IMG/VR virus record: IMGVR_UViG_2816332575_000002
Location: 40,885-104,884 of that record
Source: a virus
Taxonomy: Duplodnaviria; Caudoviricetes
Length of the DNA stretch: 64,000 nt
Direction: 5' to 3' (one strand)
In this document: positions 1-64,000 of the stretch, in pieces
Layout: the number at the start of each line of letters is the position of its first letter
How positions within the stretch are numbered: position 1 is the first letter of the stretch
Notes under the pieces: model-generated
The model's input: only the letters and a program-made list of their open reading frames with translations
Told to the model about the DNA's origin: nothing
Database searches by the model: none
Program-made: the position numbers and the translations under genes

Positions 1-154
1 GGGAGACCGTGGAGGGCGAGCACCCCAGGCGCCCGCCAAGGTCCTCCTGGCGCCACCCCCGGGCGGTGCGTCCGATCTTGACGAGCCCGCCGGCGTGCCG
101 GGCGGCGACGAGGGAGCGGACCTTGTCGGAGCACCACAGGGTGTCACCGGACAT
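1..154 (-). CDS. XRE-family HTH regulator, N-terminus (runs off the window)
   Basis: Not in the ORF track. ATG at 154 with GGAGG RBS; translates MSGDTLWCSDKVRSLVAARHAGGLVKIGRTARGWRQEDLGGRLGCSPSTVS, an XRE HTH pattern. Confidence 0.8.
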   Translation of the reverse strand, partial: MSGDTLWCSDKVRSLVAARHAGGLVKIGRTARGWRQEDLGGRLGCSPSTVS

Positions 155-346
155 AGCGCCTCCCGTACGCCAGGGGCCGGGGCCCGTTCCACGGTAGTGA
201 CTTTCCGTGTGCGCGTCGATGCCGTGTGCAGCATCTGCAAACGGCGTGCACAGCGCGCAAGTTGACCTCCGGCCCGGCCCGCCCGGTGGTGTCGTGGTCG
301 TACGGCCCACGGCGGGCCGGACAGTCGCAGCACGCGGGAGGACACG

Positions 347-793
347 ATGGTGACAGCGATCGAGACCAAGACGCAGGTCCGCGATCCGCGGGACTACGTG
401 ACGCGCGAGGTGTGGGACCGGGAGATCCAGCTGCTGATGCGGGATCACCCGGTGGACGAGGTGATGGCCAACCGGCTGTTCGGGGCCGCGGTCTCGTACC
501 TGATCACCGCGATGGAGAAGTGGGGCCAGCACCTGGAGCTGTGCTGCGGCCGCCTCGTCGACCTGGCGGTCCACGTGTTCATCCTGGACACGAAGAACTA
601 CCGCGAGTTCTGCCACCGGCACTTCGGCGGCCGGTTCCTGGAACACATCCCGGAGATTGCGTTCAAGTACGACGGCAGTGTGGAGCGCACCGCCAAGGTG
701 ATCGCCGCCGCGGGCTTCGAGGTGGACTGGAAGCTGTGGGAGCGCGACTACGCGGCGTGCGGCCCGTGCCGCCCTGGGGAGGAGTGCCACTGA
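347..793 (+). CDS. Glycine-rich-domain (GRDP/DUF1399-like) hypothetical protein with Cys-rich C-terminus
   Basis: GGAGG RBS; VDxAxHxFILDTxxYxEFC..GxFLEHxP pattern; ends CGPCRPGEECH. Confidence 0.7.
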   Translation: MVTAIETKTQVRDPRDYVTREVWDREIQLLMRDHPVDEVMANRLFGAAVSYLITAMEKWGQHLELCCGRLVDLAVHVFILDTKNYREFCHRHFGGRFLEHIPEIAFKYDGSVERTAKVIAAAGFEVDWKLWERDYAACGPCRPGEECH

Positions 794-935
794 CCGCCTG
801 CACACCCTCGGCCCCGGGAGCGCTTGACGGTGTTCCTGGGGCCGAGGGCTGCTCGGGTGACTTCGCGGCAAACCGCCGCAGACGGCCGGGCGGGCCGGTA
901 CGGTGCCAGGTCCCGCCGTCCTCCCGAGGAGACGT

Positions 936-1604
936 ATGCCCCGCGCGCCACAGACCCCGGCCGAATACTGGGACAAGTACAAGCCGCACCGGGGCGCCGG
1001 CCCGCAGCCTCGGCCCGAGACCGGCCGGTTCGAGTGGACCCAGTACCTTGGCCACGGCCCCGGGGCCGAACTCCTCGGCTCCCCCCACCGTGCCCTGGAC
1101 CTCGGGGCGGCCGAGGGCAAGGAGGCCGCGCACCTTGCCGAGCGCGGCGTCCGGGTGACCGGCGTGGACCTCTCCGCCGTCCAGGTCACCCGCGCCCGCG
1201 CCTGGTGGCACGACATCGCGAACCTGGACTTCGTCCACGCCGAGGTGTGCGCCTACCTCTCCGACACCGAGGAGACATACGACGCGATCTACTCGGTGTG
1301 GGGCGCGGTCTGGTTCACCGACCCCGAGCAGCTCCTCCCACTCATCGCCGCCCGCCTGGCCCCGGGCGGCACGTTCGTGTTCTCCCAGGCCGAGCCGTCA
1401 CCAGACGCCTACGGTCCGCAGGCCATGCGGGGCAAGTGGCTGGAAGGCCGCGAGCGCGAGCTGACCGTACCGCGGTGGCAGTACCCGCCCGAGACCTGGG
1501 CCGACCACCTCAAGCGAGCTGGCTTCGCCCACGTGAACGCGCGCGTCCTGCCAGCACCGAACGACGAACGGTTGGGCACGCTGCTGGTCGTCTCTCACCG
1601 TTAA
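936..1604 (+). CDS. Class I SAM-dependent methyltransferase
   Basis: ALDLGAAEG motif I, VTGVDLS, YDAIYS, LAPGG; RBS before ATG 936. Confidence 0.85.
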   Translation: MPRAPQTPAEYWDKYKPHRGAGPQPRPETGRFEWTQYLGHGPGAELLGSPHRALDLGAAEGKEAAHLAERGVRVTGVDLSAVQVTRARAWWHDIANLDFVHAEVCAYLSDTEETYDAIYSVWGAVWFTDPEQLLPLIAARLAPGGTFVFSQAEPSPDAYGPQAMRGKWLEGRERELTVPRWQYPPETWADHLKRAGFAHVNARVLPAPNDERLGTLLVVSHR

Positions 1605-1667
1605 CTCGGCGGCAAGTCCTGTAGGAGTGCGGGGCTAATGCCAACGGTCCTCATCGCGAGGATCGGA

Positions 1668-2507
1668 CTATGCCTTCTTTTTGAGGTGGGCGAGAACAGA
1701 ATCGGGCGACTGATCATGTTGGTCCTTGTCCTGTTCCCAGAGGTGCATGACCGACGCTGCGGCTTCTGCGAAGTCCGTGGGCAACCCTGCCTCGCGCAGC
1801 GACTCGGCGACCTCTTTCATCTCGGGCCCCCAGCGCCAGGCACGCGCGGCGACGCTGGGCAGGTAGTCCCGGCCCGAGAGGATGTCGGTCGGCATGATCC
1901 GTGCCTCGGCGGTAAGAAGGTCGCCGACCCCGTGTTCCTCAGCGAGTGCGTGAGCGACTCCGGCCAAGGTGCGGGCCGCCTTCTGGAAGCTGGCGAAACT
2001 CATCTTCAGCGCCGAGGCACTGCCGAGTGGGCCGCTCGTGGTCTTCGTGTGAACGGCAGTTCTCTCGAACAGCGACTCGGCCAGGTCGATCGCCGGCTGC
2101 GGTCCGGCCAGGTAGAGGCGCGCTGTCCGGCCCTCACTGTTGGGCGGCGGGCCGATGATCGCACCGTCCAGCACCGTGCAGGTTGCGGGGAGAGCCTGGG
2201 CGATCTGCATCATGCGTTGCGGGCTGATCGCGTTGGCGTCCAGGTACACGCCGGAGTACGCGTGCTTCGCCGCCGCGGCGGCGACCTCGTCGGCGACTTG
2301 CGGAGGGCACACCGAGAGCACCATCTCGCTCGCGGCCAGAGCGTCACCGAGGGAAGACGCGAGGGTGAGGCCGGCTGCCTCGGCGCGTTGGCGTGAACGC
2401 TCGCTTCGGCCATGCGGTACCCAGAGCACCCGGTGGCCGGCTCCTACGGCTTGGGCCGCCAGGGCGCTGCCCATGGAACCGGGACTGAGCAGGGTGATGG
2501 TGAGCAC
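1668..2507 (-). CDS. NAD(P)-dependent oxidoreductase, 6PGD/3-hydroxyisobutyrate dehydrogenase-like (DUF1932-type C-terminus)
   Basis: SPGSMG Rossmann motif, DANAISP, DGAIIGPPP, ASALKM, AWRWGPEM. Confidence 0.85.
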   Translation of the reverse strand: MLTITLLSPGSMGSALAAQAVGAGHRVLWVPHGRSERSRQRAEAAGLTLASSLGDALAASEMVLSVCPPQVADEVAAAAAKHAYSGVYLDANAISPQRMMQIAQALPATCTVLDGAIIGPPPNSEGRTARLYLAGPQPAIDLAESLFERTAVHTKTTSGPLGSASALKMSFASFQKAARTLAGVAHALAEEHGVGDLLTAEARIMPTDILSGRDYLPSVAARAWRWGPEMKEVAESLREAGLPTDFAEAAASVMHLWEQDKDQHDQSPDSVLAHLKKKA

Positions 2508-3883
2508 TATTTGCCTCCGGAGGGGAGTTCGAGCCTCAGTCGCTCTTGGTGGGCGCTGACCGCCTCCTGGAGGCTGATAGCCACCGGTGACGTGGAGCTG
2601 GGGTGTCGGTCAAGAATTCTCGTGAAGTGCTCCAGGCGTTTCCGGACGCTGTCCGTACCTCGGCGGGCGCTGACCTGGAGCACGGCGTGCACCTGGGGAG
2701 CGGCCCCGTCGAGGTCGCCACGGCCAAGCCGTGCCACGGCCAGGTCCATGCGAGCGAGGGCCATCTCGCCGAGGCGCCGTTGGCCGGGGGGCACGGATTC
2801 GAACCTGTTCACGGCCTCGTCCGCAGCAGCTTCAGCGTCGCTCAGGTGTTCACTGCCGCCGAGCCAGAGGTGGGTCGTGCTCGTGTAGAACATTTGCTTT
2901 TCGATGGGGAACGCCATCATTCCGCCCGGCAGGTCATCAGCTGCTGTGAGCTGGTCCCGTAGGCGTTCGGCTTCGCGGAGCGAGGCGAGAGCATCGGCGG
3001 GCTGGTTGAGCTGGCCGTACGCGCGGGCTTTGATGCTGTGGAGGCGAATGAGGGAAGTGCCCTGTTCAGGGACGAATTCGGCGCCGCCCTCGGCCAGCCG
3101 GACCGCGTCCATGGGCCGCCCGTCCCAGTAGGCGATCAGCGCTTGCAGGCCCCGGACCCAGACCCGCAGACCGTTGTGCCGGGCCAGCTCGCCGCACATG
3201 AAGGCGGTACGCGCCTGCGTTTCTGCCGCCGGAAATTTGCCCAGGTCGAAGCTGGCATTCGCCAGTACACCGCACAGCACGCCGGCCGCAACGTACAAGT
3301 CGTGCGTCATGCCTGGTGGCTGCCGCCCCTCCAGCAGCTCGAAGGCTCGGTCTCGGAGCGCTCGAACTTCGTGGAAGACCGGCCATACGGGCCGGTTCGG
3401 GTAAGTCGTCACTATCCGGCGGATGTCGGCCTCCAACTGTTCCATCGTCGTGGGACCGCAGTTGCTGCTCTCCGCCCACGCCGCGAAGTCGGCTGATTCG
3501 CTCGCCGCTGCCATCACCACGTCCTCAGATAGGTCCCCATTCCCGCCGTTCGCCTGCGGTTCCCATTCTGGCGAGCTGGTGCCGATGGGAGCGGTCGGGG
3601 GGGTGCTCGGTGCAGGAGCGAAGAGGGTTTGAACCGAGGAAGGGCAGAACATCGCCTCCAAGATGCGGCGAGCCTCGTTGCGGGGAAGCCCCTTCATCTC
3701 GCCGTGAGCCCATCGCAGGAACTGCCGCTTCTCGATCGTCGCCGTTGCCAGCCCAGCAGGCCCTTCCGTGTCGGCGAGCTGCTGCGCTGTGGCCCGGTAG
3801 CGGTCACGGAACACCTCGTACTTCGTCCACTTGCGGTGCTGGATGAGCAACTGAAACAGGGTGATTGGACTCATCGGTGCCAC
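2507..3883 (-). CDS. Large actinomycete XRE-like regulator with TPR-like helical C-terminus
   Basis: N-terminal RQFLRWxxG..P..RILE HTH-like segment followed by helical repeats. Confidence 0.7.
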   Translation of the reverse strand: MAPMSPITLFQLLIQHRKWTKYEVFRDRYRATAQQLADTEGPAGLATATIEKRQFLRWAHGEMKGLPRNEARRILEAMFCPSSVQTLFAPAPSTPPTAPIGTSSPEWEPQANGGNGDLSEDVVMAAASESADFAAWAESSNCGPTTMEQLEADIRRIVTTYPNRPVWPVFHEVRALRDRAFELLEGRQPPGMTHDLYVAAGVLCGVLANASFDLGKFPAAETQARTAFMCGELARHNGLRVWVRGLQALIAYWDGRPMDAVRLAEGGAEFVPEQGTSLIRLHSIKARAYGQLNQPADALASLREAERLRDQLTAADDLPGGMMAFPIEKQMFYTSTTHLWLGGSEHLSDAEAAADEAVNRFESVPPGQRRLGEMALARMDLAVARLGRGDLDGAAPQVHAVLQVSARRGTDSVRKRLEHFTRILDRHPSSTSPVAISLQEAVSAHQERLRLELPSGGK

Positions 3884-3958
3884 GACTCCCTTTGGTCCTC
3901 GTCTGCGGTGCCACCCACGCTAAGGCGCTAACGCGGCGTGCGAACAGCGTTGTTGGCG

Positions 3959-4042
3959 CCAGTGCCCTAACAAGGGAAGAGAAGACATCAACAAGACATC
4001 ACAAGGCAGTAGAAGACATCGTTAGGGCACTGGTTAAGACAC
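3959..4042. promoter_or_regulatory. Operator-like region of the divergent promoter
   Basis: Perfect 13-bp inverted repeat CCAGTGCCCTAAC (3959-3971)/GTTAGGGCACTGG (4021-4033) enclosing AAGACATC direct repeats at 3982, 3993 and 4013. Confidence 0.6.
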
Positions 4043-4151
4043 ATCTGCCCGTCCAAACTGCGGCCTCAGCGCCACCGGAAACTGTCGGCGCGTCGCTTCC
4101 TCCACCCACCCGCTGCCGTGGCTGACACCGTCAGATTCTGGAGACCAGCAG

Positions 4152-4670
4152 ATGACCAGCGCCCACAGAGACCAGCAACCGTCCAGCCTCCTGCCGCTTA
4201 CGGTGGCCGAGCGGGGCCTGTACACCCCCTGCACCAGGCTGCTCGTACGGCCGCTGTCCGGGGATGGCAAGGGACTGTCCCTGGACGAGCTCAGGGTGTG
4301 TGGCCGGGCGAGCGCGGAGGATGTCTGCCCGTACGTGCACGAGTACGGCGACGCGGCAGAACTGGTCACCTCGGAGCTGGTCACCAACGCCCTGACGCAC
4401 GGGGCCAGAGGCGACGAGCCGGTGTACGTTGAGTTCCCCTCGTCTCCGTGGTCGTGGAAAATCCGGGTGCTGGACCCGTCCCCGGAGCCGCCCCGGGAAG
4501 TCGTTGCGTACGACGACGACACGAGCGGGCGTGGCCTGTTCCTCGTGCACTTCTTCGCTGGCCAGTACGACGGTCACCTGGACGTGGAGATCACCGGTGC
4601 TGGCAAGGCCGTCACCTGCACGCTCCCCATCCCCGCACCCAACCGCGTCGCCGATGAGGTGAGCGCGTGA
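4152..4670 (+). CDS. RsbW-like HATPase_c ATP-binding protein
   Basis: LVTSELVTNALTH, VLD, SGRGLFLV, GKAV motifs. Confidence 0.85.
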   Translation: MTSAHRDQQPSSLLPLTVAERGLYTPCTRLLVRPLSGDGKGLSLDELRVCGRASAEDVCPYVHEYGDAAELVTSELVTNALTHGARGDEPVYVEFPSSPWSWKIRVLDPSPEPPREVVAYDDDTSGRGLFLVHFFAGQYDGHLDVEITGAGKAVTCTLPIPAPNRVADEVSA

Positions 4671-5203
4671 TGCTCGGCTTCACCTGGGGGCGCCCCTCAA
4701 GGGCTTCTCGCCGGGCTCGGCCCGCGGCCGAGGACCCGAACCGTACGGCGCCGCCGCCTGAGGCCCCGCCGGTGCAGGTCAGCGGGCGTGGCGTCAGCGT
4801 CGAGTGGGGCGAGCCGCTGGAGCTGCCCGATGGGGAGCGTCTGCTGACGTGGTGGGTGGGGTACGCGCAGTCGGCCTGCGGGTGGCCGGAGAGCTACCTG
4901 GACCGTGACGACGGCAAGGCGCAGCACGTGACGCACGCCGTGGACTGGCTGTACCAGTCGCTGCGTCGGCTCGACGTGTCCGGCGAGCATCCGCTGCACC
5001 TGGAGCTGGAGCACTTACGGCAGGCCCGTACCCGGCAGCAGTACGCCGAGCACCTGTCCGGCCGGCGCTCGTCCCTGACCATCAGCGTCGCCACCGGCGA
5101 CGAGTACCACGTGTTCACGGTGCGGTGCCGCGCCGTCGCCCTCCCGGCCTCCGTCCCGAGCGCTGACACGCCCGAGGCTGTGCTCGTCGGAGGTGCGGTG
5201 TGA
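4667..5203 (+). CDS. Hypothetical protein (TTA codon at 5015)
   Basis: Translationally coupled to both neighbours; GC3-biased codons. Confidence 0.65.
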   Translation: MMLGFTWGRPSRASRRARPAAEDPNRTAPPPEAPPVQVSGRGVSVEWGEPLELPDGERLLTWWVGYAQSACGWPESYLDRDDGKAQHVTHAVDWLYQSLRRLDVSGEHPLHLELEHLRQARTRQQYAEHLSGRRSSLTISVATGDEYHVFTVRCRAVALPASVPSADTPEAVLVGGAV

Positions 5204-5652
5204 GGGGGCCGGAGGCGATTCGGCGCGGGCTGTGCTGGCTGGCCTGCAAACCGTCGAGCCCGCGTCCGCTGGTGTGGGCCGGAGTCGCCCGGTCCTGGGG
5301 CCAGACCGTGTCGCTGTACTCGTGCGAGCCGTGCCTGCGGCTGTGCATCCAGCGCGCCCTGGCGGGTGTCAGCGACGAACTGTGCTGGCTGTGGTGCGGC
5401 CGGCGCGACGTGCCCACCGATCCGGTCGGCGTGTTCGAGGTCGCGGTGCGGACCTGGCGCACCGTGCCCGGCCGGCCGCCGGTTCTGGTCTCGTGCTGGG
5501 AGTACCGGGCCACCCTGTACGGCTGCGCGATGTGCACCACCCCGTTCCAGCGTTTCGTCCGCAAGGGCCCGGTGGTGGAGCAACCGCCCGACGCCCTGGG
5601 TCCTCACCGCCCCCTCATCTCCCTCTCCGCCCTCGCGGCTGACGCCGCCTGA
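5200..5652 (+). CDS. Cys-rich hypothetical protein with a tandem duplicated domain
   Basis: LCWLxC...LYxCxxC occurs twice. Confidence 0.6.
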   Translation: MRGPEAIRRGLCWLACKPSSPRPLVWAGVARSWGQTVSLYSCEPCLRLCIQRALAGVSDELCWLWCGRRDVPTDPVGVFEVAVRTWRTVPGRPPVLVSCWEYRATLYGCAMCTTPFQRFVRKGPVVEQPPDALGPHRPLISLSALAADAA

Positions 5653-5668
5653 CCTCTTGGAGATCCCT

Positions 5669-6157
5669 GTGGCTCCCCCCGCCACCTCTCTTCCCGCATC
5701 GCTGACCGTCTGTTCGGCTCTGGTCGTGAGCCGCACGCCGGACGGCACCCGGACCGCCCTGCTGGTGCGCACGCGGGACATGCCGAAGGGCCTGTACCGG
5801 CTGCCCGTCGGCCAGCCGAACCGCCACGGCATCGTCGATCATTTCGACCTGCGCGACGCCGTACGGTCCGGGACCGGACTGGGCGTCATCGTCGGCCGGG
5901 TGCTGGTCAGGGACCAGGTCTCGGGTGCCACCGGCGTCGTCCATCACTACGCGCGGCTGTGCTCGATCGACGGCGAGAACCAGACGGTCCGCCTCGGCGG
6001 CGCCCTGGCCGACTACCTGTGGGCCACCGAGGACGACTTGGTCCTGTGCGGGCCCGATCTGTCCCCGGTCGTCAAGGCGGCCCTGCGGGCCCTGAGCGAG
6101 GGCACCCGCGCCGAGCTTGCCGACGGCCAGCCTGCCGGCGCCTGCACGGGGGTGTGA
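5669..6157 (+). CDS. Degenerate Nudix-fold protein
   Basis: LLVR..YRLPVG...VRSGTGL resembles a Nudix box without the catalytic Glu residues. Confidence 0.45.
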   Translation: MAPPATSLPASLTVCSALVVSRTPDGTRTALLVRTRDMPKGLYRLPVGQPNRHGIVDHFDLRDAVRSGTGLGVIVGRVLVRDQVSGATGVVHHYARLCSIDGENQTVRLGGALADYLWATEDDLVLCGPDLSPVVKAALRALSEGTRAELADGQPAGACTGV

Positions 6158-6774
6158 CGGTGTCCGACCTCCTCACCCTCCCCCAAGCGTGCAAGGCCGA
6201 TGCCGCACCGCCACGCTACGTCGCCCGGCCCGCCGAGCGGGAAGCCGACGCGCAGAACATGATCCACCTCATCCAGGCCCACCGCGCATGGCGGGACCAG
6301 CACGGCGCCGCCGTGAACGAGCCGCCGGTGCCCGCAGTGCTGGGCCTGGTCGGCGAGATCGACCAGTTGGGGCACCCGATGTCGTGGGTGCTGTACGCGG
6401 GGGACCGGCTGCGGGCGTGCTATTTGCTGGCGGTCGACTGCGACCAGCGCAGGGTGCAGGCCGCCGACATCCACGTCAACCCCGACGCATCCCGGACGGG
6501 CGTCGGCCAGCCCGCGGCGAGGCTCGGCCTCACCCCCAGCACCCCGGTGATCGAGGTGCTGCTTACCTACTGGCTGGTGCACTACGCATTCGACGGCGGC
6601 GCGCGCGAAGCAGTCGTCACGATCGGCGACCGCAGCGAACCCTTTCCCCCCGCGCGCATCGCCTGGATGGACCAGACGGTGGACACCCGGATACCCGACG
6701 ACGCGCACCTGGCCCGCTGCTGGGACCGGCAGCCCCGCCCGCGCGCCTCGCCAGAGTTTCCCCCGCCGGGCTGA
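6154..6774 (+). CDS. Hypothetical protein, weakly GNAT-like
   Basis: Coupled GTGA start; YVARPA and IHVNPD segments. Confidence 0.45.
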   Translation: MTVSDLLTLPQACKADAAPPRYVARPAEREADAQNMIHLIQAHRAWRDQHGAAVNEPPVPAVLGLVGEIDQLGHPMSWVLYAGDRLRACYLLAVDCDQRRVQAADIHVNPDASRTGVGQPAARLGLTPSTPVIEVLLTYWLVHYAFDGGAREAVVTIGDRSEPFPPARIAWMDQTVDTRIPDDAHLARCWDRQPRPRASPEFPPPG

Positions 6775-7333
6775 GACCGCAGTCCCGGGGGAAGGCGCGG
6801 GCCCCGTGACCCGCGCCGGGTACGGCCGGCCGGGACCGGCCGTACCCACCGCCTTCCCTGCCATCGTGCCGCTCCCGCCCTTTCTCCTGCGGGGTGGAAC
6901 GGCGCGGCGGGGAAGGCGCCGTGCGGCTGCTCTTCTCCGAGCGGAGTTCCGTGAGCAGCCGGGCCGACCGAGGGGGCGGCCTGTCGGCTCGCCGGGCGTT
7001 GGGCCTCACCCGGCGAGCCGCCACGGTGCCCCCGCACGCCATGCCCGTACAAGCCCTCCCGGCGGGGCGCTGGTTACCGAGTTGTCCAGCGCCCCGCCGG
7101 GAGATGCGGTGCCACGGCACCGCAACCGCGCGGCTCCTCCAGGGGCTGGTCCCCCTTGGAAGTCGGAGCCAGCCCGCACTCCAGCGGCCAGCAAAAGGGG
7201 CGGGTGCGCGGGGCCGCCGGGCCCGTCCCGTGGAGCCCGGCGGCCACACAATCCACTCCGGCCGTGGAGACAGCGGGTCCTGCGGCCGGAGTGCACGACC
7301 GATCCACGTCCGAAGTCCAACGCAGGCAGAGAG

Positions 7334-8023
7334 ATGCTCACCAACACCACCGCCTCACCCCGTCTTCCTGGACACCGCGTGCACCAGGAGCCACGAGAGA
7401 AATCCGTCGTCCCGTACATCGCGCTGCGCGTCGGTGAAAGCCCGGTCGCCAAGCAATTGGACCTGGAACTGCGCGGCGGCCCCGGCACGTGGGGGCTGGC
7501 CTACGCCGATGAGGTCCCCGACGACCGCGACAGCCACGATGTCCTGTGGCAGCGCTATCACGAGACCCGCGACTGTGCGGGCAGGGTGACCGGCGCCCCG
7601 GTGGCCGGACGAGTGCACCCCGGCCGGCTCCGGGAGACGGTGAGCCGCCTTACCTGCCCGGTTTGCAACCACCCCGCCGACAAGACCGACGACGGTTACC
7701 TCTTCCTGGTGCCGCGCGCCAAGAGCCGCATCGAAGCACCGCTGACCACGTGGCCCCCGGTGTGCCGGGAACACGCCACCGTCCACGCCCGCGACCGCCC
7801 CGACCTGCGGGACGGGTACACCGCGATTCGGTCGGCCGACCCCACTCTGCACGGCGTGCGTGGACGCCAGTACCGCCGCGCCGGCACCGCCTTCGAGGTC
7901 GCCAGGCGCGATGCCCGCATGCCCTACGGGCACGCCCAACAGCGCTGGATCGTCGCTTATCGGCTCGTCCGCAGGCTGACACACCCGACCGTCGCGATCG
8001 AGGCCGCCGACGCCGCCCGGTGA
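7334..8023 (+). CDS. Conserved actinomycete hypothetical protein (CxxC), paralogue of 9862-10533
   Basis: VVPYI..LAYADE..DRD..VLWQR..VHPGR..LTCPVC..PADKT..GYLFL..PPVCxxH. Confidence 0.65.
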   Translation: MLTNTTASPRLPGHRVHQEPREKSVVPYIALRVGESPVAKQLDLELRGGPGTWGLAYADEVPDDRDSHDVLWQRYHETRDCAGRVTGAPVAGRVHPGRLRETVSRLTCPVCNHPADKTDDGYLFLVPRAKSRIEAPLTTWPPVCREHATVHARDRPDLRDGYTAIRSADPTLHGVRGRQYRRAGTAFEVARRDARMPYGHAQQRWIVAYRLVRRLTHPTVAIEAADAAR

Positions 8024-8083
8024 CCCGCGCCGCACGGCAGCGGCCTCACCGCCCTTCCGACCACAGCCTCCAAGGAGTGCTTC

Positions 8084-8512
8084 GTGCCCCTTCGCACCCG
8101 GTATGACCAGTTGACGGCCACTGAGGCCCGGTGTCTGACCTACCTCGCCGACGGTCTGAGCACGACCGACACGGCCGACAAGATGGGCACCAAGCCCCAA
8201 ACGGTCCAAAGTCACCTGCGGCGCATTCGCATCAAGTTGGGGGACGGTCCGCGCGCGTTCGTGCTGCATCGCGCCTACGTCAAACGCCAACTCCCGCTTC
8301 CTTTGGCCGCCAAGGCGCCGGTCCGCTTCACCCACGAAGACCTGCGGATATGGAACCTGGTCGCCACCGGCAAGGTCCCTGCGGGGGCAGCCGGGACCAC
8401 CACCCGGACCGCCATCAAAGCGCTCATGCAGAAGGCGGGAGCCGAGACCGAAACGCACCTGATCCAGCTCGGCCACACCTACCGGCTGCTGACCGGGCCC
8501 GAAGAGACCTGA
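8084..8512 (+). CDS. LuxR-type HTH protein
   Basis: LTxxExxCLxxLADGLSTxxxAxKMGxxxxTVQSHLxRIxxKLG, plus a degenerate second copy; AAGGAG RBS. Confidence 0.8.
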   Translation: MPLRTRYDQLTATEARCLTYLADGLSTTDTADKMGTKPQTVQSHLRRIRIKLGDGPRAFVLHRAYVKRQLPLPLAAKAPVRFTHEDLRIWNLVATGKVPAGAAGTTTRTAIKALMQKAGAETETHLIQLGHTYRLLTGPEET

Positions 8513-8848
8513 GCCACCGGACACGTATCCAGCCCTGACCAGGCCGAGAGGCCCATGAGCAACACGCCAACCGCGCGGGCCCCGCCAGCCATCCCGCTCA
8601 CACCGGCCACCGTCGACCCTCCCGTCCCGTAGAGAGAACCGGTTGACCAACCACTTCCTGCCACCGGCGCCAGCGGCCCACCGGTCGCTGCCCCGCCAGC
8701 CCGGCACCTACTACTGCGGGGACACCCACATACGCATCGACGGAACCACGGCATTCACCGTGCCCGTGCGCCTGTCCGTCCCCCCGCCTGGCCAAAAAGA
8801 CCGCGTGCCGGCCCCCGGCACCTCCCCGCTGCCACCGGAGCACACCCC

Positions 8849-9727
8849 ATGACCACGCCCGAGACCCCCGAGACCCCGATCTGCGAAGTACGGCAGGAAG
8901 CCGGCCGCGAGCACGACGCGCTCGGCGCCCGGATCGCGGCCCTCGCCGAAACCGCCGCTCCCGTTGTGGAAGCCGTCACCGGCCTTCCGCTGCCCGTCCG
9001 GCCGTTGCTCCGCCTCGTGACTGTCGAGGCCCTGATCGCCACCCGCCGGGAGCACACCGACGCGATGATGCACCGCCTGCGCGGTGAGGGCTACGGCCAG
9101 CAGTTGGTCGACGAGGCGGAGTTCGCCAGGGCGCGCGAGCGCTTCGACAACGGCGAGCGGGGCCTCGCCGCGAACTGGAAGAACATCCAGGCGATCAGCT
9201 ACGAGGACGCCCGGATGCGCCCGCAGATCCTCATCATCGCGCGCTCCGTCGTCCACCATGGCCACGACGACGACCAGCTCCTGCGCACGATCGCCCACGA
9301 GCTGACCCACCTCGCCCAACACCGGGCCACCGGCGGACGTGCGCTCGATTTCGTCATGTCGCCCTACGGCTACGGCATGCGAATGCCCGGTACCAAGGAA
9401 CTCGCCCACTGCGCGGCGCGGTTCCTGATCGAAGGCCACGCATCCTGGGCCGACCACCAGGTGACCACCCAACTCATCGGCCAGCCTCTGGGCTGGCACA
9501 CCGACCCCACCACCGACGAGCAGCGCGCGACCAAGCGGCTCTACGACGACGGCTGCGCGTTCGTCGCAACCGCCATCGACCAGGTCGGCCTGGAGTCCTT
9601 CAACGCCACATGGCGCCATCTGCGCACCTCCTGCCCGGTCGAGACCGAGGTGGACGATGTCACCGGCTGGCTGCGCCGCAACTACATCCCCACCCCGACC
9701 ATGGCCGCCAGCCCACCCCGTGAGTAA
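8849..9727 (+). CDS. Zinc-dependent metalloprotease (zincin)
   Basis: AHELTHLAQ, IEGHA, YDDGCAFV. Confidence 0.75.
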   Translation: MTTPETPETPICEVRQEAGREHDALGARIAALAETAAPVVEAVTGLPLPVRPLLRLVTVEALIATRREHTDAMMHRLRGEGYGQQLVDEAEFARARERFDNGERGLAANWKNIQAISYEDARMRPQILIIARSVVHHGHDDDQLLRTIAHELTHLAQHRATGGRALDFVMSPYGYGMRMPGTKELAHCAARFLIEGHASWADHQVTTQLIGQPLGWHTDPTTDEQRATKRLYDDGCAFVATAIDQVGLESFNATWRHLRTSCPVETEVDDVTGWLRRNYIPTPTMAASPPRE

Positions 9728-9861
9728 CCGAGCCCGGTGACCTGCGCCCCGCCCCCACACCGGGCGCAGGCCGCCGACCGCACGGACTGCCCCACTCACC
9801 GGTGCCCGGCGGCCACGCCTCCCCGCACACCGCCGGGCACCTCCACCCCGGGAAGCACCTC

Positions 9862-10533
9862 ATGGACACCACCCCCACCCCAGCCGGACGCCCCCTCGCC
9901 GTCTGGAAGGGACTAACCGTCTCGTACGTCACTCCCTGGGCCGGCGAACGCAACATCTCCCGCGACCACCTGCTCCTCGACAATGGCGGGCTGCGTTACA
10001 GCGACGAACACTCGGAAGACCGAGATCCGCGAGGCGGGCTGTGGGAACGCTGGGACGGCACCTACGGTGACGGCGCCCCCCAGTTCGGTCCGTTCAACTC
10101 CGAGCGCCAGCACACCGCGATGGAGCACCTGCTGTGCCAGGTGTGCGCCCGTCCCGCCGACCGAACCACCAAGGGCTACCTGTTCCTGGAGCCGGGGCGT
10201 GCGACCGTCAGCAAACTGGAAGGCAGCCGCACCGTGCAGCCGCCGCTGTGCCTGCCCTGCGCCCTCATCGCCCGCGCACAATGCCCCCGGCTGCGGAACT
10301 ACGTTGCGCTGCGGGCACGCAAGCCCAGCGTGTGGGGACTGTACGGCACCGCATACGTCTCATGCCCCCGCCTCGCCCAGCGCCCCACCAGCTCACTCGC
10401 AGTGGACCGGGAGTGCTCGGTCGCGTACGGGACGCCGGAGCTGCCGTACGTGCTCGGCAACCAGCTCGTCCGGGAATATCGCCGTGTCACCATTGTCAAC
10501 CTCGACGAGGAAGCAGCCCGACATACGGCCTAA
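9862..10533 (+). CDS. Conserved actinomycete hypothetical protein (CxxC, CxxC)
   Basis: VSYVTPW..LRYSDE..DRD..LWER..LCQVC..PADRT..GYLFL..PPLCxxC. Confidence 0.7.
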   Translation: MDTTPTPAGRPLAVWKGLTVSYVTPWAGERNISRDHLLLDNGGLRYSDEHSEDRDPRGGLWERWDGTYGDGAPQFGPFNSERQHTAMEHLLCQVCARPADRTTKGYLFLEPGRATVSKLEGSRTVQPPLCLPCALIARAQCPRLRNYVALRARKPSVWGLYGTAYVSCPRLAQRPTSSLAVDRECSVAYGTPELPYVLGNQLVREYRRVTIVNLDEEAARHTA

Positions 10534-10581
10534 CCGTAGTCCTTACGAAAGGCCAGAAAGCTGGCTTCCCTAACGCCTCCG

Positions 10582-10625
10582 AAGAATCCCTTGTCAGTAT
10601 CTGTGGCAAGGGATTCTTTTATTTG
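10582..10625 (+). terminator. Intrinsic terminator-like hairpin
   Basis: AAGAATCCCTTGTCA...TGGCAAGGGATTCTT followed by TTATTT. Confidence 0.65.
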
Positions 10626-10635
10626 AGGAGTACGT

Positions 10636-10992
10636 ATGCCGACTGCCGAGACGAGCCCGCGGGACACGACCGGCCGCGTGCAGCAGCAGCTCGTAAAGGA
10701 CCGAGAAGTCGCCGAAAAGGAGGCTGCCAAGTCACAGCTCCGCGATGCGCAGGTAGCCGAGGCGGCTCGTGCCGAGCCGGTGGACCTCGCAGCTCCCCAG
10801 GTCGTAGAGGTCGAAGAGTCGCCCGTCGTCGTCAGCGAGAAGCTGTACGAAATGCGGGTCACCGAGGATCTCGAAGACGTCACCATCGGCTACGGAAACG
10901 TATACAACTTCGAGGCAGGTCGTACCTACAAGAACGTGCCCGGCCTGGTCTACAACCACCTCCGCGAAAAGGGCTACGTGTGGGGCGCCTGA
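10636..10992 (+). CDS. Phage hypothetical protein (probable virion/head-associated)
   Basis: GAGGAG RBS; first gene of the structural operon. Confidence 0.7.
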   Translation: MPTAETSPRDTTGRVQQQLVKDREVAEKEAAKSQLRDAQVAEAARAEPVDLAAPQVVEVEESPVVVSEKLYEMRVTEDLEDVTIGYGNVYNFEAGRTYKNVPGLVYNHLREKGYVWGA

Positions 10993-11303
10993 CATCGGTT
11001 GCAGCTGGCCGCCCGTATCAGCTCACGTCTCCCGAGGGGATCGGTGTCGGGTACGGGCGGCTGGAGCCAGGAAGCGTGGTCGATGTCCTTTCCGTGGCGT
11101 CGGCTGGTGTGACCTTCGCTCTTCCCGCCGGCCGTACTTCTCCGCCGCCGCGGCTCATCCGCTACCCCGAGCCCTTCTTCGAGGAGCACTTTGCGCCGTA
11201 CACGCCGCCAGTGATCACGCCGCCCGACCCGGAGCCCGAGCCCAAGCCGCAACCGCCGGAGGAACTGCCCAGCCCGGATGAGATCGCACAGGAGGTGCAG
11301 TGA
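10980..11303 (+). CDS. Phage hypothetical protein, Pro/Glu-rich tail
   Basis: 3' part of ORF 10134-11303; GTG at 10980 overlaps the upstream gene and fills the gap. Confidence 0.55.
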   Translation: MGRLTSVAAGRPYQLTSPEGIGVGYGRLEPGSVVDVLSVASAGVTFALPAGRTSPPPRLIRYPEPFFEEHFAPYTPPVITPPDPEPEPKPQPPEELPSPDEIAQEVQ

Positions 11304-11905
11304 CGGTGCCGTCCTACGTCCCCATCCAGACCAGCGCAGACCTGACGCGCGCCATGGTGGCCTCGCCGGACCTGCCGGCCACAGTGACGGACAGCCTGCA
11401 CACAGCCTGGGCTGCTCGACCGGATCGTGCCTCGATGATGGGCCGTCTGCCGAAAGGTTTCCTCCAGGAGCTGGTGACTTCAGCCTCCACCCCAGAGGGT
11501 CTGGCAGCGCTGCGCACCGAGATTGAGGCGGTACCGGACCGTACGATCACCCGGCACGTGCATCTGCTGACCCGCGATCCCGGCCGAACGGTCACGCTGG
11601 CGACGTTGCCGCAGAGCGAGGTCAGCGCTGACGGCTACCTGCCACAGCTCATGGACCTGGGCGAGGCCGTGGTCGACGACCAGAACCGGGCGACCGTCTC
11701 GAACCTGTCGGAGGTCACTTTCGGGCCACTGCTGCCGGGCCCCGGCACTGCGGTCATCACCGTCACCCATGTCGCCGTCACGCTCACAGCATCGGACGGC
11801 ACCGGCCGGGTCGTCAGCGTCATCGAGCTGGCCGACCGGCACGACATGCGAGCAGGGGAGTCGGTATCCATCCGTGCCGGAGCCCTGAGCTGCGGGGTGG
11901 GCTGA
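11300..11905 (+). CDS. Phage structural protein
   Basis: C-terminal VSNxxEVTF...TVTHVAV...GESVSI pattern seen in small virion proteins; coupled start. Confidence 0.55.
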   Translation: MTVPSYVPIQTSADLTRAMVASPDLPATVTDSLHTAWAARPDRASMMGRLPKGFLQELVTSASTPEGLAALRTEIEAVPDRTITRHVHLLTRDPGRTVTLATLPQSEVSADGYLPQLMDLGEAVVDDQNRATVSNLSEVTFGPLLPGPGTAVITVTHVAVTLTASDGTGRVVSVIELADRHDMRAGESVSIRAGALSCGVG

Positions 11906-12723
11906 TGGTTGACCAGACACACATGCTCGCCCGCGTCCGCTCCCTGCTCGGCGATTTCGGCACGGAGTTCCGCGACGTGCTGACCGGTACAGGCGACCTG
12001 TCCGAGTACGACCTCTCCCAGACGCGCGTCACGGTCACCAAGGCCCTGCTCGTCCAGGAAGGCCAGAGCCGCGAGCTGATCGCCGGCACGGACTACACCC
12101 TGCTCTCCCGAGAAGGCCGACTGCTCTTCCGAGAGCGCCTGGGCCCGCTGCCGCTGGGCGCCGTCGTGATCGTGGAAGGCCGCTCCGGCGGCATGGTCGA
12201 CGACCAAGAGCTGGCCATCCACCTCCAGGACGCCGTGCTCCAGCACTGCTCGGACCGAGTCATCACAGTCCGCTACCGGTCCGCGGAGGGCTTCTACCGG
12301 TACGAGGACGAGCCGGTGACCCTGGCGACGCTGCCGGAGATCGAGGAACTGCCCCTCGCCATCCTGGCAGCCGTCAACTTTCTGTGGGCGGTAGCAACGG
12401 ACGCCTCCATGGAACCCAACATTCATACGGCAGAGGGCACCCACATCGACCGCGGGCAGATATACGCCCAGGTCATGGCGCAGATCGAAAATCTTGAGGC
12501 GCGGTATCGGGACCTGTGTCAGCAGCTCAACGTGGGCCTGTACCGCATCGAAATGGCGACACTGCGCCGCGTCTCTCCGTACAACAACCGCCTCGTGCCC
12601 ATCTTCACGCCGCGCGAGTACGACGACTCTGCCTACCCAACGCGCCAGCTCCCGCCCATCGACCGCCGCAACGAAGACCCCTCTGGCATCGCATCGCCCA
12701 TCATCAGCGGGTTGACCGGATGA
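11905..12723 (+). CDS. Putative head-to-tail adaptor (neck protein)
   Basis: Position upstream of the sheath; function inferred from synteny. Confidence 0.55.
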   Translation: MVDQTHMLARVRSLLGDFGTEFRDVLTGTGDLSEYDLSQTRVTVTKALLVQEGQSRELIAGTDYTLLSREGRLLFRERLGPLPLGAVVIVEGRSGGMVDDQELAIHLQDAVLQHCSDRVITVRYRSAEGFYRYEDEPVTLATLPEIEELPLAILAAVNFLWAVATDASMEPNIHTAEGTHIDRGQIYAQVMAQIENLEARYRDLCQQLNVGLYRIEMATLRRVSPYNNRLVPIFTPREYDDSAYPTRQLPPIDRRNEDPSGIASPIISGLTG

Positions 12724-13259
12724 GGGCCGACTGGAAGCACGGGCGTTTCAGCACCGCCTATCACGCGGCCCGTATCGATGCTGGGCTGCGTGCCTGGCAG
12801 CACCGCAAGGGAGACGTCGTCACGTGGTTCCGGGCCGCGCCGGCGCAGTCCCACGCCCATGACGTATATGACGAGGGCGCAGCTGCTGGCGGCCGGGCCT
12901 ACCATCCACCGATCACGGTGCCAGTGCTGGACGTCTCTCGCGACCAGGGCGCCGTCGAGCGCACCGCGCAGGGCCTGTACCAGGTGGCTCCGCTGTACGT
13001 GACGGCCGCGGCGCGCCAGCTCGCCCGCGTCGGCATCTCCCAGCCGGACATCGACACCCACCAGTACCTGCGGGACTGGATCGGCTACGACGGCCGCCTG
13101 CACCGCATCGACGAACTCCAGGCCCTGGGTCGGCTCCGCCGGCACGACTTCGTGGTCTCGCTGAAGCTCACGGAAATCAAGCCCGACGAAATCACCGCGG
13201 ACACACAGCTCGACGAATACCGGCGCTTCGGCCTGCGCCACATACGCCAGCCACGGTGA
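12720..13259 (+). CDS. Putative head-to-tail stopper (neck protein)
   Basis: ATGA-coupled start at 12720; synteny. Confidence 0.5.
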   Translation: MRADWKHGRFSTAYHAARIDAGLRAWQHRKGDVVTWFRAAPAQSHAHDVYDEGAAAGGRAYHPPITVPVLDVSRDQGAVERTAQGLYQVAPLYVTAAARQLARVGISQPDIDTHQYLRDWIGYDGRLHRIDELQALGRLRRHDFVVSLKLTEIKPDEITADTQLDEYRRFGLRHIRQPR

Positions 13260-13323
13260 GCTAACACCCTGCGCAATACCGGTGTGAATCTTGACCTGAC
13301 GGAATTCCTGAGAGGTCGAATCC

Positions 13324-13932
13324 ATGCCGTGGCTGCTGAATGAAGACGCCGCACTGCGGAAAAAGCTCCAGGGCCTCACCGTGAAAGATGGAGCCCTGGA
13401 GCTTCCCGTCGGCGTGCGCTTCTCCTACCCGGAAAGCGAACTGGCCGACCAGACATTCCCCCTCATCATCCTGGAACGCACGCGAGCCGTCCGTGACCCA
13501 CGCCGGGAGGCCCGGGGCGTGGTGCAACTCGGGTACGCACCAGAAGGCCGCGCGTCTTGGCCTGGCATGGAAGACGGAACGGCCTCTCCGTACTACACGG
13601 ACAACCCGATTCCGTACCGCATCGAGTACCAGGTCAACGTCCTGTGCCGGAAGCAGGCCCACCTCACCGACCTGGTGGCCCGGCTCAGCGCCGTCGACTT
13701 CCTGCCAGTGCGCTTCGGATACCTAGAGGTCCCGGAGGACGGCACGGTCCGCAGCCTCGAACTGGAAGGGCCCGAATTCCACACCGGGTGGGACGAGAAT
13801 CAGAAGCGGCTCGTGACCGCGGTCTACCTCGTCAGCGTCACCTCCGAAGTGCTCGGGACGGTGTCCACGCCCACGCCGGTCAAGAAGGTCATCACCGACC
13901 TGCATGACACCCAACCCCAGTGGCCCGCATAA
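13324..13932 (+). CDS. Putative tail terminator/completion protein
   Basis: Directly precedes the sheath; FPLIIL and PYRIEYQV patterns. Confidence 0.55.
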   Translation: MPWLLNEDAALRKKLQGLTVKDGALELPVGVRFSYPESELADQTFPLIILERTRAVRDPRREARGVVQLGYAPEGRASWPGMEDGTASPYYTDNPIPYRIEYQVNVLCRKQAHLTDLVARLSAVDFLPVRFGYLEVPEDGTVRSLELEGPEFHTGWDENQKRLVTAVYLVSVTSEVLGTVSTPTPVKKVITDLHDTQPQWPA

Positions 13933-13940
13933 GGAGAAGC

Positions 13941-15512
13941 ATGGCGACCACCACCTACAAGCGCCCAGGCATATTCGTCGACGAGACCCTCAACCCGATC
14001 GTGGTGAACGAGCCGCCGGCCGGGGAGTTCGTCGCGGCCTTCGTGGGGGCACACGATTTCGGGCCGTCCAAGCCGACTCTGATCCGGAGCTGGGCCGAAT
14101 TCGTTTCCCTCTACGCCGGATTCAGCGGCGGCATGCTGCCCTTCGCGGTACACCAGTTTTTCAGCAACGGTGGCCGGGCCTGTTACATCGTGCGAGCCGT
14201 CGCGGCTGACGCGAAGACCGCGTCGCTTGTGCTGAAGGACCGCCAGGCCGGCACAGGCGAAAACTCTGGCGCTAAGGACGTGCTGCGACTCGTCGCCACT
14301 GCGGCGGGCACCTTCGCCAACACCATCGCCATCAGCGTGACCGACGCCGGCACCGGACCGGGACGTTTCAACCTGACGGTTAAGGCGGGCGGAGACACTG
14401 CTGGCGGCGCAGTCGAGCGCTACACCGACGTCAGCCTCGACCCCACCGACGCCCGCAATGCGGTCGCGCTCGTCAACGCGCCCCAATCCGGCTCCAAGTT
14501 CGTCACCCTCACCTACCTTGGCCCCACCACCTGGAAGATCGACAATACCCCCGCAGTGACGGTCGACCAGATGCTGGCCGGGGGCACCAACGGCGTTGCG
14601 GCCCCCGACCTTTCGGCGGCTGCCCAGTCGCTGGAATCCACCAACGTCGTCCTGAACATCAACCTTCCCGGAGTGTCCGATACCGCAGTCCTCAATCCGG
14701 TCATCGACTGGTGTGAGCGCTACGGCTATGCCTTCCTCGTCGTCGACAGCCCGCAGATCACCGAGGGCACGCCGACTGAAGTTGCGGTGTCGAAGCTCAA
14801 GGAAATGAGCCCGCTGGTCAACGGAGGAACCACGCCGGCGCCCCTGCGCGCTTCTTCCTACGCTGCCGTCTACGGCCCGTGGATTCAGACCGCCGATCCC
14901 GCAGTGGCGGCTGTTGGTGCGACGCGGCTCCTGCCGCCGGGTGGTGCCCTGCTGGGTCAGTTCGCAAGGTTCGACGTCGACCACGGCCCGCACCGTACGC
15001 CTGCCGGGCAGGACGCCGTTCTCCGAGGGGTGTACAGCGCGCAGTATCGATTCACCGACGCCCAGCTCGACGAGCTGAATGTGGCAGGCATCAACGTCAT
15101 CAGATTCGTACCGAACGCAGGCTATTGCCCGATGGGCGGGCGGACCGTCAAGGCCGGTTACCCGGACCGGTACATCGCCGTACGCCGCTTCCTCATCCAC
15201 GTGCGCAAGCTGCTGGTCGAGTCGACCAACTACGCCGTTTTCCAGCCCAACACCCCGGACCTGTGGGCGTCGCTGACTGCGGTTGTCACTCAGCGGCTTA
15301 CCGAGATGACGCAGGCGGGACAGCTCAAGGGCGGCAGCCCTGAGACGGCTTTCCGGGTGGTGTGCAACGAGACCAACAACTCTGCGCAGAGCGTCGCCAA
15401 CGGCGAAGTCCACCTCGACATCGGCCTTGCGTTGATGCGTCCGGCTGAGTTCATCGCCATCCACATCGGTCAGTGGGAGGGCGGCAGCTCGTCCTCTGAG
15501 GCCCTTCAGTAA
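13941..15512 (+). CDS. Contractile tail sheath protein
   Basis: YKRPGIFVDE, FFSNGG, AAVYGPW, LPP..PAG, GINVIR, YIAVRR, RPAEFI. Confidence 0.95.
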   Translation: MATTTYKRPGIFVDETLNPIVVNEPPAGEFVAAFVGAHDFGPSKPTLIRSWAEFVSLYAGFSGGMLPFAVHQFFSNGGRACYIVRAVAADAKTASLVLKDRQAGTGENSGAKDVLRLVATAAGTFANTIAISVTDAGTGPGRFNLTVKAGGDTAGGAVERYTDVSLDPTDARNAVALVNAPQSGSKFVTLTYLGPTTWKIDNTPAVTVDQMLAGGTNGVAAPDLSAAAQSLESTNVVLNINLPGVSDTAVLNPVIDWCERYGYAFLVVDSPQITEGTPTEVAVSKLKEMSPLVNGGTTPAPLRASSYAAVYGPWIQTADPAVAAVGATRLLPPGGALLGQFARFDVDHGPHRTPAGQDAVLRGVYSAQYRFTDAQLDELNVAGINVIRFVPNAGYCPMGGRTVKAGYPDRYIAVRRFLIHVRKLLVESTNYAVFQPNTPDLWASLTAVVTQRLTEMTQAGQLKGGSPETAFRVVCNETNNSAQSVANGEVHLDIGLALMRPAEFIAIHIGQWEGGSSSSEALQ

Positions 15513-15524
15513 AGGAGTTGGGGC

Positions 15525-16103
15525 ATGGCAGGTAAGACTAGGGCGACGGTTGAGCAGAAGTCCAGCCTCGCCTCGATAGCAACAGATCCTCTTCGCTCGT
15601 TCAAGTTTCACGTCCAGATATCCGGCCCGCAGGGGCTTCAGGGTGCCTATCCGAAGCTCGGCTTCATGGCGGTTTCCGGGTTGAGCATGACCACGGATGT
15701 TATCGCGTACCGGACCGGTGGAATGAATGTCTCGACCCAGAAGCTCCCGGGGCAGAGTGACTTCAGTCCCATCACGCTGTCCAAGGGGCTGTGCCCAGGA
15801 GATCAGCAGCTTCTTGACTGGATGGGTCAGCTCTTCAATGTGATGCAGGGCGTCGGTAAGACTTACGACACCAATACCGATTTCCGGGCCACGGTCGACA
15901 TCATGCTGATTGAGCATCCGGTCACCAAGTCCACGGCCAAGGTTCAGGCGGTGTGGCGGCTGTACAACGCTTGGCCCACCTCCGTTGCCTTCGGTGATTT
16001 GGACGCCGGCCAGAACATGTACGCCGTCCATCAGATGACCCTCGCGCACGAGGGATTCGATTTCAAGGTCGCCCCGAACGCTAAGTCCAGCGTCACACTC
16101 TAA
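15525..16103 (+). CDS. Tail tube protein (T4 gp19-like)
   Basis: DPLRSFKF, GFxxVSGL, YRTGG, KLPG, ITLSKG, NAWP, LAHEG. Confidence 0.92.
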   Translation: MAGKTRATVEQKSSLASIATDPLRSFKFHVQISGPQGLQGAYPKLGFMAVSGLSMTTDVIAYRTGGMNVSTQKLPGQSDFSPITLSKGLCPGDQQLLDWMGQLFNVMQGVGKTYDTNTDFRATVDIMLIEHPVTKSTAKVQAVWRLYNAWPTSVAFGDLDAGQNMYAVHQMTLAHEGFDFKVAPNAKSSVTL

Positions 16104-16112
16104 GGAAACGCT

Positions 16113-16979
16113 ATGACCACCGAAAACCTCGCCTACGACTGGACTTACGACCAGGCCGCCGCTCCGGCCATCGACCCTGCCTCCGACACCGCAGCAGCCA
16201 ACCGTGCAATGCAGCAGGTTCTGGCGGACAGTACGGGGCCGGCACCGAAGCCGCCTTTCCCCGGCAGTACGGCAGTTGTGCTCCCGGTGGACCTGGACAT
16301 CGACGGGCAGTCCGTGACCAGCGCCCGCGTACGGGAGCTGACCGGCGCCGACGAAGAAGCCCTCGCCGCAGTGCCACGCGCCTCGCTGGAGTTCTTCGAC
16401 ACCATCCTGCGCCGCGGAGTCACCGAGCTGGGCTCTGCCGCCCCTACCGAGCAGCAGCTCCAGGACATGCTCGTCGGCGACCGCGACAGCCTGCTCCTGG
16501 CCGTGCGCTGCGCAACCTTCGGGCCCAGCCTGGAGCTGCACGGCGTGAGTTGTCCCGGCTGTGACGAGCGCATGGACGTCACTATCGACCTGTCCACGGT
16601 CGAGTGCCGCGGCCTGCCGGAGGGCGAGCACACCGTGCGGCTGCGGGACGGTCGAATCGTGCACCTACGGTTTCCGACTGGCGCGGATCAGAAGTACATC
16701 CTCGCGGAGAAGAACGCCAGTCCGGCGCGCGTGAATTCCAGGCTTCTGGAGCGCTGCATGCGCTATATCAGCACCACTGAGCAGGCCCCGGCGGCGCTGG
16801 TGGAGGACGGCGCTGCCCTCGCCCAGAGCCTGGGGATTGCCGATCGCCGCACGCTGCTGATGTACCTCGCCGACCATGCTCCCGGCCCGCAGCTTGCCGA
16901 CCTGTCAGTGGAGCACGACGGATGCGGGGAGGAGGTTCCGCTGCCGCTCTCGGTGGCGGACATCTTTCTCGATCTCTGA
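16113..16979 (+). CDS. Tail assembly chaperone / T4 gp26-like hub chaperone
   Basis: VRELTGADEE, GDRDxLL, CPGC, FPTGADQ; lies between tube and tape measure. Confidence 0.75.
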   Translation: MTTENLAYDWTYDQAAAPAIDPASDTAAANRAMQQVLADSTGPAPKPPFPGSTAVVLPVDLDIDGQSVTSARVRELTGADEEALAAVPRASLEFFDTILRRGVTELGSAAPTEQQLQDMLVGDRDSLLLAVRCATFGPSLELHGVSCPGCDERMDVTIDLSTVECRGLPEGEHTVRLRDGRIVHLRFPTGADQKYILAEKNASPARVNSRLLERCMRYISTTEQAPAALVEDGAALAQSLGIADRRTLLMYLADHAPGPQLADLSVEHDGCGEEVPLPLSVADIFLDL

Positions 16980-17136
16980 TATCGAAGCGACGCTCCTCGA
17001 CACGGAATCGCTCGTGTTCGCCTATCGCTGGCCACCGAGCGAAATCAAGGCCCTGACCGTCCGGGAGCGGCAGTACTGGCGCGACCTCGCGCTCTGGAAC
17101 AAGGAACGAAAGGAGGCACTGAATGGCGTCCAGTGA
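16968..17136 (+). CDS. Start-less C-terminal chaperone extension (probable +1 frameshift product)
   Basis: YRWPPSEIKALTVRERQYW pattern; no nearby start codon or RBS; +1 frame relative to the upstream gene. Confidence 0.6.
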
Positions 17137-20100
17137 ACGCAGCGAACCGAACATCGCTGGACGCCTGCTTGGCGTATCCAGGCTGGAGCACGAGGTCGAT
17201 GACCTGGAGCGCCAGATCAGAGTGCTCGGCCAGAACGTGAGCCGGTTGAACCGGGCCTTCGGTGCACTGCCGACCGGGCTGGGTTCAGGCATGGGGGTCG
17301 CCGGGGCTTTTCCCGCGGCCAACCGGCCGACACCGGCCGGGACGGCACAAGCCACCTCCAATCCCAGCGGCACTGGCACTGCCGTTCAGCAGGCGGCAGC
17401 CATCATGCGGCAGCGCATGGAGGCGCGGCGAGCCCAGCAGAACGAAGCGGTCACTCGCGCCGCGGAGCAGCGTCGCCAGCAGGAGGAGGAGCGACGCCGG
17501 CAACGGGACCAGGCCCAGCGTGACCGCCAGGAGGCCAATGCCCGTCACGCTGCCGCCGCCGAGGCTCAGCAGCAGGCAATGCGTGAGGCGCAGGAACGGG
17601 CACGGCAGGATCGGGAGCGCGCAGATGCCAGTGCCCGCGCCCGGATCACCGCTCGGCTGGGCGGAGCCGGCGGGGTTCCGCCGCGGCCTACGGTTCCGCC
17701 GACCGTAGGAGCGGGCCAGCCCGGCCGCGGCGGCCGAGTCATTGACGGGGAGCGGCTGGCGTTTGGAGCGGGGCAGCTCGCCAGTCGAGCGGTTTCGTGG
17801 GGCGCTGGAAAGGTCCGGTCGCGCGTCGACCACATGACGGACCAGGCGTACGAGATGGATCGCTACGCCGCGTTCGCCTACAGCTCCTGGGCTGACCCGA
17901 AGGCTGGCTACTGGTCGCAGAAGAATCGTTTCCGCAACGACGCGATGCAGTCCTCTACCGCGCTCTCGACGGAGGACCTGAACACCGGTCTGTTCGAGGT
18001 CGACCGGCGACTCGGTATGGGCCGCAGCGAGGCTGAGCGAAGGCTGCTGCACCAGCAGGCATCGGGGTACGCGCTGCTCGATCCGACGATGGGTGTCGCT
18101 GATTCCGCGCGGATGATGACGGCGATGTACACGCCGCAGGCGTCCATGCTCTACCAGGCGATGGGCCTCGGCCCGACCATCGGTGCCGGCGGCAAGCGGA
18201 TATCACAGGGCCAGCTCAACCAGAACCTTCTGGACCGGGTTTTCCAGCGCGGCTACCGGCTGAAAAATGTGCTGGCTGCCTCCGAGCAGGGCGGGTCGCT
18301 GCGAACCACGCTGGAGGGGCAGGCCCGGCAGCTCGGCATGGGCCAGGACTGGGTGGAAAACCGGCTGACCCAGATCCAATCCCAGGCCCGGTGGCGCGAG
18401 CAGACCGGCGGTTCGGTCGACGAGTACGAGCGGCTGCTGCGCGATGCCGGCGGCACGGGGGAGAAAGCGGAGCAGGCCCGCGAGAGGCTGCAAAAGGGCG
18501 GCCTCGACGTCGACAACCTCCTCAATCAGAAGAAGCGCCGGGAGGGCGAGGAGCGCCGTCACGACAGCCAGATGATGGATGCCTTCGCCCCGGCAATGCA
18601 GGCCGCCACCGATGTCGTCATTGATTTCAAAGAGGCGCTGAACGCCATTTTGGAGCTGCCCGGCGTCAAGCACGTTGTCGGCGGCTACCAGGGAGTGGAT
18701 GCAGGTACCGGGGGACGACTGACGGGTGCGCTGAAGGGCGCGGGGGTCGGTGCGCTGACCGGCCTGGCGGCAGGCAGCGTTATCCCCGGCATTGGCAATG
18801 GCGTTGGCGCCTTGGCCGGCGGCATCATCGGCGGTATCGGCGGCCTGATCGGCGGAGGCGCGGCTGGTGGTGGCTCGATCGGTGGGGGAGCGGCCGGAGG
18901 TTCGGGCGGCTCGAAGACGCGGGCGAACTTGCATCAGGGCAGTGCCAACTCCGCTATCAAGGCGGCGCTGTCCCAGATCGGTGTCGACTACTCGTGGGGC
19001 GGCGGCGGGCCGGAAGGCCCATCCCGTGGCTTTGCGCAGGGCGCGAGAACGGTTGGCTTCGACTGCTCCAGCCTGATGCAGTACGCCTTCAGCAAGGTCG
19101 GGGTCCGGCTGGGGCGTACGACTTACGAGCAGCTGAAGGCGGGAAAGGGCGTAGCGTACAAGGACCGCCGTCCTGGGGACTTGATGTTCCCCAACAGCGG
19201 GCATGTGGTGATGTACCTCGGCAACGGCAAAATTGTCCACGCGCCGCGCACCGGGCAGAAAATCCGTGTCGACTCGGAAGACCATTTCGGGAAGTACATG
19301 GCGGTCCGCCGAGTGGTCGCCGGCGGAGGGGACACTTTCTCGTCGGACGAGCCGGGATCGACCTCCTCGGAGGCGGGCGCAGGAAACGACAACTCCGCGG
19401 CGACCGGAGCCAGTACGACCGGCACCATCACCAATGCGTACGGCTCCGTGAACGAGGTGGAGGCGCTGGCTGCCGCTCTTTCCGCAGGAGGCCGGGGAGC
19501 GGCCGGGGCAGGCGGAGGCAGCAAGAAGAGCGGCGAGGATGGCAGGGATGACCCAGCCGGTGCTGATGTGGACACCGGCGGATATTCCTGGGGCGCTATC
19601 AACGGCCGTTACACGAAGGTGCCGGCGCCGCCCGGCTGGGTCAAGGCCGCGATTCAGCGTGGCATGGCGGCGAAGGGCGTCTCGGGTGCTGCCTGGGCGC
19701 GGGGCCTGACCACCATCGCCTACCGGGAATCGGGCTACCGTCGCGACGCTCGAAACGACTGGGACTCCAATGCCAAGAACGGCGATCCGTCGGTGGGCCT
19801 GTTCCAGGTGATCGGCTCGACGTTTAAGGCGTACCGGGCGAAGTCGCTGCCCAATGACCAAACGGACCCGGCAGCATCGGCGGCTGCCGCTATCGGCTGG
19901 ATCAAGGCCCGCTACGGAAGCATCGGCAAGGTCCAGCAGGCTGACCCCAATAAGCCCAGCAAGGGCTATGAGATCGGCGCTTGGGACCTGCCGGAGGATG
20001 AGATCACGCAGGTCCACAAGGGCGAGATGATCGTGCCCAAGCGGACCGCGCAGACGATCCGCAACGCCCTGATGCAGGAATCCATCCCGGTCAAGTCCAC

Positions 20101-20302
20101 GACGGCCGCAGCCCTGGAAGGCCCGAAACGTGCTTCGGCGGCCGGCGGCGGTGGGGGAGTGACGGTTCAGTTCGGGCAGGGTGCCATCAGCATTACTGTT
20201 CAGGGCGCGATGAGCAGCAGCGCTGCCATGCAGGCGGGCCGCCAGATCGTGGACGCTATCGCTGCGGACAAGCGGCTCAAAGAAATCGGAGCGGGGGTCT
20301 AA
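17123..20302 (+). CDS. Tape measure protein with NlpC/P60 peptidase and lytic transglycosylase domains
   Basis: Coiled-coil N-terminus; YSWGG..FDCSSL..PGDL..HVVMY; RESG..GLFQ..F. Confidence 0.88.
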   Translation: MASSERSEPNIAGRLLGVSRLEHEVDDLERQIRVLGQNVSRLNRAFGALPTGLGSGMGVAGAFPAANRPTPAGTAQATSNPSGTGTAVQQAAAIMRQRMEARRAQQNEAVTRAAEQRRQQEEERRRQRDQAQRDRQEANARHAAAAEAQQQAMREAQERARQDRERADASARARITARLGGAGGVPPRPTVPPTVGAGQPGRGGRVIDGERLAFGAGQLASRAVSWGAGKVRSRVDHMTDQAYEMDRYAAFAYSSWADPKAGYWSQKNRFRNDAMQSSTALSTEDLNTGLFEVDRRLGMGRSEAERRLLHQQASGYALLDPTMGVADSARMMTAMYTPQASMLYQAMGLGPTIGAGGKRISQGQLNQNLLDRVFQRGYRLKNVLAASEQGGSLRTTLEGQARQLGMGQDWVENRLTQIQSQARWREQTGGSVDEYERLLRDAGGTGEKAEQARERLQKGGLDVDNLLNQKKRREGEERRHDSQMMDAFAPAMQAATDVVIDFKEALNAILELPGVKHVVGGYQGVDAGTGGRLTGALKGAGVGALTGLAAGSVIPGIGNGVGALAGGIIGGIGGLIGGGAAGGGSIGGGAAGGSGGSKTRANLHQGSANSAIKAALSQIGVDYSWGGGGPEGPSRGFAQGARTVGFDCSSLMQYAFSKVGVRLGRTTYEQLKAGKGVAYKDRRPGDLMFPNSGHVVMYLGNGKIVHAPRTGQKIRVDSEDHFGKYMAVRRVVAGGGDTFSSDEPGSTSSEAGAGNDNSAATGASTTGTITNAYGSVNEVEALAAALSAGGRGAAGAGGGSKKSGEDGRDDPAGADVDTGGYSWGAINGRYTKVPAPPGWVKAAIQRGMAAKGVSGAAWARGLTTIAYRESGYRRDARNDWDSNAKNGDPSVGLFQVIGSTFKAYRAKSLPNDQTDPAASAAAAIGWIKARYGSIGKVQQADPNKPSKGYEIGAWDLPEDEITQVHKGEMIVPKRTAQTIRNALMQESIPVKSTTAAALEGPKRASAAGGGGGVTVQFGQGAISITVQGAMSSSAAMQAGRQIVDAIAADKRLKEIGAGV

Positions 20303-20303
20303 G

Positions 20304-21017
20304 GTGTTTTCGCGTCTTCACAAGGAGCTGGACGCTAGCCAGCACACTAACGGCCAGATCGACCCAAGGCAGCTTCCGGCCGGCGGCGTCGGCTGGTGGG
20401 GCGGCGGGATCGGTAGCGGCCAGGACGACCACCTCACTTTTCTCCAGGGCTACATCGTCAGCGACACCCGAGGATTGCCGAAGAAGGAGAAGCCGTACTA
20501 CTTCAAATTCCATTACAACCCCTCCACCGTGAGTATGTCGCACGGACTGGATCAGGCGACCATGCAGCCGGCGCAGTGGCAGCGCGCCGAGGCCGACACG
20601 GGTACCGCTCTGCTGCCGATCAACAGCTCGTGCAGCTTCAGCCTGTTCTTCGACCGTACTTACGACATCCTGGCGCGAAAGAGCACGCCGCAGTCCAAGT
20701 ACGGCGTGATGTACGACGTGAACGCCCTGTACAACCTGGTCGGCATCAACTCCACCTCTCGTACGGGCGGATCGACTGGAACCAGTACCGACCCGAACAG
20801 TGAGCCGTCCCCTGACGCAGCGGAGATTCCCGAGACGGTGACCGGGCCCATGCAGATGAGACCTTGCACCGTGTTTTTCGGCGGCCAGGACAGGGCCCTC
20901 TTCTATTACGGATTCATCAGCAGCGTCGAGACGCAATGGGTGCACTGGACGCAGGACATGACTACTCAACGCGTCTCGGTCAGCATTACGATGACAGGAC
21001 TTCCCCAGCCGAAATAG
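20304..21017 (+). CDS. Tail tube initiator / baseplate protein
   Basis: FHYNP, LFFD, YGFISS; position after the tape measure. Confidence 0.65.
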   Translation: MFSRLHKELDASQHTNGQIDPRQLPAGGVGWWGGGIGSGQDDHLTFLQGYIVSDTRGLPKKEKPYYFKFHYNPSTVSMSHGLDQATMQPAQWQRAEADTGTALLPINSSCSFSLFFDRTYDILARKSTPQSKYGVMYDVNALYNLVGINSTSRTGGSTGTSTDPNSEPSPDAAEIPETVTGPMQMRPCTVFFGGQDRALFYYGFISSVETQWVHWTQDMTTQRVSVSITMTGLPQPK

Positions 21018-21024
21018 GAGACGC

Positions 21025-21303
21025 ATGATCAGCAGTGGCTCACGCTACGCCGACCACTCGGTGGAAATTGTCACCGACTCTGCGGGAGCCACGCGCCGGG
21101 TCCTGATTCCCGCAGCGCCGAAAACACTGCGCGTGCGCGCTGTTACCTATAGGTGGCAGGAGGGGGATCGCGTGGATACGGTCGCCACCGACTTCTACCG
21201 TGACCCCACTCAGTGGTGGCGCATCGCCGAAGTCAACCCAGAGATTCTGGACTGGACCGAGATAGCGCCCGGCACCGTCATCAGGATTCCCCATGCCGAT
21301 TAA
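21025..21303 (+). CDS. LysM-like baseplate protein
   Basis: GDRVDxVAxxFYxDPxxWWxIAxxNP...GTVIRIP. Confidence 0.85.
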   Translation: MISSGSRYADHSVEIVTDSAGATRRVLIPAAPKTLRVRAVTYRWQEGDRVDTVATDFYRDPTQWWRIAEVNPEILDWTEIAPGTVIRIPHAD

Positions 21304-22471
21304 GCAATTCGCGCCGCACGCCCGCCTCGTCTACCCCGCCGTGCCCACGAGCCGCCACTACATCACCCACGTCGCCATACACCAGGCCGAAGCGGCACAC
21401 GAAGTCGCCGAGGTCGCTGTGGCGTTCAGCGTGCCGCGTACGGACAGCGTTCGGTCTTGGGCCATGTCCTATGGTCTTCTGCTGCCTGAGCAAACACCGG
21501 TCCACCTGCGTTACGGCTCAGGGCCACACCAGGAAGCCGACTTCTACGGCTACGTGCACTCCTACCGCGTCACCACGAGCCAGGACGACGCCCGCCTCCA
21601 GCGGAACACCGAGGTCACCCTCACCTACACCCTGACGGGCGCGACCAGCAGCAGTATGCAGTCCCAGCGCAGCGCCGCCTGGAACCTGTCGAGCATCTCC
21701 GGCATTGCCCGCAGCATCTGCCGCAGCCACCGAATGGCCTGCGTCACCGAGCGCACGCCGACGAGACTGACCAAGATGCAGGCCAGCCAGTCCGATTTCG
21801 CTTTCCTGCGGGACGTGGCCGCGGAGTACGGGCTGCGACTGGTCGCCGACGGCACCACCGTTTACCTCACCTCCCCGCTGACGACGCTGCGACGAAGCCA
21901 CGCCATCCCCTCCGCGCACATGACGAAGCTCCCGGGCCTGCACGACACGATCTACGAATTCGATGCTCTGAACGGGGCACTGGAGCCCGAGGGCGGGCGC
22001 CGCACCCGCGTGGAGGGCTACGCCTACAACCGCAGCACCCGGCACCTGGCGCGTACGGTCGCAGCCCGCACCTCGACCGCGGCGCACCGCACCTACGCCA
22101 CCGCTCTACCTGCCGGCTCCCGCAGCGAGGCCGACGAGCGCGTAGGAGCCGCGGCAGCCAGCTCGGCCCTCTGGGTGGCGGCCACCGCCAGCGTGCGCGG
22201 CGACGCCCGGCTCAAGGTCGGCCACGAAATCTGGCTCCAGGGCTCAGGGCTCGGGCCCCACACGGTCGGCACCTGGATGATCCGTACGGCCAGCCACCAC
22301 ATGACCCTGCACCCCACTCAGCCCGCACAGAGCACCTACGTCACCGACCTGACCTTGGGCCGCAACCGGCCAGAGGGCCTGGACGCGCACCGCCTGTCTC
22401 TGCCCCAGCCTGCCGGCACCACGCTGTCCGCGCAGCGCTGGTGCGCCCAGCACATCGGAGGCCCTGCATGA
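21293..22471 (+). CDS. Baseplate hub (gp27/late control D-like)
   Basis: QSDFAFLRDVAAEYG, GDARLKVG, GTWMIR. Confidence 0.75.
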   Translation: MPIKQFAPHARLVYPAVPTSRHYITHVAIHQAEAAHEVAEVAVAFSVPRTDSVRSWAMSYGLLLPEQTPVHLRYGSGPHQEADFYGYVHSYRVTTSQDDARLQRNTEVTLTYTLTGATSSSMQSQRSAAWNLSSISGIARSICRSHRMACVTERTPTRLTKMQASQSDFAFLRDVAAEYGLRLVADGTTVYLTSPLTTLRRSHAIPSAHMTKLPGLHDTIYEFDALNGALEPEGGRRTRVEGYAYNRSTRHLARTVAARTSTAAHRTYATALPAGSRSEADERVGAAAASSALWVAATASVRGDARLKVGHEIWLQGSGLGPHTVGTWMIRTASHHMTLHPTQPAQSTYVTDLTLGRNRPEGLDAHRLSLPQPAGTTLSAQRWCAQHIGGPA

Positions 22472-24597
22472 CCGGCACCTACCAGGCCGTGGTGGCGGGC
22501 ACCACCGACCCGCAGCGCCGCGGCCGAGTCCGGCTCCAGGTGCCACAGGTCTCCGGAGGCGCCATGACCCTATGGGCCGAACCCGCGGTGCGCGGTCGCG
22601 TCCCGGCCGTGGGCGAAACGGTGTGGGTGACCTACGAGGGCGGGGACGAGTCCCGGCCGGTCTATCTCGTCGCTGACCCGGCGGTCGTCGAGCGGGACTA
22701 CGAGCCGATCGAGCCGCTGGTTTCCGCGCAGCGCGGCGCGCCCCAGTGGGTGACGACACGTACATTCGTGCTCTGGGACGAAGCGGCGTGGCCGTCGATC
22801 GAGCTGGTGGTGCCGCAGTCCGGGGCTTTGTTCGTGTCGGTCTCGGGCAGGGTGTTTCCGGGGCGTACGCAGACGTCGGTTAGTGCGCTGTCCTGGGGCA
22901 TTTACGACCTGGACACCCGCACCTATCTGTACGCGGATGCTGGACGCGTCAGCCTGCAACGGCAGGGCAGCAGGCCCGGGGCGCTGGGTGCGGGCACCGT
23001 GGCAGCCACGCGCCGGCACTTGGTACAGGGGCTGCCGCCGGGCCACCGCGTCAGTGTTCGGCCCGCCTACGCCTACAACGGCATCGACACCGCCGACCTG
23101 GAACGGCTGTTCACCGGCGGCCAGTTGGTGGTCGAACCGGTGCCCGCCTCCTCGATCCGTCCGCTGGCCACCACCCAGTCGCGTCAGCCCAAGTACCTCA
23201 CGTCAAGTTTCACAGCATTCCCCGAGGACGACATGGCGGGCATCCGCGCCGTTGTACCGGCCTCCGGCAAGATGTGGATCACGATCTCCGGGAAGCTCTC
23301 GCCGCCGTCTGCGGCAGCCGGGAACGACATGTGGTACTCGTGGCTCCTGACCGGCAGCAGCAGCTGGAAGGACACCTGGATTCACCGGTACAAGCAGATC
23401 GACGTCTCCAACTTTTTGGCGGTCGGCTCGGCCAGCCGACGCACCCTGGTCACTGGCCTGACGCCAGGTGAGGTCGTGCGGGTCACCCCGGTCTACGGAA
23501 CGGACAGCAGCACCAACGTCACCAGTTTCACCGCGCAGGACGGTCAGCTTGTCGTCGAGCCGGTGGTGGAGGGTGAGGACAGTCAGGTCCAGCACACCCT
23601 GCTGTCCTCCACCGTGCCCCGGTACGCGGCCACCAGCACCTGGACGGATTTCGCACCCTCGGACTGGGCGCCCATCACCACGAAAGTGCCAGCCACCGGC
23701 AGTCTGCTGGTCAGCGTCGGCGCCACGATGTGGAACGAATCCACGGACACGAGCGAAATGCGGCTGGGCTGGTCGGTCAGCGGAGACTACGCCTGGAGCG
23801 GCGACGGCCTCCAGCAGGCCCTGACCATCACCGGCCGCAGCTGGGCGACAGCCGCCACCAAACGATGCCTGCTCGCCGGACTGACACCGGGCTCCACCGT
23901 GACCATCACCCCGCGCTACTGGTGTGATGCCAACGGCACAGGCTCGGCCGGTCAGCAGCTCGCCGTCATCGAAGGGGGCCAGCTCGCGGTCGAGCCGGTC
24001 CGGCCAGGTAACCCCGCGCGTCCCGGCCCTACTGCGCAGCCCACCGCACACATCCGCAGCGCCGCCTCGCCGGCCGTACGCGACGCCCAGAACCCGAGTG
24101 ACGGTGACCTCTACATCCTGGACGACCAGGAGATCGCACAGGTGCGGATCAACGGCAGGTGGATGACGGTGGCTGAGCGCCGCCCCTACATCGTCGTCCA
24201 GGCCGACAAATTCGCCTTGTCGCCGACATCAGATGTTGTCCCCTGGGAGTCGATTCTGGCGCAGACGGACACCGGGCTTTTCGCGCGTCAAGACCCTGTG
24301 GGCATTTACACCACCCGGGACGGGCTGTACGAGGTGAGTGTGAGCTGCCGCTGGGGGGACGCACTGACGAAGAATCGCATCTGGCTCAACGCGGGTGGTA
24401 CCGAATTCAGGGTCTGGTCCCTGGAATCGGCGTCCTCGAACGCCCAAGGAGCAAGCGGTACCGTCATGATGTCCCTGAAAGCCGGATCACGCATCGTCCT
24501 GGCCATGCGCGCCGGCCAGACAGGCACTGCCACCCAGATCCGCATGGCCGTCGAATACAAGGGCCCCACGCTGGACGGGAAGTACGACAATGTCTGA
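22468..24597 (+). CDS. Baseplate spike (gp5/V OB-fold) fused to three tandem repeat domains
   Basis: DPQRRGRVRLQVP, PAVGETVWVTYEGGD..P; three repeats ending GQLxVEPV. Confidence 0.8.
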   Translation: MTGTYQAVVAGTTDPQRRGRVRLQVPQVSGGAMTLWAEPAVRGRVPAVGETVWVTYEGGDESRPVYLVADPAVVERDYEPIEPLVSAQRGAPQWVTTRTFVLWDEAAWPSIELVVPQSGALFVSVSGRVFPGRTQTSVSALSWGIYDLDTRTYLYADAGRVSLQRQGSRPGALGAGTVAATRRHLVQGLPPGHRVSVRPAYAYNGIDTADLERLFTGGQLVVEPVPASSIRPLATTQSRQPKYLTSSFTAFPEDDMAGIRAVVPASGKMWITISGKLSPPSAAAGNDMWYSWLLTGSSSWKDTWIHRYKQIDVSNFLAVGSASRRTLVTGLTPGEVVRVTPVYGTDSSTNVTSFTAQDGQLVVEPVVEGEDSQVQHTLLSSTVPRYAATSTWTDFAPSDWAPITTKVPATGSLLVSVGATMWNESTDTSEMRLGWSVSGDYAWSGDGLQQALTITGRSWATAATKRCLLAGLTPGSTVTITPRYWCDANGTGSAGQQLAVIEGGQLAVEPVRPGNPARPGPTAQPTAHIRSAASPAVRDAQNPSDGDLYILDDQEIAQVRINGRWMTVAERRPYIVVQADKFALSPTSDVVPWESILAQTDTGLFARQDPVGIYTTRDGLYEVSVSCRWGDALTKNRIWLNAGGTEFRVWSLESASSNAQGASGTVMMSLKAGSRIVLAMRAGQTGTATQIRMAVEYKGPTLDGKYDNV

Positions 24598-24994
24598 GCA
24601 GCTCGCCATTCCCTTCGCCCTGGACGCCTCCGGACGGATCGCCACCGTCACCGACCCTGACCGGCAAACGCAGCAGCGGGTCCGCGCCGTGGTGGCCACC
24701 GCCCCGTCCGAGCGCGTCATGCAGCCCGAATTCGGCACCGACCTGAGGCCCTTCCTGTTCGCGCCGAACGACCCGGTCACGCGGGAAGCGCTGCGCCATG
24801 CGGTCCAGGACGCGGTCGCCCGGTGGGAGCCGGGAGCCGTGGTCACCATGGTGGAGCCGGTCATCGAGGACGAGGCCGAGGGCATCGCCGACGTGCTGGT
24901 GGACATCGGCCGCAGCAACGCACACCCGGAGGCCGCCGCGGCACACCTACAGGAAATCGTCGTACGCCCCGGCGGGCGTGTCGACATCTACTAA
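24590..24994 (+). CDS. Baseplate wedge protein gp25/W
   Basis: ERVMQPEFG, LF, WEP. Confidence 0.9.
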   Translation: MSEQLAIPFALDASGRIATVTDPDRQTQQRVRAVVATAPSERVMQPEFGTDLRPFLFAPNDPVTREALRHAVQDAVARWEPGAVVTMVEPVIEDEAEGIADVLVDIGRSNAHPEAAAAHLQEIVVRPGGRVDIY

Positions 24995-25060
24995 TACAAC
25001 GCCCCTGCGCTGACACAAAATAGGCATGATCCGAATGCCGACCAGCAGCAGGGAGTTTTC

Positions 25061-26575
25061 GTGGCGGACAGCACCAGCACAGCCATACCTGCTGTCATCG
25101 ACTACACCGCACGGGATTTCACCAGCCTGCGCAAGGCAATGCTCGACCATGCGGCGCAGGTCTTCCCGCAGTGGACCGGCCGCAACACCTCTGATTTCGG
25201 TGTAGCGCTGATCGAGGAAATTGCTTACCTCGGAGACATCCTCTCCTACTACCTCGACACAGCCAGCCGCGAGGCATTCCTGCCGACGGCCACCCGACGA
25301 GAGTCGGTGATGGACCTGGCGCGAATGCTCGGCTACACCCCCGACGTGGCGACGGCTGCCGCCGGCACCGTGGTCCTGGCCACCGAGGCAAGCCAGGCCA
25401 CGCCCGTCATCGTCCCAGCGGGCACCAAGATCACCACTGCTTTCATCGAGGCCCTCGACCGGCCCCTGGTCTACGAGACCACCGCCACTGTCACCCTGGC
25501 CGCGGCCGGCGGCTCCGCCAGCATCCCCGTCCTGGAAGGGCGGCGCGCCGGTACCACCCCGCTGCTGATCGCCCGCAACACCCCCCAGGAGCAGGAGATC
25601 CTCACCGAGGCTCTCGGCGCCTCCACCGGACGGCCCGAGCAGCGCCTGGTCCTGGCCGAGAGCCCGGCCCTGCACGAGAGCATCCGGCTGTACGTCTCCA
25701 CGGCCCAGGACGCGGTGCCCTGGCGCCAGGTCGACAGCCTGCTGGACTGGGGGCCAAACGACCAGGTCTACGAGGTGCACACCGCGGCCGACGGCCGCAC
25801 CACCCTGGTCCTGGGCGACGGCCTGGCTGGCGCCGTCCCCGCAGCAGGCCAAGCCTTGCACGCCGCATACCGCACCGGCGGCGGCACCGTCGGCAACATC
25901 AGCGCCGGACAGCTCGTCGACATCGCCGACGCCCTGCCGGGCGTGTACATCGTCACCAGCAGCGCCATGACCGGCGGCCGGGACGCCGAGGCCCTGGAGT
26001 CCATCCGCACCAACGCTACGAAGGCCCACCGCGCGCAGGACCGGGGCGTCTCCAGACGTGACTACGCCGACCTGGCTCTGGCCGTGCCCGGCATCGCCAA
26101 GGCGGTCGCGCTGGCCACGCAGACCACCTCCGTCAGTGTTCGCGTCGTCGGCGCCGCCAACGCGACCCCGGCCGCAGAGCTGCTGGACCGAGTGGAGCGC
26201 TATCTCCAGCAGCGGGCCACGGTCGGCGTACGCGTCACCGTCGCCCCCGGCGACCTGGTCCGCGTCAACATGGGCTCGGAATCAGCTCCGATCATCTTGG
26301 GCCTGTACCCCAATCACCGCGCTGCCGACATCGCGCGTGCGGGCCGGCGCGTGCTCCAGGAACTGCTCTCGGACGCGCGCAGTGGCTTCGGGCAGAAGGT
26401 CCCCATTTCCTACGTCTACCGAATACTCGACTCTCTGCCCGGCGTCGAATACGTGAAGATCCCGCTGTTCGCCAGAGCGGACAGCGTGCAAAGCGGCGCC
26501 CAGGACATCCTGTGCCGGGACTGGGAAATTCCCGTACCCGGTGACATCTACCTCGTCACCGACGGAGGCTACTAA
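25061..26575 (+). CDS. Baseplate J/gp6-like wedge protein
   Basis: IDYTARDF, GDILSYYLD, LGY, GDG..G..P, GG.D.E..IR. Confidence 0.9.
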   Translation: MADSTSTAIPAVIDYTARDFTSLRKAMLDHAAQVFPQWTGRNTSDFGVALIEEIAYLGDILSYYLDTASREAFLPTATRRESVMDLARMLGYTPDVATAAAGTVVLATEASQATPVIVPAGTKITTAFIEALDRPLVYETTATVTLAAAGGSASIPVLEGRRAGTTPLLIARNTPQEQEILTEALGASTGRPEQRLVLAESPALHESIRLYVSTAQDAVPWRQVDSLLDWGPNDQVYEVHTAADGRTTLVLGDGLAGAVPAAGQALHAAYRTGGGTVGNISAGQLVDIADALPGVYIVTSSAMTGGRDAEALESIRTNATKAHRAQDRGVSRRDYADLALAVPGIAKAVALATQTTSVSVRVVGAANATPAAELLDRVERYLQQRATVGVRVTVAPGDLVRVNMGSESAPIILGLYPNHRAADIARAGRRVLQELLSDARSGFGQKVPISYVYRILDSLPGVEYVKIPLFARADSVQSGAQDILCRDWEIPVPGDIYLVTDGGY

Positions 26576-27400
26576 ATGCCCTCTCACTTCCCGAAGGCCG
26601 TTCGCCGGTGGCCCCAGCACGCCAACCAGCGCGACTACGTGATGGCGGAGCACGTCAACGAGATCCAAGACGAAATCGCCGGTATCAGCGCCACGCTCGG
26701 CGTCATGCCCACCGAATACCTGGACGCCAGCGGAAAGACTGTCTCCTACACCACCGTCGACTCCCGCCTGGACATCATCCAGCGGGAGCAGGAGCGCCTG
26801 AGGTACTACCAGGACGGCCTGCTCGATGCCGCGAAGACGGGCTGGAATTTGCCGATCTGCTCTCTGCGCAGCTCCGGCACCAGCATTCCGCAGACCGTCA
26901 ACCAGTCCCAGCCCAACCATCCTGTCAACGACTGGCACCCCGTTCTGTTCGACAAGCCCGTCATCGATCCGCTGAACCTGGCGCCGAAGCCCACGCTTTC
27001 CTTGGTGTGCCCTCAGACCGGCTGGTGGGTGATCTCGTGCCGCACCATGATGTGGGTGCCCGGTCGCGGTCCGAAGACCCAGTCGACCGACCATAAAATG
27101 GACACCCGACTGCACATTCCCAACGTCTCCACGGATGCGGGCACCGACGGAGACTCCGCACCGCTGGGCACCTATGGCTTTCACCGCAACAACCCCTCCT
27201 ACAGCGGCGCCTGGTACCAGGGCGAGAAACTTGCGGTGGAGGTCCGGCACATGGGCAACAAGCCGGTCACCAACGCTCCGGTCACCGACCCCATCGGCCC
27301 GCAGACCGTTTTCACGTGGATCGGTCTGACCTACATCCGGGCCCTGCCCAAGGACATGGTCACCCGGCCCGACTGGGATGCCGATCCCCTGACCCCCTGA
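26576..27400 (+). CDS. Minor tail/fibre protein
   Basis: AEHVNEIQDEI N-terminus; position in the tail operon. Confidence 0.6.
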   Translation: MPSHFPKAVRRWPQHANQRDYVMAEHVNEIQDEIAGISATLGVMPTEYLDASGKTVSYTTVDSRLDIIQREQERLRYYQDGLLDAAKTGWNLPICSLRSSGTSIPQTVNQSQPNHPVNDWHPVLFDKPVIDPLNLAPKPTLSLVCPQTGWWVISCRTMMWVPGRGPKTQSTDHKMDTRLHIPNVSTDAGTDGDSAPLGTYGFHRNNPSYSGAWYQGEKLAVEVRHMGNKPVTNAPVTDPIGPQTVFTWIGLTYIRALPKDMVTRPDWDADPLTP

Positions 27401-27413
27401 CCGGAGAGACCTG

Positions 27414-30134
27414 ATGGCTCAGTACGGGCTCGATTTCTACGCCCAGTCCCGATACGGCGTCGATGTCCGCGTCGAATACAGCGTCGAGCCCGTCACCGCG
27501 GAATCCGTCGCACCCCGCCAGATCCAGATCACCTGGTCCCCATCCCGCGAGGACTCCTGGACCCGGCTGCGTCTGGTGCGCAACCGGTTCGGCGTGCCCG
27601 GCGACGCCAACGACGGCGACGTGCTCTTCGAGAGCGCGCACGAGGGCCTGGTCGCCACCTACCTCGACACCGACCTGCTGCCCGGCCGCCCGTACTACTA
27701 CGCGGTGTTCGTCTCCGTGCCCTACCCGGCCTGGTCGGTGGCAGCGTCCTACCAGGTCGGTGACTGCGTCACCTACGGCGGCGCCACCTACCTGTGCCAG
27801 CGCCCCGACACCGGCAGCACACCCGGCCCGGCCTCCGAGGTCTGGCGCGCGAGCACCAGCACCCTGGAGTGGGTCCGGGCCGGAACAGCAGGCGGCCTGT
27901 CCGTCGGCGACCACCGCTACGCCCAGCGCCTGTACTCTCTCCTGCCAGCTGCCTACCGCACCGCACCCCGCGAGATCACCACCGACAACGCCGGCACCAA
28001 CCAGAGCCTGACCAAGTTCCTGACTGTCCTCGGCCTGCCCCTGGACACCCTCAAGTCGCAGATCAACCTGCTGACACGGCTGCACAACCAGTCCACCACC
28101 GCCAGTACGCACACCGAGCGCGCCGCCGCCATGCTCGGCCTTGAACAGCCCCTGTCCTCCCGGCCGCAACTCCGCCGCGCTCGGGTCGCCCACGCCAGCC
28201 GCACCGACCGCGCCAAGGGCACCGAAGCCGGCCTGCAACAGCTCATTCGCGACCTGACCGGCTGGGACTGCGACATTCGCACCAGCACCAACCTGCTGCC
28301 GGACCAGGACCAGTCGGGCCCGTGGCACCCGGCACTGACGCCGTGGTCGGCCGGCGTGCGCTACGCGGCGGGGGAGTACGTCACCTACGGCGCCCGCACC
28401 TACCGCGCACGGTCCTCGGCCCGCCGCATCGCCGCCCCCTCACTGCTGCCGCCCTCAGCCGTCCAGTCCCAGGGCAGCGTCCTCGCCGAGACCGACAAGC
28501 TCGGCACACGCGTCCTCGGAAAGGATTTCAAGAACGGCGACTCTGTCAGCCTCAAGCTCATCGTCGACACGGCTGCCACCTACGACATCGCCGTCCTGTA
28601 CACCACCGCACCGAACTACGGCACCTGGACCATCAGCCTCGACGGCGAAACGCTGCGCACCGTCGACGGCTACGCCCGCACCCAGTCGACCGCTACGGCC
28701 ACCCTCGGCCGCCGCCAGCTGGGCCAGGGCGACCACATCGTCAGTTTCCGTAGCGTCGGCGCCAATGTCGCTTCCCGCGGCTGGCAGCTCGGTATCAACT
28801 CCTTCAGCCTCACCCCAACCGACCAGCGCCTGTCCTCGGTACCTCCGGCCGGGCATCCGGACAGCTCAACGTTCTGGGAGGAGGTCAGCGCGCCGCCGCG
28901 CGACTGGGGTCTGGAGACTACCCCCGCCACGCTCGATCCCTCCACCTGGTGGCTGCGAGCCGACGACACCGCGGCCCGGACACCTCCCGGCACCCTCGGC
29001 AGTCAGAGCGCCGTCACACCGGTCGACGGACCGCACAGCCAGTACGCCCAGGCCGCGCTCGCGGTCACCGCGCCACGCGCCGCCTCCTACACCCTTGCCT
29101 CCATCGCGCCGGCCCAGACCCGGCCGTGGGACGCTGCCACCGTCTACCGCGTCGGCCACCTGGTCACCCACCAGGGCAGCACCTGGGAGGCCCTGGCCAC
29201 CTCCTCCGGGCAGACCCCGGGCCAGGCCAAGGATTTTTGGGCTCCCTCCCTGACCACTGCCGGCCAAGTGGTGCCCGACCCGGCGCTCGTCGCCTCCGGC
29301 GGCGTCCCCATCCCGCGTACCTACGCCTGGTCACCGGAACGCACCTACCAGCCCGGCGAGATCGTGTCCTACGGGCGCTCCCGCTTCGAGGCGATCACCA
29401 CCACACAAGGCAACCGGCCGCCCAACGACCGACGAGACGCCGGAAGTTGGTCCTACGCCGGGCCGGATATAGAGCTGATCACTGCCTCGGCGCACGCCCG
29501 CTACGCCGACGGCACCAAAGTCAACAACGCGACCTGCGAGATTGCTTGGTACGACCAGGCCAGCCGCCCCCTGCCGCAGCTCACCGCCACGGCCGCCACC
29601 GCGGCAGTCGTCGTGCGTGACCGATTCGACGTGGGCCTCAGCACTTTGGCAGGCGCGGCCGTCGGTACATCCACCCAGCAATGGATCATCAGTGGCGGAC
29701 AGTGGTCGGTCTCCGCCGGCGCACTGTACGCCACACCCACTCCTGCCGCCAACGGCACCTACCTGACCACTGCAATAACCACCGCGCCTCCCGGCCCCTT
29801 CAGCCTCTCAGCCACCGTCTTGTCCCGGCCCGCAGATCCAGGCGCCCTCCAAGGGCTCTGCTTCCACCAGAAAGCACCGCCCGGCGACTTCACCCTGGCC
29901 GCACGCGACGGGCTCTACCGCATCCGCACGACCAGCGGCTACCAAGCCGACCTGCTGGCCGCCTACCCAACCCTGGCCGACGGCGACCGGCTGACCGTCA
30001 CCTGCGACGGCGCACGCACCCTCGTCATCAAGAAGGCCACAGCCGACGGCCTGACCACCACCGACCTTGCGCGCTACACCTACCCTGCCGACCCGGTAGG
30101 CGGCTACGTGGGCCTCGCAGAGATCAAGAGGTGA
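27414..30134 (+). CDS. Baseplate wedge/tail protein I-like with carbohydrate-binding repeats
   Basis: LYxLLP, KGTxxGL; four WxxxxxYxxGxxVxxxGxxY/W/F repeats. Confidence 0.75.
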   Translation: MAQYGLDFYAQSRYGVDVRVEYSVEPVTAESVAPRQIQITWSPSREDSWTRLRLVRNRFGVPGDANDGDVLFESAHEGLVATYLDTDLLPGRPYYYAVFVSVPYPAWSVAASYQVGDCVTYGGATYLCQRPDTGSTPGPASEVWRASTSTLEWVRAGTAGGLSVGDHRYAQRLYSLLPAAYRTAPREITTDNAGTNQSLTKFLTVLGLPLDTLKSQINLLTRLHNQSTTASTHTERAAAMLGLEQPLSSRPQLRRARVAHASRTDRAKGTEAGLQQLIRDLTGWDCDIRTSTNLLPDQDQSGPWHPALTPWSAGVRYAAGEYVTYGARTYRARSSARRIAAPSLLPPSAVQSQGSVLAETDKLGTRVLGKDFKNGDSVSLKLIVDTAATYDIAVLYTTAPNYGTWTISLDGETLRTVDGYARTQSTATATLGRRQLGQGDHIVSFRSVGANVASRGWQLGINSFSLTPTDQRLSSVPPAGHPDSSTFWEEVSAPPRDWGLETTPATLDPSTWWLRADDTAARTPPGTLGSQSAVTPVDGPHSQYAQAALAVTAPRAASYTLASIAPAQTRPWDAATVYRVGHLVTHQGSTWEALATSSGQTPGQAKDFWAPSLTTAGQVVPDPALVASGGVPIPRTYAWSPERTYQPGEIVSYGRSRFEAITTTQGNRPPNDRRDAGSWSYAGPDIELITASAHARYADGTKVNNATCEIAWYDQASRPLPQLTATAATAAVVVRDRFDVGLSTLAGAAVGTSTQQWIISGGQWSVSAGALYATPTPAANGTYLTTAITTAPPGPFSLSATVLSRPADPGALQGLCFHQKAPPGDFTLAARDGLYRIRTTSGYQADLLAAYPTLADGDRLTVTCDGARTLVIKKATADGLTTTDLARYTYPADPVGGYVGLAEIKR

Positions 30135-30136
30135 CC

Positions 30137-31843
30137 ATGACCAGCATCGTGATCAACGACGAGGCGCTGCTCCAGCCCCACGCCGCAGCCCGACTCGCCT
30201 CACACCCGCCCGCTTTAGAAGGCGCGCTCGCCGTACCCGTCAGCGGCTCGGCTCGTGTCGTCTCCGGCGGCCCCGGCGCCGCCTACGCCGATTTCGGGAT
30301 CACGCCGTACAACACCACCGCCGACAGCACCCGCACGGCACGCATGGACCCGGCTGCTCTCCACGTCCTTTCCGCGGGCACCAGCGACGCCAACGCCGGC
30401 TGGCGCCGCAGTGAGATCACCACGACGGTCCCTACCGCGGCCCGCTATGCCGAGGTGCGCCTTCGCCTGCCCTTACTGGCCCAGGGCGCCCAGGTCCAGG
30501 CAGGCTCGGTGATGGTCACCCGGCACGCCTCTGTCAATCTGCTGCCGCGCAACGCCGCCTATCACCTGACCTCCTGCTCCTACGCCGGCCAGGCATGCCG
30601 AACCGCCCTGTCCGCCGACCGCTCCCTCGTCGGCGCCCGCAGCCTGAAATGCGAGCCGACCGGCACCGACACGTGGGCCGGCCCGCAGCCCACCGCAGCG
30701 GCTCTGGCGCGCTTGGAGACCACGAGCAACCCGCTCATCGTCACGGGCTCCGTCACCAACGCCGCGGCGCGGCCGGGCGAGCTGCTGGCGCACTTCTACG
30801 ACACGGACCAGAAGCTGCTCGCCACGATGACAGCTGCCACTTTCACCACGGACGGGGCCTGGGCCTGGTCGTCGTACCAAGGCATCGTCTCCCCGCCCGC
30901 CGGCGCCATCTACGCAGCCGTCACCCCACGTCTTCAGACCACCGACGTCTTCTATTGCGACGCTTTCGGCCTGCGCTACCAGGCCCTGCGACCCACCCGA
31001 CCCGCACAGCCGTACCAGGCAGCCAGGCACCTGACCCTCGACCTGCGGGCCACCCGCGTCAACCTCGCCCGCAACCCCAGCTTCACCAAGGACGCAGCGG
31101 GCTGGCTCACCTATGTACCCGGCACGCCTGACACCGCCGTCTCGGTCGGTTCCTCGGTCGGCCGCACCCGGCCAGGCGCCGCCGTCTTCTCCGCCAACGC
31201 AACCGCACCGGAAGCGCCTCCGGTCGGCACGCGCATCGGAATCGGCACCACCACCGGAACGCAGGAGACGGCCACCGCGCTGGAGATCGTCCGCCCCGGC
31301 CGACCGCACACCCTGTCGGTGTACGTCCGCGACGAGCCCACGAGCCTGCCCACGCGCCTGTACGTAGAAGTCACCAGCGACATCCCTGGCCAGGGCCTCG
31401 CCCGCACCCTGCTGCGCAGCGACACCACCACCGAGGTTCGGCAGACCCATCCCGAGCACACCGACGGCCCTTGGACGCGGCTTCACGTCACCTGGACTCC
31501 GCCGACCGGAGGCCACCGCTGGACGACTGCCTGGATCGGCCCGGAGCCCGAGTCCTGGCGTCAGGGGAGCAGCAGCTCCTTCGCAGTTGACGACCTGCTC
31601 CTGGAGGAGGGCCCGCTGCGGGAGTACTTCGACGGCGCAGGCCCCGGAGGCAGCCAGCACCCCGACTACCTGTGGGAAGAATGGCGCACGGACGAACACG
31701 CCCGCTCGCACTACTACCGAGAACGCCGCACGCTTCAGCGCCGTCTCGCCGAAATGCTGGCCGACCATATTCCGCTCGGAACGCCGTACGACCTGCGGTA
31801 CGCAGCGCCACCCGGAAACACGGAAATCGGGGGAGAGCGTTGA
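30137..31843 (+). CDS. Tail protein with carbohydrate-binding-like domains (two TTA codons)
   Basis: NLxxNPSF, YFDG, SHYY patterns; GGTG RBS or alternative GTG start at 30131. Confidence 0.65.
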   Translation: MTSIVINDEALLQPHAAARLASHPPALEGALAVPVSGSARVVSGGPGAAYADFGITPYNTTADSTRTARMDPAALHVLSAGTSDANAGWRRSEITTTVPTAARYAEVRLRLPLLAQGAQVQAGSVMVTRHASVNLLPRNAAYHLTSCSYAGQACRTALSADRSLVGARSLKCEPTGTDTWAGPQPTAAALARLETTSNPLIVTGSVTNAAARPGELLAHFYDTDQKLLATMTAATFTTDGAWAWSSYQGIVSPPAGAIYAAVTPRLQTTDVFYCDAFGLRYQALRPTRPAQPYQAARHLTLDLRATRVNLARNPSFTKDAAGWLTYVPGTPDTAVSVGSSVGRTRPGAAVFSANATAPEAPPVGTRIGIGTTTGTQETATALEIVRPGRPHTLSVYVRDEPTSLPTRLYVEVTSDIPGQGLARTLLRSDTTTEVRQTHPEHTDGPWTRLHVTWTPPTGGHRWTTAWIGPEPESWRQGSSSSFAVDDLLLEEGPLREYFDGAGPGGSQHPDYLWEEWRTDEHARSHYYRERRTLQRRLAEMLADHIPLGTPYDLRYAAPPGNTEIGGER

Positions 31844-31906
31844 TTGTTGTGCGTCTGAGAGGCGACTAAAGTGTAAGCATCCACGAATACCACACTCAGG
31901 AGAATC

Positions 31907-32920
31907 ATGGCGCAGCGCACCGTGCTCGTTGCAGGCACCGGAAGTATCAAGAGGGATGCGGTCTACGAGAACCTGGCTGACTGGCTCGGATACAAAAAGG
32001 AGGACGACGATGAGTACCAGCCGACCAGCCGGGCGACGCCGACAGAGTTCGTTTTCCTTGCGCATCCGGAGCTGACGACGAGAACGGTGCAGTACGTCTT
32101 CGACTGGACCGGTGCTGCGGAGATTGAATACGTCAGCTTCTACAGCGAAGCCGATGCCGATCACAAGAGCGTCGGGATCGTCAACAAGTACGCGCGCGCC
32201 AAATACCCTTGCGCCGACATCGACGACATGCATGCGCAGGCAAGTCCCTTCCTCTCACGCTGCGATGGGGAAACGATCCTTCTGGTGCTCACGGACCCGT
32301 CGGAGACTGAAGGCACGGACGCCGGGGTCGACCAGCTCATCGTCGATGTCGCCAAGCACGGCGTGACGGTGCTGGACCTGGGATGCGCTCTTCACGAATA
32401 CCCGGTGCAAGCAGCCATGGACCGCCTCACCGAGGAAAACTCGGAGGAGGAGTGTGATGAAGAGCCGGCCGAGGTGGAAGGCGCGCCGCAGCCCGAGTCT
32501 CTCGACATTCAAGAAGACATCGCGGCGGCCCACCATGCTCAGTCGGCAACCAATGAGCCTTCCGCTCCGCTCCCCCTGGAACATCAGGTAGCCCGACTGG
32601 CGCGCACACTGGCTGAGTACATCAGCCTGACAGGGCCGACCTTCGGCGCTGACGAGGAACAGAGTGCCCTTGCCCTGCACGACATACAGGACACCTTGGC
32701 CTCCATCGAGAAGGACCTGGCCGCAGACACTCCTGATTCGAAGGAAGAACTCGCCGCGGTACCGGAGAAGCGAGCCGCCAAGGGAAGCGTCGTCAAGCGA
32801 GGTTGGTACGACGACGAGGAGAAGGAGTGGAAGCCTGTGAAGGGGCGTCCGCGCAGGAACGTACAGATAGCGGATATCACCTGGAACGATACCGAAGGTA
32901 AGTGGGAGCCCGCCGTCTGA
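31907..32920 (+). CDS. Phage hypothetical protein, acidic
   Basis: AGGAG RBS; beta-strand-Gly N-terminus (VLVAGTG). Confidence 0.65.
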   Translation: MAQRTVLVAGTGSIKRDAVYENLADWLGYKKEDDDEYQPTSRATPTEFVFLAHPELTTRTVQYVFDWTGAAEIEYVSFYSEADADHKSVGIVNKYARAKYPCADIDDMHAQASPFLSRCDGETILLVLTDPSETEGTDAGVDQLIVDVAKHGVTVLDLGCALHEYPVQAAMDRLTEENSEEECDEEPAEVEGAPQPESLDIQEDIAAAHHAQSATNEPSAPLPLEHQVARLARTLAEYISLTGPTFGADEEQSALALHDIQDTLASIEKDLAADTPDSKEELAAVPEKRAAKGSVVKRGWYDDEEKEWKPVKGRPRRNVQIADITWNDTEGKWEPAV

Positions 32921-32930
32921 GGCAAATGGA

Positions 32931-32974
32931 AGGCCCCACACCAGCAGTGGGAGAGGAATGCTGGTGCGGGGCCT
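32931..32974. terminator. Hairpin after the 31907 gene
   Basis: AGGCCCCACACCAGCA...TGCTGGTGCGGGGCCT. Confidence 0.5.
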
Positions 32975-33496
32975 GATGGGATTGCCGGTTGGAGCCAGGC
33001 CGAGCCATCCCGAACAGTATAGGCAGGCGCATATCGCGAAGGCAATACCCGAAATTCCCTCGTGAAGGAACAACTAAAACAGGGCAGTTGGTGTGGGCTC
33101 CGTCACGATTGCGGACGGAATGAAAACGGATCGCGGAATGTTTCTCTGGCCGTTACCCAACGCCTGGGTCACCGTTCCGGCAGGTCAGCCGTTTATCACG
33201 GCTGCGAAGCTGCCGTCTACTGCTCTATCGCTGAAGAACAACTCGCTATGAATAGTTGCTCCTGAGCTTGCGAAGGATGGGGCGAAGCCCCCGTCACCCA
33301 CCGCCGTGCCGCAGGGGACGAAACTCTGTCGTCCGGCATCTTTCCGTCCACGGACGTGCCCGCCATCGCTGCGCCTTCGGCTTGCGAGCAAGTGAATACC
33401 AACAAAGCGAATGAGTTGGTGACGTCTTGGCGGGTGGGCCGGCGGGTGTTTACGTTTCCAAGGTCAGTTCCACTGCACCGGGAGAGACGGAAACCC

Positions 33497-34024
33497 ATGA
33501 CCTGGCAGCCACGGAGACTCGAACCCAAGCCGCGGCGCAAGCAGCGCACCAACACTGAGGACGAACTCAACCCTTTGCGGGCGGTGCAGGAACAACTGTG
33601 GGAGCAGCCGGAACCTGAGCCTGTCAAGAAGGAGAAGCCGGTAGAGGAATGGAAGGCCAACGACCTCGTCAACTACTGGTCGAGGTGCATCTCCCGAGCC
33701 CGCTGGGCTGACCACCTCATCGGCCACACCAATCGAGGCGGCCTCGGCAAGACCTTCCGCGAGGCCCTCGACGCCGGGCACAGCCCGGCCGCCCTCAAGG
33801 CCAGCATCGACACCTTCTTCGGCACTCCCCGCTACCACGCAGCAACAAGGCCCTGGACGCTGTACCGCTCGGTCATCAACGAGCTGCTGCCCAAGGCCCC
33901 CACGCAGAGCCCTGACCCGTGGGGCGGCGCCCAGCAGACCGAAGTGCCCCGCGAGATCACCGACAACTGGGCCGGGTACACGAAGAAGCCGGCCGACCCG
34001 TGGGCCGCGGCAGCGAATCGATGA
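33497..34024 (+). CDS. Hypothetical protein, possible replication initiator partner
   Basis: ATG at 33497; coupled to the DnaC-like gene. Confidence 0.55.
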   Translation: MTWQPRRLEPKPRRKQRTNTEDELNPLRAVQEQLWEQPEPEPVKKEKPVEEWKANDLVNYWSRCISRARWADHLIGHTNRGGLGKTFREALDAGHSPAALKASIDTFFGTPRYHAATRPWTLYRSVINELLPKAPTQSPDPWGGAQQTEVPREITDNWAGYTKKPADPWAAAANR

Positions 34025-34686
34025 GGACAGCCAATTCCGCATACCGCTGGCGCCGAATGGGGTTGCCCGGCCGCACTTGGGGAGTTGGGCTCCCTCAGCT
34101 CGAAGACCCGCTCGACGAGCTGGTCTCCTTCGTCCTGGACTGGGACTGCCGGTACGTGTCCCAGGCAACGCCCCTCGACGGTTTCCCTGCGGACAGGTCC
34201 CGCATTGGCCGCGGCGTGATGCTCTCCGGCGATCCCGGCCGCGGTAAGACCACGGAGGCGTGCGCAGCTCTGGTCAGCGTCTGCACCCGGTACAAGGTCG
34301 ACGGGCATTTCATCCGCTTCAGCGACTACATCGAGGCGAAGACGCGGCACATCTCCACCTCGTCCAAGGTGGACAAGGGGCTCGGCGGCGAGCTGGCCCT
34401 GGCCGCGGTCGAGCGATTCGAGGAGCTGGAAGCCCGGCTGTACTCCGTGCCCCTGCTCGTCCTGGACGACGTCGGCAAGGAGCACCGAACGGCCAGCGGA
34501 TACGCGACCGGGCAGTTCACCACGCTGCTGCGCCACCGCTACGACGCCATGCTGCCGACCATCGTCACCACCAATCTCCGCGGCGGGGAATGGGCGGCCG
34601 TCTACGACGAGTCAGCCGCCTCCTTCGCGATGGAGGCATTCGACATCGTCTACGTCCGCGGGCCCGATTACCGCGCCGTCGCCTGA
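34021..34686 (+). CDS. DnaC/IstB-like helicase loader ATPase
   Basis: GDPGRGKT, LLVLDDVGKE, PTIVTTN. Confidence 0.85.
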   Translation: MRTANSAYRWRRMGLPGRTWGVGLPQLEDPLDELVSFVLDWDCRYVSQATPLDGFPADRSRIGRGVMLSGDPGRGKTTEACAALVSVCTRYKVDGHFIRFSDYIEAKTRHISTSSKVDKGLGGELALAAVERFEELEARLYSVPLLVLDDVGKEHRTASGYATGQFTTLLRHRYDAMLPTIVTTNLRGGEWAAVYDESAASFAMEAFDIVYVRGPDYRAVA

Positions 34687-34723
34687 ACTCCTCGCCACTG
34701 CTTACCACATCGGATGGACACCC

Positions 34724-36004
34724 TTGGCGCACGTCGAGCACAAGCTCATATCCAAGATCATCACGAGTGGCGACCTGCGCAGCGCCATCGCCGCCGGCAT
34801 CAAGCCTCGCCACTTCCACGACCCAGACCGCCGCAGCGTCTACGCCTCCCTCCTCGCCTACCAGCAGGAGTACGGATGCGCCCCCACAGCCGACGTCCTG
34901 CGCAAGGACTACCCCACTTTCAAGCTCCTCGATGTTGAAGAGCCGCTCGCCTACTTCATTGACTCCATCCGCGAGACGAAGAAACGTGCCCTCACAGAAA
35001 AGGGCCTGACCCTCGCCGCGGAAACGTGGGAAGAAGGCGACACCGAGGAAGCGCTGCGCCTGGTCCGCGAGATGCTCCAGACCATCGCGGACGACGTGCC
35101 GTCCGGCGTCGACTACGACCTGGCCCAGACCGGCGACGAGCGCCTGGAGCGCTACCAGCAGTACGCGGAACTCGACGGCGAACTCCGCGGCCTGCCCACC
35201 GGTTTCGACTCGCTGGACAAGGCGACCGGAGGGCTCCAGCCTGGGCAGCTTATTGTTCTCACGGGCCTCGCTAAATCCGGAAAGACGCAGCTCGCACTCA
35301 CAGTGGCCCAGCACATCAACTCGCTGGGCTACACCGTCCTCGTCTTCTCCTTCGAAATGGTCGCCTCCGAGCTGAGCGAACGCGTCGACGCCATCGCGGC
35401 GAAGGTGTCTCTGACCAAGCTCCGGTCCGGCGAGCTGGACAAGCTCGAATTCAAACGGCTGGAGAAGGCCATCCGCAAGATGGAGGAGGCCGCGACGCCC
35501 TTCGTCATCTCCGAGGACGTCAAGGCCACCACCACGCTCGGCTCTATCCAGGCGAAGATCGACGAAGTCAAGCCCGACGTCGTCCTCATCGACGGCATCT
35601 ACTTCCTCCGTGACGAAATCACGGGCGAGAAGATGACGAACGCGGCGCTCACCAACATCAGCCGAGGCAGCAAGCAACTCGCGCGGGCCTGCGCCATTCC
35701 CGTGATCGTCACCACGCAGTCCCTCCGGTCGAAGTTGGGGGCGGGCGGTCTGGCCGCCGGCAGTGTCGGCTACACCTCCGCCTTCGAGCAGGACTGCGAT
35801 GGGCTGTTCGGCGTGGAAGCCACCGACGTACCAAAGGAGTCCAAACTCAAGATCATGGCCTCCCGGAACTGCCCCACCGATGAATTCCTCCTTGTATGGG
35901 ATTACGAGACGTCGACCTTCCAGGAGGCCAAGGTCGACTTCGGCTACGGGCAGGGGGATGATGATGCCGCGGACGACGAGTGGTTCGACCGCCGGGCGGC
36001 GTGA
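34724..36004 (+). CDS. dnaB: DnaB-like replicative helicase
   Basis: GLPTGFDSLD, GLAKSGKT, FSFEM, VLIDG, FEQDCD. Confidence 0.92.
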   Translation: MAHVEHKLISKIITSGDLRSAIAAGIKPRHFHDPDRRSVYASLLAYQQEYGCAPTADVLRKDYPTFKLLDVEEPLAYFIDSIRETKKRALTEKGLTLAAETWEEGDTEEALRLVREMLQTIADDVPSGVDYDLAQTGDERLERYQQYAELDGELRGLPTGFDSLDKATGGLQPGQLIVLTGLAKSGKTQLALTVAQHINSLGYTVLVFSFEMVASELSERVDAIAAKVSLTKLRSGELDKLEFKRLEKAIRKMEEAATPFVISEDVKATTTLGSIQAKIDEVKPDVVLIDGIYFLRDEITGEKMTNAALTNISRGSKQLARACAIPVIVTTQSLRSKLGAGGLAAGSVGYTSAFEQDCDGLFGVEATDVPKESKLKIMASRNCPTDEFLLVWDYETSTFQEAKVDFGYGQGDDDAADDEWFDRRAA

Positions 36005-36965
36005 CGATCTCATCCCCGGAGACGTACTGTCCGCCCTGGCCGACCTCGACGTAGAGATCCTTGGTGACGACGGAGATAACGTCCGCATCCGCTGCCCCGC
36101 CCACCTGTCGCGTACAGGCAAGGTTGACCGCCGGCCTTCCTGCTACGTGCACACCGGAAGCGGCCAGTTCATCTGCTTCTCCTGCGAGTGGGCAGGCTCC
36201 TTCGCACGCTTCGTGGCATTCATGCAGAGCACCGATTCGGCACACGCGAACGCCTGGATCGCCTCGAAGGGCACCATCGGCCGCGCCCTTCGGCTGCTCA
36301 AGGGTGACGGCCGTCACCGCGAAGTTGAGCCGGGCGAGCCGGTGTCCGAGGCGCAGATGGTCCTGTTCACCACTCCGCCTGAAGCCGCTCGACGCAAGCG
36401 CGGCCTGACGCTCGAAGCCTGCGAGAAATTCGGGGTCCGATGGGACTTGACCCGCCGCTGCTGGATACTGCCCATCCGCACCGCGGAGGGCCAGTTGCTC
36501 GGGTGGCAGGAGAAGTCGAAGCGGCACTTCCGCAACTACCCCGATGGCGTCTCGAAGGGGGAGACACTCTTCGGTGCCCACATCGACTTCGACGGCCCTC
36601 TGGTGCTGGTGGAATCCCCTCTGGACGCCGTGCGGCTCTACTCCGCAGGAATCGAGGGTGGTAGAGCGACCTTCGGTGCTCACGTGTCGCGCGAGCAGAT
36701 GAGCCTGGCTCTCGGTACGGCGGACACCATCGTCCTCGCCCAGGACAACGACGCGGCCGGCCGGTCCGCCCGCGCCAAGCTCTACTACGCCTACCGCTGC
36801 AAAGGCAGCGTGCTCAAGTATTGGCATTACTTGGACACGGGGGCGAAAGACCCAGGCGAGATGACCGACGAAGAGATCCGGGCCTGCTATGAAGCCTCAT
36901 ACACGCCCCTCCGCCGACGCCTCAAGCAATCCGCGGCATACCGAGTAACACAAGTCCAGAGCTAG
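35961..36965 (+). CDS. DNA primase (Zn finger + TOPRIM)
   Basis: CPAH..CFSC, VLVESPLDA, DNDAAG, KDPGE; start approximate. Confidence 0.85.
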   Translation: MMPRTTSGSTAGRRDDLIPGDVLSALADLDVEILGDDGDNVRIRCPAHLSRTGKVDRRPSCYVHTGSGQFICFSCEWAGSFARFVAFMQSTDSAHANAWIASKGTIGRALRLLKGDGRHREVEPGEPVSEAQMVLFTTPPEAARRKRGLTLEACEKFGVRWDLTRRCWILPIRTAEGQLLGWQEKSKRHFRNYPDGVSKGETLFGAHIDFDGPLVLVESPLDAVRLYSAGIEGGRATFGAHVSREQMSLALGTADTIVLAQDNDAAGRSARAKLYYAYRCKGSVLKYWHYLDTGAKDPGEMTDEEIRACYEASYTPLRRRLKQSAAYRVTQVQS

Positions 36966-36981
36966 GGGCGAGCCTTAGCGG

Positions 36982-38616
36982 GTGTTCACCGGCAAACTGC
37001 ACCCGTATCAAGAGGTCGACTTCTCGCGAATAGTCGAGAGAGGCTCCATGCTGTGCGCCTACACCATGGGGCTCGGCAAGACCGTGCTGTCTATAGCCGT
37101 CATGGAGGAGTGGCTCGCTCAGGACGATGTCGAGACCTGCATGATCGTGGTACCCGCGTCTCTGAAGTGGCAGTGGGCCGAGGCGCTGGCCCGCTTCACC
37201 GACGTGCCCACCAAGCGGCGTCCGGTGGGGCGGGCTTTCGTCGTGGTCCCGGACGACTCCGCCTGTGTCGTGGTCGACGGCTCGAAGGCCCAGAAAGAGC
37301 GGCAGTACGAGCAGATCCTGGCGCAGCAGCCGGAGTACGTGATTCTCAGCTACGAGGCCGTCATCCACGACTGGCAGCGCGTACGGAAGATTCGGCCGGA
37401 CGCAGTGGTTCTGGACGAGGCGAGTTTCATCAAGAGCTTCCGGGCACAGCGGTCGAAGAAGCTGAAGCGGCTCACGGCCAGCTACCGGCTCGGCCTGTCT
37501 GGCACCGTCATCGACAACGGCCAGCCCGAGGAACTGTTCTCCATCTTTGAATGGGTGGATCCCGAGGTGCTCGGCCGCTGGGACCTCTTCGACGCGGCCT
37601 TCATTCAACGCTCCCGCACCGGAATCCCACTGGCGTACAAGAACCTGCCGCTGCTGCACAAGAAGCTGCGGACGGCGATGATCCGCCGGACCTACCGAGA
37701 TCCTGACGTGGCGCCTTTCATGCCGGCGGTCCGGGAGAAGGAGTTGCCGGTGCGGCTTGATGGCCAGACGCGGGCGGCCTACGCCCACATCGCCCGCGAC
37801 CTCCTGGACGAGCTGGACAAGCTGGGTGGCGCTGGGCAGAGCCTGGACCTGGCCGCGTTGTACGCCGGGCGAGCAGACACCGGAACCGCTGTCCAGGGCC
37901 GGGTCATGGCTCGCCTCAGCGCCCTTCAGATGCTCTTGAACTACCCATCGCTGCTACTGGATTCGGCGGACGCCTACATGGCCGGGGAGGGCGGAAGCCA
38001 GTACGCCGCGCAGCTCATGGAGGCTGGCGTGCTCCAAGGACTGGGTTCCCCGAAGTTCGATGCCGTCACTCATTACCTCCGACGGCGCCTGCTGGCCGAC
38101 GCGGACCTGAAGATCGTGCTCTTCGCCTTTCACAAGGGCGTGCTGCCGCGGCTGGCTCAGGCCCTGGAGCAGTGGGGGTCGGTGCAGTTCACCGGCGACA
38201 TGAATGCCAGGCAGAAGGCAGAGTCCAAGGCCCTCTTCGCCCACGATCCAGCGGTACGGCTCTTCCTCGCCAGTGATGCCGGCGGGTATGGCTTGGACCT
38301 GCCGCAGGCCCGGTTGCTGATCAACTTCGATCAGCGGGACTCCGCCGGCGCCATGGACCAGCGCAACAGCAGACACGTGCGGGCCAGCTCCGAGTTCGCG
38401 GAGGTAGAGGTCGTTCACGTGCTGGCCGAGGACACGATCGAGGAGCGGCGAATGGAGCGGCTGACCGTGAAGCGGCGTACGACCGGCGCCATCCTCGATG
38501 GCCGCGGCGCTGATAAGGACGGGCGCGTGGTCAGCGATGCGGAATCGCTGCGTGTCCATCTGGAGCGCTTCCTCAGCGCTGACACGGCGAAGTTGGCGTC
38601 ACATCTGGCGGCCTAA
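36982..38616 (+). CDS. SNF2-like SF2 helicase
   Basis: MGLGKT, DEAS, LSGT, GGYGLDL, QRxxRxxR. Confidence 0.9.
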   Translation: MFTGKLHPYQEVDFSRIVERGSMLCAYTMGLGKTVLSIAVMEEWLAQDDVETCMIVVPASLKWQWAEALARFTDVPTKRRPVGRAFVVVPDDSACVVVDGSKAQKERQYEQILAQQPEYVILSYEAVIHDWQRVRKIRPDAVVLDEASFIKSFRAQRSKKLKRLTASYRLGLSGTVIDNGQPEELFSIFEWVDPEVLGRWDLFDAAFIQRSRTGIPLAYKNLPLLHKKLRTAMIRRTYRDPDVAPFMPAVREKELPVRLDGQTRAAYAHIARDLLDELDKLGGAGQSLDLAALYAGRADTGTAVQGRVMARLSALQMLLNYPSLLLDSADAYMAGEGGSQYAAQLMEAGVLQGLGSPKFDAVTHYLRRRLLADADLKIVLFAFHKGVLPRLAQALEQWGSVQFTGDMNARQKAESKALFAHDPAVRLFLASDAGGYGLDLPQARLLINFDQRDSAGAMDQRNSRHVRASSEFAEVEVVHVLAEDTIEERRMERLTVKRRTTGAILDGRGADKDGRVVSDAESLRVHLERFLSADTAKLASHLAA

Positions 38617-38826
38617 GCGCTCGGCAACAGTTGATACACGCAGGCGGTTTGCAAGCTGCAAGATGCACTTTGACCTGCATGTTCTCCGGTTAGTCGGTTT
38701 GGGTCTGACGGGCTCTGACACGCAAGCGTGCAACTTATGTGCTCCTATTGTGCAGGTGCACAGTTCATGTAATGTGCTCCTGCCGCTGGTCAAGCGGAAC
38801 GGCATTCAGCAAGCCAGAGGAGACCC

Positions 38827-39288
38827 ATGCAGTTCAGCGACGCCCCCGTTACCCGCACCGCCGCCACGTCCGAAACCGACCTGGAACGCCTGGCTGCCGC
38901 GTACACGTACATCCGCAACCGCGTCGAGCCTCAGACGGCGGAGCTGAACCAGCTGAAGAAGAAGTTGAGCGCCATGACGCAGCAGCTCGGCGTCCGCGAC
39001 GAAAACGGCTCCTACACCGTCGCCCTCCAGCGCTCCTACGACGTGGGCGACAAGCGGGTCTCCGGACTGAAGTGGCAGCGCTCAGTGACGAGGATCGCTG
39101 ACGAGGAGGCCGCAGAGCGCATCGCCAAGAAGAAGAAGTGCACCGGCCGCCTCTTCCCCCGCCAGCCCGTCTTCGACCCGCAGGAGGTCTACGTCCTCTT
39201 CCAGGAAGGGCGCCTCACCGAAGAGGAAGTCGACGAGATATTCCCCGAGAAGGAGACCTTCTCCTTCGTCCTCGTGAAGGAGCAGTAG
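38827..39288 (+). CDS. Phage hypothetical protein
   Basis: GAGGAG RBS; strong codon bias. Confidence 0.7.
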   Translation: MQFSDAPVTRTAATSETDLERLAAAYTYIRNRVEPQTAELNQLKKKLSAMTQQLGVRDENGSYTVALQRSYDVGDKRVSGLKWQRSVTRIADEEAAERIAKKKKCTGRLFPRQPVFDPQEVYVLFQEGRLTEEEVDEIFPEKETFSFVLVKEQ

Positions 39289-39291
39289 GAG

Positions 39292-39789
39292 ATGCGCGAC
39301 TGGGAGCGAGAATTCGCTGTCATCGCGGGCGGCCAGAAACAGAACGCCCCCGCCTACTACCCCGGGTCCAACCGACGCATCCGAAGCGTCAACCCGGCCA
39401 CCATGCGCCTGGTCACACCCGAACCCGAGCCGGAAGTCACCTGGGATGCCAAGCCACGCATCTACCGACTCGGCGGTGAACTGAAGGAATTCTTCTCCAT
39501 CGGGCACCTTGCTCTCGCGCTCAACCGCCGCCCGGTCACCATCCGCAAGTGGGAGCGCCTCGGCATCATCCCCGCCCCCACCTTCGTTGTCCGCGGCAAG
39601 TCGCCCCGAGGCGACCGGCGACTCTACACCCGCGCCCAGGTCGAAGGAATGATCCGCATCGCCACGGAAGAAAACATCCTCCACCACGAGGGCGAAGGTA
39701 TCCACATTTCCACCACTAACTTCTCTACGCGCGTTGTCGCACTCTTTAAGGACCTGTCCGAAACGACTGAGGGAGATCGCGCTGCATGA
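39292..39789 (+). CDS. MerR-like HTH DNA-binding protein
   Basis: FSIGHLAxALxxxPVTIRKWERLGIIP...RRLYT. Confidence 0.8.
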   Translation: MRDWEREFAVIAGGQKQNAPAYYPGSNRRIRSVNPATMRLVTPEPEPEVTWDAKPRIYRLGGELKEFFSIGHLALALNRRPVTIRKWERLGIIPAPTFVVRGKSPRGDRRLYTRAQVEGMIRIATEENILHHEGEGIHISTTNFSTRVVALFKDLSETTEGDRAA

Positions 39790-40022
39790 CCGTTGCCGTT
39801 AAGCGCCTGACCGAGCGATACAACATGGGCAGCTATGAGCACATCGAAGTAACCGCCGAAGTCGAATACGACCCCGAGGCCACGGACATCGTCGAAGTCG
39901 AAGACCAGCTCGACGTAATGCTCGCCCGCGAACGCCTCCTCGCCCGGCAGCACACCACCGAGGAGAACAGCCTCGCCCACGTCCACCCGGCCCTGACCAA
40001 GCCGCACACCAAGAGGAGCTAA
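39786..40022 (+). CDS. Phage hypothetical protein
   Basis: Coupled; NMGSYEHIEV. Confidence 0.6.
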   Translation: MTVAVKRLTERYNMGSYEHIEVTAEVEYDPEATDIVEVEDQLDVMLARERLLARQHTTEENSLAHVHPALTKPHTKRS

Positions 40023-40024
40023 CC

Positions 40025-40942
40025 ATGGCGCGCAGAGCGACGTTCGCCGATGACGATCTCGACGAGACCATTTCGGAGGAACGGCCCCGCCGCTCCAGGC
40101 ATGCAGACGATGACGACCGGCCGCGGAAGCGTCCCCGCCGGCCCACCTTCGATGAGGACGATGAGGACGTGGAGGAGCGCCCCAAGCCGCGGCGCTCCCG
40201 TACTTCTGAGGACGACGAGTCCGAGCGTCCCAAGCGACGTCCGCGCGGCCGGCGGAGTGCTGATGACGAAGACGAGGGCCGGCCGACTGCCCGGAAGAAC
40301 GCAGCACGGCAGGCCGCAGCTGGCGGCTGGGACAGCTTCGACGCACTGGGCAGCGGCGACAAGGGCGATTTCGAGGCCAAGAACGCCCTGCGGCTGAAGA
40401 TCACAAATGATCCGACGCTGATCAAGCTGCTCGACTCGGCGCCCTTCGACAGCATGGGCGTGCACTGGGTGCAGGAGATCAAGTCAGGCAAGCGGAGTTT
40501 CCGGTGTCCCGGCGAGAACTGCTCCCTGTGCGACGACCTGGACCACTACGCCCGCAAGCTGGCCTACTTCAACGTGGCCGCCTTCGACGAGGACACCGAG
40601 CAGTGGGAAAACCGCGTCTGGGAAGTTGGCGTCAAGCTCGGCCGTAAGCTCAAGGCCCTGAATGAGGACAAGAAGCGCGGGCCCATCGACAAGCCTACGC
40701 TGTACTTCTCCATCTCCAAGACTGGCAAGGGTACCTCCACCGAGTACCACCTCGACGCTGTCAAGGCGCGCGACCTCGATGAGGACTGGGGTGTCGACGA
40801 GATCGACGAGAAGACCTACAAGGCTCTGAACGAGAATCGATTCACTGAGCAGTGGGAGCGCATCAGCAAGCCCGAGGAACTGCGCCGTGTCGTGAAGCGG
40901 CTGCTGGACGACTCTGAAGACGACGAGGACGACGACTACTAA
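40025..40942 (+). CDS. Single-stranded DNA-binding protein (gp32-like)
   Basis: HWV..C..CxxC Zn site, acidic C-terminal tail, adjacent to the polymerase. Confidence 0.7.
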   Translation: MARRATFADDDLDETISEERPRRSRHADDDDRPRKRPRRPTFDEDDEDVEERPKPRRSRTSEDDESERPKRRPRGRRSADDEDEGRPTARKNAARQAAAGGWDSFDALGSGDKGDFEAKNALRLKITNDPTLIKLLDSAPFDSMGVHWVQEIKSGKRSFRCPGENCSLCDDLDHYARKLAYFNVAAFDEDTEQWENRVWEVGVKLGRKLKALNEDKKRGPIDKPTLYFSISKTGKGTSTEYHLDAVKARDLDEDWGVDEIDEKTYKALNENRFTEQWERISKPEELRRVVKRLLDDSEDDEDDDY

Positions 40943-40967
40943 GCCCCTTTCGCGTCCCTACCCGACC

Positions 40968-41006
40968 GGCCCGCCTCTGTGTCCCCCAGCAGGGAGGCGG
41001 GCCTTT
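40968..41006 (+). terminator. Terminator-like hairpin
   Basis: GGCCCGCCTC...GAGGCGGGCC followed by TTT. Confidence 0.55.
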
Positions 41007-41024
41007 CAGTGCCGAGAGCGGTTA

Positions 41025-43016
41025 ATGAGTCACGTCATCCTCACCAAAGAAGACCTCACCGAAGCAGTCGAGTACTTCAAGCGCCAGGATGCCTACGCCT
41101 TCGATGTGGAGACCGTCGGAGAGCACCGCGGCGTCCCCAGTCAGAACCAGGTCACGTGGCTGTCCATGGCCACCTACGGAGCGACCGTCGTCATCCCGAT
41201 GGGACATCCCAACGGCGACACGCTGATCTCCAAGGCCACCCGGAAGAAGAACAAGCAGACCGGGAAGTTCGATGCCATCCCCGCAGTTTGGGATGAGCCG
41301 CCGGCCCAGCTCCGGCCGAGTCAAGTCTTCGAGGCCCTGGAGCCACTTCTCTTCCAGGAGCGCTACCGAAAAATCGCGCAGGGGGCGGTATTCGACCTCG
41401 TCAGCGTCGCCAAGTACTACGACGAGCAGCCTCCCGTGCCTCGGTACGGCTGCACCCTCGTAGCGTCCTGGCTCCTGGACGAGAACCGGCTCAACGGTCT
41501 CAAACCCCGGGTGATCGAGGAGTACGGCCACAAGTACGACACGGAGAACGTCGGCAAACGCGTAGAAATCCACCCGTTCTCTAAGATCGCCCGCTACGCG
41601 TACCTCGACGCCCGCTACACCTGGCTGCTGTGGCAGAAGATGGTCCCGCTGCTCCAGGCCGAGGGCCTCTCCCGCGCCATGAGCATGGAGCTTCAAGTCC
41701 TTCAGGCCCTGCTCGACATGGCGCTCACCGGCGCACCGGTCGACATCGAGGCCCTGCGACGGCTGGACGTGGACCTGGCCCGCCAGCTCGAAGGGATCGT
41801 CGAGAGGGTCTACAAGGCCGCGGGCAAGGTCTTCAACATCAACTCCTCGCAGCAGAAGGCCGACATCCTCTTCGGTATGAAGTCGGCCGGCGGGCAGGGT
41901 ATCAAGCCCCGCAAGCTGACCAAGGGCGGTAAGAAGAAGCGCCGCGACGGCGAGAAACCCACCCTCTACGACTACTCCACCGACGCCGAAGAGCTAAAGC
42001 GGCACAGCGACAATCCGGTCTGCGCCACGCTCCTCGAATACCAGGAAGTCAACAAGCTCCACGGCACGTATGTGCAGGGCTACCTGGGCAACGAAAAAGA
42101 AGGAAAGCCGTCGATCATCTTCGACGGAAGCATTTTCCCCACCTTCAAACAGTACGGGACCGTGACCGGCCGCTTCAGTGCCTCAGAGCCGAACCTCCAG
42201 AACGTCCCCAGACCCGGTACCGAGCTGGGCAAGGCCGTCCGCGGCCTGTTCATTGCCCCTCCGGGGAAGGCCCCGGTTCTCACAGACGCTGGGGCACGGG
42301 AGCTGGGCTGGAAGTTGCTGGTAGCGGATTACGGGCAGATTGAGCTGCGCGTCATCGCTCACTTCCTTGGCTATGGAGCTTGGTACGACGGCTTCCATGC
42401 AGGCATAGATGCGCACACCGCCACCGCCTCCGCCGTCTTCGGCGTAAGCCCCGAGAAAGTGACGACCGACCAGCGCAACCGATCCAAGACCCTCGCCTTC
42501 GCCGTACTGTTCGGGGCGGAAGCCGAAACGGTAGCCAAATCGATGGGAGCCTCTGTGGCAGAGGCGGAAGACTTCCTCGCCCTCCAGGCGCGCACCATGC
42601 CTGAGGTCGGGAAATTCAAGGCGTGGCTCATCAGAGACGCGCTGAGTCACGAGGTCCCACACATCCGCACGCTCATCGGACGCAAGCGCCGACTGCCGGA
42701 CCTGGCCAGCTCGGTGCGATGGATTCGTGCTCGTGCAGAGCGGCAGCTCCTCAACTCATTGGTCCAGGGATCGGCCGCCGACATCAACAAACTCGCGCTC
42801 ATTCGCATGGGGCACTTGTGCCGGCAAAACAGAGAATGGTTGCGCCTGAGCCTCACAGTGCACGATGAGCTGGTGGTCCACTGTCGAGAGGACAAAACCG
42901 AAGAAGGGGCCGCGCTGCTCCAGCAGGCAATGATCGGAACGGAAATTCAGAAGCTGATCAAAGTGCCCCTCACCGCGGACGTCAAGGTGTGCGACCGATG
43001 GTCGGAGGCAAAGTGA
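41025..43016 (+). CDS. Phage family A DNA polymerase with 3'-5' exonuclease
   Basis: FDVET, YAYLD, TGRFS..PNLQN, ADYGQIELR, VQGSAAD, VHDEL. Confidence 0.95.
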   Translation: MSHVILTKEDLTEAVEYFKRQDAYAFDVETVGEHRGVPSQNQVTWLSMATYGATVVIPMGHPNGDTLISKATRKKNKQTGKFDAIPAVWDEPPAQLRPSQVFEALEPLLFQERYRKIAQGAVFDLVSVAKYYDEQPPVPRYGCTLVASWLLDENRLNGLKPRVIEEYGHKYDTENVGKRVEIHPFSKIARYAYLDARYTWLLWQKMVPLLQAEGLSRAMSMELQVLQALLDMALTGAPVDIEALRRLDVDLARQLEGIVERVYKAAGKVFNINSSQQKADILFGMKSAGGQGIKPRKLTKGGKKKRRDGEKPTLYDYSTDAEELKRHSDNPVCATLLEYQEVNKLHGTYVQGYLGNEKEGKPSIIFDGSIFPTFKQYGTVTGRFSASEPNLQNVPRPGTELGKAVRGLFIAPPGKAPVLTDAGARELGWKLLVADYGQIELRVIAHFLGYGAWYDGFHAGIDAHTATASAVFGVSPEKVTTDQRNRSKTLAFAVLFGAEAETVAKSMGASVAEAEDFLALQARTMPEVGKFKAWLIRDALSHEVPHIRTLIGRKRRLPDLASSVRWIRARAERQLLNSLVQGSAADINKLALIRMGHLCRQNREWLRLSLTVHDELVVHCREDKTEEGAALLQQAMIGTEIQKLIKVPLTADVKVCDRWSEAK

Positions 43017-43040
43017 TGACTAACTATCAGGAGACTCAAG

Positions 43041-43370
43041 ATGAGTAATTTCTGGGCACGAGCCGTAGGAGCACCCACACCGCCGGCACAGGCAACCCCA
43101 TCGAGCGCACCGCAGCCCGCACCTCCCTCAGCGGCTCCGACAAAGGCACAGTCGGCCGCGTCCGTATCCCGCTGTCCCAACTGTGCGAGCGGCAATTACA
43201 TGGCTCCGCCGACCGCCCCCGCGGCGCTCCGCTGTTACGACTGTGGCTACCCGAAGCTCCACTCCACCTCCGGCATGGTCGCCTCATCCTCCGACGGCGA
43301 TCCCAAGCCCGCCCGGGGACAGGTGGCAGGAAGCGCTTCCCTTAGCAGCATCGTCGGCCGCGTCGGATAA
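43041..43370 (+). CDS. Zn-ribbon hypothetical protein
   Basis: CPNC...CYDCGYP. Confidence 0.65.
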   Translation: MSNFWARAVGAPTPPAQATPSSAPQPAPPSAAPTKAQSAASVSRCPNCASGNYMAPPTAPAALRCYDCGYPKLHSTSGMVASSSDGDPKPARGQVAGSASLSSIVGRVG

Positions 43371-43384
43371 CCAAGGACCCCCAC

Positions 43385-45316
43385 ATGACTCTCATAGACA
43401 GCAGCGGCGACCTCGCCGACCCCTACCAGGCATACATCGCCAAGAGCCGCTACGCCCGCTGGCGGGACGACGTAGGCCGGCGCGAGACCTGGACCGAGAC
43501 CGTCGACCGCTACTTCGCCTTCATGACCGACCACCTCAAGACCAAGCACGGCTACATCCCGGACAAAGCGCTCGCCTACTCGCTGCGCCAGGCCGTACTC
43601 AACCACGAGGTGCTGCCGTCGATGCGCGCCATGATGACGGCCGGAGGAGCACTCGACCTGTCCGCCATCGCGGGATACAACTGCGCGTACACACCGCTGG
43701 ACGACCTCCGAGCCTTCTCCGAAGTCCTCTTCATCCTGCTCAATGGCACCGGCGTGGGCTTCTCCGTCGAACGCCGCTACGTCGACCAGCTCCCGCCCGT
43801 CGCCCACCCCCAGCTCGACCTCGGCACAGTGCTGTGGGTGGGCGACAGCAAGCTCGGCTGGGCTGAGGCTTTTGCCGCCCTGCTGGACATGGTGTGGATT
43901 CAGGGCCGCGTCCCCACGGTCAACTACGACCGCATCCGACCCGCCGGCTCCAGGCTGAAGACGTTCGGCGGCCGTGCGTCAGGGCCGGAGCCGCTGAAGG
44001 ATCTGTTCGAGTTCACCGTGGAGCTGCTGCGTGTCGCCCAGGGCCGGAAGTTGCGGCCGATCGAAGCTCATGATCTGGCGTGCAAGGTGGCGTCGGTGGT
44101 GGTGGTTGGTGGTGTGCGCCGGTCGGCGATGATCAGCCTCTCCGACCTGGACGACCAGGAGATGGCCCAGGCAAAAGCGGGGGAGTGGTGGATCGCCCAC
44201 CCCTACCGGGCCCTTGCCAACAACTCCGCCGTCTACCACGACACCGTCACTCGGGAGCAGTTCGACGCCGAGTGGCAGACGCTGCGGGAATCGGGCAGCG
44301 GTGAGCGCGGGATCTTCCACCGAGACGCGGCCCGCAGGATCGCCGCGCGCTGGGGCCGGCGGGACGCCGACACCGAGTACGGCACCAACCCGTGCAGCGA
44401 GATCATCCTGCGCCCTCGGTCCTTCTGCAACCTGTCCACCGTCGTCGTACGCCCGCAGGACGACCTGCTCGACCTGAAGCGCAAGATCAGCCTGGCGGCG
44501 ATCCTCGGCACCTGGCAGGCAACTCTGACCGACTTCCCCTTCCTGCGTGAGGAATGGTCACGCAACGCGGAAGAGGAGCGCCTCCTGGGCGCCTCTATGA
44601 CCGGGATTTTCGGAAACCCGCTCCTGGTGGACGGCCACGGTCGCCAGCTGAAGAACGACGTGCTGGAACAACTGCGCCACGAAGCCCGCGTCGCCAACGA
44701 GCTGGAGGCGGAGCTGCTTGGCATTCCGGCCTCGGCTGCCATCACCGCGGTCAAGCCTGAGGGCACGACGTCTCAAATGACCGGTGTGTCGTCCGGCCTG
44801 CATCCGCCGCACAGCCCCTACTGGGTGCGGACCGTGCGCAGCGATGTGAAGGACCCCATCTCGGACTTCCTCATCGACTCCGGCGTTCCCTACGAGAAGG
44901 ACGTACTCAACGATACGAATTGGGTCTTCTCGTTCCCCCAGCGGGCCGCTGCCGGCGCTCTGACGCGAGACGACCTGAGCGCTGTTGAGCACCTGGAACT
45001 GTGGCTCGACTACCAGCGCCATTACTGCGAGCACAAGCCGTCCGTGACGGTGTCCGTCCGAGAAACGGAGTGGGACGGGGTACGAGAATGGGTGTGGCAG
45101 CACATCGACGAGATGTCAGGAGTATCGTTTCTTCCCTTCTCTAACCATACGTATCAGCAGGCGCCTTACCAGGAGTGCCAGGAAGACGCTTACCGTGAGC
45201 TGAAGAGCAAGATGCCGCGTTTGTTCTGGTCGGAGCTGGTGCATTACGAGACCTCGGACCAGACCATCGGGTCGCAGGAATTGGCCTGCGCAGCAGACGG
45301 ATGTGATCTGAAGTAG
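43385..45316 (+). CDS. nrdJ: Class II (adenosylcobalamin) ribonucleotide reductase
   Basis: YNC, GGVRRSA, NPCSEI, VKPEGT, C-terminal CxxxxC; no beta subunit gene nearby. Confidence 0.92.
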   Translation: MTLIDSSGDLADPYQAYIAKSRYARWRDDVGRRETWTETVDRYFAFMTDHLKTKHGYIPDKALAYSLRQAVLNHEVLPSMRAMMTAGGALDLSAIAGYNCAYTPLDDLRAFSEVLFILLNGTGVGFSVERRYVDQLPPVAHPQLDLGTVLWVGDSKLGWAEAFAALLDMVWIQGRVPTVNYDRIRPAGSRLKTFGGRASGPEPLKDLFEFTVELLRVAQGRKLRPIEAHDLACKVASVVVVGGVRRSAMISLSDLDDQEMAQAKAGEWWIAHPYRALANNSAVYHDTVTREQFDAEWQTLRESGSGERGIFHRDAARRIAARWGRRDADTEYGTNPCSEIILRPRSFCNLSTVVVRPQDDLLDLKRKISLAAILGTWQATLTDFPFLREEWSRNAEEERLLGASMTGIFGNPLLVDGHGRQLKNDVLEQLRHEARVANELEAELLGIPASAAITAVKPEGTTSQMTGVSSGLHPPHSPYWVRTVRSDVKDPISDFLIDSGVPYEKDVLNDTNWVFSFPQRAAAGALTRDDLSAVEHLELWLDYQRHYCEHKPSVTVSVRETEWDGVREWVWQHIDEMSGVSFLPFSNHTYQQAPYQECQEDAYRELKSKMPRLFWSELVHYETSDQTIGSQELACAADGCDLK

Positions 45317-45325
45317 GAGGAACTT

Positions 45326-45508
45326 ATGGCAAGCGAAGCCGAAGCGGCGGTAGCCGCAGCCCTGAAGAGCGTGTCCTCGGGACTGGAAGACCGGATGGAA
45401 CACTTCTCTGCTGACTACGACCCGGAAGGCGACGAGGCAAACTACCCCTGGGCGCTGGGCGAGCTGGCAGATGAGCTGCGCCTCGCAGCGGACGACATCA
45501 CCGCTTAG
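45326..45508 (+). CDS. Small acidic hypothetical protein
   Basis: AGGAGG RBS. Confidence 0.6.
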   Translation: MASEAEAAVAAALKSVSSGLEDRMEHFSADYDPEGDEANYPWALGELADELRLAADDITA

Positions 45509-45526
45509 CAACTCCAGTTGGTAAGT

Positions 45527-45553
45527 AAGCCCCCGAACCTGGCTCGGGGGCTT
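45527..45553 (+). terminator. Terminator-like hairpin
   Basis: AAGCCCCCGA...TCGGGGGCTT. Confidence 0.6.
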
Positions 45554-45695
45554 CTCCATGCCACAGCTCTTTACCTTTTCGTGACGGAGGGTACCAACAT
45601 TAGCTTGAGACATTAAGCGGCAGTCGCGCATAGTCTCCTCGCATCGAAATCGCAGGTAAACCCACTTGCCTGGCAATGATGAGGGGAGGACATTC

Positions 45696-46760
45696 ATGGC
45701 CCTGACCGATGAAGCGGTCGCTCTCATGGCCAAGATAAACAAGCAGTACGGAGCAGGAAGCCTCGTTGTAGCCAGCTCCCTTAAGAACTCCGGGCAGCTC
45801 CCTACAGGAATTCTGTCCCTTGACCTGATCCTCGGCGGCGGGTTCCCTCGCAATCAGTGGAGCGAGGTCATCGGGATGGAAGGCAGTGGAAAGACAACTG
45901 TCTGCCACAAGCTCATATCCCACAATCAGGCGGCTAACCCGGACTTCACTGCGCTGTGGATCGCGGCCGAGGCGTACGACAGAGACCAGGCCGCCATGAT
46001 CGGAGCCAACCCCGACCAGGTCATCGTCCACGCCACCAACCGGATGGAAGAGGCTTTCCAGGTCGCCATCGATGCGGCCGAGGCCCGTGCCGTCGACCTC
46101 ATCGTCCTGGACTCCTACCCCGCCCTGGTGCCAGACGGCGAAGCCGAAAAGGACATGGACGAGGCATCCATGACGCTCGGCGCCCGGCTCATGGGAAAGT
46201 TCTTCCGGAAGGTCGGCAAGGAAACCGGCCGCGCCACAACGGACGACACTCGCCCCGTCACCGGAATCATCATCAATCAGTGGCGCGAGAAGATCGGCGG
46301 CTTCTCCCCGCAGGGCACCCCCAAGACCACACCCGGCGGTCTCGCGAAGAACTTCGCCTACTACTCACGCGTCGAAGTCTCACGAGCTGACTGGATAGAC
46401 GAAGCGCGCCCCGGAAAGGGAAAGGCCCGCATCGGCCAGGTCATGCGCTTCCGCACCATCAAGAACAAACAGATCGCCGGGCAGAAGGTCTCGGAGACCG
46501 ACTACTACTTCGAAGACGCCAAGACCACCGCGCTCCGCGCCGGCGACTTCGACATCGGCAAAGACCTCTATCTGTGGGCGCTCTTCTACGACATCCTCAC
46601 CCGCCGCGGCAGCTACTTCGATTTCGGTTCCCACACCTGGAAGGGCAAGGACCCGGTCCTCGCCGCCATCCGAGAAGACCTCGACCTCCAGGAAGAACTC
46701 AAACAAGCTGTACTCACGGCCGCAGACCCACGTACCCACCAAGCCCTGGAGGCAGCATGA
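45696..46760 (+). CDS. recA: Phage RecA-like recombinase
   Basis: TGILSLD..LGGG.P, GMEGSGKTT, IVLDS, INQWR, TPGG.A..F. Confidence 0.9.
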   Translation: MALTDEAVALMAKINKQYGAGSLVVASSLKNSGQLPTGILSLDLILGGGFPRNQWSEVIGMEGSGKTTVCHKLISHNQAANPDFTALWIAAEAYDRDQAAMIGANPDQVIVHATNRMEEAFQVAIDAAEARAVDLIVLDSYPALVPDGEAEKDMDEASMTLGARLMGKFFRKVGKETGRATTDDTRPVTGIIINQWREKIGGFSPQGTPKTTPGGLAKNFAYYSRVEVSRADWIDEARPGKGKARIGQVMRFRTIKNKQIAGQKVSETDYYFEDAKTTALRAGDFDIGKDLYLWALFYDILTRRGSYFDFGSHTWKGKDPVLAAIREDLDLQEELKQAVLTAADPRTHQALEAA

Positions 46761-46912
46761 TCCTGACCATCCTGTGGTTTCTCGACGCCCTGCTCGCCAT
46801 CAACGCCATCGCGTGTTTCGTCTCAGCCTGGATGGCCCGGAGCGACTGCCGGCACATGCAGGAGATTTTCGACGAGCTGGTGAAGCGTCGAGACAGCCCG
46901 GAGAAGCCATGA
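46757..46912 (+). CDS. Small membrane protein
   Basis: ATGA-coupled on both sides; hydrophobic N-terminus. Confidence 0.55.
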   Translation: MILTILWFLDALLAINAIACFVSAWMARSDCRHMQEIFDELVKRRDSPEKP

Positions 46913-47226
46913 CCGTCAGCGGCACCAAGCGCAGCCAGCGCCAGGAGCAGCGACTAGCTACCCGGTACGACGGCCGGTGCAACCCCGGCTCGGGCAACGG
47001 CTGGATCTTCAAGAACGACGTTCGCTCCGATCGGTTCTCTTTCGAAGCAAAAACCACGACGAAGAAGTCCTACCCCCTGAAGCTTGACGAGCTGCTGGCC
47101 GCGGAGAAGCACGCACTGATCTCCGGTCGGGAGATGGTCTTCGTCACCGAAATCGGCGGACGCAACTGGATGACAGTCAGCCAGGACACTTTCGACTTCC
47201 TTGTGGAAGAGAGCGGCGATAGCTAG
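46909..47226 (+). CDS. PD-(D/E)XK Holliday junction resolvase-like nuclease
   Basis: E..LA, PGSG, DV, FEAK. Confidence 0.7.
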   Translation: MTVSGTKRSQRQEQRLATRYDGRCNPGSGNGWIFKNDVRSDRFSFEAKTTTKKSYPLKLDELLAAEKHALISGREMVFVTEIGGRNWMTVSQDTFDFLVEESGDS

Positions 47227-47585
47227 TGGCTCTCTTCTCCCGCAAGGCAGCGCCTGACTGGAGCGCGGGAGACGATCCAGAAGCAGAAGCGAAGTGCCGG
47301 AAGTTCCCTACGCCTCATACCAACAAGAACGATCCGTGGTTCCACGATATGAACCACGCGCGCGACATCTGCAACGGCACTAATGACGGTGTCGTCTGCC
47401 CGATGCGTTCCTTGTGCCTGACGCAAGCCATGGTCAACTGCGAACGCAACGGCGTCTGGGGCGGCCTCGGACAGCACGAACTCGGATTCATGCGCAAGAA
47501 GTACCGACACCACCCCGAGAAGTGGCAACGCGTCCACAGCCTCCTCCTCGCCATCGCTGATGCAAAGGAGAAAGCCCGTGACTGA
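47226..47585 (+). CDS. WhiB-family transcription factor
   Basis: Four Cys residues plus GVWGGL. Confidence 0.85.
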   Translation: MALFSRKAAPDWSAGDDPEAEAKCRKFPTPHTNKNDPWFHDMNHARDICNGTNDGVVCPMRSLCLTQAMVNCERNGVWGGLGQHELGFMRKKYRHHPEKWQRVHSLLLAIADAKEKARD

Positions 47586-48060
47586 TGCTCAAGAAGCCTT
47601 CTGGTCACGGGTCCACAAGACCGACACCTGCTGGAAATGGACCGGAGGTACTCGCGGTAATGGCTACGGCACCTACTGGGTGGACGGGAAGCGCTACTAC
47701 GCCCACCGCTACAGTTACTACCTCACCTATGGGGTCATGCCAGCCGGAGTCATTTTGCACCACTGCGACAACCCCATATGCATCCGCCCCGACCATCTCT
47801 CCGACGGCACTCAGGCGGACAACGTACTCGACATGTGGGCCAAGGGCCGCGGCAGCGCACCACCACTCCACGTCGGAGAGGCCCATCACCAGACCCGACT
47901 GACCGCAGCCGACATCCTCCGCATCCGTACGCGATACACCGCCGGCGCATCCCAGCAAGCTCTGGCCGACCAGTACGGACTCGCGCGCTCCACCGTCGGA
48001 AAGATCGTACGAGGTCAGTCCTGGCGGCACGTACATGCACAGACAAAGGCAGCAGCATGA
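47578..48060 (+). CDS. HNH homing endonuclease with C-terminal HTH
   Basis: CWKWTG, AHRYSY, HHCDNPxCxRPDHL..GTQADN. Confidence 0.88.
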   Translation: MTDAQEAFWSRVHKTDTCWKWTGGTRGNGYGTYWVDGKRYYAHRYSYYLTYGVMPAGVILHHCDNPICIRPDHLSDGTQADNVLDMWAKGRGSAPPLHVGEAHHQTRLTAADILRIRTRYTAGASQQALADQYGLARSTVGKIVRGQSWRHVHAQTKAAA

Positions 48061-49193
48061 AGGCCCCACGCCCTCGCCGGACGGTCAAGAAGCCTCCCCC
48101 TAGCCTCGATGACCTGTTCGCATCTCGCCGCAGCGAAGAATCGTTTCTCGCCGCAGCAAAGACGCACGTCGTCAATAAGAATGCAGCCGACACTAGTCGG
48201 CGTCAGGACATCATCCATCCATCCGAGGTCGCCAAGGCCGACTGGTGCCCCCGTGCCACGTATTTGCGAATCTCCACTGGCATCTACCACAAGGAGAAGT
48301 TCGGCTTCCAATCGCTCAACATCTTTGACCACGGCCACGAAGTCCACCGCAAGTGGCAGAACCGAGCCTGGGAGATGGACTGGCTCGAAGGTAATTTCAA
48401 GTGTCTGAACTGCGGAGAAGTGCGTTGGGCGAAGAGCCCCGACATCTGCGACGTCTGTAGGTCGAGCGCTCTGGAGTACGCCGAAGTCCCGCTCCGCGCC
48501 ACCACCACCCACCAGATATCCGGCCACGCCGACGGCCTTCTAGCCCCCATCAGCAAGATCCTCGAAGTCAAGACAGTGGGGGAGGGGACCTACCGCTTCG
48601 AGCACCCAAAGCTCCTGACGGCGCACAGCCGCAAGGACGCCGACGGTGCCCCCTACGTAGACGTCAAGAAACTGTGGGCCAACACCACGGTCCCGTTCCC
48701 CTCACACCTGCGTCAGGTCCAGATCTACATCTGGCTCGCCAATCAGATCCCCGGCGTAGAGGTCGACGGCGCGGAGTTCATCTACGAGTCCAAGATGCAC
48801 CAGGCCGTCAAAAGCTTCACGGTCAAGACGAACTTCGACCTCGTCGCTGATCGCATACACACCTGCCGCGAAATCAAGCTCCGGCTCGTAAAGAAGGACC
48901 GCCCGCCGGCCTGCCCCAAGGGCGGCTGCAAGGACTGCACGGCCTACGAGGAGAGAGATGGCGCAGCCACCCGACGACGCGGCGCCGACGCTGGCACGGC
49001 AGACCGCACGGCGCCTGCGTCTGAAAGGTCTGAGACTTCCGCAACGCCCCGGCGAGGAAACCCCGGAGCTGCCGGCGGACCTGACCGACCTGAGCGACGA
49101 CGAGCTGATGACCCTCTTCGTGCAGATGACGACCTGGGCCGAGTTCGCCGGAACACGGCTCGCTCAGGCGGCAGTCGACGAAAAGCAGGCTGA
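48057..49193 (+). CDS. Cas4-like/RecB-family exonuclease
   Basis: HPS..CPR, GHADG, LEVKT, QVQIY, C-terminal Cys cluster. Confidence 0.8.
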   Translation: MKAPRPRRTVKKPPPSLDDLFASRRSEESFLAAAKTHVVNKNAADTSRRQDIIHPSEVAKADWCPRATYLRISTGIYHKEKFGFQSLNIFDHGHEVHRKWQNRAWEMDWLEGNFKCLNCGEVRWAKSPDICDVCRSSALEYAEVPLRATTTHQISGHADGLLAPISKILEVKTVGEGTYRFEHPKLLTAHSRKDADGAPYVDVKKLWANTTVPFPSHLRQVQIYIWLANQIPGVEVDGAEFIYESKMHQAVKSFTVKTNFDLVADRIHTCREIKLRLVKKDRPPACPKGGCKDCTAYEERDGAATRRRGADAGTADRTAPASERSETSATPRRGNPGAAGGPDRPERRRADDPLRADDDLGRVRRNTARSGGSRRKAG

Positions 49194-49455
49194 GACCGAC
49201 CTCGACCGCCTGCGAGCCATCGCCGCGGTGAAGGCCCGCACCGAGAAGTCCGTCACCGCACAGAAGGCCGCCGCGGCTGCCGACCCCGACGTCCTGGCCG
49301 CGGTCGACACCTACAACGCGACCTACGCGAGCCGGAAGTTGCTCGACGCCCTCTATACCGGCCTGACAGCGAAAGCCGCGGTCGTCTCCCGCGAACTGAC
49401 GCGCCGCGTCGGCCGCCACGACAGAGAGAGCCGGGCCCAACGCTGGAATACCTGA
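48958..49455 (+). CDS. Phage helical hypothetical protein
   Basis: GAGGAG RBS; LPxDLTxLxDxELM...SRELTRR. Confidence 0.7.
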   Translation: MAQPPDDAAPTLARQTARRLRLKGLRLPQRPGEETPELPADLTDLSDDELMTLFVQMTTWAEFAGTRLAQAAVDEKQAETDLDRLRAIAAVKARTEKSVTAQKAAAAADPDVLAAVDTYNATYASRKLLDALYTGLTAKAAVVSRELTRRVGRHDRESRAQRWNT

Positions 49456-49464
49456 GAGGAAAAC

Positions 49465-49638
49465 ATGCGCACCGAACAGATGTGGCTCCACAAGAGCCTC
49501 ACCAAGCTCGCGGTACTTACCAATGTCCACACCGGTATCTACCAGGCGACCGTTTACAACCTGACGACTGGTCGGCGTACCTCTGTGCACATCCGTCCGG
49601 CGAGCCTGCTCAAAAATTACCGACCCATATCGAACTGA
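49465..49638 (+). CDS. Small hypothetical protein (57 aa)
   Basis: GAGG RBS, fills the gap; below ORF-track cutoff. Confidence 0.5.
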   Translation: MRTEQMWLHKSLTKLAVLTNVHTGIYQATVYNLTTGRRTSVHIRPASLLKNYRPISN

Positions 49639-49648
49639 GAGGTACACC

Positions 49649-50290
49649 ATGACGATTCGCTTTCGGCTGAGCAGCCACACCAAGGTGCACCATCTCATGG
49701 TCGACACACAGCGCACAGGAGAGCTGAAGTCCGGAGGCGTCGGATTTTCTCTCATGCTGGACGCAACCGACCTGGCAGCCCTGCGCAAGGCTGTAGGTCC
49801 GGCCGATACCGTCATCGAGCTACAGCGTCAGCTCGACAACGCGCTGGGCGTCAAGGCGGAGCTGACGAAGGAGGTCGAGAGTCTGACCGGTGAGATGGCT
49901 AAGCTCAAGCAGAAGCTGGCGGATGAGACTGAAGCGCACAAGGTTTGCGATGCCATGGCGGACCAGGCGAATCGAGATGCGAGCAAAGAACATGTTCGCC
50001 AGTCCAAGGAAGTCGCCGAACTCAAGGAAAAGGTCAACAGTCTTCAGCAGGCCAAGAACATTCTCGACGATCGTTGTAAGCGGCTGTCCGAGCAGAACCG
50101 GCGCCTGTCCACTCCCGCGCCTATCCCTTTTGGCCTGCTGACCAACCGGACGGCCTCCTGCGGCTCCACGATCCTTCATCGGAAGTATGAGAAGACGCTC
50201 GCGGAGTTGAAGATTGCACGTGCTGATGCGGAGAGCAGTAAGACTGCCTATCAGGAGCTGCTGACCAAGTGGCTGGCGGGGAACAAGTGA
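49649..50290 (+). CDS. Coiled-coil hypothetical protein
   Basis: Heptad-rich sequence; RBS present. Confidence 0.65.
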   Translation: MTIRFRLSSHTKVHHLMVDTQRTGELKSGGVGFSLMLDATDLAALRKAVGPADTVIELQRQLDNALGVKAELTKEVESLTGEMAKLKQKLADETEAHKVCDAMADQANRDASKEHVRQSKEVAELKEKVNSLQQAKNILDDRCKRLSEQNRRLSTPAPIPFGLLTNRTASCGSTILHRKYEKTLAELKIARADAESSKTAYQELLTKWLAGNK

Positions 50291-50409
50291 TGACCCAGAG
50301 CGCCACCGTCTGCGCCTGCGGCTACGAAATCGGCGAAGACGAAGAGCGTGAATACATCGACGACGAAGTCCTGTGCTCAGTATGCCGAATTGAGCCCTTC
50401 GCTGCTTAG
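50290..50409 (+). CDS. 39-aa Cys-containing microprotein
   Basis: TGATG-coupled; CxC...CxxC. Confidence 0.5.
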   Translation: MTQSATVCACGYEIGEDEEREYIDDEVLCSVCRIEPFAA

Positions 50410-50416
50410 GAGACCC

Positions 50417-50866
50417 GTGAGCAAGCTGACCAAGCAGATGATTGTCCCTGGCCAGGTCTGGGCCGACAAGGACAGGCGCCGGCAGGGACGCACCGTCCTT
50501 GTTGACAAGGTCGACGACTACTACGTACACGTCACTACGCTGACCAATAGCCTCCGAACCCAGTCCCAGGTGGACGCAGGCCGCCACCAGTTGGACAAGC
50601 GCAACTTGACGTCCAAGGTCTTGCGCAGCCGCTTTGGCTCCGACTGCTACCGCCTGCTGAGCCAGGACAAGGTCGCGGTGCTCCAGTTCCCGTATGCCTG
50701 CGCTAACGGCCAGCCGCATAAGTGGCTGCCTGTGCAGACGTTCCTCTCCAGCCTGCCGCACGCTGAGGTCGTCCTGGTCTGCCAGCGGCTCGACTGCCTG
50801 GCACATACCATCCGACGCAGCCGCTACGTCACGGACGCGGTCCTCCCCGGCGAGCTGGCCGCATGA
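50417..50866 (+). CDS. Hypothetical protein
   Basis: AGGAG RBS before GTG; PGQVWADxDxR. Confidence 0.6.
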   Translation: MSKLTKQMIVPGQVWADKDRRRQGRTVLVDKVDDYYVHVTTLTNSLRTQSQVDAGRHQLDKRNLTSKVLRSRFGSDCYRLLSQDKVAVLQFPYACANGQPHKWLPVQTFLSSLPHAEVVLVCQRLDCLAHTIRRSRYVTDAVLPGELAA

Positions 50867-51087
50867 GGCAGGTCGACGAGGACGCGGCTGAGGTCTTTCG
50901 AGTGGTCCGCATCGTCACGTACAGGAACGGCGGTCGACGCCGATTCTGCTACGGCCCCTACCCCACCATGCCCTCCGCGAAGGGAGCCCGGTCCGTGCTG
51001 CAACGAGATCGTCCCCGCTCCTGGGAGGGCGCGGCCTCCTACGACTACGAGATACAGCGTGCGACCACTCAGTGGGAGACCGTGTGA
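50863..51087 (+). CDS. Hypothetical protein
   Basis: Coupled; YGPY motif. Confidence 0.55.
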   Translation: MRQVDEDAAEVFRVVRIVTYRNGGRRRFCYGPYPTMPSAKGARSVLQRDRPRSWEGAASYDYEIQRATTQWETV

Positions 51088-51650
51088 CGTATGCGTTCGT
51101 CGGGATCGACCAGTCCTACAGCGGTTTCGGCTTCGCGGTCTACTGCCATCCGAGCGAGATATATCAGACCAAGACCGGCAAGTGGGAAGCCGCGAAATTC
51201 GCGTCCCAGAGTGATCGGCTCACCAAGATCTTCCGCGACGTTCAGATGATGCTTTCCAGCGTCCATTGCGCTTTCGGAGGAATAGAAGCCGTGGCGATGG
51301 AAGGCTACTCCCACGGATCGAAGTTCCAGCGCGAAACCCTCGGAGAACTCGGGGGAGCAGTCAAGCTAGCCATCACCGAGATAGCCGGCGTCTACTCCTG
51401 GCGCCACCCCATCATCGTCCCTCCGCCCACCCTCAAGAAGTACGTCACCGGAAAGGGCACGGCCACCAAGCAGGAGATGCTCGACACCGTAGCCCGCCGC
51501 TACGGAGCCACCTTCTACGACGACAACTTGGCCGACGCCTACGCTCTGGCCCGCGTCGCCTGCTCCGTGTACACCGGCAAGGGAAGCAAGGATGAGCTAG
51601 CCGCCCTGGAGAAACTCAAGAGCCCGACCAGGCTCAAAACAGTGGCATGA
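51084..51650 (+). CDS. RuvC-like resolvase
   Basis: GIDQS, VAMEGY, LKKYVTGKG.A.K, DNxADA. Confidence 0.85.
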   Translation: MTYAFVGIDQSYSGFGFAVYCHPSEIYQTKTGKWEAAKFASQSDRLTKIFRDVQMMLSSVHCAFGGIEAVAMEGYSHGSKFQRETLGELGGAVKLAITEIAGVYSWRHPIIVPPPTLKKYVTGKGTATKQEMLDTVARRYGATFYDDNLADAYALARVACSVYTGKGSKDELAALEKLKSPTRLKTVA

Positions 51651-51653
51651 ACA

Positions 51654-51681
51654 GAAGGCCCTCGCGCCAGCGGGGGCCTTC
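51654..51681. terminator. Hairpin ending the replication operon
   Basis: GAAGGCCC...GGGCCTTC. Confidence 0.55.
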
Positions 51682-51760
51682 GCTATTACCACAATGAGAA
51701 AACGCCTACCTACCCTCGATAGCGAATAACAAGCGGCTGCCGAGGGCGCAGGAGGCCACC

Positions 51761-52051
51761 TTGAGCGAGCACATCATTTCGTCCGGCCAGTTCCCCACCA
51801 TGGGCAAGTCGATGGCTCTGGCGAGCACCTACGTCCAGCCACAGGGCGGCACGCCCGTCAAGAAGAAGGGCAACGCCAAGGGGGGCAGTGCCTATCCCGA
51901 GCACGCCACCGGCATTAAGGCCCGCAAGCTCGACCGCGTCGGCATCGGCGCCATTCGTGCCGACCGCCACGTCTCCAATGTGCCCATCGCTAGCGCTACC
52001 GGTCGCAACGTCAAGATCATGCCGACCAAGTTCTGCACGGATGGTAAGTAA
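51761..52051 (+). CDS. Small basic hypothetical protein
   Basis: AGGAGG RBS, TTG start. Confidence 0.6.
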   Translation: MSEHIISSGQFPTMGKSMALASTYVQPQGGTPVKKKGNAKGGSAYPEHATGIKARKLDRVGIGAIRADRHVSNVPIASATGRNVKIMPTKFCTDGK

Positions 52052-52245
52052 TGCTCCCCGCCATTCTCGGCGCCGCCCGCGCTGTGCTGCCCACCCTCGC
52101 CCGGTCCGCAGCGCCAGCAGCCGCAGGTGCCAACACATCACGCGTGCTGAGCGCTGCCCAATTCGGCGCCGCGGCGGCCAGCTCGTCCTCCGACGAGACG
52201 CAGCCCGCGCCGCAGGAGGAATCCAACCCCGTCTACAACCGCTAG
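52051..52245 (+). CDS. Ala-rich small protein
   Basis: TAATG coupling. Confidence 0.55.
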   Translation: MLPAILGAARAVLPTLARSAAPAAAGANTSRVLSAAQFGAAAASSSSDETQPAPQEESNPVYNR

Positions 52246-52254
52246 GAGCACCCA

Positions 52255-52578
52255 ATGTCGCAGATTGCCTTCGGCTCCGGCGTCCTCAACGGCAGTCAGT
52301 TCGGAAAGGTGAGCCGGGAGGTTGCCGGAATGCAGTCCGGCACTCAGCCCATGGAACGCACTTCCGCCGTCGGCAACATCGTCGGCGGCCTGACCGGCGC
52401 CGACAGCACCTACGCCTCCGGCGTCCTCGCCCGCATCGCCGACATCCAGACCGAGGCCCGCACCCGCGGCATGACCCCCGAGCAGGTCGTCCAGCGACGC
52501 CAGCGCGACCAGACCGGCTCCAACACCGTCACCCGCTACGCCGGGTCCAACCCCGTCCGCAACACACAGGTGGGCTGA
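52255..52578 (+). CDS. Hypothetical protein
   Basis: AGGAG RBS. Confidence 0.6.
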   Translation: MSQIAFGSGVLNGSQFGKVSREVAGMQSGTQPMERTSAVGNIVGGLTGADSTYASGVLARIADIQTEARTRGMTPEQVVQRRQRDQTGSNTVTRYAGSNPVRNTQVG

Positions 52579-53060
52579 TGAGCGACATCCTCTACTCCAC
52601 GCCCTACCAGCTCCCCGGCGCCGGCAGCTCCGTCGTCGGCGGAGGCGGCAGCACCACCATCACTGGCGCCCGCGACATCTCGATTGCCCGCGGCCGACTC
52701 TCCGCGCCACGCCTGGGCGAGGCCGAATACCCCGACGGCCTTCTCGGTACCGTCACGTCCCGCCGCTCCGACCGGCTCGCCAACAACAGCACGCGCACCG
52801 CCGAACGCAACAATGCCCGCCCCTACACCCGAGGCGTCCACAAAGGCTCTCGTCTCGCCCCTGACGATTACCACTGGCCCTCCGGTTTCGGGCCGATGAC
52901 CGGCATTGAGCACCAGATGCGCGGACAGCGATGGACCGCCCAGGGAAGCCCGGAAGGCAACCACCTGGCCCACGAAGGCAAGTACTCCGCCACCCCCGAC
53001 CCTGAGCAGACCGCCGAGCGCCTCCAGGCCCTGCGCGCCCTGCTCCCCACCTGGAGGTAG
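52578..53060 (+). CDS. Phage hypothetical protein
   Basis: TGATG coupling; EYPDGLLGT..SRRxDRL, YTRGVHKG. Confidence 0.65.
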   Translation: MSDILYSTPYQLPGAGSSVVGGGGSTTITGARDISIARGRLSAPRLGEAEYPDGLLGTVTSRRSDRLANNSTRTAERNNARPYTRGVHKGSRLAPDDYHWPSGFGPMTGIEHQMRGQRWTAQGSPEGNHLAHEGKYSATPDPEQTAERLQALRALLPTWR

Positions 53061-53062
53061 CC

Positions 53063-53278
53063 GTGGAGTACGCACCCCGCCCCTGGTCCACCGCCCGCGA
53101 GCAACAGGTCGACGACATGCTCGCCGCGATGTGCGAACCCGTTCCCGAAGGCCCCTGGCGAGCCCCGCAGCCCCAATTCGGCATCCACGGTCAGCGCAAG
53201 ATCAGCCCCACCCTCGACGATGCCCTGGCCGTCGATTCCGTCTACCCACCGCCCCGCAAGGACCCCCATGCCGGATAA
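53063..53278 (+). CDS. Small Pro-rich protein
   Basis: GGAGG RBS. Confidence 0.55.
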   Translation: MEYAPRPWSTAREQQVDDMLAAMCEPVPEGPWRAPQPQFGIHGQRKISPTLDDALAVDSVYPPPRKDPHAG

Positions 53279-53477
53279 GGACGCCCAGAAGCAACCGCTC
53301 AGCCTCTTCGACCGCCGGCGCTCCGGCCGAGGCGACAACGTCAAGTTCACCGTCGACAGCGACAGATTGCTCGCCCAGTCGCGGCTCGCCAACGTCTTCA
53401 ACGACCGCTCGCTGCTGGGCTCGAAGAAACGTCTCACCCCACCGATACCGCGCACCAAGAAGCCGGAGGCCCCCTGA
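53268..53477 (+). CDS. Small basic protein
   Basis: AAGGA RBS, ATG at 53268. Confidence 0.5.
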   Translation: MPDKDAQKQPLSLFDRRRSGRGDNVKFTVDSDRLLAQSRLANVFNDRSLLGSKKRLTPPIPRTKKPEAP

Positions 53478-53704
53478 TGGCATACGTCCCCCGCGGCCCG
53501 CTCACCGATGAACTCGCGTACGGCCTGAGCGACGCCACGGTCCGAAAGGCCAACCCCAACCGCGGCGGCCATGTAGAGCGCCTCACCGAAGACAGCCGCG
53601 ACCGCACCCTCGAACCCCGGCTTTTCGGAGGCCAGGGACTCAGCGACGCCGGCGCCGCAGCACACCTCACCCCCTACCCGGAGCGCTCCCACCGCTACGC
53701 CTGA
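53477..53704 (+). CDS. Small hypothetical protein
   Basis: TGATG coupling. Confidence 0.55.
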   Translation: MAYVPRGPLTDELAYGLSDATVRKANPNRGGHVERLTEDSRDRTLEPRLFGGQGLSDAGAAAHLTPYPERSHRYA

Positions 53705-53723
53705 CACCACGAAAGAGAGACCT

Positions 53724-55025
53724 ATGGGCACACGCTGGATACCCGGCGCCGAGCGCCTCGGAGACGGCAGCATCGGCGGAGACATGGACACCCCCGGACT
53801 GCCGCCCCGCGTCGTCTGGCACAGCACCGAAAGCGGCTCCGGCGACGACGCCTTCCGTAACGTCGGCGACTACCTCATCAACATCGGTGCCGAGCCTCAC
53901 ATCCTCTACGACCCCGTCACCGATCGCATCGGCCAGTACGGACCACTCGACGAATCCGCGCGAGCCCTACGCAACGACGGCTCCAGTCGCACCAACCGAA
54001 CCGGGCGCGTCTGTATCCAGATTGAGGTACTGGCCAGGGCAGCCAATCCCTTTACCAGTTACTGGCGACCGGGACCGAACTTCCGCGCCCTCATGGCAGC
54101 CATCCGGAGCTGGGGCGTCCCCGACACCTTCCCCATGGGTGCTCCGCCGGCCTACCCCGGAGGCTCCCGACGTACGCGCTCCGTCTGGCTCTACGAAGGC
54201 GGCCATTACTGCCACGCAAATGTTCCCGGTAACGATCACGGCGACCCTGGCTGCATTTCTGCGGCCCGACTCTTTGCTGCGGCCGGCGGGGGAGGGAGCA
54301 AGCCCACCGGCCGGACGTGGATTGTGCGCGCTGGGCAGACCATGGCAGGCATCGCCGCGGCCGTCGGCATCTCCCTGGCCTCGCTGATCGGCGCCAACCC
54401 TCAGGTTCATAACCCCAACGTGATCAAGCCCGGCCAGGAGCTGCACCTGCCAGATGGTGCCAAGCCGCAGCCAGACCCGCCCACCACACCCAGTAAGCCG
54501 CCGGGCGGCGGAGGCGGGGGAGGAGGCATCGGCCATTACCGGGTCGTCATCGGCGGGTACAGCTACGGGCCCGGCGCCTACGGCAGCCACGTTACCCGCG
54601 TCGGCCAGGCCCTCGTCCGCCGCGGTTTCGGCAGCTATTACTCCGTTGGACCTGGCCCTCGCTGGACCGATGCCGATACCCGCGCGTACGCCGCTTTCCA
54701 GCGCTCCCTTGGGCACACCGGTGTCGCTGCCGACGGCATTCCCGGTCCGGCCACGTTGCGCGTCCTCCTTGGCTCCGGCAGCAGCTCCAGCTCGTATCCG
54801 GGCCGCGCAGCAGTCCGCTACGGAGCCAGTGGCCCCCAGGTGCTGGCCGTCGACAAGGCTCTGCTCCGCAAGGGCTATGGACGCTACCTCTCTTACGGCC
54901 CTTCGAGCTTTTATGGAAAGACAACCCGAGCCGGGGTCAAGGCATTTCAGAAGAACCAGGGATGGTACGGCACCGACGCTGACGGAAACGTCGGGCCGAT
55001 CACATGGCGGAGGCTAATGCAGTGA
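53724..55025 (+). CDS. Endolysin: amidase-like domain + LysM + two peptidoglycan-binding domains
   Basis: WHSTE..PH..HYCHxxVPGNDHGDPG; LysM VRAGQT..NP..IKPGQEL; ADGIPGP and ADGNVGP repeats. Confidence 0.88.
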   Translation: MGTRWIPGAERLGDGSIGGDMDTPGLPPRVVWHSTESGSGDDAFRNVGDYLINIGAEPHILYDPVTDRIGQYGPLDESARALRNDGSSRTNRTGRVCIQIEVLARAANPFTSYWRPGPNFRALMAAIRSWGVPDTFPMGAPPAYPGGSRRTRSVWLYEGGHYCHANVPGNDHGDPGCISAARLFAAAGGGGSKPTGRTWIVRAGQTMAGIAAAVGISLASLIGANPQVHNPNVIKPGQELHLPDGAKPQPDPPTTPSKPPGGGGGGGGIGHYRVVIGGYSYGPGAYGSHVTRVGQALVRRGFGSYYSVGPGPRWTDADTRAYAAFQRSLGHTGVAADGIPGPATLRVLLGSGSSSSSYPGRAAVRYGASGPQVLAVDKALLRKGYGRYLSYGPSSFYGKTTRAGVKAFQKNQGWYGTDADGNVGPITWRRLMQ

Positions 55026-55246
55026 ACGATTACATCAAGAAGAATCCGATCCTCACCCGAACTCTGGTGGTGGGCCTCCTGACTGCCCTGGTGCACTTTG
55101 TGCCGGGCCTGGCAGGCGTAGAGGCGAACGAGGCTGTCATCGGCGGTCTCAATACGCTGCTCGTCCTCATCGTCGGCCTGGAATCCCGCACCAAGGTCAC
55201 GGCCAACCAGCACGTGGTCGTCGATGCACGCGACAGCCAGCAGTAA
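55022..55246 (+). CDS. Holin-like two-TM protein
   Basis: Coupled to the endolysin; two hydrophobic segments. Confidence 0.65.
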   Translation: MNDYIKKNPILTRTLVVGLLTALVHFVPGLAGVEANEAVIGGLNTLLVLIVGLESRTKVTANQHVVVDARDSQQ

Positions 55247-55258
55247 CACTCACGATTA

Positions 55259-55303
55259 CGGCTACGGAACAATGCAGGCAGCAAGCGTATTGTTCCGTAG
55301 CCG
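55259..55303. terminator. 15-bp perfect inverted repeat after the lysis genes
   Basis: CGGCTACGGAACAAT / ATTGTTCCGTAGCCG. Confidence 0.55.
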
Positions 55304-55321
55304 GTTCGCGAAGGGAAAAAC

Positions 55322-56428
55322 ATGACCCACACTGAGCACAACTTCACCGCACTGGAGATATGCGCCGGAGCCGGAGGGCAGGCACTCGGACTGCACCAGG
55401 CAGGCTTCCGCCACCACGCACTGATCGAGATCGACAAGCACGCGTGCGAGGCGCAGCGCTAACGCCTGCCCCTGCGCACGCGTGCTTACCACGCGTGCGA
55501 GACACTGAAGCTCAACGTCACGGAGAAGAATGGCTGGGACGACTGCCGGATCATCACAGCTGACCTGACGAAGCTCGACCCAGCAGAGCTGGCCCTGGAA
55601 CCCGGCACGCTCGACCTGCTGGCCGGTGGAGTGCCGTGCCCGCCCTTCTCAGCCGCGGGCAAGCAGCTGGGCCCGGATGACGAGCGCGATCTCTTCCCCA
55701 CAATGCTCGACCTGGTGAGCTACCTGAAGCCCAAGGCCGTCATGATCGAGAATGTACGCGGCCTGCTCGAACCGCCGCGGAAGTTCCAGCGCTACCGCGA
55801 CGATGTGATCAAGACCCGCCTCCTTGCCGAGGGCTACGTCATCTGCGATTGGCGAGTCGTCAAGGCGTGCGATTACGGAGTACCTCAGCTCAGGCCGCGC
55901 TCGATCCTCATAGCCATGCAGCCGCAGTTCGCTGCCCATTTCACCTGGCCGACGCCCGAGCGGGGCGAGCAGGTGACGGTGGCGAAGGCGCTCGCGCCAA
56001 CGATGAGGAAGCGCTTCGGCGACTCATCGGCTGGCAAGAAGGCGTACGCGCGCTGGCACAAAGCCGCCAGCACAGGCATAGCCCCCACCCTCGTGGGCGG
56101 GTCCAAGAAGCATGGAGGCGCCGACCTCGGCCCCACCCGGGCACGGGCCGCCTGGCGCAAACTCGGAATCGACGCCCGCAGCGTCGCCGATGACCCCGAG
56201 GCCACGAAGAACTCGGCCCGTGACCTCTACAGCACGGACAAGGACGGCCAGCCGATCGGCCCGAGACTGACCGTCGCTCAAGCCGCGATCATCCAAGGCT
56301 TCCCCGCCCACTGGCGTTTCGCTGGCCGTAAGACAACGGCCTACCGACAGGTCGGTAACGCCTTCCCGCCGCCGGTCGCCCGAGCTGTCGGCAAGCACAT
56401 CATCGCTGCTCTGGAGAAGGGGAACTAG
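55322..56428 (+). pseudogene. C5-cytosine DNA methyltransferase (M.NaeI/M.NgoMIV-like), interrupted by a 51-bp insertion
   Basis: Motif I ICAGAGG upstream of in-frame TAA 55460-62; GVPCPPFS, ENVRG, QxRxR, GGSKKHGGADLGPTR and QVGNA downstream in the same frame. Confidence 0.85.
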
Positions 56429-56451
56429 TTCCGCTGTACTGAGCGGCTAAC

Positions 56452-56482
56452 AGTGCCCCGGCTAACTCCAGGCCGGGGCACT
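56452..56482. terminator. Hairpin after the methyltransferase
   Basis: AGTGCCCCGGC...GCCGGGGCACT. Confidence 0.55.
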
Positions 56483-56548
56483 TCCTTACCCTCAAATTAA
56501 CTTCGGAGGGAGAGCCGAAGCGCCCTGTCCCCAACGAATGGGAACTGT

Positions 56549-57124
56549 ATGCGCAAGCTCGCCCTCGCCCTGATCCCCGCCGTCCTCGTCACCGCTGCCA
56601 CCACCGAGCAGGCCGCGGCACGAGGAACCAGCTCCACGCGATACCACATGGTCACGACGACGAAGACCACGCTGGCCGCCCGGACCTACACCATCCGCTC
56701 TGGCGACACCCTCAGCAGCATCGCCCAGGACCAGCTCGGTGACGCCTCCAAGTGGCAGGCTCTCTACCGCGACAACCGCGCCACCATCGGCCCCAACCCC
56801 AGCCTGATCTATCCAGGTCAGAAGCTGCGGCTCGCCGTCGGCACGGCTCCGAAGCCCAAGCCCACCCCGCACGAACGTGGCAATTCCACCACCACGTGGG
56901 ACCGCCTCGCCCAGTGCGAATCCGGCGGCAATTGGCACATCAACACCAGCAACGGCTTCTACGGCGGCCTCCAGTTCACCCTCACGACCTGGCGGGCCTT
57001 CGGCGGCACGGGAATGCCGCACAACGCCAGCAAGGCCGAGCAGATCCGAATCGCCGAAAAGGCGCTTCACGGTCAGGGACCGGGCGCCTGGCCCGTCTGC
57101 TCCTACAAGGCAGGTATGCGTTAG
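56549..57124 (+). CDS. rpf: Secreted resuscitation-promoting factor (signal peptide + LysM + Rpf domain)
   Basis: WDRLAQCESGGNWxINTxNGFYGGLQF..TW..QGPGAWPVC; LysM YTIRSGDTLSSIA. Confidence 0.92.
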   Translation: MRKLALALIPAVLVTAATTEQAAARGTSSTRYHMVTTTKTTLAARTYTIRSGDTLSSIAQDQLGDASKWQALYRDNRATIGPNPSLIYPGQKLRLAVGTAPKPKPTPHERGNSTTTWDRLAQCESGGNWHINTSNGFYGGLQFTLTTWRAFGGTGMPHNASKAEQIRIAEKALHGQGPGAWPVCSYKAGMR

Positions 57125-57160
57125 TAGACTCACACCACTGACGGCCGTGGGCTTTCAGCA

Positions 57161-57203
57161 GAGAAGCCAGGTGACCTGGGGCAGACCGGGAGCCTGGCTT
57201 CTC
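57161..57203. terminator. Hairpin after rpf
   Basis: GAGAAGCCAGG...CCTGGCTTCTC. Confidence 0.5.
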
Positions 57204-57277
57204 GCATTCACGCTAACAGCCTTCTCGCGGCAGCACTTAATTTGGGGTCACCATAAAGAAAGACACCAGGAGACCCC

Positions 57278-57793
57278 GTGGCAGAAGAATTCATCCGGCT
57301 GCTGATGTGCAAGGACTGCAAGTCCATCGAGGAGCTACCTGACCACGAGGGAACTCCGCACGAGGACCACCTCCTGGGAAACCTGGTACGCCGCCACCGT
57401 TTCCCGGACGGCAACCCGCATACGGCCCACCCCCTGGTACGCATAGCCAAGAAGAACTGGGGTAACGCCGAACACCGGCAGGCCATCCTCACCAAGCTCA
57501 ACGAGGCCGTCGCCAACGGCGGCTCCGACGGCCTGGGAGCCGAGTTCTACGGACTCAAGGACACCTTCCGCGAAGACGCCTTGTCCTGCTGGAAGAAGCA
57601 CAACCGCACCCTCGACTGCGGGGACTTCCGAAGCAAGCGCGTCATGCTCACCCCCGGCACCGCCACCGAACGCAAGGCCGCCGGCCTCCCCAAGTACCGC
57701 TCCGCCAAGGACCGCTACCTCTGCGATTTCTGCCCGGTCATGAACCGCGTCCGTGCTGACCACTACGACAAGACCGCCGCCAAGGAGAGCTGA
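57278..57793 (+). CDS. Phage Zn-binding hypothetical protein
   Basis: CxxC, H..H, C..H..C, YLCDFCP. Confidence 0.7.
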   Translation: MAEEFIRLLMCKDCKSIEELPDHEGTPHEDHLLGNLVRRHRFPDGNPHTAHPLVRIAKKNWGNAEHRQAILTKLNEAVANGGSDGLGAEFYGLKDTFREDALSCWKKHNRTLDCGDFRSKRVMLTPGTATERKAAGLPKYRSAKDRYLCDFCPVMNRVRADHYDKTAAKES

Positions 57794-58026
57794 TGCCGAA
57801 GCCCAGCATCGGACGCATAGTCCACTACCGGTCTTACGGAACTCCCGGTGGGGAGCACCGACCAGCATGTCGCTTCGCCATCATCACTGAGACCCACGAC
57901 GACGAACGTGCCAGCCTTGTCGTCTTCAACCCCAACGGTCTCTACTTCGACCGCGGCTGCCCCTACGACGAGGCCGGCCAGCTCGGAGGCACCTGGCACT
58001 GGCCCGAGCGCATCAAGGAGAGCTGA
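57793..58026 (+). CDS. Small actinophage hypothetical protein
   Basis: PSIGRIVHY...GTWHWP. Confidence 0.7.
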   Translation: MPKPSIGRIVHYRSYGTPGGEHRPACRFAIITETHDDERASLVVFNPNGLYFDRGCPYDEAGQLGGTWHWPERIKES

Positions 58027-58337
58027 TGCCCACAGCGAAGAAGACCGCGGCCAAGAAGCCGAGCGCGGGGGAGACCGCAGCCAAGGGCGGTAAGTGGACC
58101 GGCGGCACGACCAAAAAGGGCTACGGCTCCGTACGCGATCCCAAGACCGGCAAGGTGACCTACGCCCACCGCCTGGCCGCGGAGAAGAAGCTGGGCCGCA
58201 AGCTGCGCTCGGACGAAACCGTTGACCACAAGAACGGCGACTACACCGACAACCGGCCCAGCAACCTGCGTGTCGTATCCCGAGCCGAAAACACCCGCCT
58301 CCGCCACCAGCGAGACAAGAAGAAGGGCAATAAGTGA
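58026..58337 (+). CDS. HNH endonuclease
   Basis: AHR..VDHKNG..DNRPSNL..N. Confidence 0.85.
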   Translation: MPTAKKTAAKKPSAGETAAKGGKWTGGTTKKGYGSVRDPKTGKVTYAHRLAAEKKLGRKLRSDETVDHKNGDYTDNRPSNLRVVSRAENTRLRHQRDKKKGNK

Positions 58338-58540
58338 GTGCCGCGGAACACATTTTAGGGTTCTGGGTTGGCATAGCCATCTACGAGACGTACCTGCTCA
58401 TCAGCCCTCACTTCGGTGACACCTTCACAGAGCGTTGGGCAGCCTGGAAGGAGAGGCATAGCCGCACGGGAGTGATCATCTTCTACGCTGCGTGTCTCGG
58501 GCTTCCCACAGCCTTACTACTTCGTGCTTTGACCACTTGA
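58334..58540 (+). CDS. Small two-TM protein (two TTA codons)
   Basis: Coupled start; two hydrophobic helices. Confidence 0.55.
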   Translation: MSAAEHILGFWVGIAIYETYLLISPHFGDTFTERWAAWKERHSRTGVIIFYAACLGLPTALLLRALTT

Positions 58541-58591
58541 TCCCACGGCGCTACTAACAGTTCTTCTCGGGCCACTCATAGCTTCAGTCCT

Positions 58592-59572
58592 ATGAGTGGC
58601 CCCAACGCTTTCTACGAACGACTCACTGAGTCCCTCGCCGACATCGCCGACCCGGAGCAGGGTGGCAGCGGGTACTTCTCCGAGCCATCTGACACGCTCG
58701 ACCCGAACCTTTTTGACGGCACGCACATCAGGGCAGACGTACGCGACTGGATTCTCCGCACCCTGAGCGACTTCTTCATGGTCACCCCAGGATTCAACCA
58801 GTGGGCCGAAGTCTGGCTCGCCGGGTCCGGCATCACCTACCAATGGGCAGCCGACCGAGGCAACGGAGACCTTGACGTACTCATCGGTGTCGACTTCCCC
58901 CAGTTCGCTCACTACAACGACCAGTACGCCGGACTCACCTCCGAAGAGGTAGCCAAGCTCGTCAACGAGTCACTGCGCAGCGCGCTATGGCCCACCACGG
59001 CCACCGTCCAGATCGGGACAGGCACCTACGAGGTCACCTTCTACTGGAACTCGGCGCACGGCGTGAAGGACATCAAGGCCATCAACCCCTACGCGGCGTA
59101 CTCCCTCACCCGCGACGAGTGGACCATCGAGCCGCCCAAGTTGCCCACCGATCCCCGCTCCAGTTACCCCGACGAGTACGCCGAAGCAGCAACACGCGAC
59201 GAGCAGCAGGCCAAGCGCCTGCTCGACCGGTACCGCAACCTCTCCAGCAGCCTCTCCGCCCTCGCCAAGGGCAGCCCCGGCTGGATGAACGCCGCGGCCG
59301 AACTGCGCCAGGTCATCGCCGAGGCCACCACCCTCTACGACGGCATCCACCTCGGCCGGCGCCAGGCATTCAGCCCCCAAGGCAGCGGCTACGCCGATTT
59401 CAACAACTACCGGTGGCAGGCCGCCAAGGAACGAGGCACTGCCCAGACACTGCGCCAGCTCAAGGAAGTCGGGGTCACAGCGCAACAGTCCACCGATGTT
59501 GCCCTGTACGGACAGGTCATCGACGACGCCCAGACCGCCCTGCTCAAGGCCGCACTGTGGGGCCGGCGTTGA
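58592..59572 (+). CDS. Pol-beta-superfamily nucleotidyltransferase
   Basis: LAGSG..Y....GDLDVLI; third acidic residue in YEVTFY. Confidence 0.75.
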   Translation: MSGPNAFYERLTESLADIADPEQGGSGYFSEPSDTLDPNLFDGTHIRADVRDWILRTLSDFFMVTPGFNQWAEVWLAGSGITYQWAADRGNGDLDVLIGVDFPQFAHYNDQYAGLTSEEVAKLVNESLRSALWPTTATVQIGTGTYEVTFYWNSAHGVKDIKAINPYAAYSLTRDEWTIEPPKLPTDPRSSYPDEYAEAATRDEQQAKRLLDRYRNLSSSLSALAKGSPGWMNAAAELRQVIAEATTLYDGIHLGRRQAFSPQGSGYADFNNYRWQAAKERGTAQTLRQLKEVGVTAQQSTDVALYGQVIDDAQTALLKAALWGRR

Positions 59573-60060
59573 ACATCGCGATCACCATCGACGGAGTCCT
59601 GCGCAACCGCGAGACCGGTGGCGCCATCAACGCCGGCAAGGCGCTCTACCAGGCTCTTGCCCTCGACCACGCGCTGTACCTCCTCACCGAGGACCGCGAC
59701 CCGCCTGCCACTCAGCAGTGGCTCGCCTTCAACGGCTTCACAGCGCACATGCGGATCGTCAGCCCACCGCAGACCTCAAGAGCTGTAAAGCCGGCCGACG
59801 TGCGCCTGGAGTGCCTCGGACATCTCACCGGCACCGGCATGAAGGTGGACCTGGTCGTCGAGCCTGACCCTGCCGTCAGCGTCAAGCTGCTGGCCCGCGG
59901 CTACCCCGTAGCAACGCTCACGCTGCCGCACTTCGCCAAGCCGGAATGGCGCCCGGACTACCAACAGGGCCTGCGCCCCTGGTCCGAACTGGTCGCAGAG
60001 ACCGAAGCCCAGGCCCACGCTCACGCCACTGATCCCCGCCGCACCGCCGAGCCTCTCTAG
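59569..60060 (+). CDS. HAD-like protein lacking the first Asp
   Basis: TTGA-coupled; IAITIDGVLR, LLT, WL. Confidence 0.6.
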   Translation: MNIAITIDGVLRNRETGGAINAGKALYQALALDHALYLLTEDRDPPATQQWLAFNGFTAHMRIVSPPQTSRAVKPADVRLECLGHLTGTGMKVDLVVEPDPAVSVKLLARGYPVATLTLPHFAKPEWRPDYQQGLRPWSELVAETEAQAHAHATDPRRTAEPL

Positions 60061-60067
60061 GACAGCC

Positions 60068-61351
60068 ATGCACATCTACCAGGCGGGTACCGAATTCCCC
60101 GTCTACCGTCGCCTGCTCACCGCTGAAGGGTGGCTTGACCAGAGCCTGAGCTACTGGGGCCTACGCAAGCGGACCAAGTTCACCAAGCCCTTTCGTATCG
60201 ACGAGCACTTCGACGCCGGCGCACACGTACTGCTTGACTCCGGCACCTACGCCCTCAACAACAGCCCAGGATCGGGGCCGGAGGACGAGGAACTGCCGGG
60301 CATCGCCGACCACTACTACGACCAGGTCGTAGACCCGAACCTGCACCGGATCGACTTCTTCGTGGAGTTCGACGCACTACGCCTCGACCCCACCTACCAG
60401 ATGAAGCGCCTGCCCTGGCTTGAAGAACGGCGCCACAAAGCCGTCATCGTCTGGCACCCCGGACAGGATCTGGACGCCATCTGCGAAGCCTGGCCCAACG
60501 TCGCCGTCCCCAAGGACGCCATCGACGACCACCTCACGCAGCGCCTGGTGCGCCTTGCCAAGGCCGGCGTCCGACTCTTCGGCCTCGGTATCACCAAGCC
60601 CGAGCTGATGCAGAAGGTCCCCTTCCACGCCGTCACCAGTACGAGCTGGCTCTCCCCGTCCCAGTTCGGGGACACCATCTGGTACTCCGGCGGACAGCTA
60701 CGCCGGTACCCGAAGAAGATGAAGGACCGTGCGCGGGCACGACATCGGCAGGAGTTCATCGACGCTGGGTACGACATCGCCCTCGTCGACCAGGACGACA
60801 GCACCGAGGTTCTCCGGCTGTCCCTCCACGCCTGGCGCGCCTTCATGCAGCAGCTCAACGGCAGGGGAGTAACTACTACCCCCGAAACGGCAACTGAGGA
60901 AAACCCGGATCGGGCCCCAGAGCCAGTTGATACCCGTGCTGTTGAGGAGCGGCACGACGGAGTTACTACGCTCGCCGCTTGGTACCAGCCGGCGCCTCCG
61001 GTCATCCGAACCAAAGAGCAGCTCGCCGACGCCGAAGCAACGGTTCTGGAGCTGCAACTCGGCCGCGTCTTCAAACGAGCCCGCGCTGAAGAGTCTTACG
61101 GCGACACCGAGCTGGACCCTGTCCTGTCTGAGGAAATCGACAGGTGGAGCAAGCTCGCGGCCAGCAAGCGCAAGACCGACGAGGCATCCGTCAGCATCTC
61201 CATCAAGGCCAGCCAGAAGGGCGCCGCGGAGACCGGACTCATCTCACGGCTCTTCGGAAGCAATGACGCCCAACCCCAGCGTGCTCTTCCCGCGCCCGCT
61301 GCCGAAGCCACTGACCAGACCATCGTCGACGCTGACGTAATTGAGGACTGA
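60068..61351 (+). CDS. TGT/DpdA-like TIM-barrel protein with helical C-terminus
   Basis: LLDSGTY, VEFD, IVWH, FGLG, STSW. Confidence 0.55.
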   Translation: MHIYQAGTEFPVYRRLLTAEGWLDQSLSYWGLRKRTKFTKPFRIDEHFDAGAHVLLDSGTYALNNSPGSGPEDEELPGIADHYYDQVVDPNLHRIDFFVEFDALRLDPTYQMKRLPWLEERRHKAVIVWHPGQDLDAICEAWPNVAVPKDAIDDHLTQRLVRLAKAGVRLFGLGITKPELMQKVPFHAVTSTSWLSPSQFGDTIWYSGGQLRRYPKKMKDRARARHRQEFIDAGYDIALVDQDDSTEVLRLSLHAWRAFMQQLNGRGVTTTPETATEENPDRAPEPVDTRAVEERHDGVTTLAAWYQPAPPVIRTKEQLADAEATVLELQLGRVFKRARAEESYGDTELDPVLSEEIDRWSKLAASKRKTDEASVSISIKASQKGAAETGLISRLFGSNDAQPQRALPAPAAEATDQTIVDADVIED

Positions 61352-61352
61352 A

Positions 61353-61502
61353 ATGACTACTAACTACTCAGGTGCTGGCGACCACTGGAACCACGGTCAC
61401 GACGACGAGCTGATAGAGAAGCCCTGCCCGAGATGCCGCGGACGCTGGCCCCAGGTTGATGCCTGCGTCGAGTGTGAAGGCGACGGCACCGTCCTGGTAT
61501 GA
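61353..61502 (+). CDS. 49-aa DnaJ-type Zn-finger microprotein
   Basis: GAGGA RBS; CPRCRG...CVECEGDG. Confidence 0.55.
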   Translation: MTTNYSGAGDHWNHGHDDELIEKPCPRCRGRWPQVDACVECEGDGTVLV

Positions 61503-61510
61503 GAAATGAG

Positions 61511-61542
61511 GGGAGAGCCCAGAGGGCGGACTGGGCTCTCCC
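61511..61542. terminator. Hairpin between convergent genes
   Basis: GGGAGAGCCCAG / CTGGGCTCTCCC, 12-bp stem. Confidence 0.65.
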
Positions 61543-61547
61543 AGGGG

Positions 61548-61661
61548 CTACCGACGCTTCCGGTGCTTCCCTTCACCGAGGAACCGTTCGGCGAGCCAGA
61601 CGGCTCCGAGGCCGACAATCGCCGTGGCGGCGCACACGAGTGCAACCCACACCTGAGACAT
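61548..61661 (-). CDS. 37-aa single-TM peptide with basic tail
   Basis: AGGAGG RBS; MSQVWVALVCAATAIVGLGAVWLAERFLGEGKHRKRR. Confidence 0.6.
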   Translation of the reverse strand: MSQVWVALVCAATAIVGLGAVWLAERFLGEGKHRKRR

Positions 61662-61664
61662 GCT

Positions 61665-61712
61665 TCCTCCTGTTTTCGGGCATGAAAAAACCCGTCCCAG
61701 ACTGGGACGGGT
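61665..61712 (-). repeat. Terminator-plus-RBS module, copy 1
   Basis: Hairpin + T6 + CATGCCCGAAAACAGGAGGA on the minus strand. Confidence 0.7.
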
Positions 61713-61733
61713 GGCCGGCCTTCTGCCGACGAC

Positions 61734-62099
61734 CTACTTCGGGCACCCTTCGTGTTCCGCGGTGCAGGCGTGTACCCCGAGCGCGGTGACCCCTCCCGGC
61801 GTCCTGGCCAATACAGCCATGCCAGCGGCCAGCGCCGAAAGTACTCCTGTCGCGCGGGTCTTTCCCTTCGTCGGATACTGGAAAGCGTCGGCCTTGTACG
61901 CGATCACATACGCGGCCCTCTCCGCCATGGGAGCCAGCTCCGCGTCCGACTTTCCTTGCTGCTCGGTTATGAAAAGCGGGATCAGACCGAGCAACCCCAG
62001 CGCGACGTTCTCCCAGAAGTAGTCGCGTTCTACGTCCTCGTCGTAGACGCTCGTGGTGTAACCCACCGGCCCGTGATCTTTCGCCGCTGCTTCGGACAC
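61734..62099 (-). CDS. Actinomycete hypothetical protein
   Basis: AGGAGG RBS before GTG 62099; PGGVTxLGxHxC..HxxC. Confidence 0.65.
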   Translation of the reverse strand: MSEAAAKDHGPVGYTTSVYDEDVERDYFWENVALGLLGLIPLFITEQQGKSDAELAPMAERAAYVIAYKADAFQYPTKGKTRATGVLSALAAGMAVLARTPGGVTALGVHACTAEHEGCPK

Positions 62100-62105
62100 T
62101 GTCTC

Positions 62106-62150
62106 TCCTCCTGTTTTCGGGCGTGAAAAAGGGCCCCGCATCGGGGGCCC
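62106..62150 (-). repeat. Terminator-plus-RBS module, copy 2
   Basis: 24/25 identity to 61665-61689, with a different hairpin. Confidence 0.7.
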
Positions 62151-62216
62151 TAACTGTTTCTTTGTGCGCTCCATAGGCTCGCCTCAGATTCCGAAATCCG
62201 GGGCCGAGGAGGGCGA

Positions 62217-62402
62217 ATGGAAGACCAGGGTATGCCAGAGGTAGTGTCGCTGTCTGCGGTGCGCGAGGGCATCTCGCCAGAAGAGCAAGAGTGCTGGGAC
62301 GGGTTTTGGTCGGTGCTGGGCCGGGCGGCCTACCGCGTCTGGCAAGAAGCAGGCAACCCGGCCGTTGGAAATCAGGAGACTAGTTCGAACGGGTCCGCTT
62401 GA
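62217..62402 (+). CDS. Small protein convergent with the integrase
   Basis: GAGGAGG RBS; 31-bp 3' overlap with the integrase. Confidence 0.45.
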   Translation: MEDQGMPEVVSLSAVREGISPEEQECWDGFWSVLGRAAYRVWQEAGNPAVGNQETSSNGSA

Positions 62403-64000
62403 GCCTGCGCGTCCCACTTCGCGATTATCTCGATTCGGGCTCGATCGCCTCGGCCCGTCGCCTTATACACCTTGATGTGATCGATGACCGTCTTGAGTGC
62501 ATTGCGCTTCTCGTGATTGGTTAGTTTGGGCCATAGGTCCCTCAGGTCGAGGAGAGCCGCGCTGTTCGGTATGCGGTTGCTGGAAATAGACTCGCGGAGA
62601 AGGTCGGCCCGGGACTCTAGGGTGTCTCTGTCGGCTTCGAACTCTTCTTTCTTGTCGGAGTAGGTTTCCGCGTCGATCAAACCTTCCAGCCAGCCGTCGG
62701 CGAGCTTACTCAGCTTCGTTTTTATCTTCGTAAGGTCCGTCTCTATAAGTGTCAGTTTCGATTCCGCGCTGTCTGCTGCTGTCATGCGTTGCAATGCCAA
62801 TTCACCCATGTCGCTAGCCTTCACTCTCTCGTCTAACCACTCGTAAACGAGGCGCTCGACCCTGTCAAGTGAGACCGCGGCGCCTGTGCACGAGCGGTTC
62901 GGGACGTGAGGGCAGCGCATAATCTTTCGGTAGCCGCCCTTAGTGCGCATGAGGCTAGCGGCGACCATCTTGGAGTGACACGCGGTGTTGTCTATGCGTG
63001 TTCCCTGACAGCGAAGGAGTCCAGAAACTGCGTACTTAGGGGCGCGATCATGCCCGCCTTTAGCTTTGCGACGCTTCCTCTTATACGCCTCCCATACCTC
63101 TTCTTCGATGATGGCTTTGTGCTTACCCTTGATCCAGATGTCGAATGACTCTGGTTTGTTGTTCTTGGGCTTGGATTCTCGAAGTTCTTCGCTGCGGGCC
63201 CGGATGTACCCGGCGGCGAAACCGGTATCCATGACCTGAAGCAGCGTGGTTGCCGTGAGGTAGTTCCCTTCGGTGGAACGAATGCCTAGCTTCACGCTGT
63301 CTTTAACTATGGACGCGACAGACTCCTCGGAGTAGTGAAGGTTTAGTTTCTTGTCCTTCAATCCTAGGTAGCGGTAGTACGCCGCTCGGTAGAAAGGCTC
63401 GATGACTGAGTTGGGCTGAAGAATACCTTCGCACGTCTTGCATCGAACAAACGCTCTCGGGTTGTCCTCGCTTCGACGGCAATCAGGGCAGCGGTCGTAT
63501 CCGAACCGCTCACGTCCGTTGTGTGGTCTACCACTCTTGCGACGGCGTTCGTGAGTCTCCTTCCAGCTATCCCCGATGAGGTTTGTTTGTAGCTCGGAGA
63601 TGAGAAGCATTTGGTCGCGGCCGAATTTTCCGGTCGTCGTCTTGGTGTCGAAGTGTTCAGTGGCTGCGAGGAGTTCGCCACCAACTTCTTCGAGAATCCT
63701 GATGTGGCGTTTAGATAGCTCGATGTTGCGGCCAAAGCGAGACCACTTCCAAACGAGCACACACTCAGCTTCTCCAGCTTCTACTCGCTGGATGATGCGC
63801 ATGATTTTGCGCTTGGCGAAGTCGCGGCCGGTCTTATCCAAGTCGTATACGACGTCAACGATGTCGATACCTTGTTGTGTAGCGAATGGCAGGCAAGAGG
63901 CTAGTTGCTGCTGTGGGCTGTAGCCTTCCTCCTTCTCCTGCGAGACGCGGATGTAGACGATCGCGCGCCGCCGGAGGCGGGGCAGTGACTTTCGGGACAT
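62372..64000 (-). CDS. Large serine recombinase (integrase)
   Basis: YIRVS, SRFGR, recombinase domain, GLLRC..C Zn ribbon, coiled coil; lower GC than its neighbours. Confidence 0.93.
   Translation of the reverse strand: MSRKSLPRLRRRAIVYIRVSQEKEEGYSPQQQLASCLPFATQQGIDIVDVVYDLDKTGRDFAKRKIMRIIQRVEAGEAECVLVWKWSRFGRNIELSKRHIRILEEVGGELLAATEHFDTKTTTGKFGRDQMLLISELQTNLIGDSWKETHERRRKSGRPHNGRERFGYDRCPDCRRSEDNPRAFVRCKTCEGILQPNSVIEPFYRAAYYRYLGLKDKKLNLHYSEESVASIVKDSVKLGIRSTEGNYLTATTLLQVMDTGFAAGYIRARSEELRESKPKNNKPESFDIWIKGKHKAIIEEEVWEAYKRKRRKAKGGHDRAPKYAVSGLLRCQGTRIDNTACHSKMVAASLMRTKGGYRKIMRCPHVPNRSCTGAAVSLDRVERLVYEWLDERVKASDMGELALQRMTAADSAESKLTLIETDLTKIKTKLSKLADGWLEGLIDAETYSDKKEEFEADRDTLESRADLLRESISSNRIPNSAALLDLRDLWPKLTNHEKRNALKTVIDHIKVYKATGRGDRARIEIIAKWDAQAQADPFELVS

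Follow-up and report, generated by a model that had tools for sequence, protein, structure and literature searches.

Head genes lie beyond a cargo island in an apparently headless, integrated relative of large Streptomyces myophages

The phage DNA analysed here, a stretch of 64,000 nt (the window), raises the question of whether a contractile tail, a replisome, lysis genes and an integrase can belong to an element that makes no heads. A PHROGs profile scan of 40 ORFs within positions 10,570-64,000 bore out the initial annotation in placing tail, replication, lysis (endolysin) and integrase genes there. Further assignments were made by tblastn with proteins of GiJojo (PP725410), a 115-kb Streptomyces myophage of the BRock-like group (112-116 kb). 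The neck (head-tail joining) genes and tail terminator, at 10636-13932 on the plus strand, are homologues of GiJojo g72-g75 and g79 (34-45% identity by tblastn; the terminator, matching g79, is at 13324-13932), and no PHROG family was found for them. The contractile tail module at 13920-31843 (plus strand; PHROGs, Pfam and GiJojo tblastn) comprises the sheath (13920-15512; phrog_23, 8.4e-50), tube (15525-16103; phrog_4542, 8.1e-35), a g82 homologue, a tape-measure-like protein of 1059 aa (17123-20302), minor tail proteins, a spike (Phage_base_V), a baseplate wedge (24590-24994), a baseplate J-like protein (25061-26575) and fibres (a fibre-like gene at 27414-30134), with every gene given coordinates here on the plus strand. 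The replication and recombination module (33919-51650, plus strand; PHROGs and GiJojo tblastn) holds genes for DnaC (DnaC-like, 33919-34686), DnaB (34724-36004), primase, a helicase (36982-38616), PolA (41025-43016; PHROGs 2.7e-118), RNR (43385-45316), a RecA/UvsX-like protein (45666-46760), resolvases, WhiB, HNH, a Cas4-like exonuclease (47778-49193) and RuvC (51072-51650), all those with coordinates again on the plus strand. Downstream, 53724-61351 on the same strand encodes an endolysin (53724-55025; 9.9e-121), a DNA methyltransferase, a transglycosylase-like protein, a g178 homologue and a DpdA-like transglycosylase. A large serine recombinase of 542 aa, the integrase (62372-64000, minus strand; phrog_95, 1.9e-74), has Resolvase (1.4e-21) and Recombinase (1.5e-06) domains in Pfam, and its ATG forms the final three bases of the window.

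The window itself has no terminase, portal or capsid gene, as had been claimed. None of the 40 ORFs had such a family as its top match, GiJojo TerL, portal, scaffold and MCP queries gave zero tblastn matches inside the window, and scans of the whole genome with PF05133, PF17289 and phrog_1357 gave none there either. About 15 ORFs shorter than 150 aa were left out of the PHROGs scan; their length is below that needed for TerL, portal or MCP. Hidden head genes were rejected, as the best matches of the 40 ORFs and of 10 island ORFs were never head families. Two secondary matches carried the category 'head and packaging' and neither is a head gene: phrog_2810, described as 'virion structural protein', matched the tape-measure-like protein, and phrog_1224, an endolysin by description, matched the endolysin.

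The initial annotation had named head genes in the flanks as a finding that would count against its headless reading, and they were found just upstream. On the same contig (coordinates prefixed C4, in a draft genome of 292 contigs) and the same strand, the terminase, portal, scaffold and MCP genes stand 2.2-10.4 kb upstream of the window: TerL at window -10416 to -8875 (C4:57201-58742; phrog_2, 6.1e-30; Terminase_6N/6C), portal at -6529 to -4809 (C4:61088-62808; phrog_64, 8.1e-42; PF05133), scaffold at -4819 to -4037 (C4:62798-63580; GiJojo tblastn) and MCP at -3868 to -2240 (phrog_1357, 1.5e-46), the last in three exons (C4:63749-63903, 64201-64972 and 65294-65377), with all four genes on the plus strand. 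When all 292 contigs were scanned in six frames with the family profiles, the matches on this contig were confined to 58173-58673, 61207-62532 and 64220-64933, and when 53 GiJojo proteins were compared with the whole genome (tblastn) the head proteins matched C4:57201-65374 only. TerL, the portal body, the scaffold and the three MCP exons are all open frames. With intact-looking head genes at window -10,416 to -2,240, the proposal that they had recently been deleted does not hold; the proposal that they had been displaced outside the window does, with a 12.9-kb island in the spacer between capsid and neck. Neither a small terminase nor a prohead protease was identified, and neither is annotated in the GiJojo head module. 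A tyrosine recombinase is encoded further upstream, at window -14585 to -13443 (C4:53032-54174).

Head and tail genes fall within a single 106.6-kb insertion inside a host gene, with an 8-bp core at both bounds, common to attL and attR. The attL core is at window -42554 to -42547 (C4:25063-25070) and the attR core at 64070-64077 (C4:131687-131694), i.e. 70 nt past the integrase ATG and just outside the window. In all eight relatives compared the host gene is uninterrupted, and at each of their loci the match to C4:23916-25070 joins the match to C4:131683-132283 directly, with a 12-nt overlap; the joined flanks form a single 634-aa ORF in the one relative checked. The large serine recombinase very probably inserted the element into the host gene, the empty site being mapped in the relatives. 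No recombination directionality factor was identified. The arrangement resembles phiC31-type integration in its Resolvase and Recombinase domains, an att site directly upstream of int, a short common core and a site inside a host ORF. Phage phiC31 is a 41-kb siphophage, whereas this element is a 107-kb myophage with another attB host gene.

The gene order matches that of a sequenced virion genome. Sheath and PolA had the same six records as top phage matches (42-50% identity), namely GiJojo, pSt2308, LuckySocke, Alone3 and two records of BRock, and from g72 to g178 the homologues of GiJojo genes keep their order along the window. The element and the GiJojo group have in common the order terminase, portal, scaffold, MCP, neck, then sheath, tube and baseplate, and onward DnaC/DnaB/primase, PolA, RNR, RecA, WhiB, Cas4, lysin and DpdA, with shared proteins 30-66% identical. 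They differ in that the element is integrated and has a serine integrase and a tyrosine recombinase, whereas there is no integrase among GiJojo's 209 annotated features. ARAGORN found no tRNA genes in C4:27618-151617, compared with dozens in GiJojo, and the large tRNA cluster upstream of the terminase, a BRock/GiJojo trait, is absent from the same interval. The g76-g78 tailspike block of GiJojo is missing, and the 26-kb left arm yielded a homologue for g58 only of 36 further GiJojo proteins tried. The island, two predicted MCP introns and a gap in the portal gene also set the element apart from the group. Taken together, these comparisons make the window very probably the neck-to-integrase, right-hand 60% of a single temperate myophage of ~106.6 kb, complete and integrated, that is related to BRock and GiJojo.

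These observations bear directly on the initial proposal of a self-replicating, tail-only element, either tailocin-like or supplying tails to satellites that form capsids. The only support for it is that no head genes lie within the 64-kb window, and the headless look arises from the position of the window start combined with a cargo insert of unusual size. The four head genes share one att-bounded insertion and one strand with the tail genes, and they stand in GiJojo virion order. The contractile sheath-tube-baseplate module and the lysis gene are shared with R-type tailocins, whereas TerL, portal, scaffold, MCP, a full replisome and an integrase distinguish the element from them, and membership in the headless contractile class was rejected on the head genes at C4:57201-65377. 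Nor did the same headless layout recur in independent genomes: sheath homologues (at least 45% identity) occur in six of 300 genomes of the genus, exactly those six also carry TerL, and among the relatives searched the tail module never occurs in the absence of a terminase. The headless reading is already refuted unless the contig is chimeric, and we give it a negligible probability.

What separates the heads from the neck is the 12.9-kb cargo island, which extends from the capsid stop to the first neck gene (C4:65378-78252, window -2239 to 10635; its in-window part is 1-10635). It encodes a PCMT-like methyltransferase, HTH regulators, a second methyltransferase, an NAD-binding dehydrogenase, an HATPase protein and several unknowns, and the earlier observation of non-phage genes ahead of the neck was correct in that window 1-10,533 holds non-structural, Streptomyces-type genes. 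Among seven related prophages, the capsid-neck distance is 93-115 nt with no island in six, so the island is missing from this site in all six intact ones; the seventh (G042:C21) is a tail-less remnant that runs from TerL through MCP exon 2 and then continues with homologues of window 57278 onwards. Chromosomal loci in 88 of the 300 genomes of the genus match part of the island, with DNA identities of 65-76%. Several possible identities were rejected. A transposon or integrative element was rejected because no transposase or integrase was found among the scanned island ORFs and there are no terminal repeats; the longest direct and inverted repeats, none of them at an island end, measure 38 nt (71-74% identity). 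A known defence system was rejected, PADLOC giving no more than a generic, methyltransferase-level resemblance to mad2 and a single HTH match. A host-like composition was rejected on a length-weighted GC3 of 0.81, compared with 0.80-0.83 for the phage and 0.90-0.92 for the host flanks; total GC is slightly above that of the remainder of the prophage.

Both the prophage in genome G175 and the remnant G042:C21 have a multi-kb island between TerL and portal, and the G175 island includes homologues of the two edge genes found here. On the head side the element is 74% (TerL), 59% (portal) and 70% (MCP) identical to the G175 prophage, and on the neck, tail and replication side 58% (g74 homologue), 54% (sheath), 75% (tube) and 57% (PolA). 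Divergence as measured by these alignments is similar on either side of the island; the nearest relative being just 54-75% identical in protein, synonymous sites would be saturated for dN/dS. The island very probably landed in a capsid-neck spacer of ~100 nt, pushing the neck genes away from the heads. The draft state of the genome (292 contigs) could instead suggest that the island was misjoined into the prophage during assembly. That would require two chimeric joins, with the phage flanks left intact and in the same orientation, exactly at an intergenic spacer; there are no repeats at the island ends, and both edge genes have homologues inside the G175 prophage head module. We consider such an artefact highly improbable.

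The left genes of the island are antisense to the late operon and no promoter-like sites were found in it, a layout that does not account for expression of the neck and tail genes past it; terminator-like sites at the island edges number three, no more than the 4.1 expected by chance. Going by the layout, the island may split the virion genes into two control units, and together with the two splices and the hop considered below this might sometimes give tails without heads, a facultative tailocin mode that we regard as very improbable.

The MCP gene is interrupted by two predicted group I introns (C4:63904-64200 and 64973-65293). Against RF00028 (gathering score 50) intron 1 reaches 56.9 bits, and intron 2, whose core is near-identical to that of intron 1, reaches 47.9 bits (E 1.4e-09), 2.1 below the gathering score. 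In both, a U precedes the 5' splice site and a G the 3' splice site, and their removal restores a colinear MCP frame in which both junctions give the GiJojo residues exactly. Cluster J mycobacteriophages are reported to carry introns of group I in genes for capsid and tail proteins (PMC3706429). The likeness extends to small, ORF-less introns in an actinophage structural gene, and the difference is that here two paralogous introns occupy one capsid gene in another host lineage.

In the portal gene the frame is broken after codon 33 by a gap of 11 nt that opens with an in-frame TAG and lies between two GAG codons. Short inserts, TTA-led and of 3-5 nt, occur in the same portal region in five of the seven relatives, where the flanking codons, G149 excepted, are either matching or synonymous. 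Identity to GiJojo is 81% over the 32 residues ahead of the break and 51% over the remainder, which suggests that the piece ahead of the break is still under selection. By tblastn, none of the other GiJojo-homologous genes has a frame change between HSPs. Translational bypassing is known from T4 gene 60. For the terminase of Streptomyces phage Hau3, experiments are reported to support bypassing of such inserts, which is proposed to be short and UUA-triggered (PMC10732093). The portal gap shares with these cases a short frame-breaking insert between matched take-off and landing codons, with a rare UUA (in the relatives) or a stop codon (in this genome) directly after the take-off codon. It differs in lying in the portal rather than the terminase and in being 11 nt with a TAG rather than a UUA start, and the bypass is putative.

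The same features can be read as decay, i.e. a structurally complete prophage that no longer functions, in which the portal break is a plain frameshift, the island blocks late transcription and at most tails are made, so that the element is headless in function only. The in-frame TAG at the portal break, the absence of the island from this site in every intact relative and the family's habit of decaying by deletion, as in G042:C21, are consistent with this. The open frames of TerL, portal body, scaffold and all three MCP exons are not, nor are the conservation of the pre-break portal residues, the similar inserts in most relatives alongside the bypassing reported for Hau3 terminase, and the unbroken frames of the other GiJojo-homologous genes. 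Functional decay is a possibility that we take seriously but doubt.

If the prophage is live, induction would lead to excision, replication by its own replisome and production of both heads and tails; head production would need two group I splicings of the capsid mRNA, and ribosomes on the portal mRNA would have to make a short hop or shift frame. Several observations weigh against this account: a plain frameshift after codon 33 would leave no full-length portal, the capsid mRNA depends on two predicted splicing events, no other genome carries the cargo island at this site, its left genes are antisense and it lacks promoter-like sites, and a small terminase, a prohead protease and tRNA genes were not found. 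On whether the prophage still yields infectious headed particles, we are evenly divided.

A headless element would have been notable, and the object is otherwise useful but ordinary. It is a temperate phage, present in integrated form and related to a group of large Streptomyces myophages in which the annotated representative lacks an integrase, and its att sites are defined; among the papers listed for phage BRock, none deals with how phages of its kind live. Of more interest are the predicted introns in the capsid gene and the gap in the portal gene. The islands here and in the head modules of its relatives indicate that cargo is tolerated in this lineage at positions commonly regarded as closed.

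The initial annotation had proposed a headless, tailocin-like myophage element at 10570-64000, and its account of the genes in that interval was borne out by a PHROGs scan of 40 ORFs (10,570-64,000). For the tail, the scan recovered sheath, tube, baseplate wedge, baseplate J, fibre-like proteins and a tape-measure-like protein of 1059 aa. Replication is represented by DnaC, DnaB, an SNF2-like helicase, PolA, RNR, a RecA-like protein, resolvases, WhiB and a Cas4-like exonuclease, and further matches are an endolysin and a serine recombinase of 542 aa (the integrase). Pfam placed Phage_base_V on 22441-24597 and Resolvase and Recombinase domains on the integrase. No terminase, portal or capsid family was the best PHROGs match of any of the 40 ORFs, and the window does open with 10.5 kb that hold genes for methyltransferases, HTH regulators, a dehydrogenase and a HATPase protein, together with several unknowns. 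A 166-aa ORF at 47560-48060 is 36% identical to the g54 HNH endonuclease of GiJojo, a 115-kb BRock-like Streptomyces myophage (PP725410); because this ORF sits between the WhiB and Cas4-like genes, the 471-aa Cas4 ORF call probably begins too early.

The headless reading is nevertheless refuted, because the head genes lie in the upstream flank, within the same insertion; the alternative that they were displaced outside the window was the right one. The window spans positions 67618-131617 of contig C4 (173,471 bp, in a 9.6-Mb genome of 292 contigs). This contig carries by tblastn a terminase homologous to GiJojo g61 (C4:57201-58736, 54% identity), a portal (C4:61091-62778), a scaffold (C4:63086-63574) and a major capsid protein (MCP; C4:63749-65374), i.e. 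head genes at -10,416 to -2,243 in window coordinates. Profile matches agreed for TerL (phrog_2, 6.1e-30, plus Terminase_6N and 6C), the portal (phrog_64, 8.1e-42, plus PF05133) and MCP exon 2 (phrog_1357, 1.5e-46). When the whole genome was scanned in six frames, head matches on C4 were confined to this region, and the sole portal match elsewhere was an SPP1-type portal at C40:100019-101191. This portal, a second sheath homologue (C14:3559-5136, 32-41% identical to the GiJojo sheath) and a baseplate J homologue (C10:4425-6221) are parts of other contractile or prophage elements.

The extent of the insertion was determined from its host flanks. The left flank was matched in 30 of the 41 genomes searched, the genome under study included, and at all eight relatives' loci compared the match to C4:23916-25070 runs straight into the match to C4:131683-132283 with a 12-nt overlap; the sequence across this join was checked in one relative, where it forms one uninterrupted ORF of 634 aa. 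An 8-bp core is common to attL (C4:25063-25070, window -42554) and attR (C4:131687-131694, window 64070), and the integrase starts 70 nt from attR. The joined flanks and att cores therefore indicate an insertion of ~106.6 kb, within which lie the head genes, the island described below, the genes for tail, replication and lysis, and the integrase. The host ORF at the integration site (~634 aa) has 82-86% DNA identity among genus relatives, and its left fragment gains a new 51-codon tail from the prophage. A tyrosine recombinase gene (C4:53032-54174, window -14585 to -13443) is also part of the prophage and lies upstream of both MazG and the terminase; the prophage of relative G175 has a 38%-identical homologue in the same place, and the 120 kb examined there yielded no homologue of the serine integrase.

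We also looked for the headless layout in independent genomes. Among 300 genus genomes, sheath homologues of at least 45% identity occurred in exactly the six that also carry this TerL, the remaining 33 sheath matches being 31-41% identical and from other elements; no relative with this tail module but without the TerL was found among the genomes searched by sheath. One of the seven related prophages, G042:C21 (stretches L054+L020, 1-38127), retains TerL, portal, scaffold and the first two MCP exons, with exon 2 joined directly to homologues of window 57278-61351 and the neck, tail, replication and lysis genes deleted. This remnant has thus lost its tail by deletion and mirrors the headless element that had been proposed.

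By both sheath and PolA the closest phages are GiJojo, pSt2308, LuckySocke, Alone3 and BRock (42-50% identity), and the top phage matches to these proteins infect Streptomyces in every case. The annotated GiJojo order runs from terminase g61, portal g69, scaffold g70, MCP g71 and g72-g75 to tail terminator g79 and sheath g80, and on to DpdA (g181). With 53 GiJojo proteins as tblastn queries against the whole genome, homologues of g72 through g178 kept this order over window 10,636-59,566, followed by DpdA at 60,068-61,258. Whole-prophage comparisons with G175 and G148 were likewise colinear from TerL to DpdA. Nearly all genes of the window are on the + strand, and its GC content is 0.62-0.73.

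What separates the head and tail genes is an island of 12,875 bp between the capsid stop (C4:65377) and the first neck gene (C4:78253), a distance of 93-115 nt in six of the seven related prophages (located via TerL, in 6 of the 300 genus genomes). Between island positions 1120 and 6100 there are matches, at 65-76% DNA identity, to chromosomal loci scattered over 88 of the 300 genomes; the remainder of the island gave no match at the DNA level. Terminal repeats were looked for and none found; nor was a transposase, an integrase or a PADLOC system recognised in the island. The island's GC3 (0.81) is phage-like and unlike that of the host, and homologues of both its edge genes, a PCMT-like gene and one for a 243-aa phrog_30088 protein, occur inside the G175 prophage (12780-15685 of stretch L016), in a ~6-kb island between TerL and portal. 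G042:C21 has a ~9.6-kb gap at the same TerL-portal place, so that in both relatives the head module holds an island of 6-10 kb, but at another site. We read the block studied here as probable phage cargo that has grown, and not as host chromosome lying between two phage fragments.

TerL is open (517 codons), and the interruptions of the capsid and portal genes do not resemble general decay. Two paralogous group I introns, of 297 and 321 nt and both without an ORF, interrupt the MCP gene (C4:63749-65377, window -3868 to -2240); their cores are near-identical, and their Rfam scores are 56.9 and 47.9 bits, the second 2.1 bits short of the gathering score. With a U preceding each 5' splice site and a G preceding each 3' one, predicted splicing would give a 336-aa frame identical to the GiJojo MCP at 224 of 340 positions and exactly colinear with it at both junctions. 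In G175 and G042:C21 the MCP gene has a divergent intron, placed 16 nt before the first of these sites, and the other five relatives have none. In the portal (C4:61088-61200, window -6529 to -6418) the first 33 codons end GAG-GAG-TAG, with the TAG in frame, and the frame is picked up by a GAG on the far side of an 11-nt gap, which includes the TAG and is thus bordered by GAG on either side; the predicted hop product would agree with GiJojo residues. Analogous inserts near this site occur in five of the seven relatives, every one led by the rare TTA codon and, except in G149, flanked by identical or synonymous codons; G202 carries three TTA-led micro-inserts in its portal. PMC10732093 describes the same insert architecture in the phage Hau3 terminase, where it was proposed for bypassing with first experimental support; the inserts here match that architecture, differing in that they lie in the portal. 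The portal gap looks like programmed bypassing. Splicing and bypassing, together with excision and particle formation, are predictions from the DNA, and on these predictions head production would be conditional on RNA-level events. The element adds a new temperate member to a known group of myophages and carries an unusual cargo island in its virion operon.
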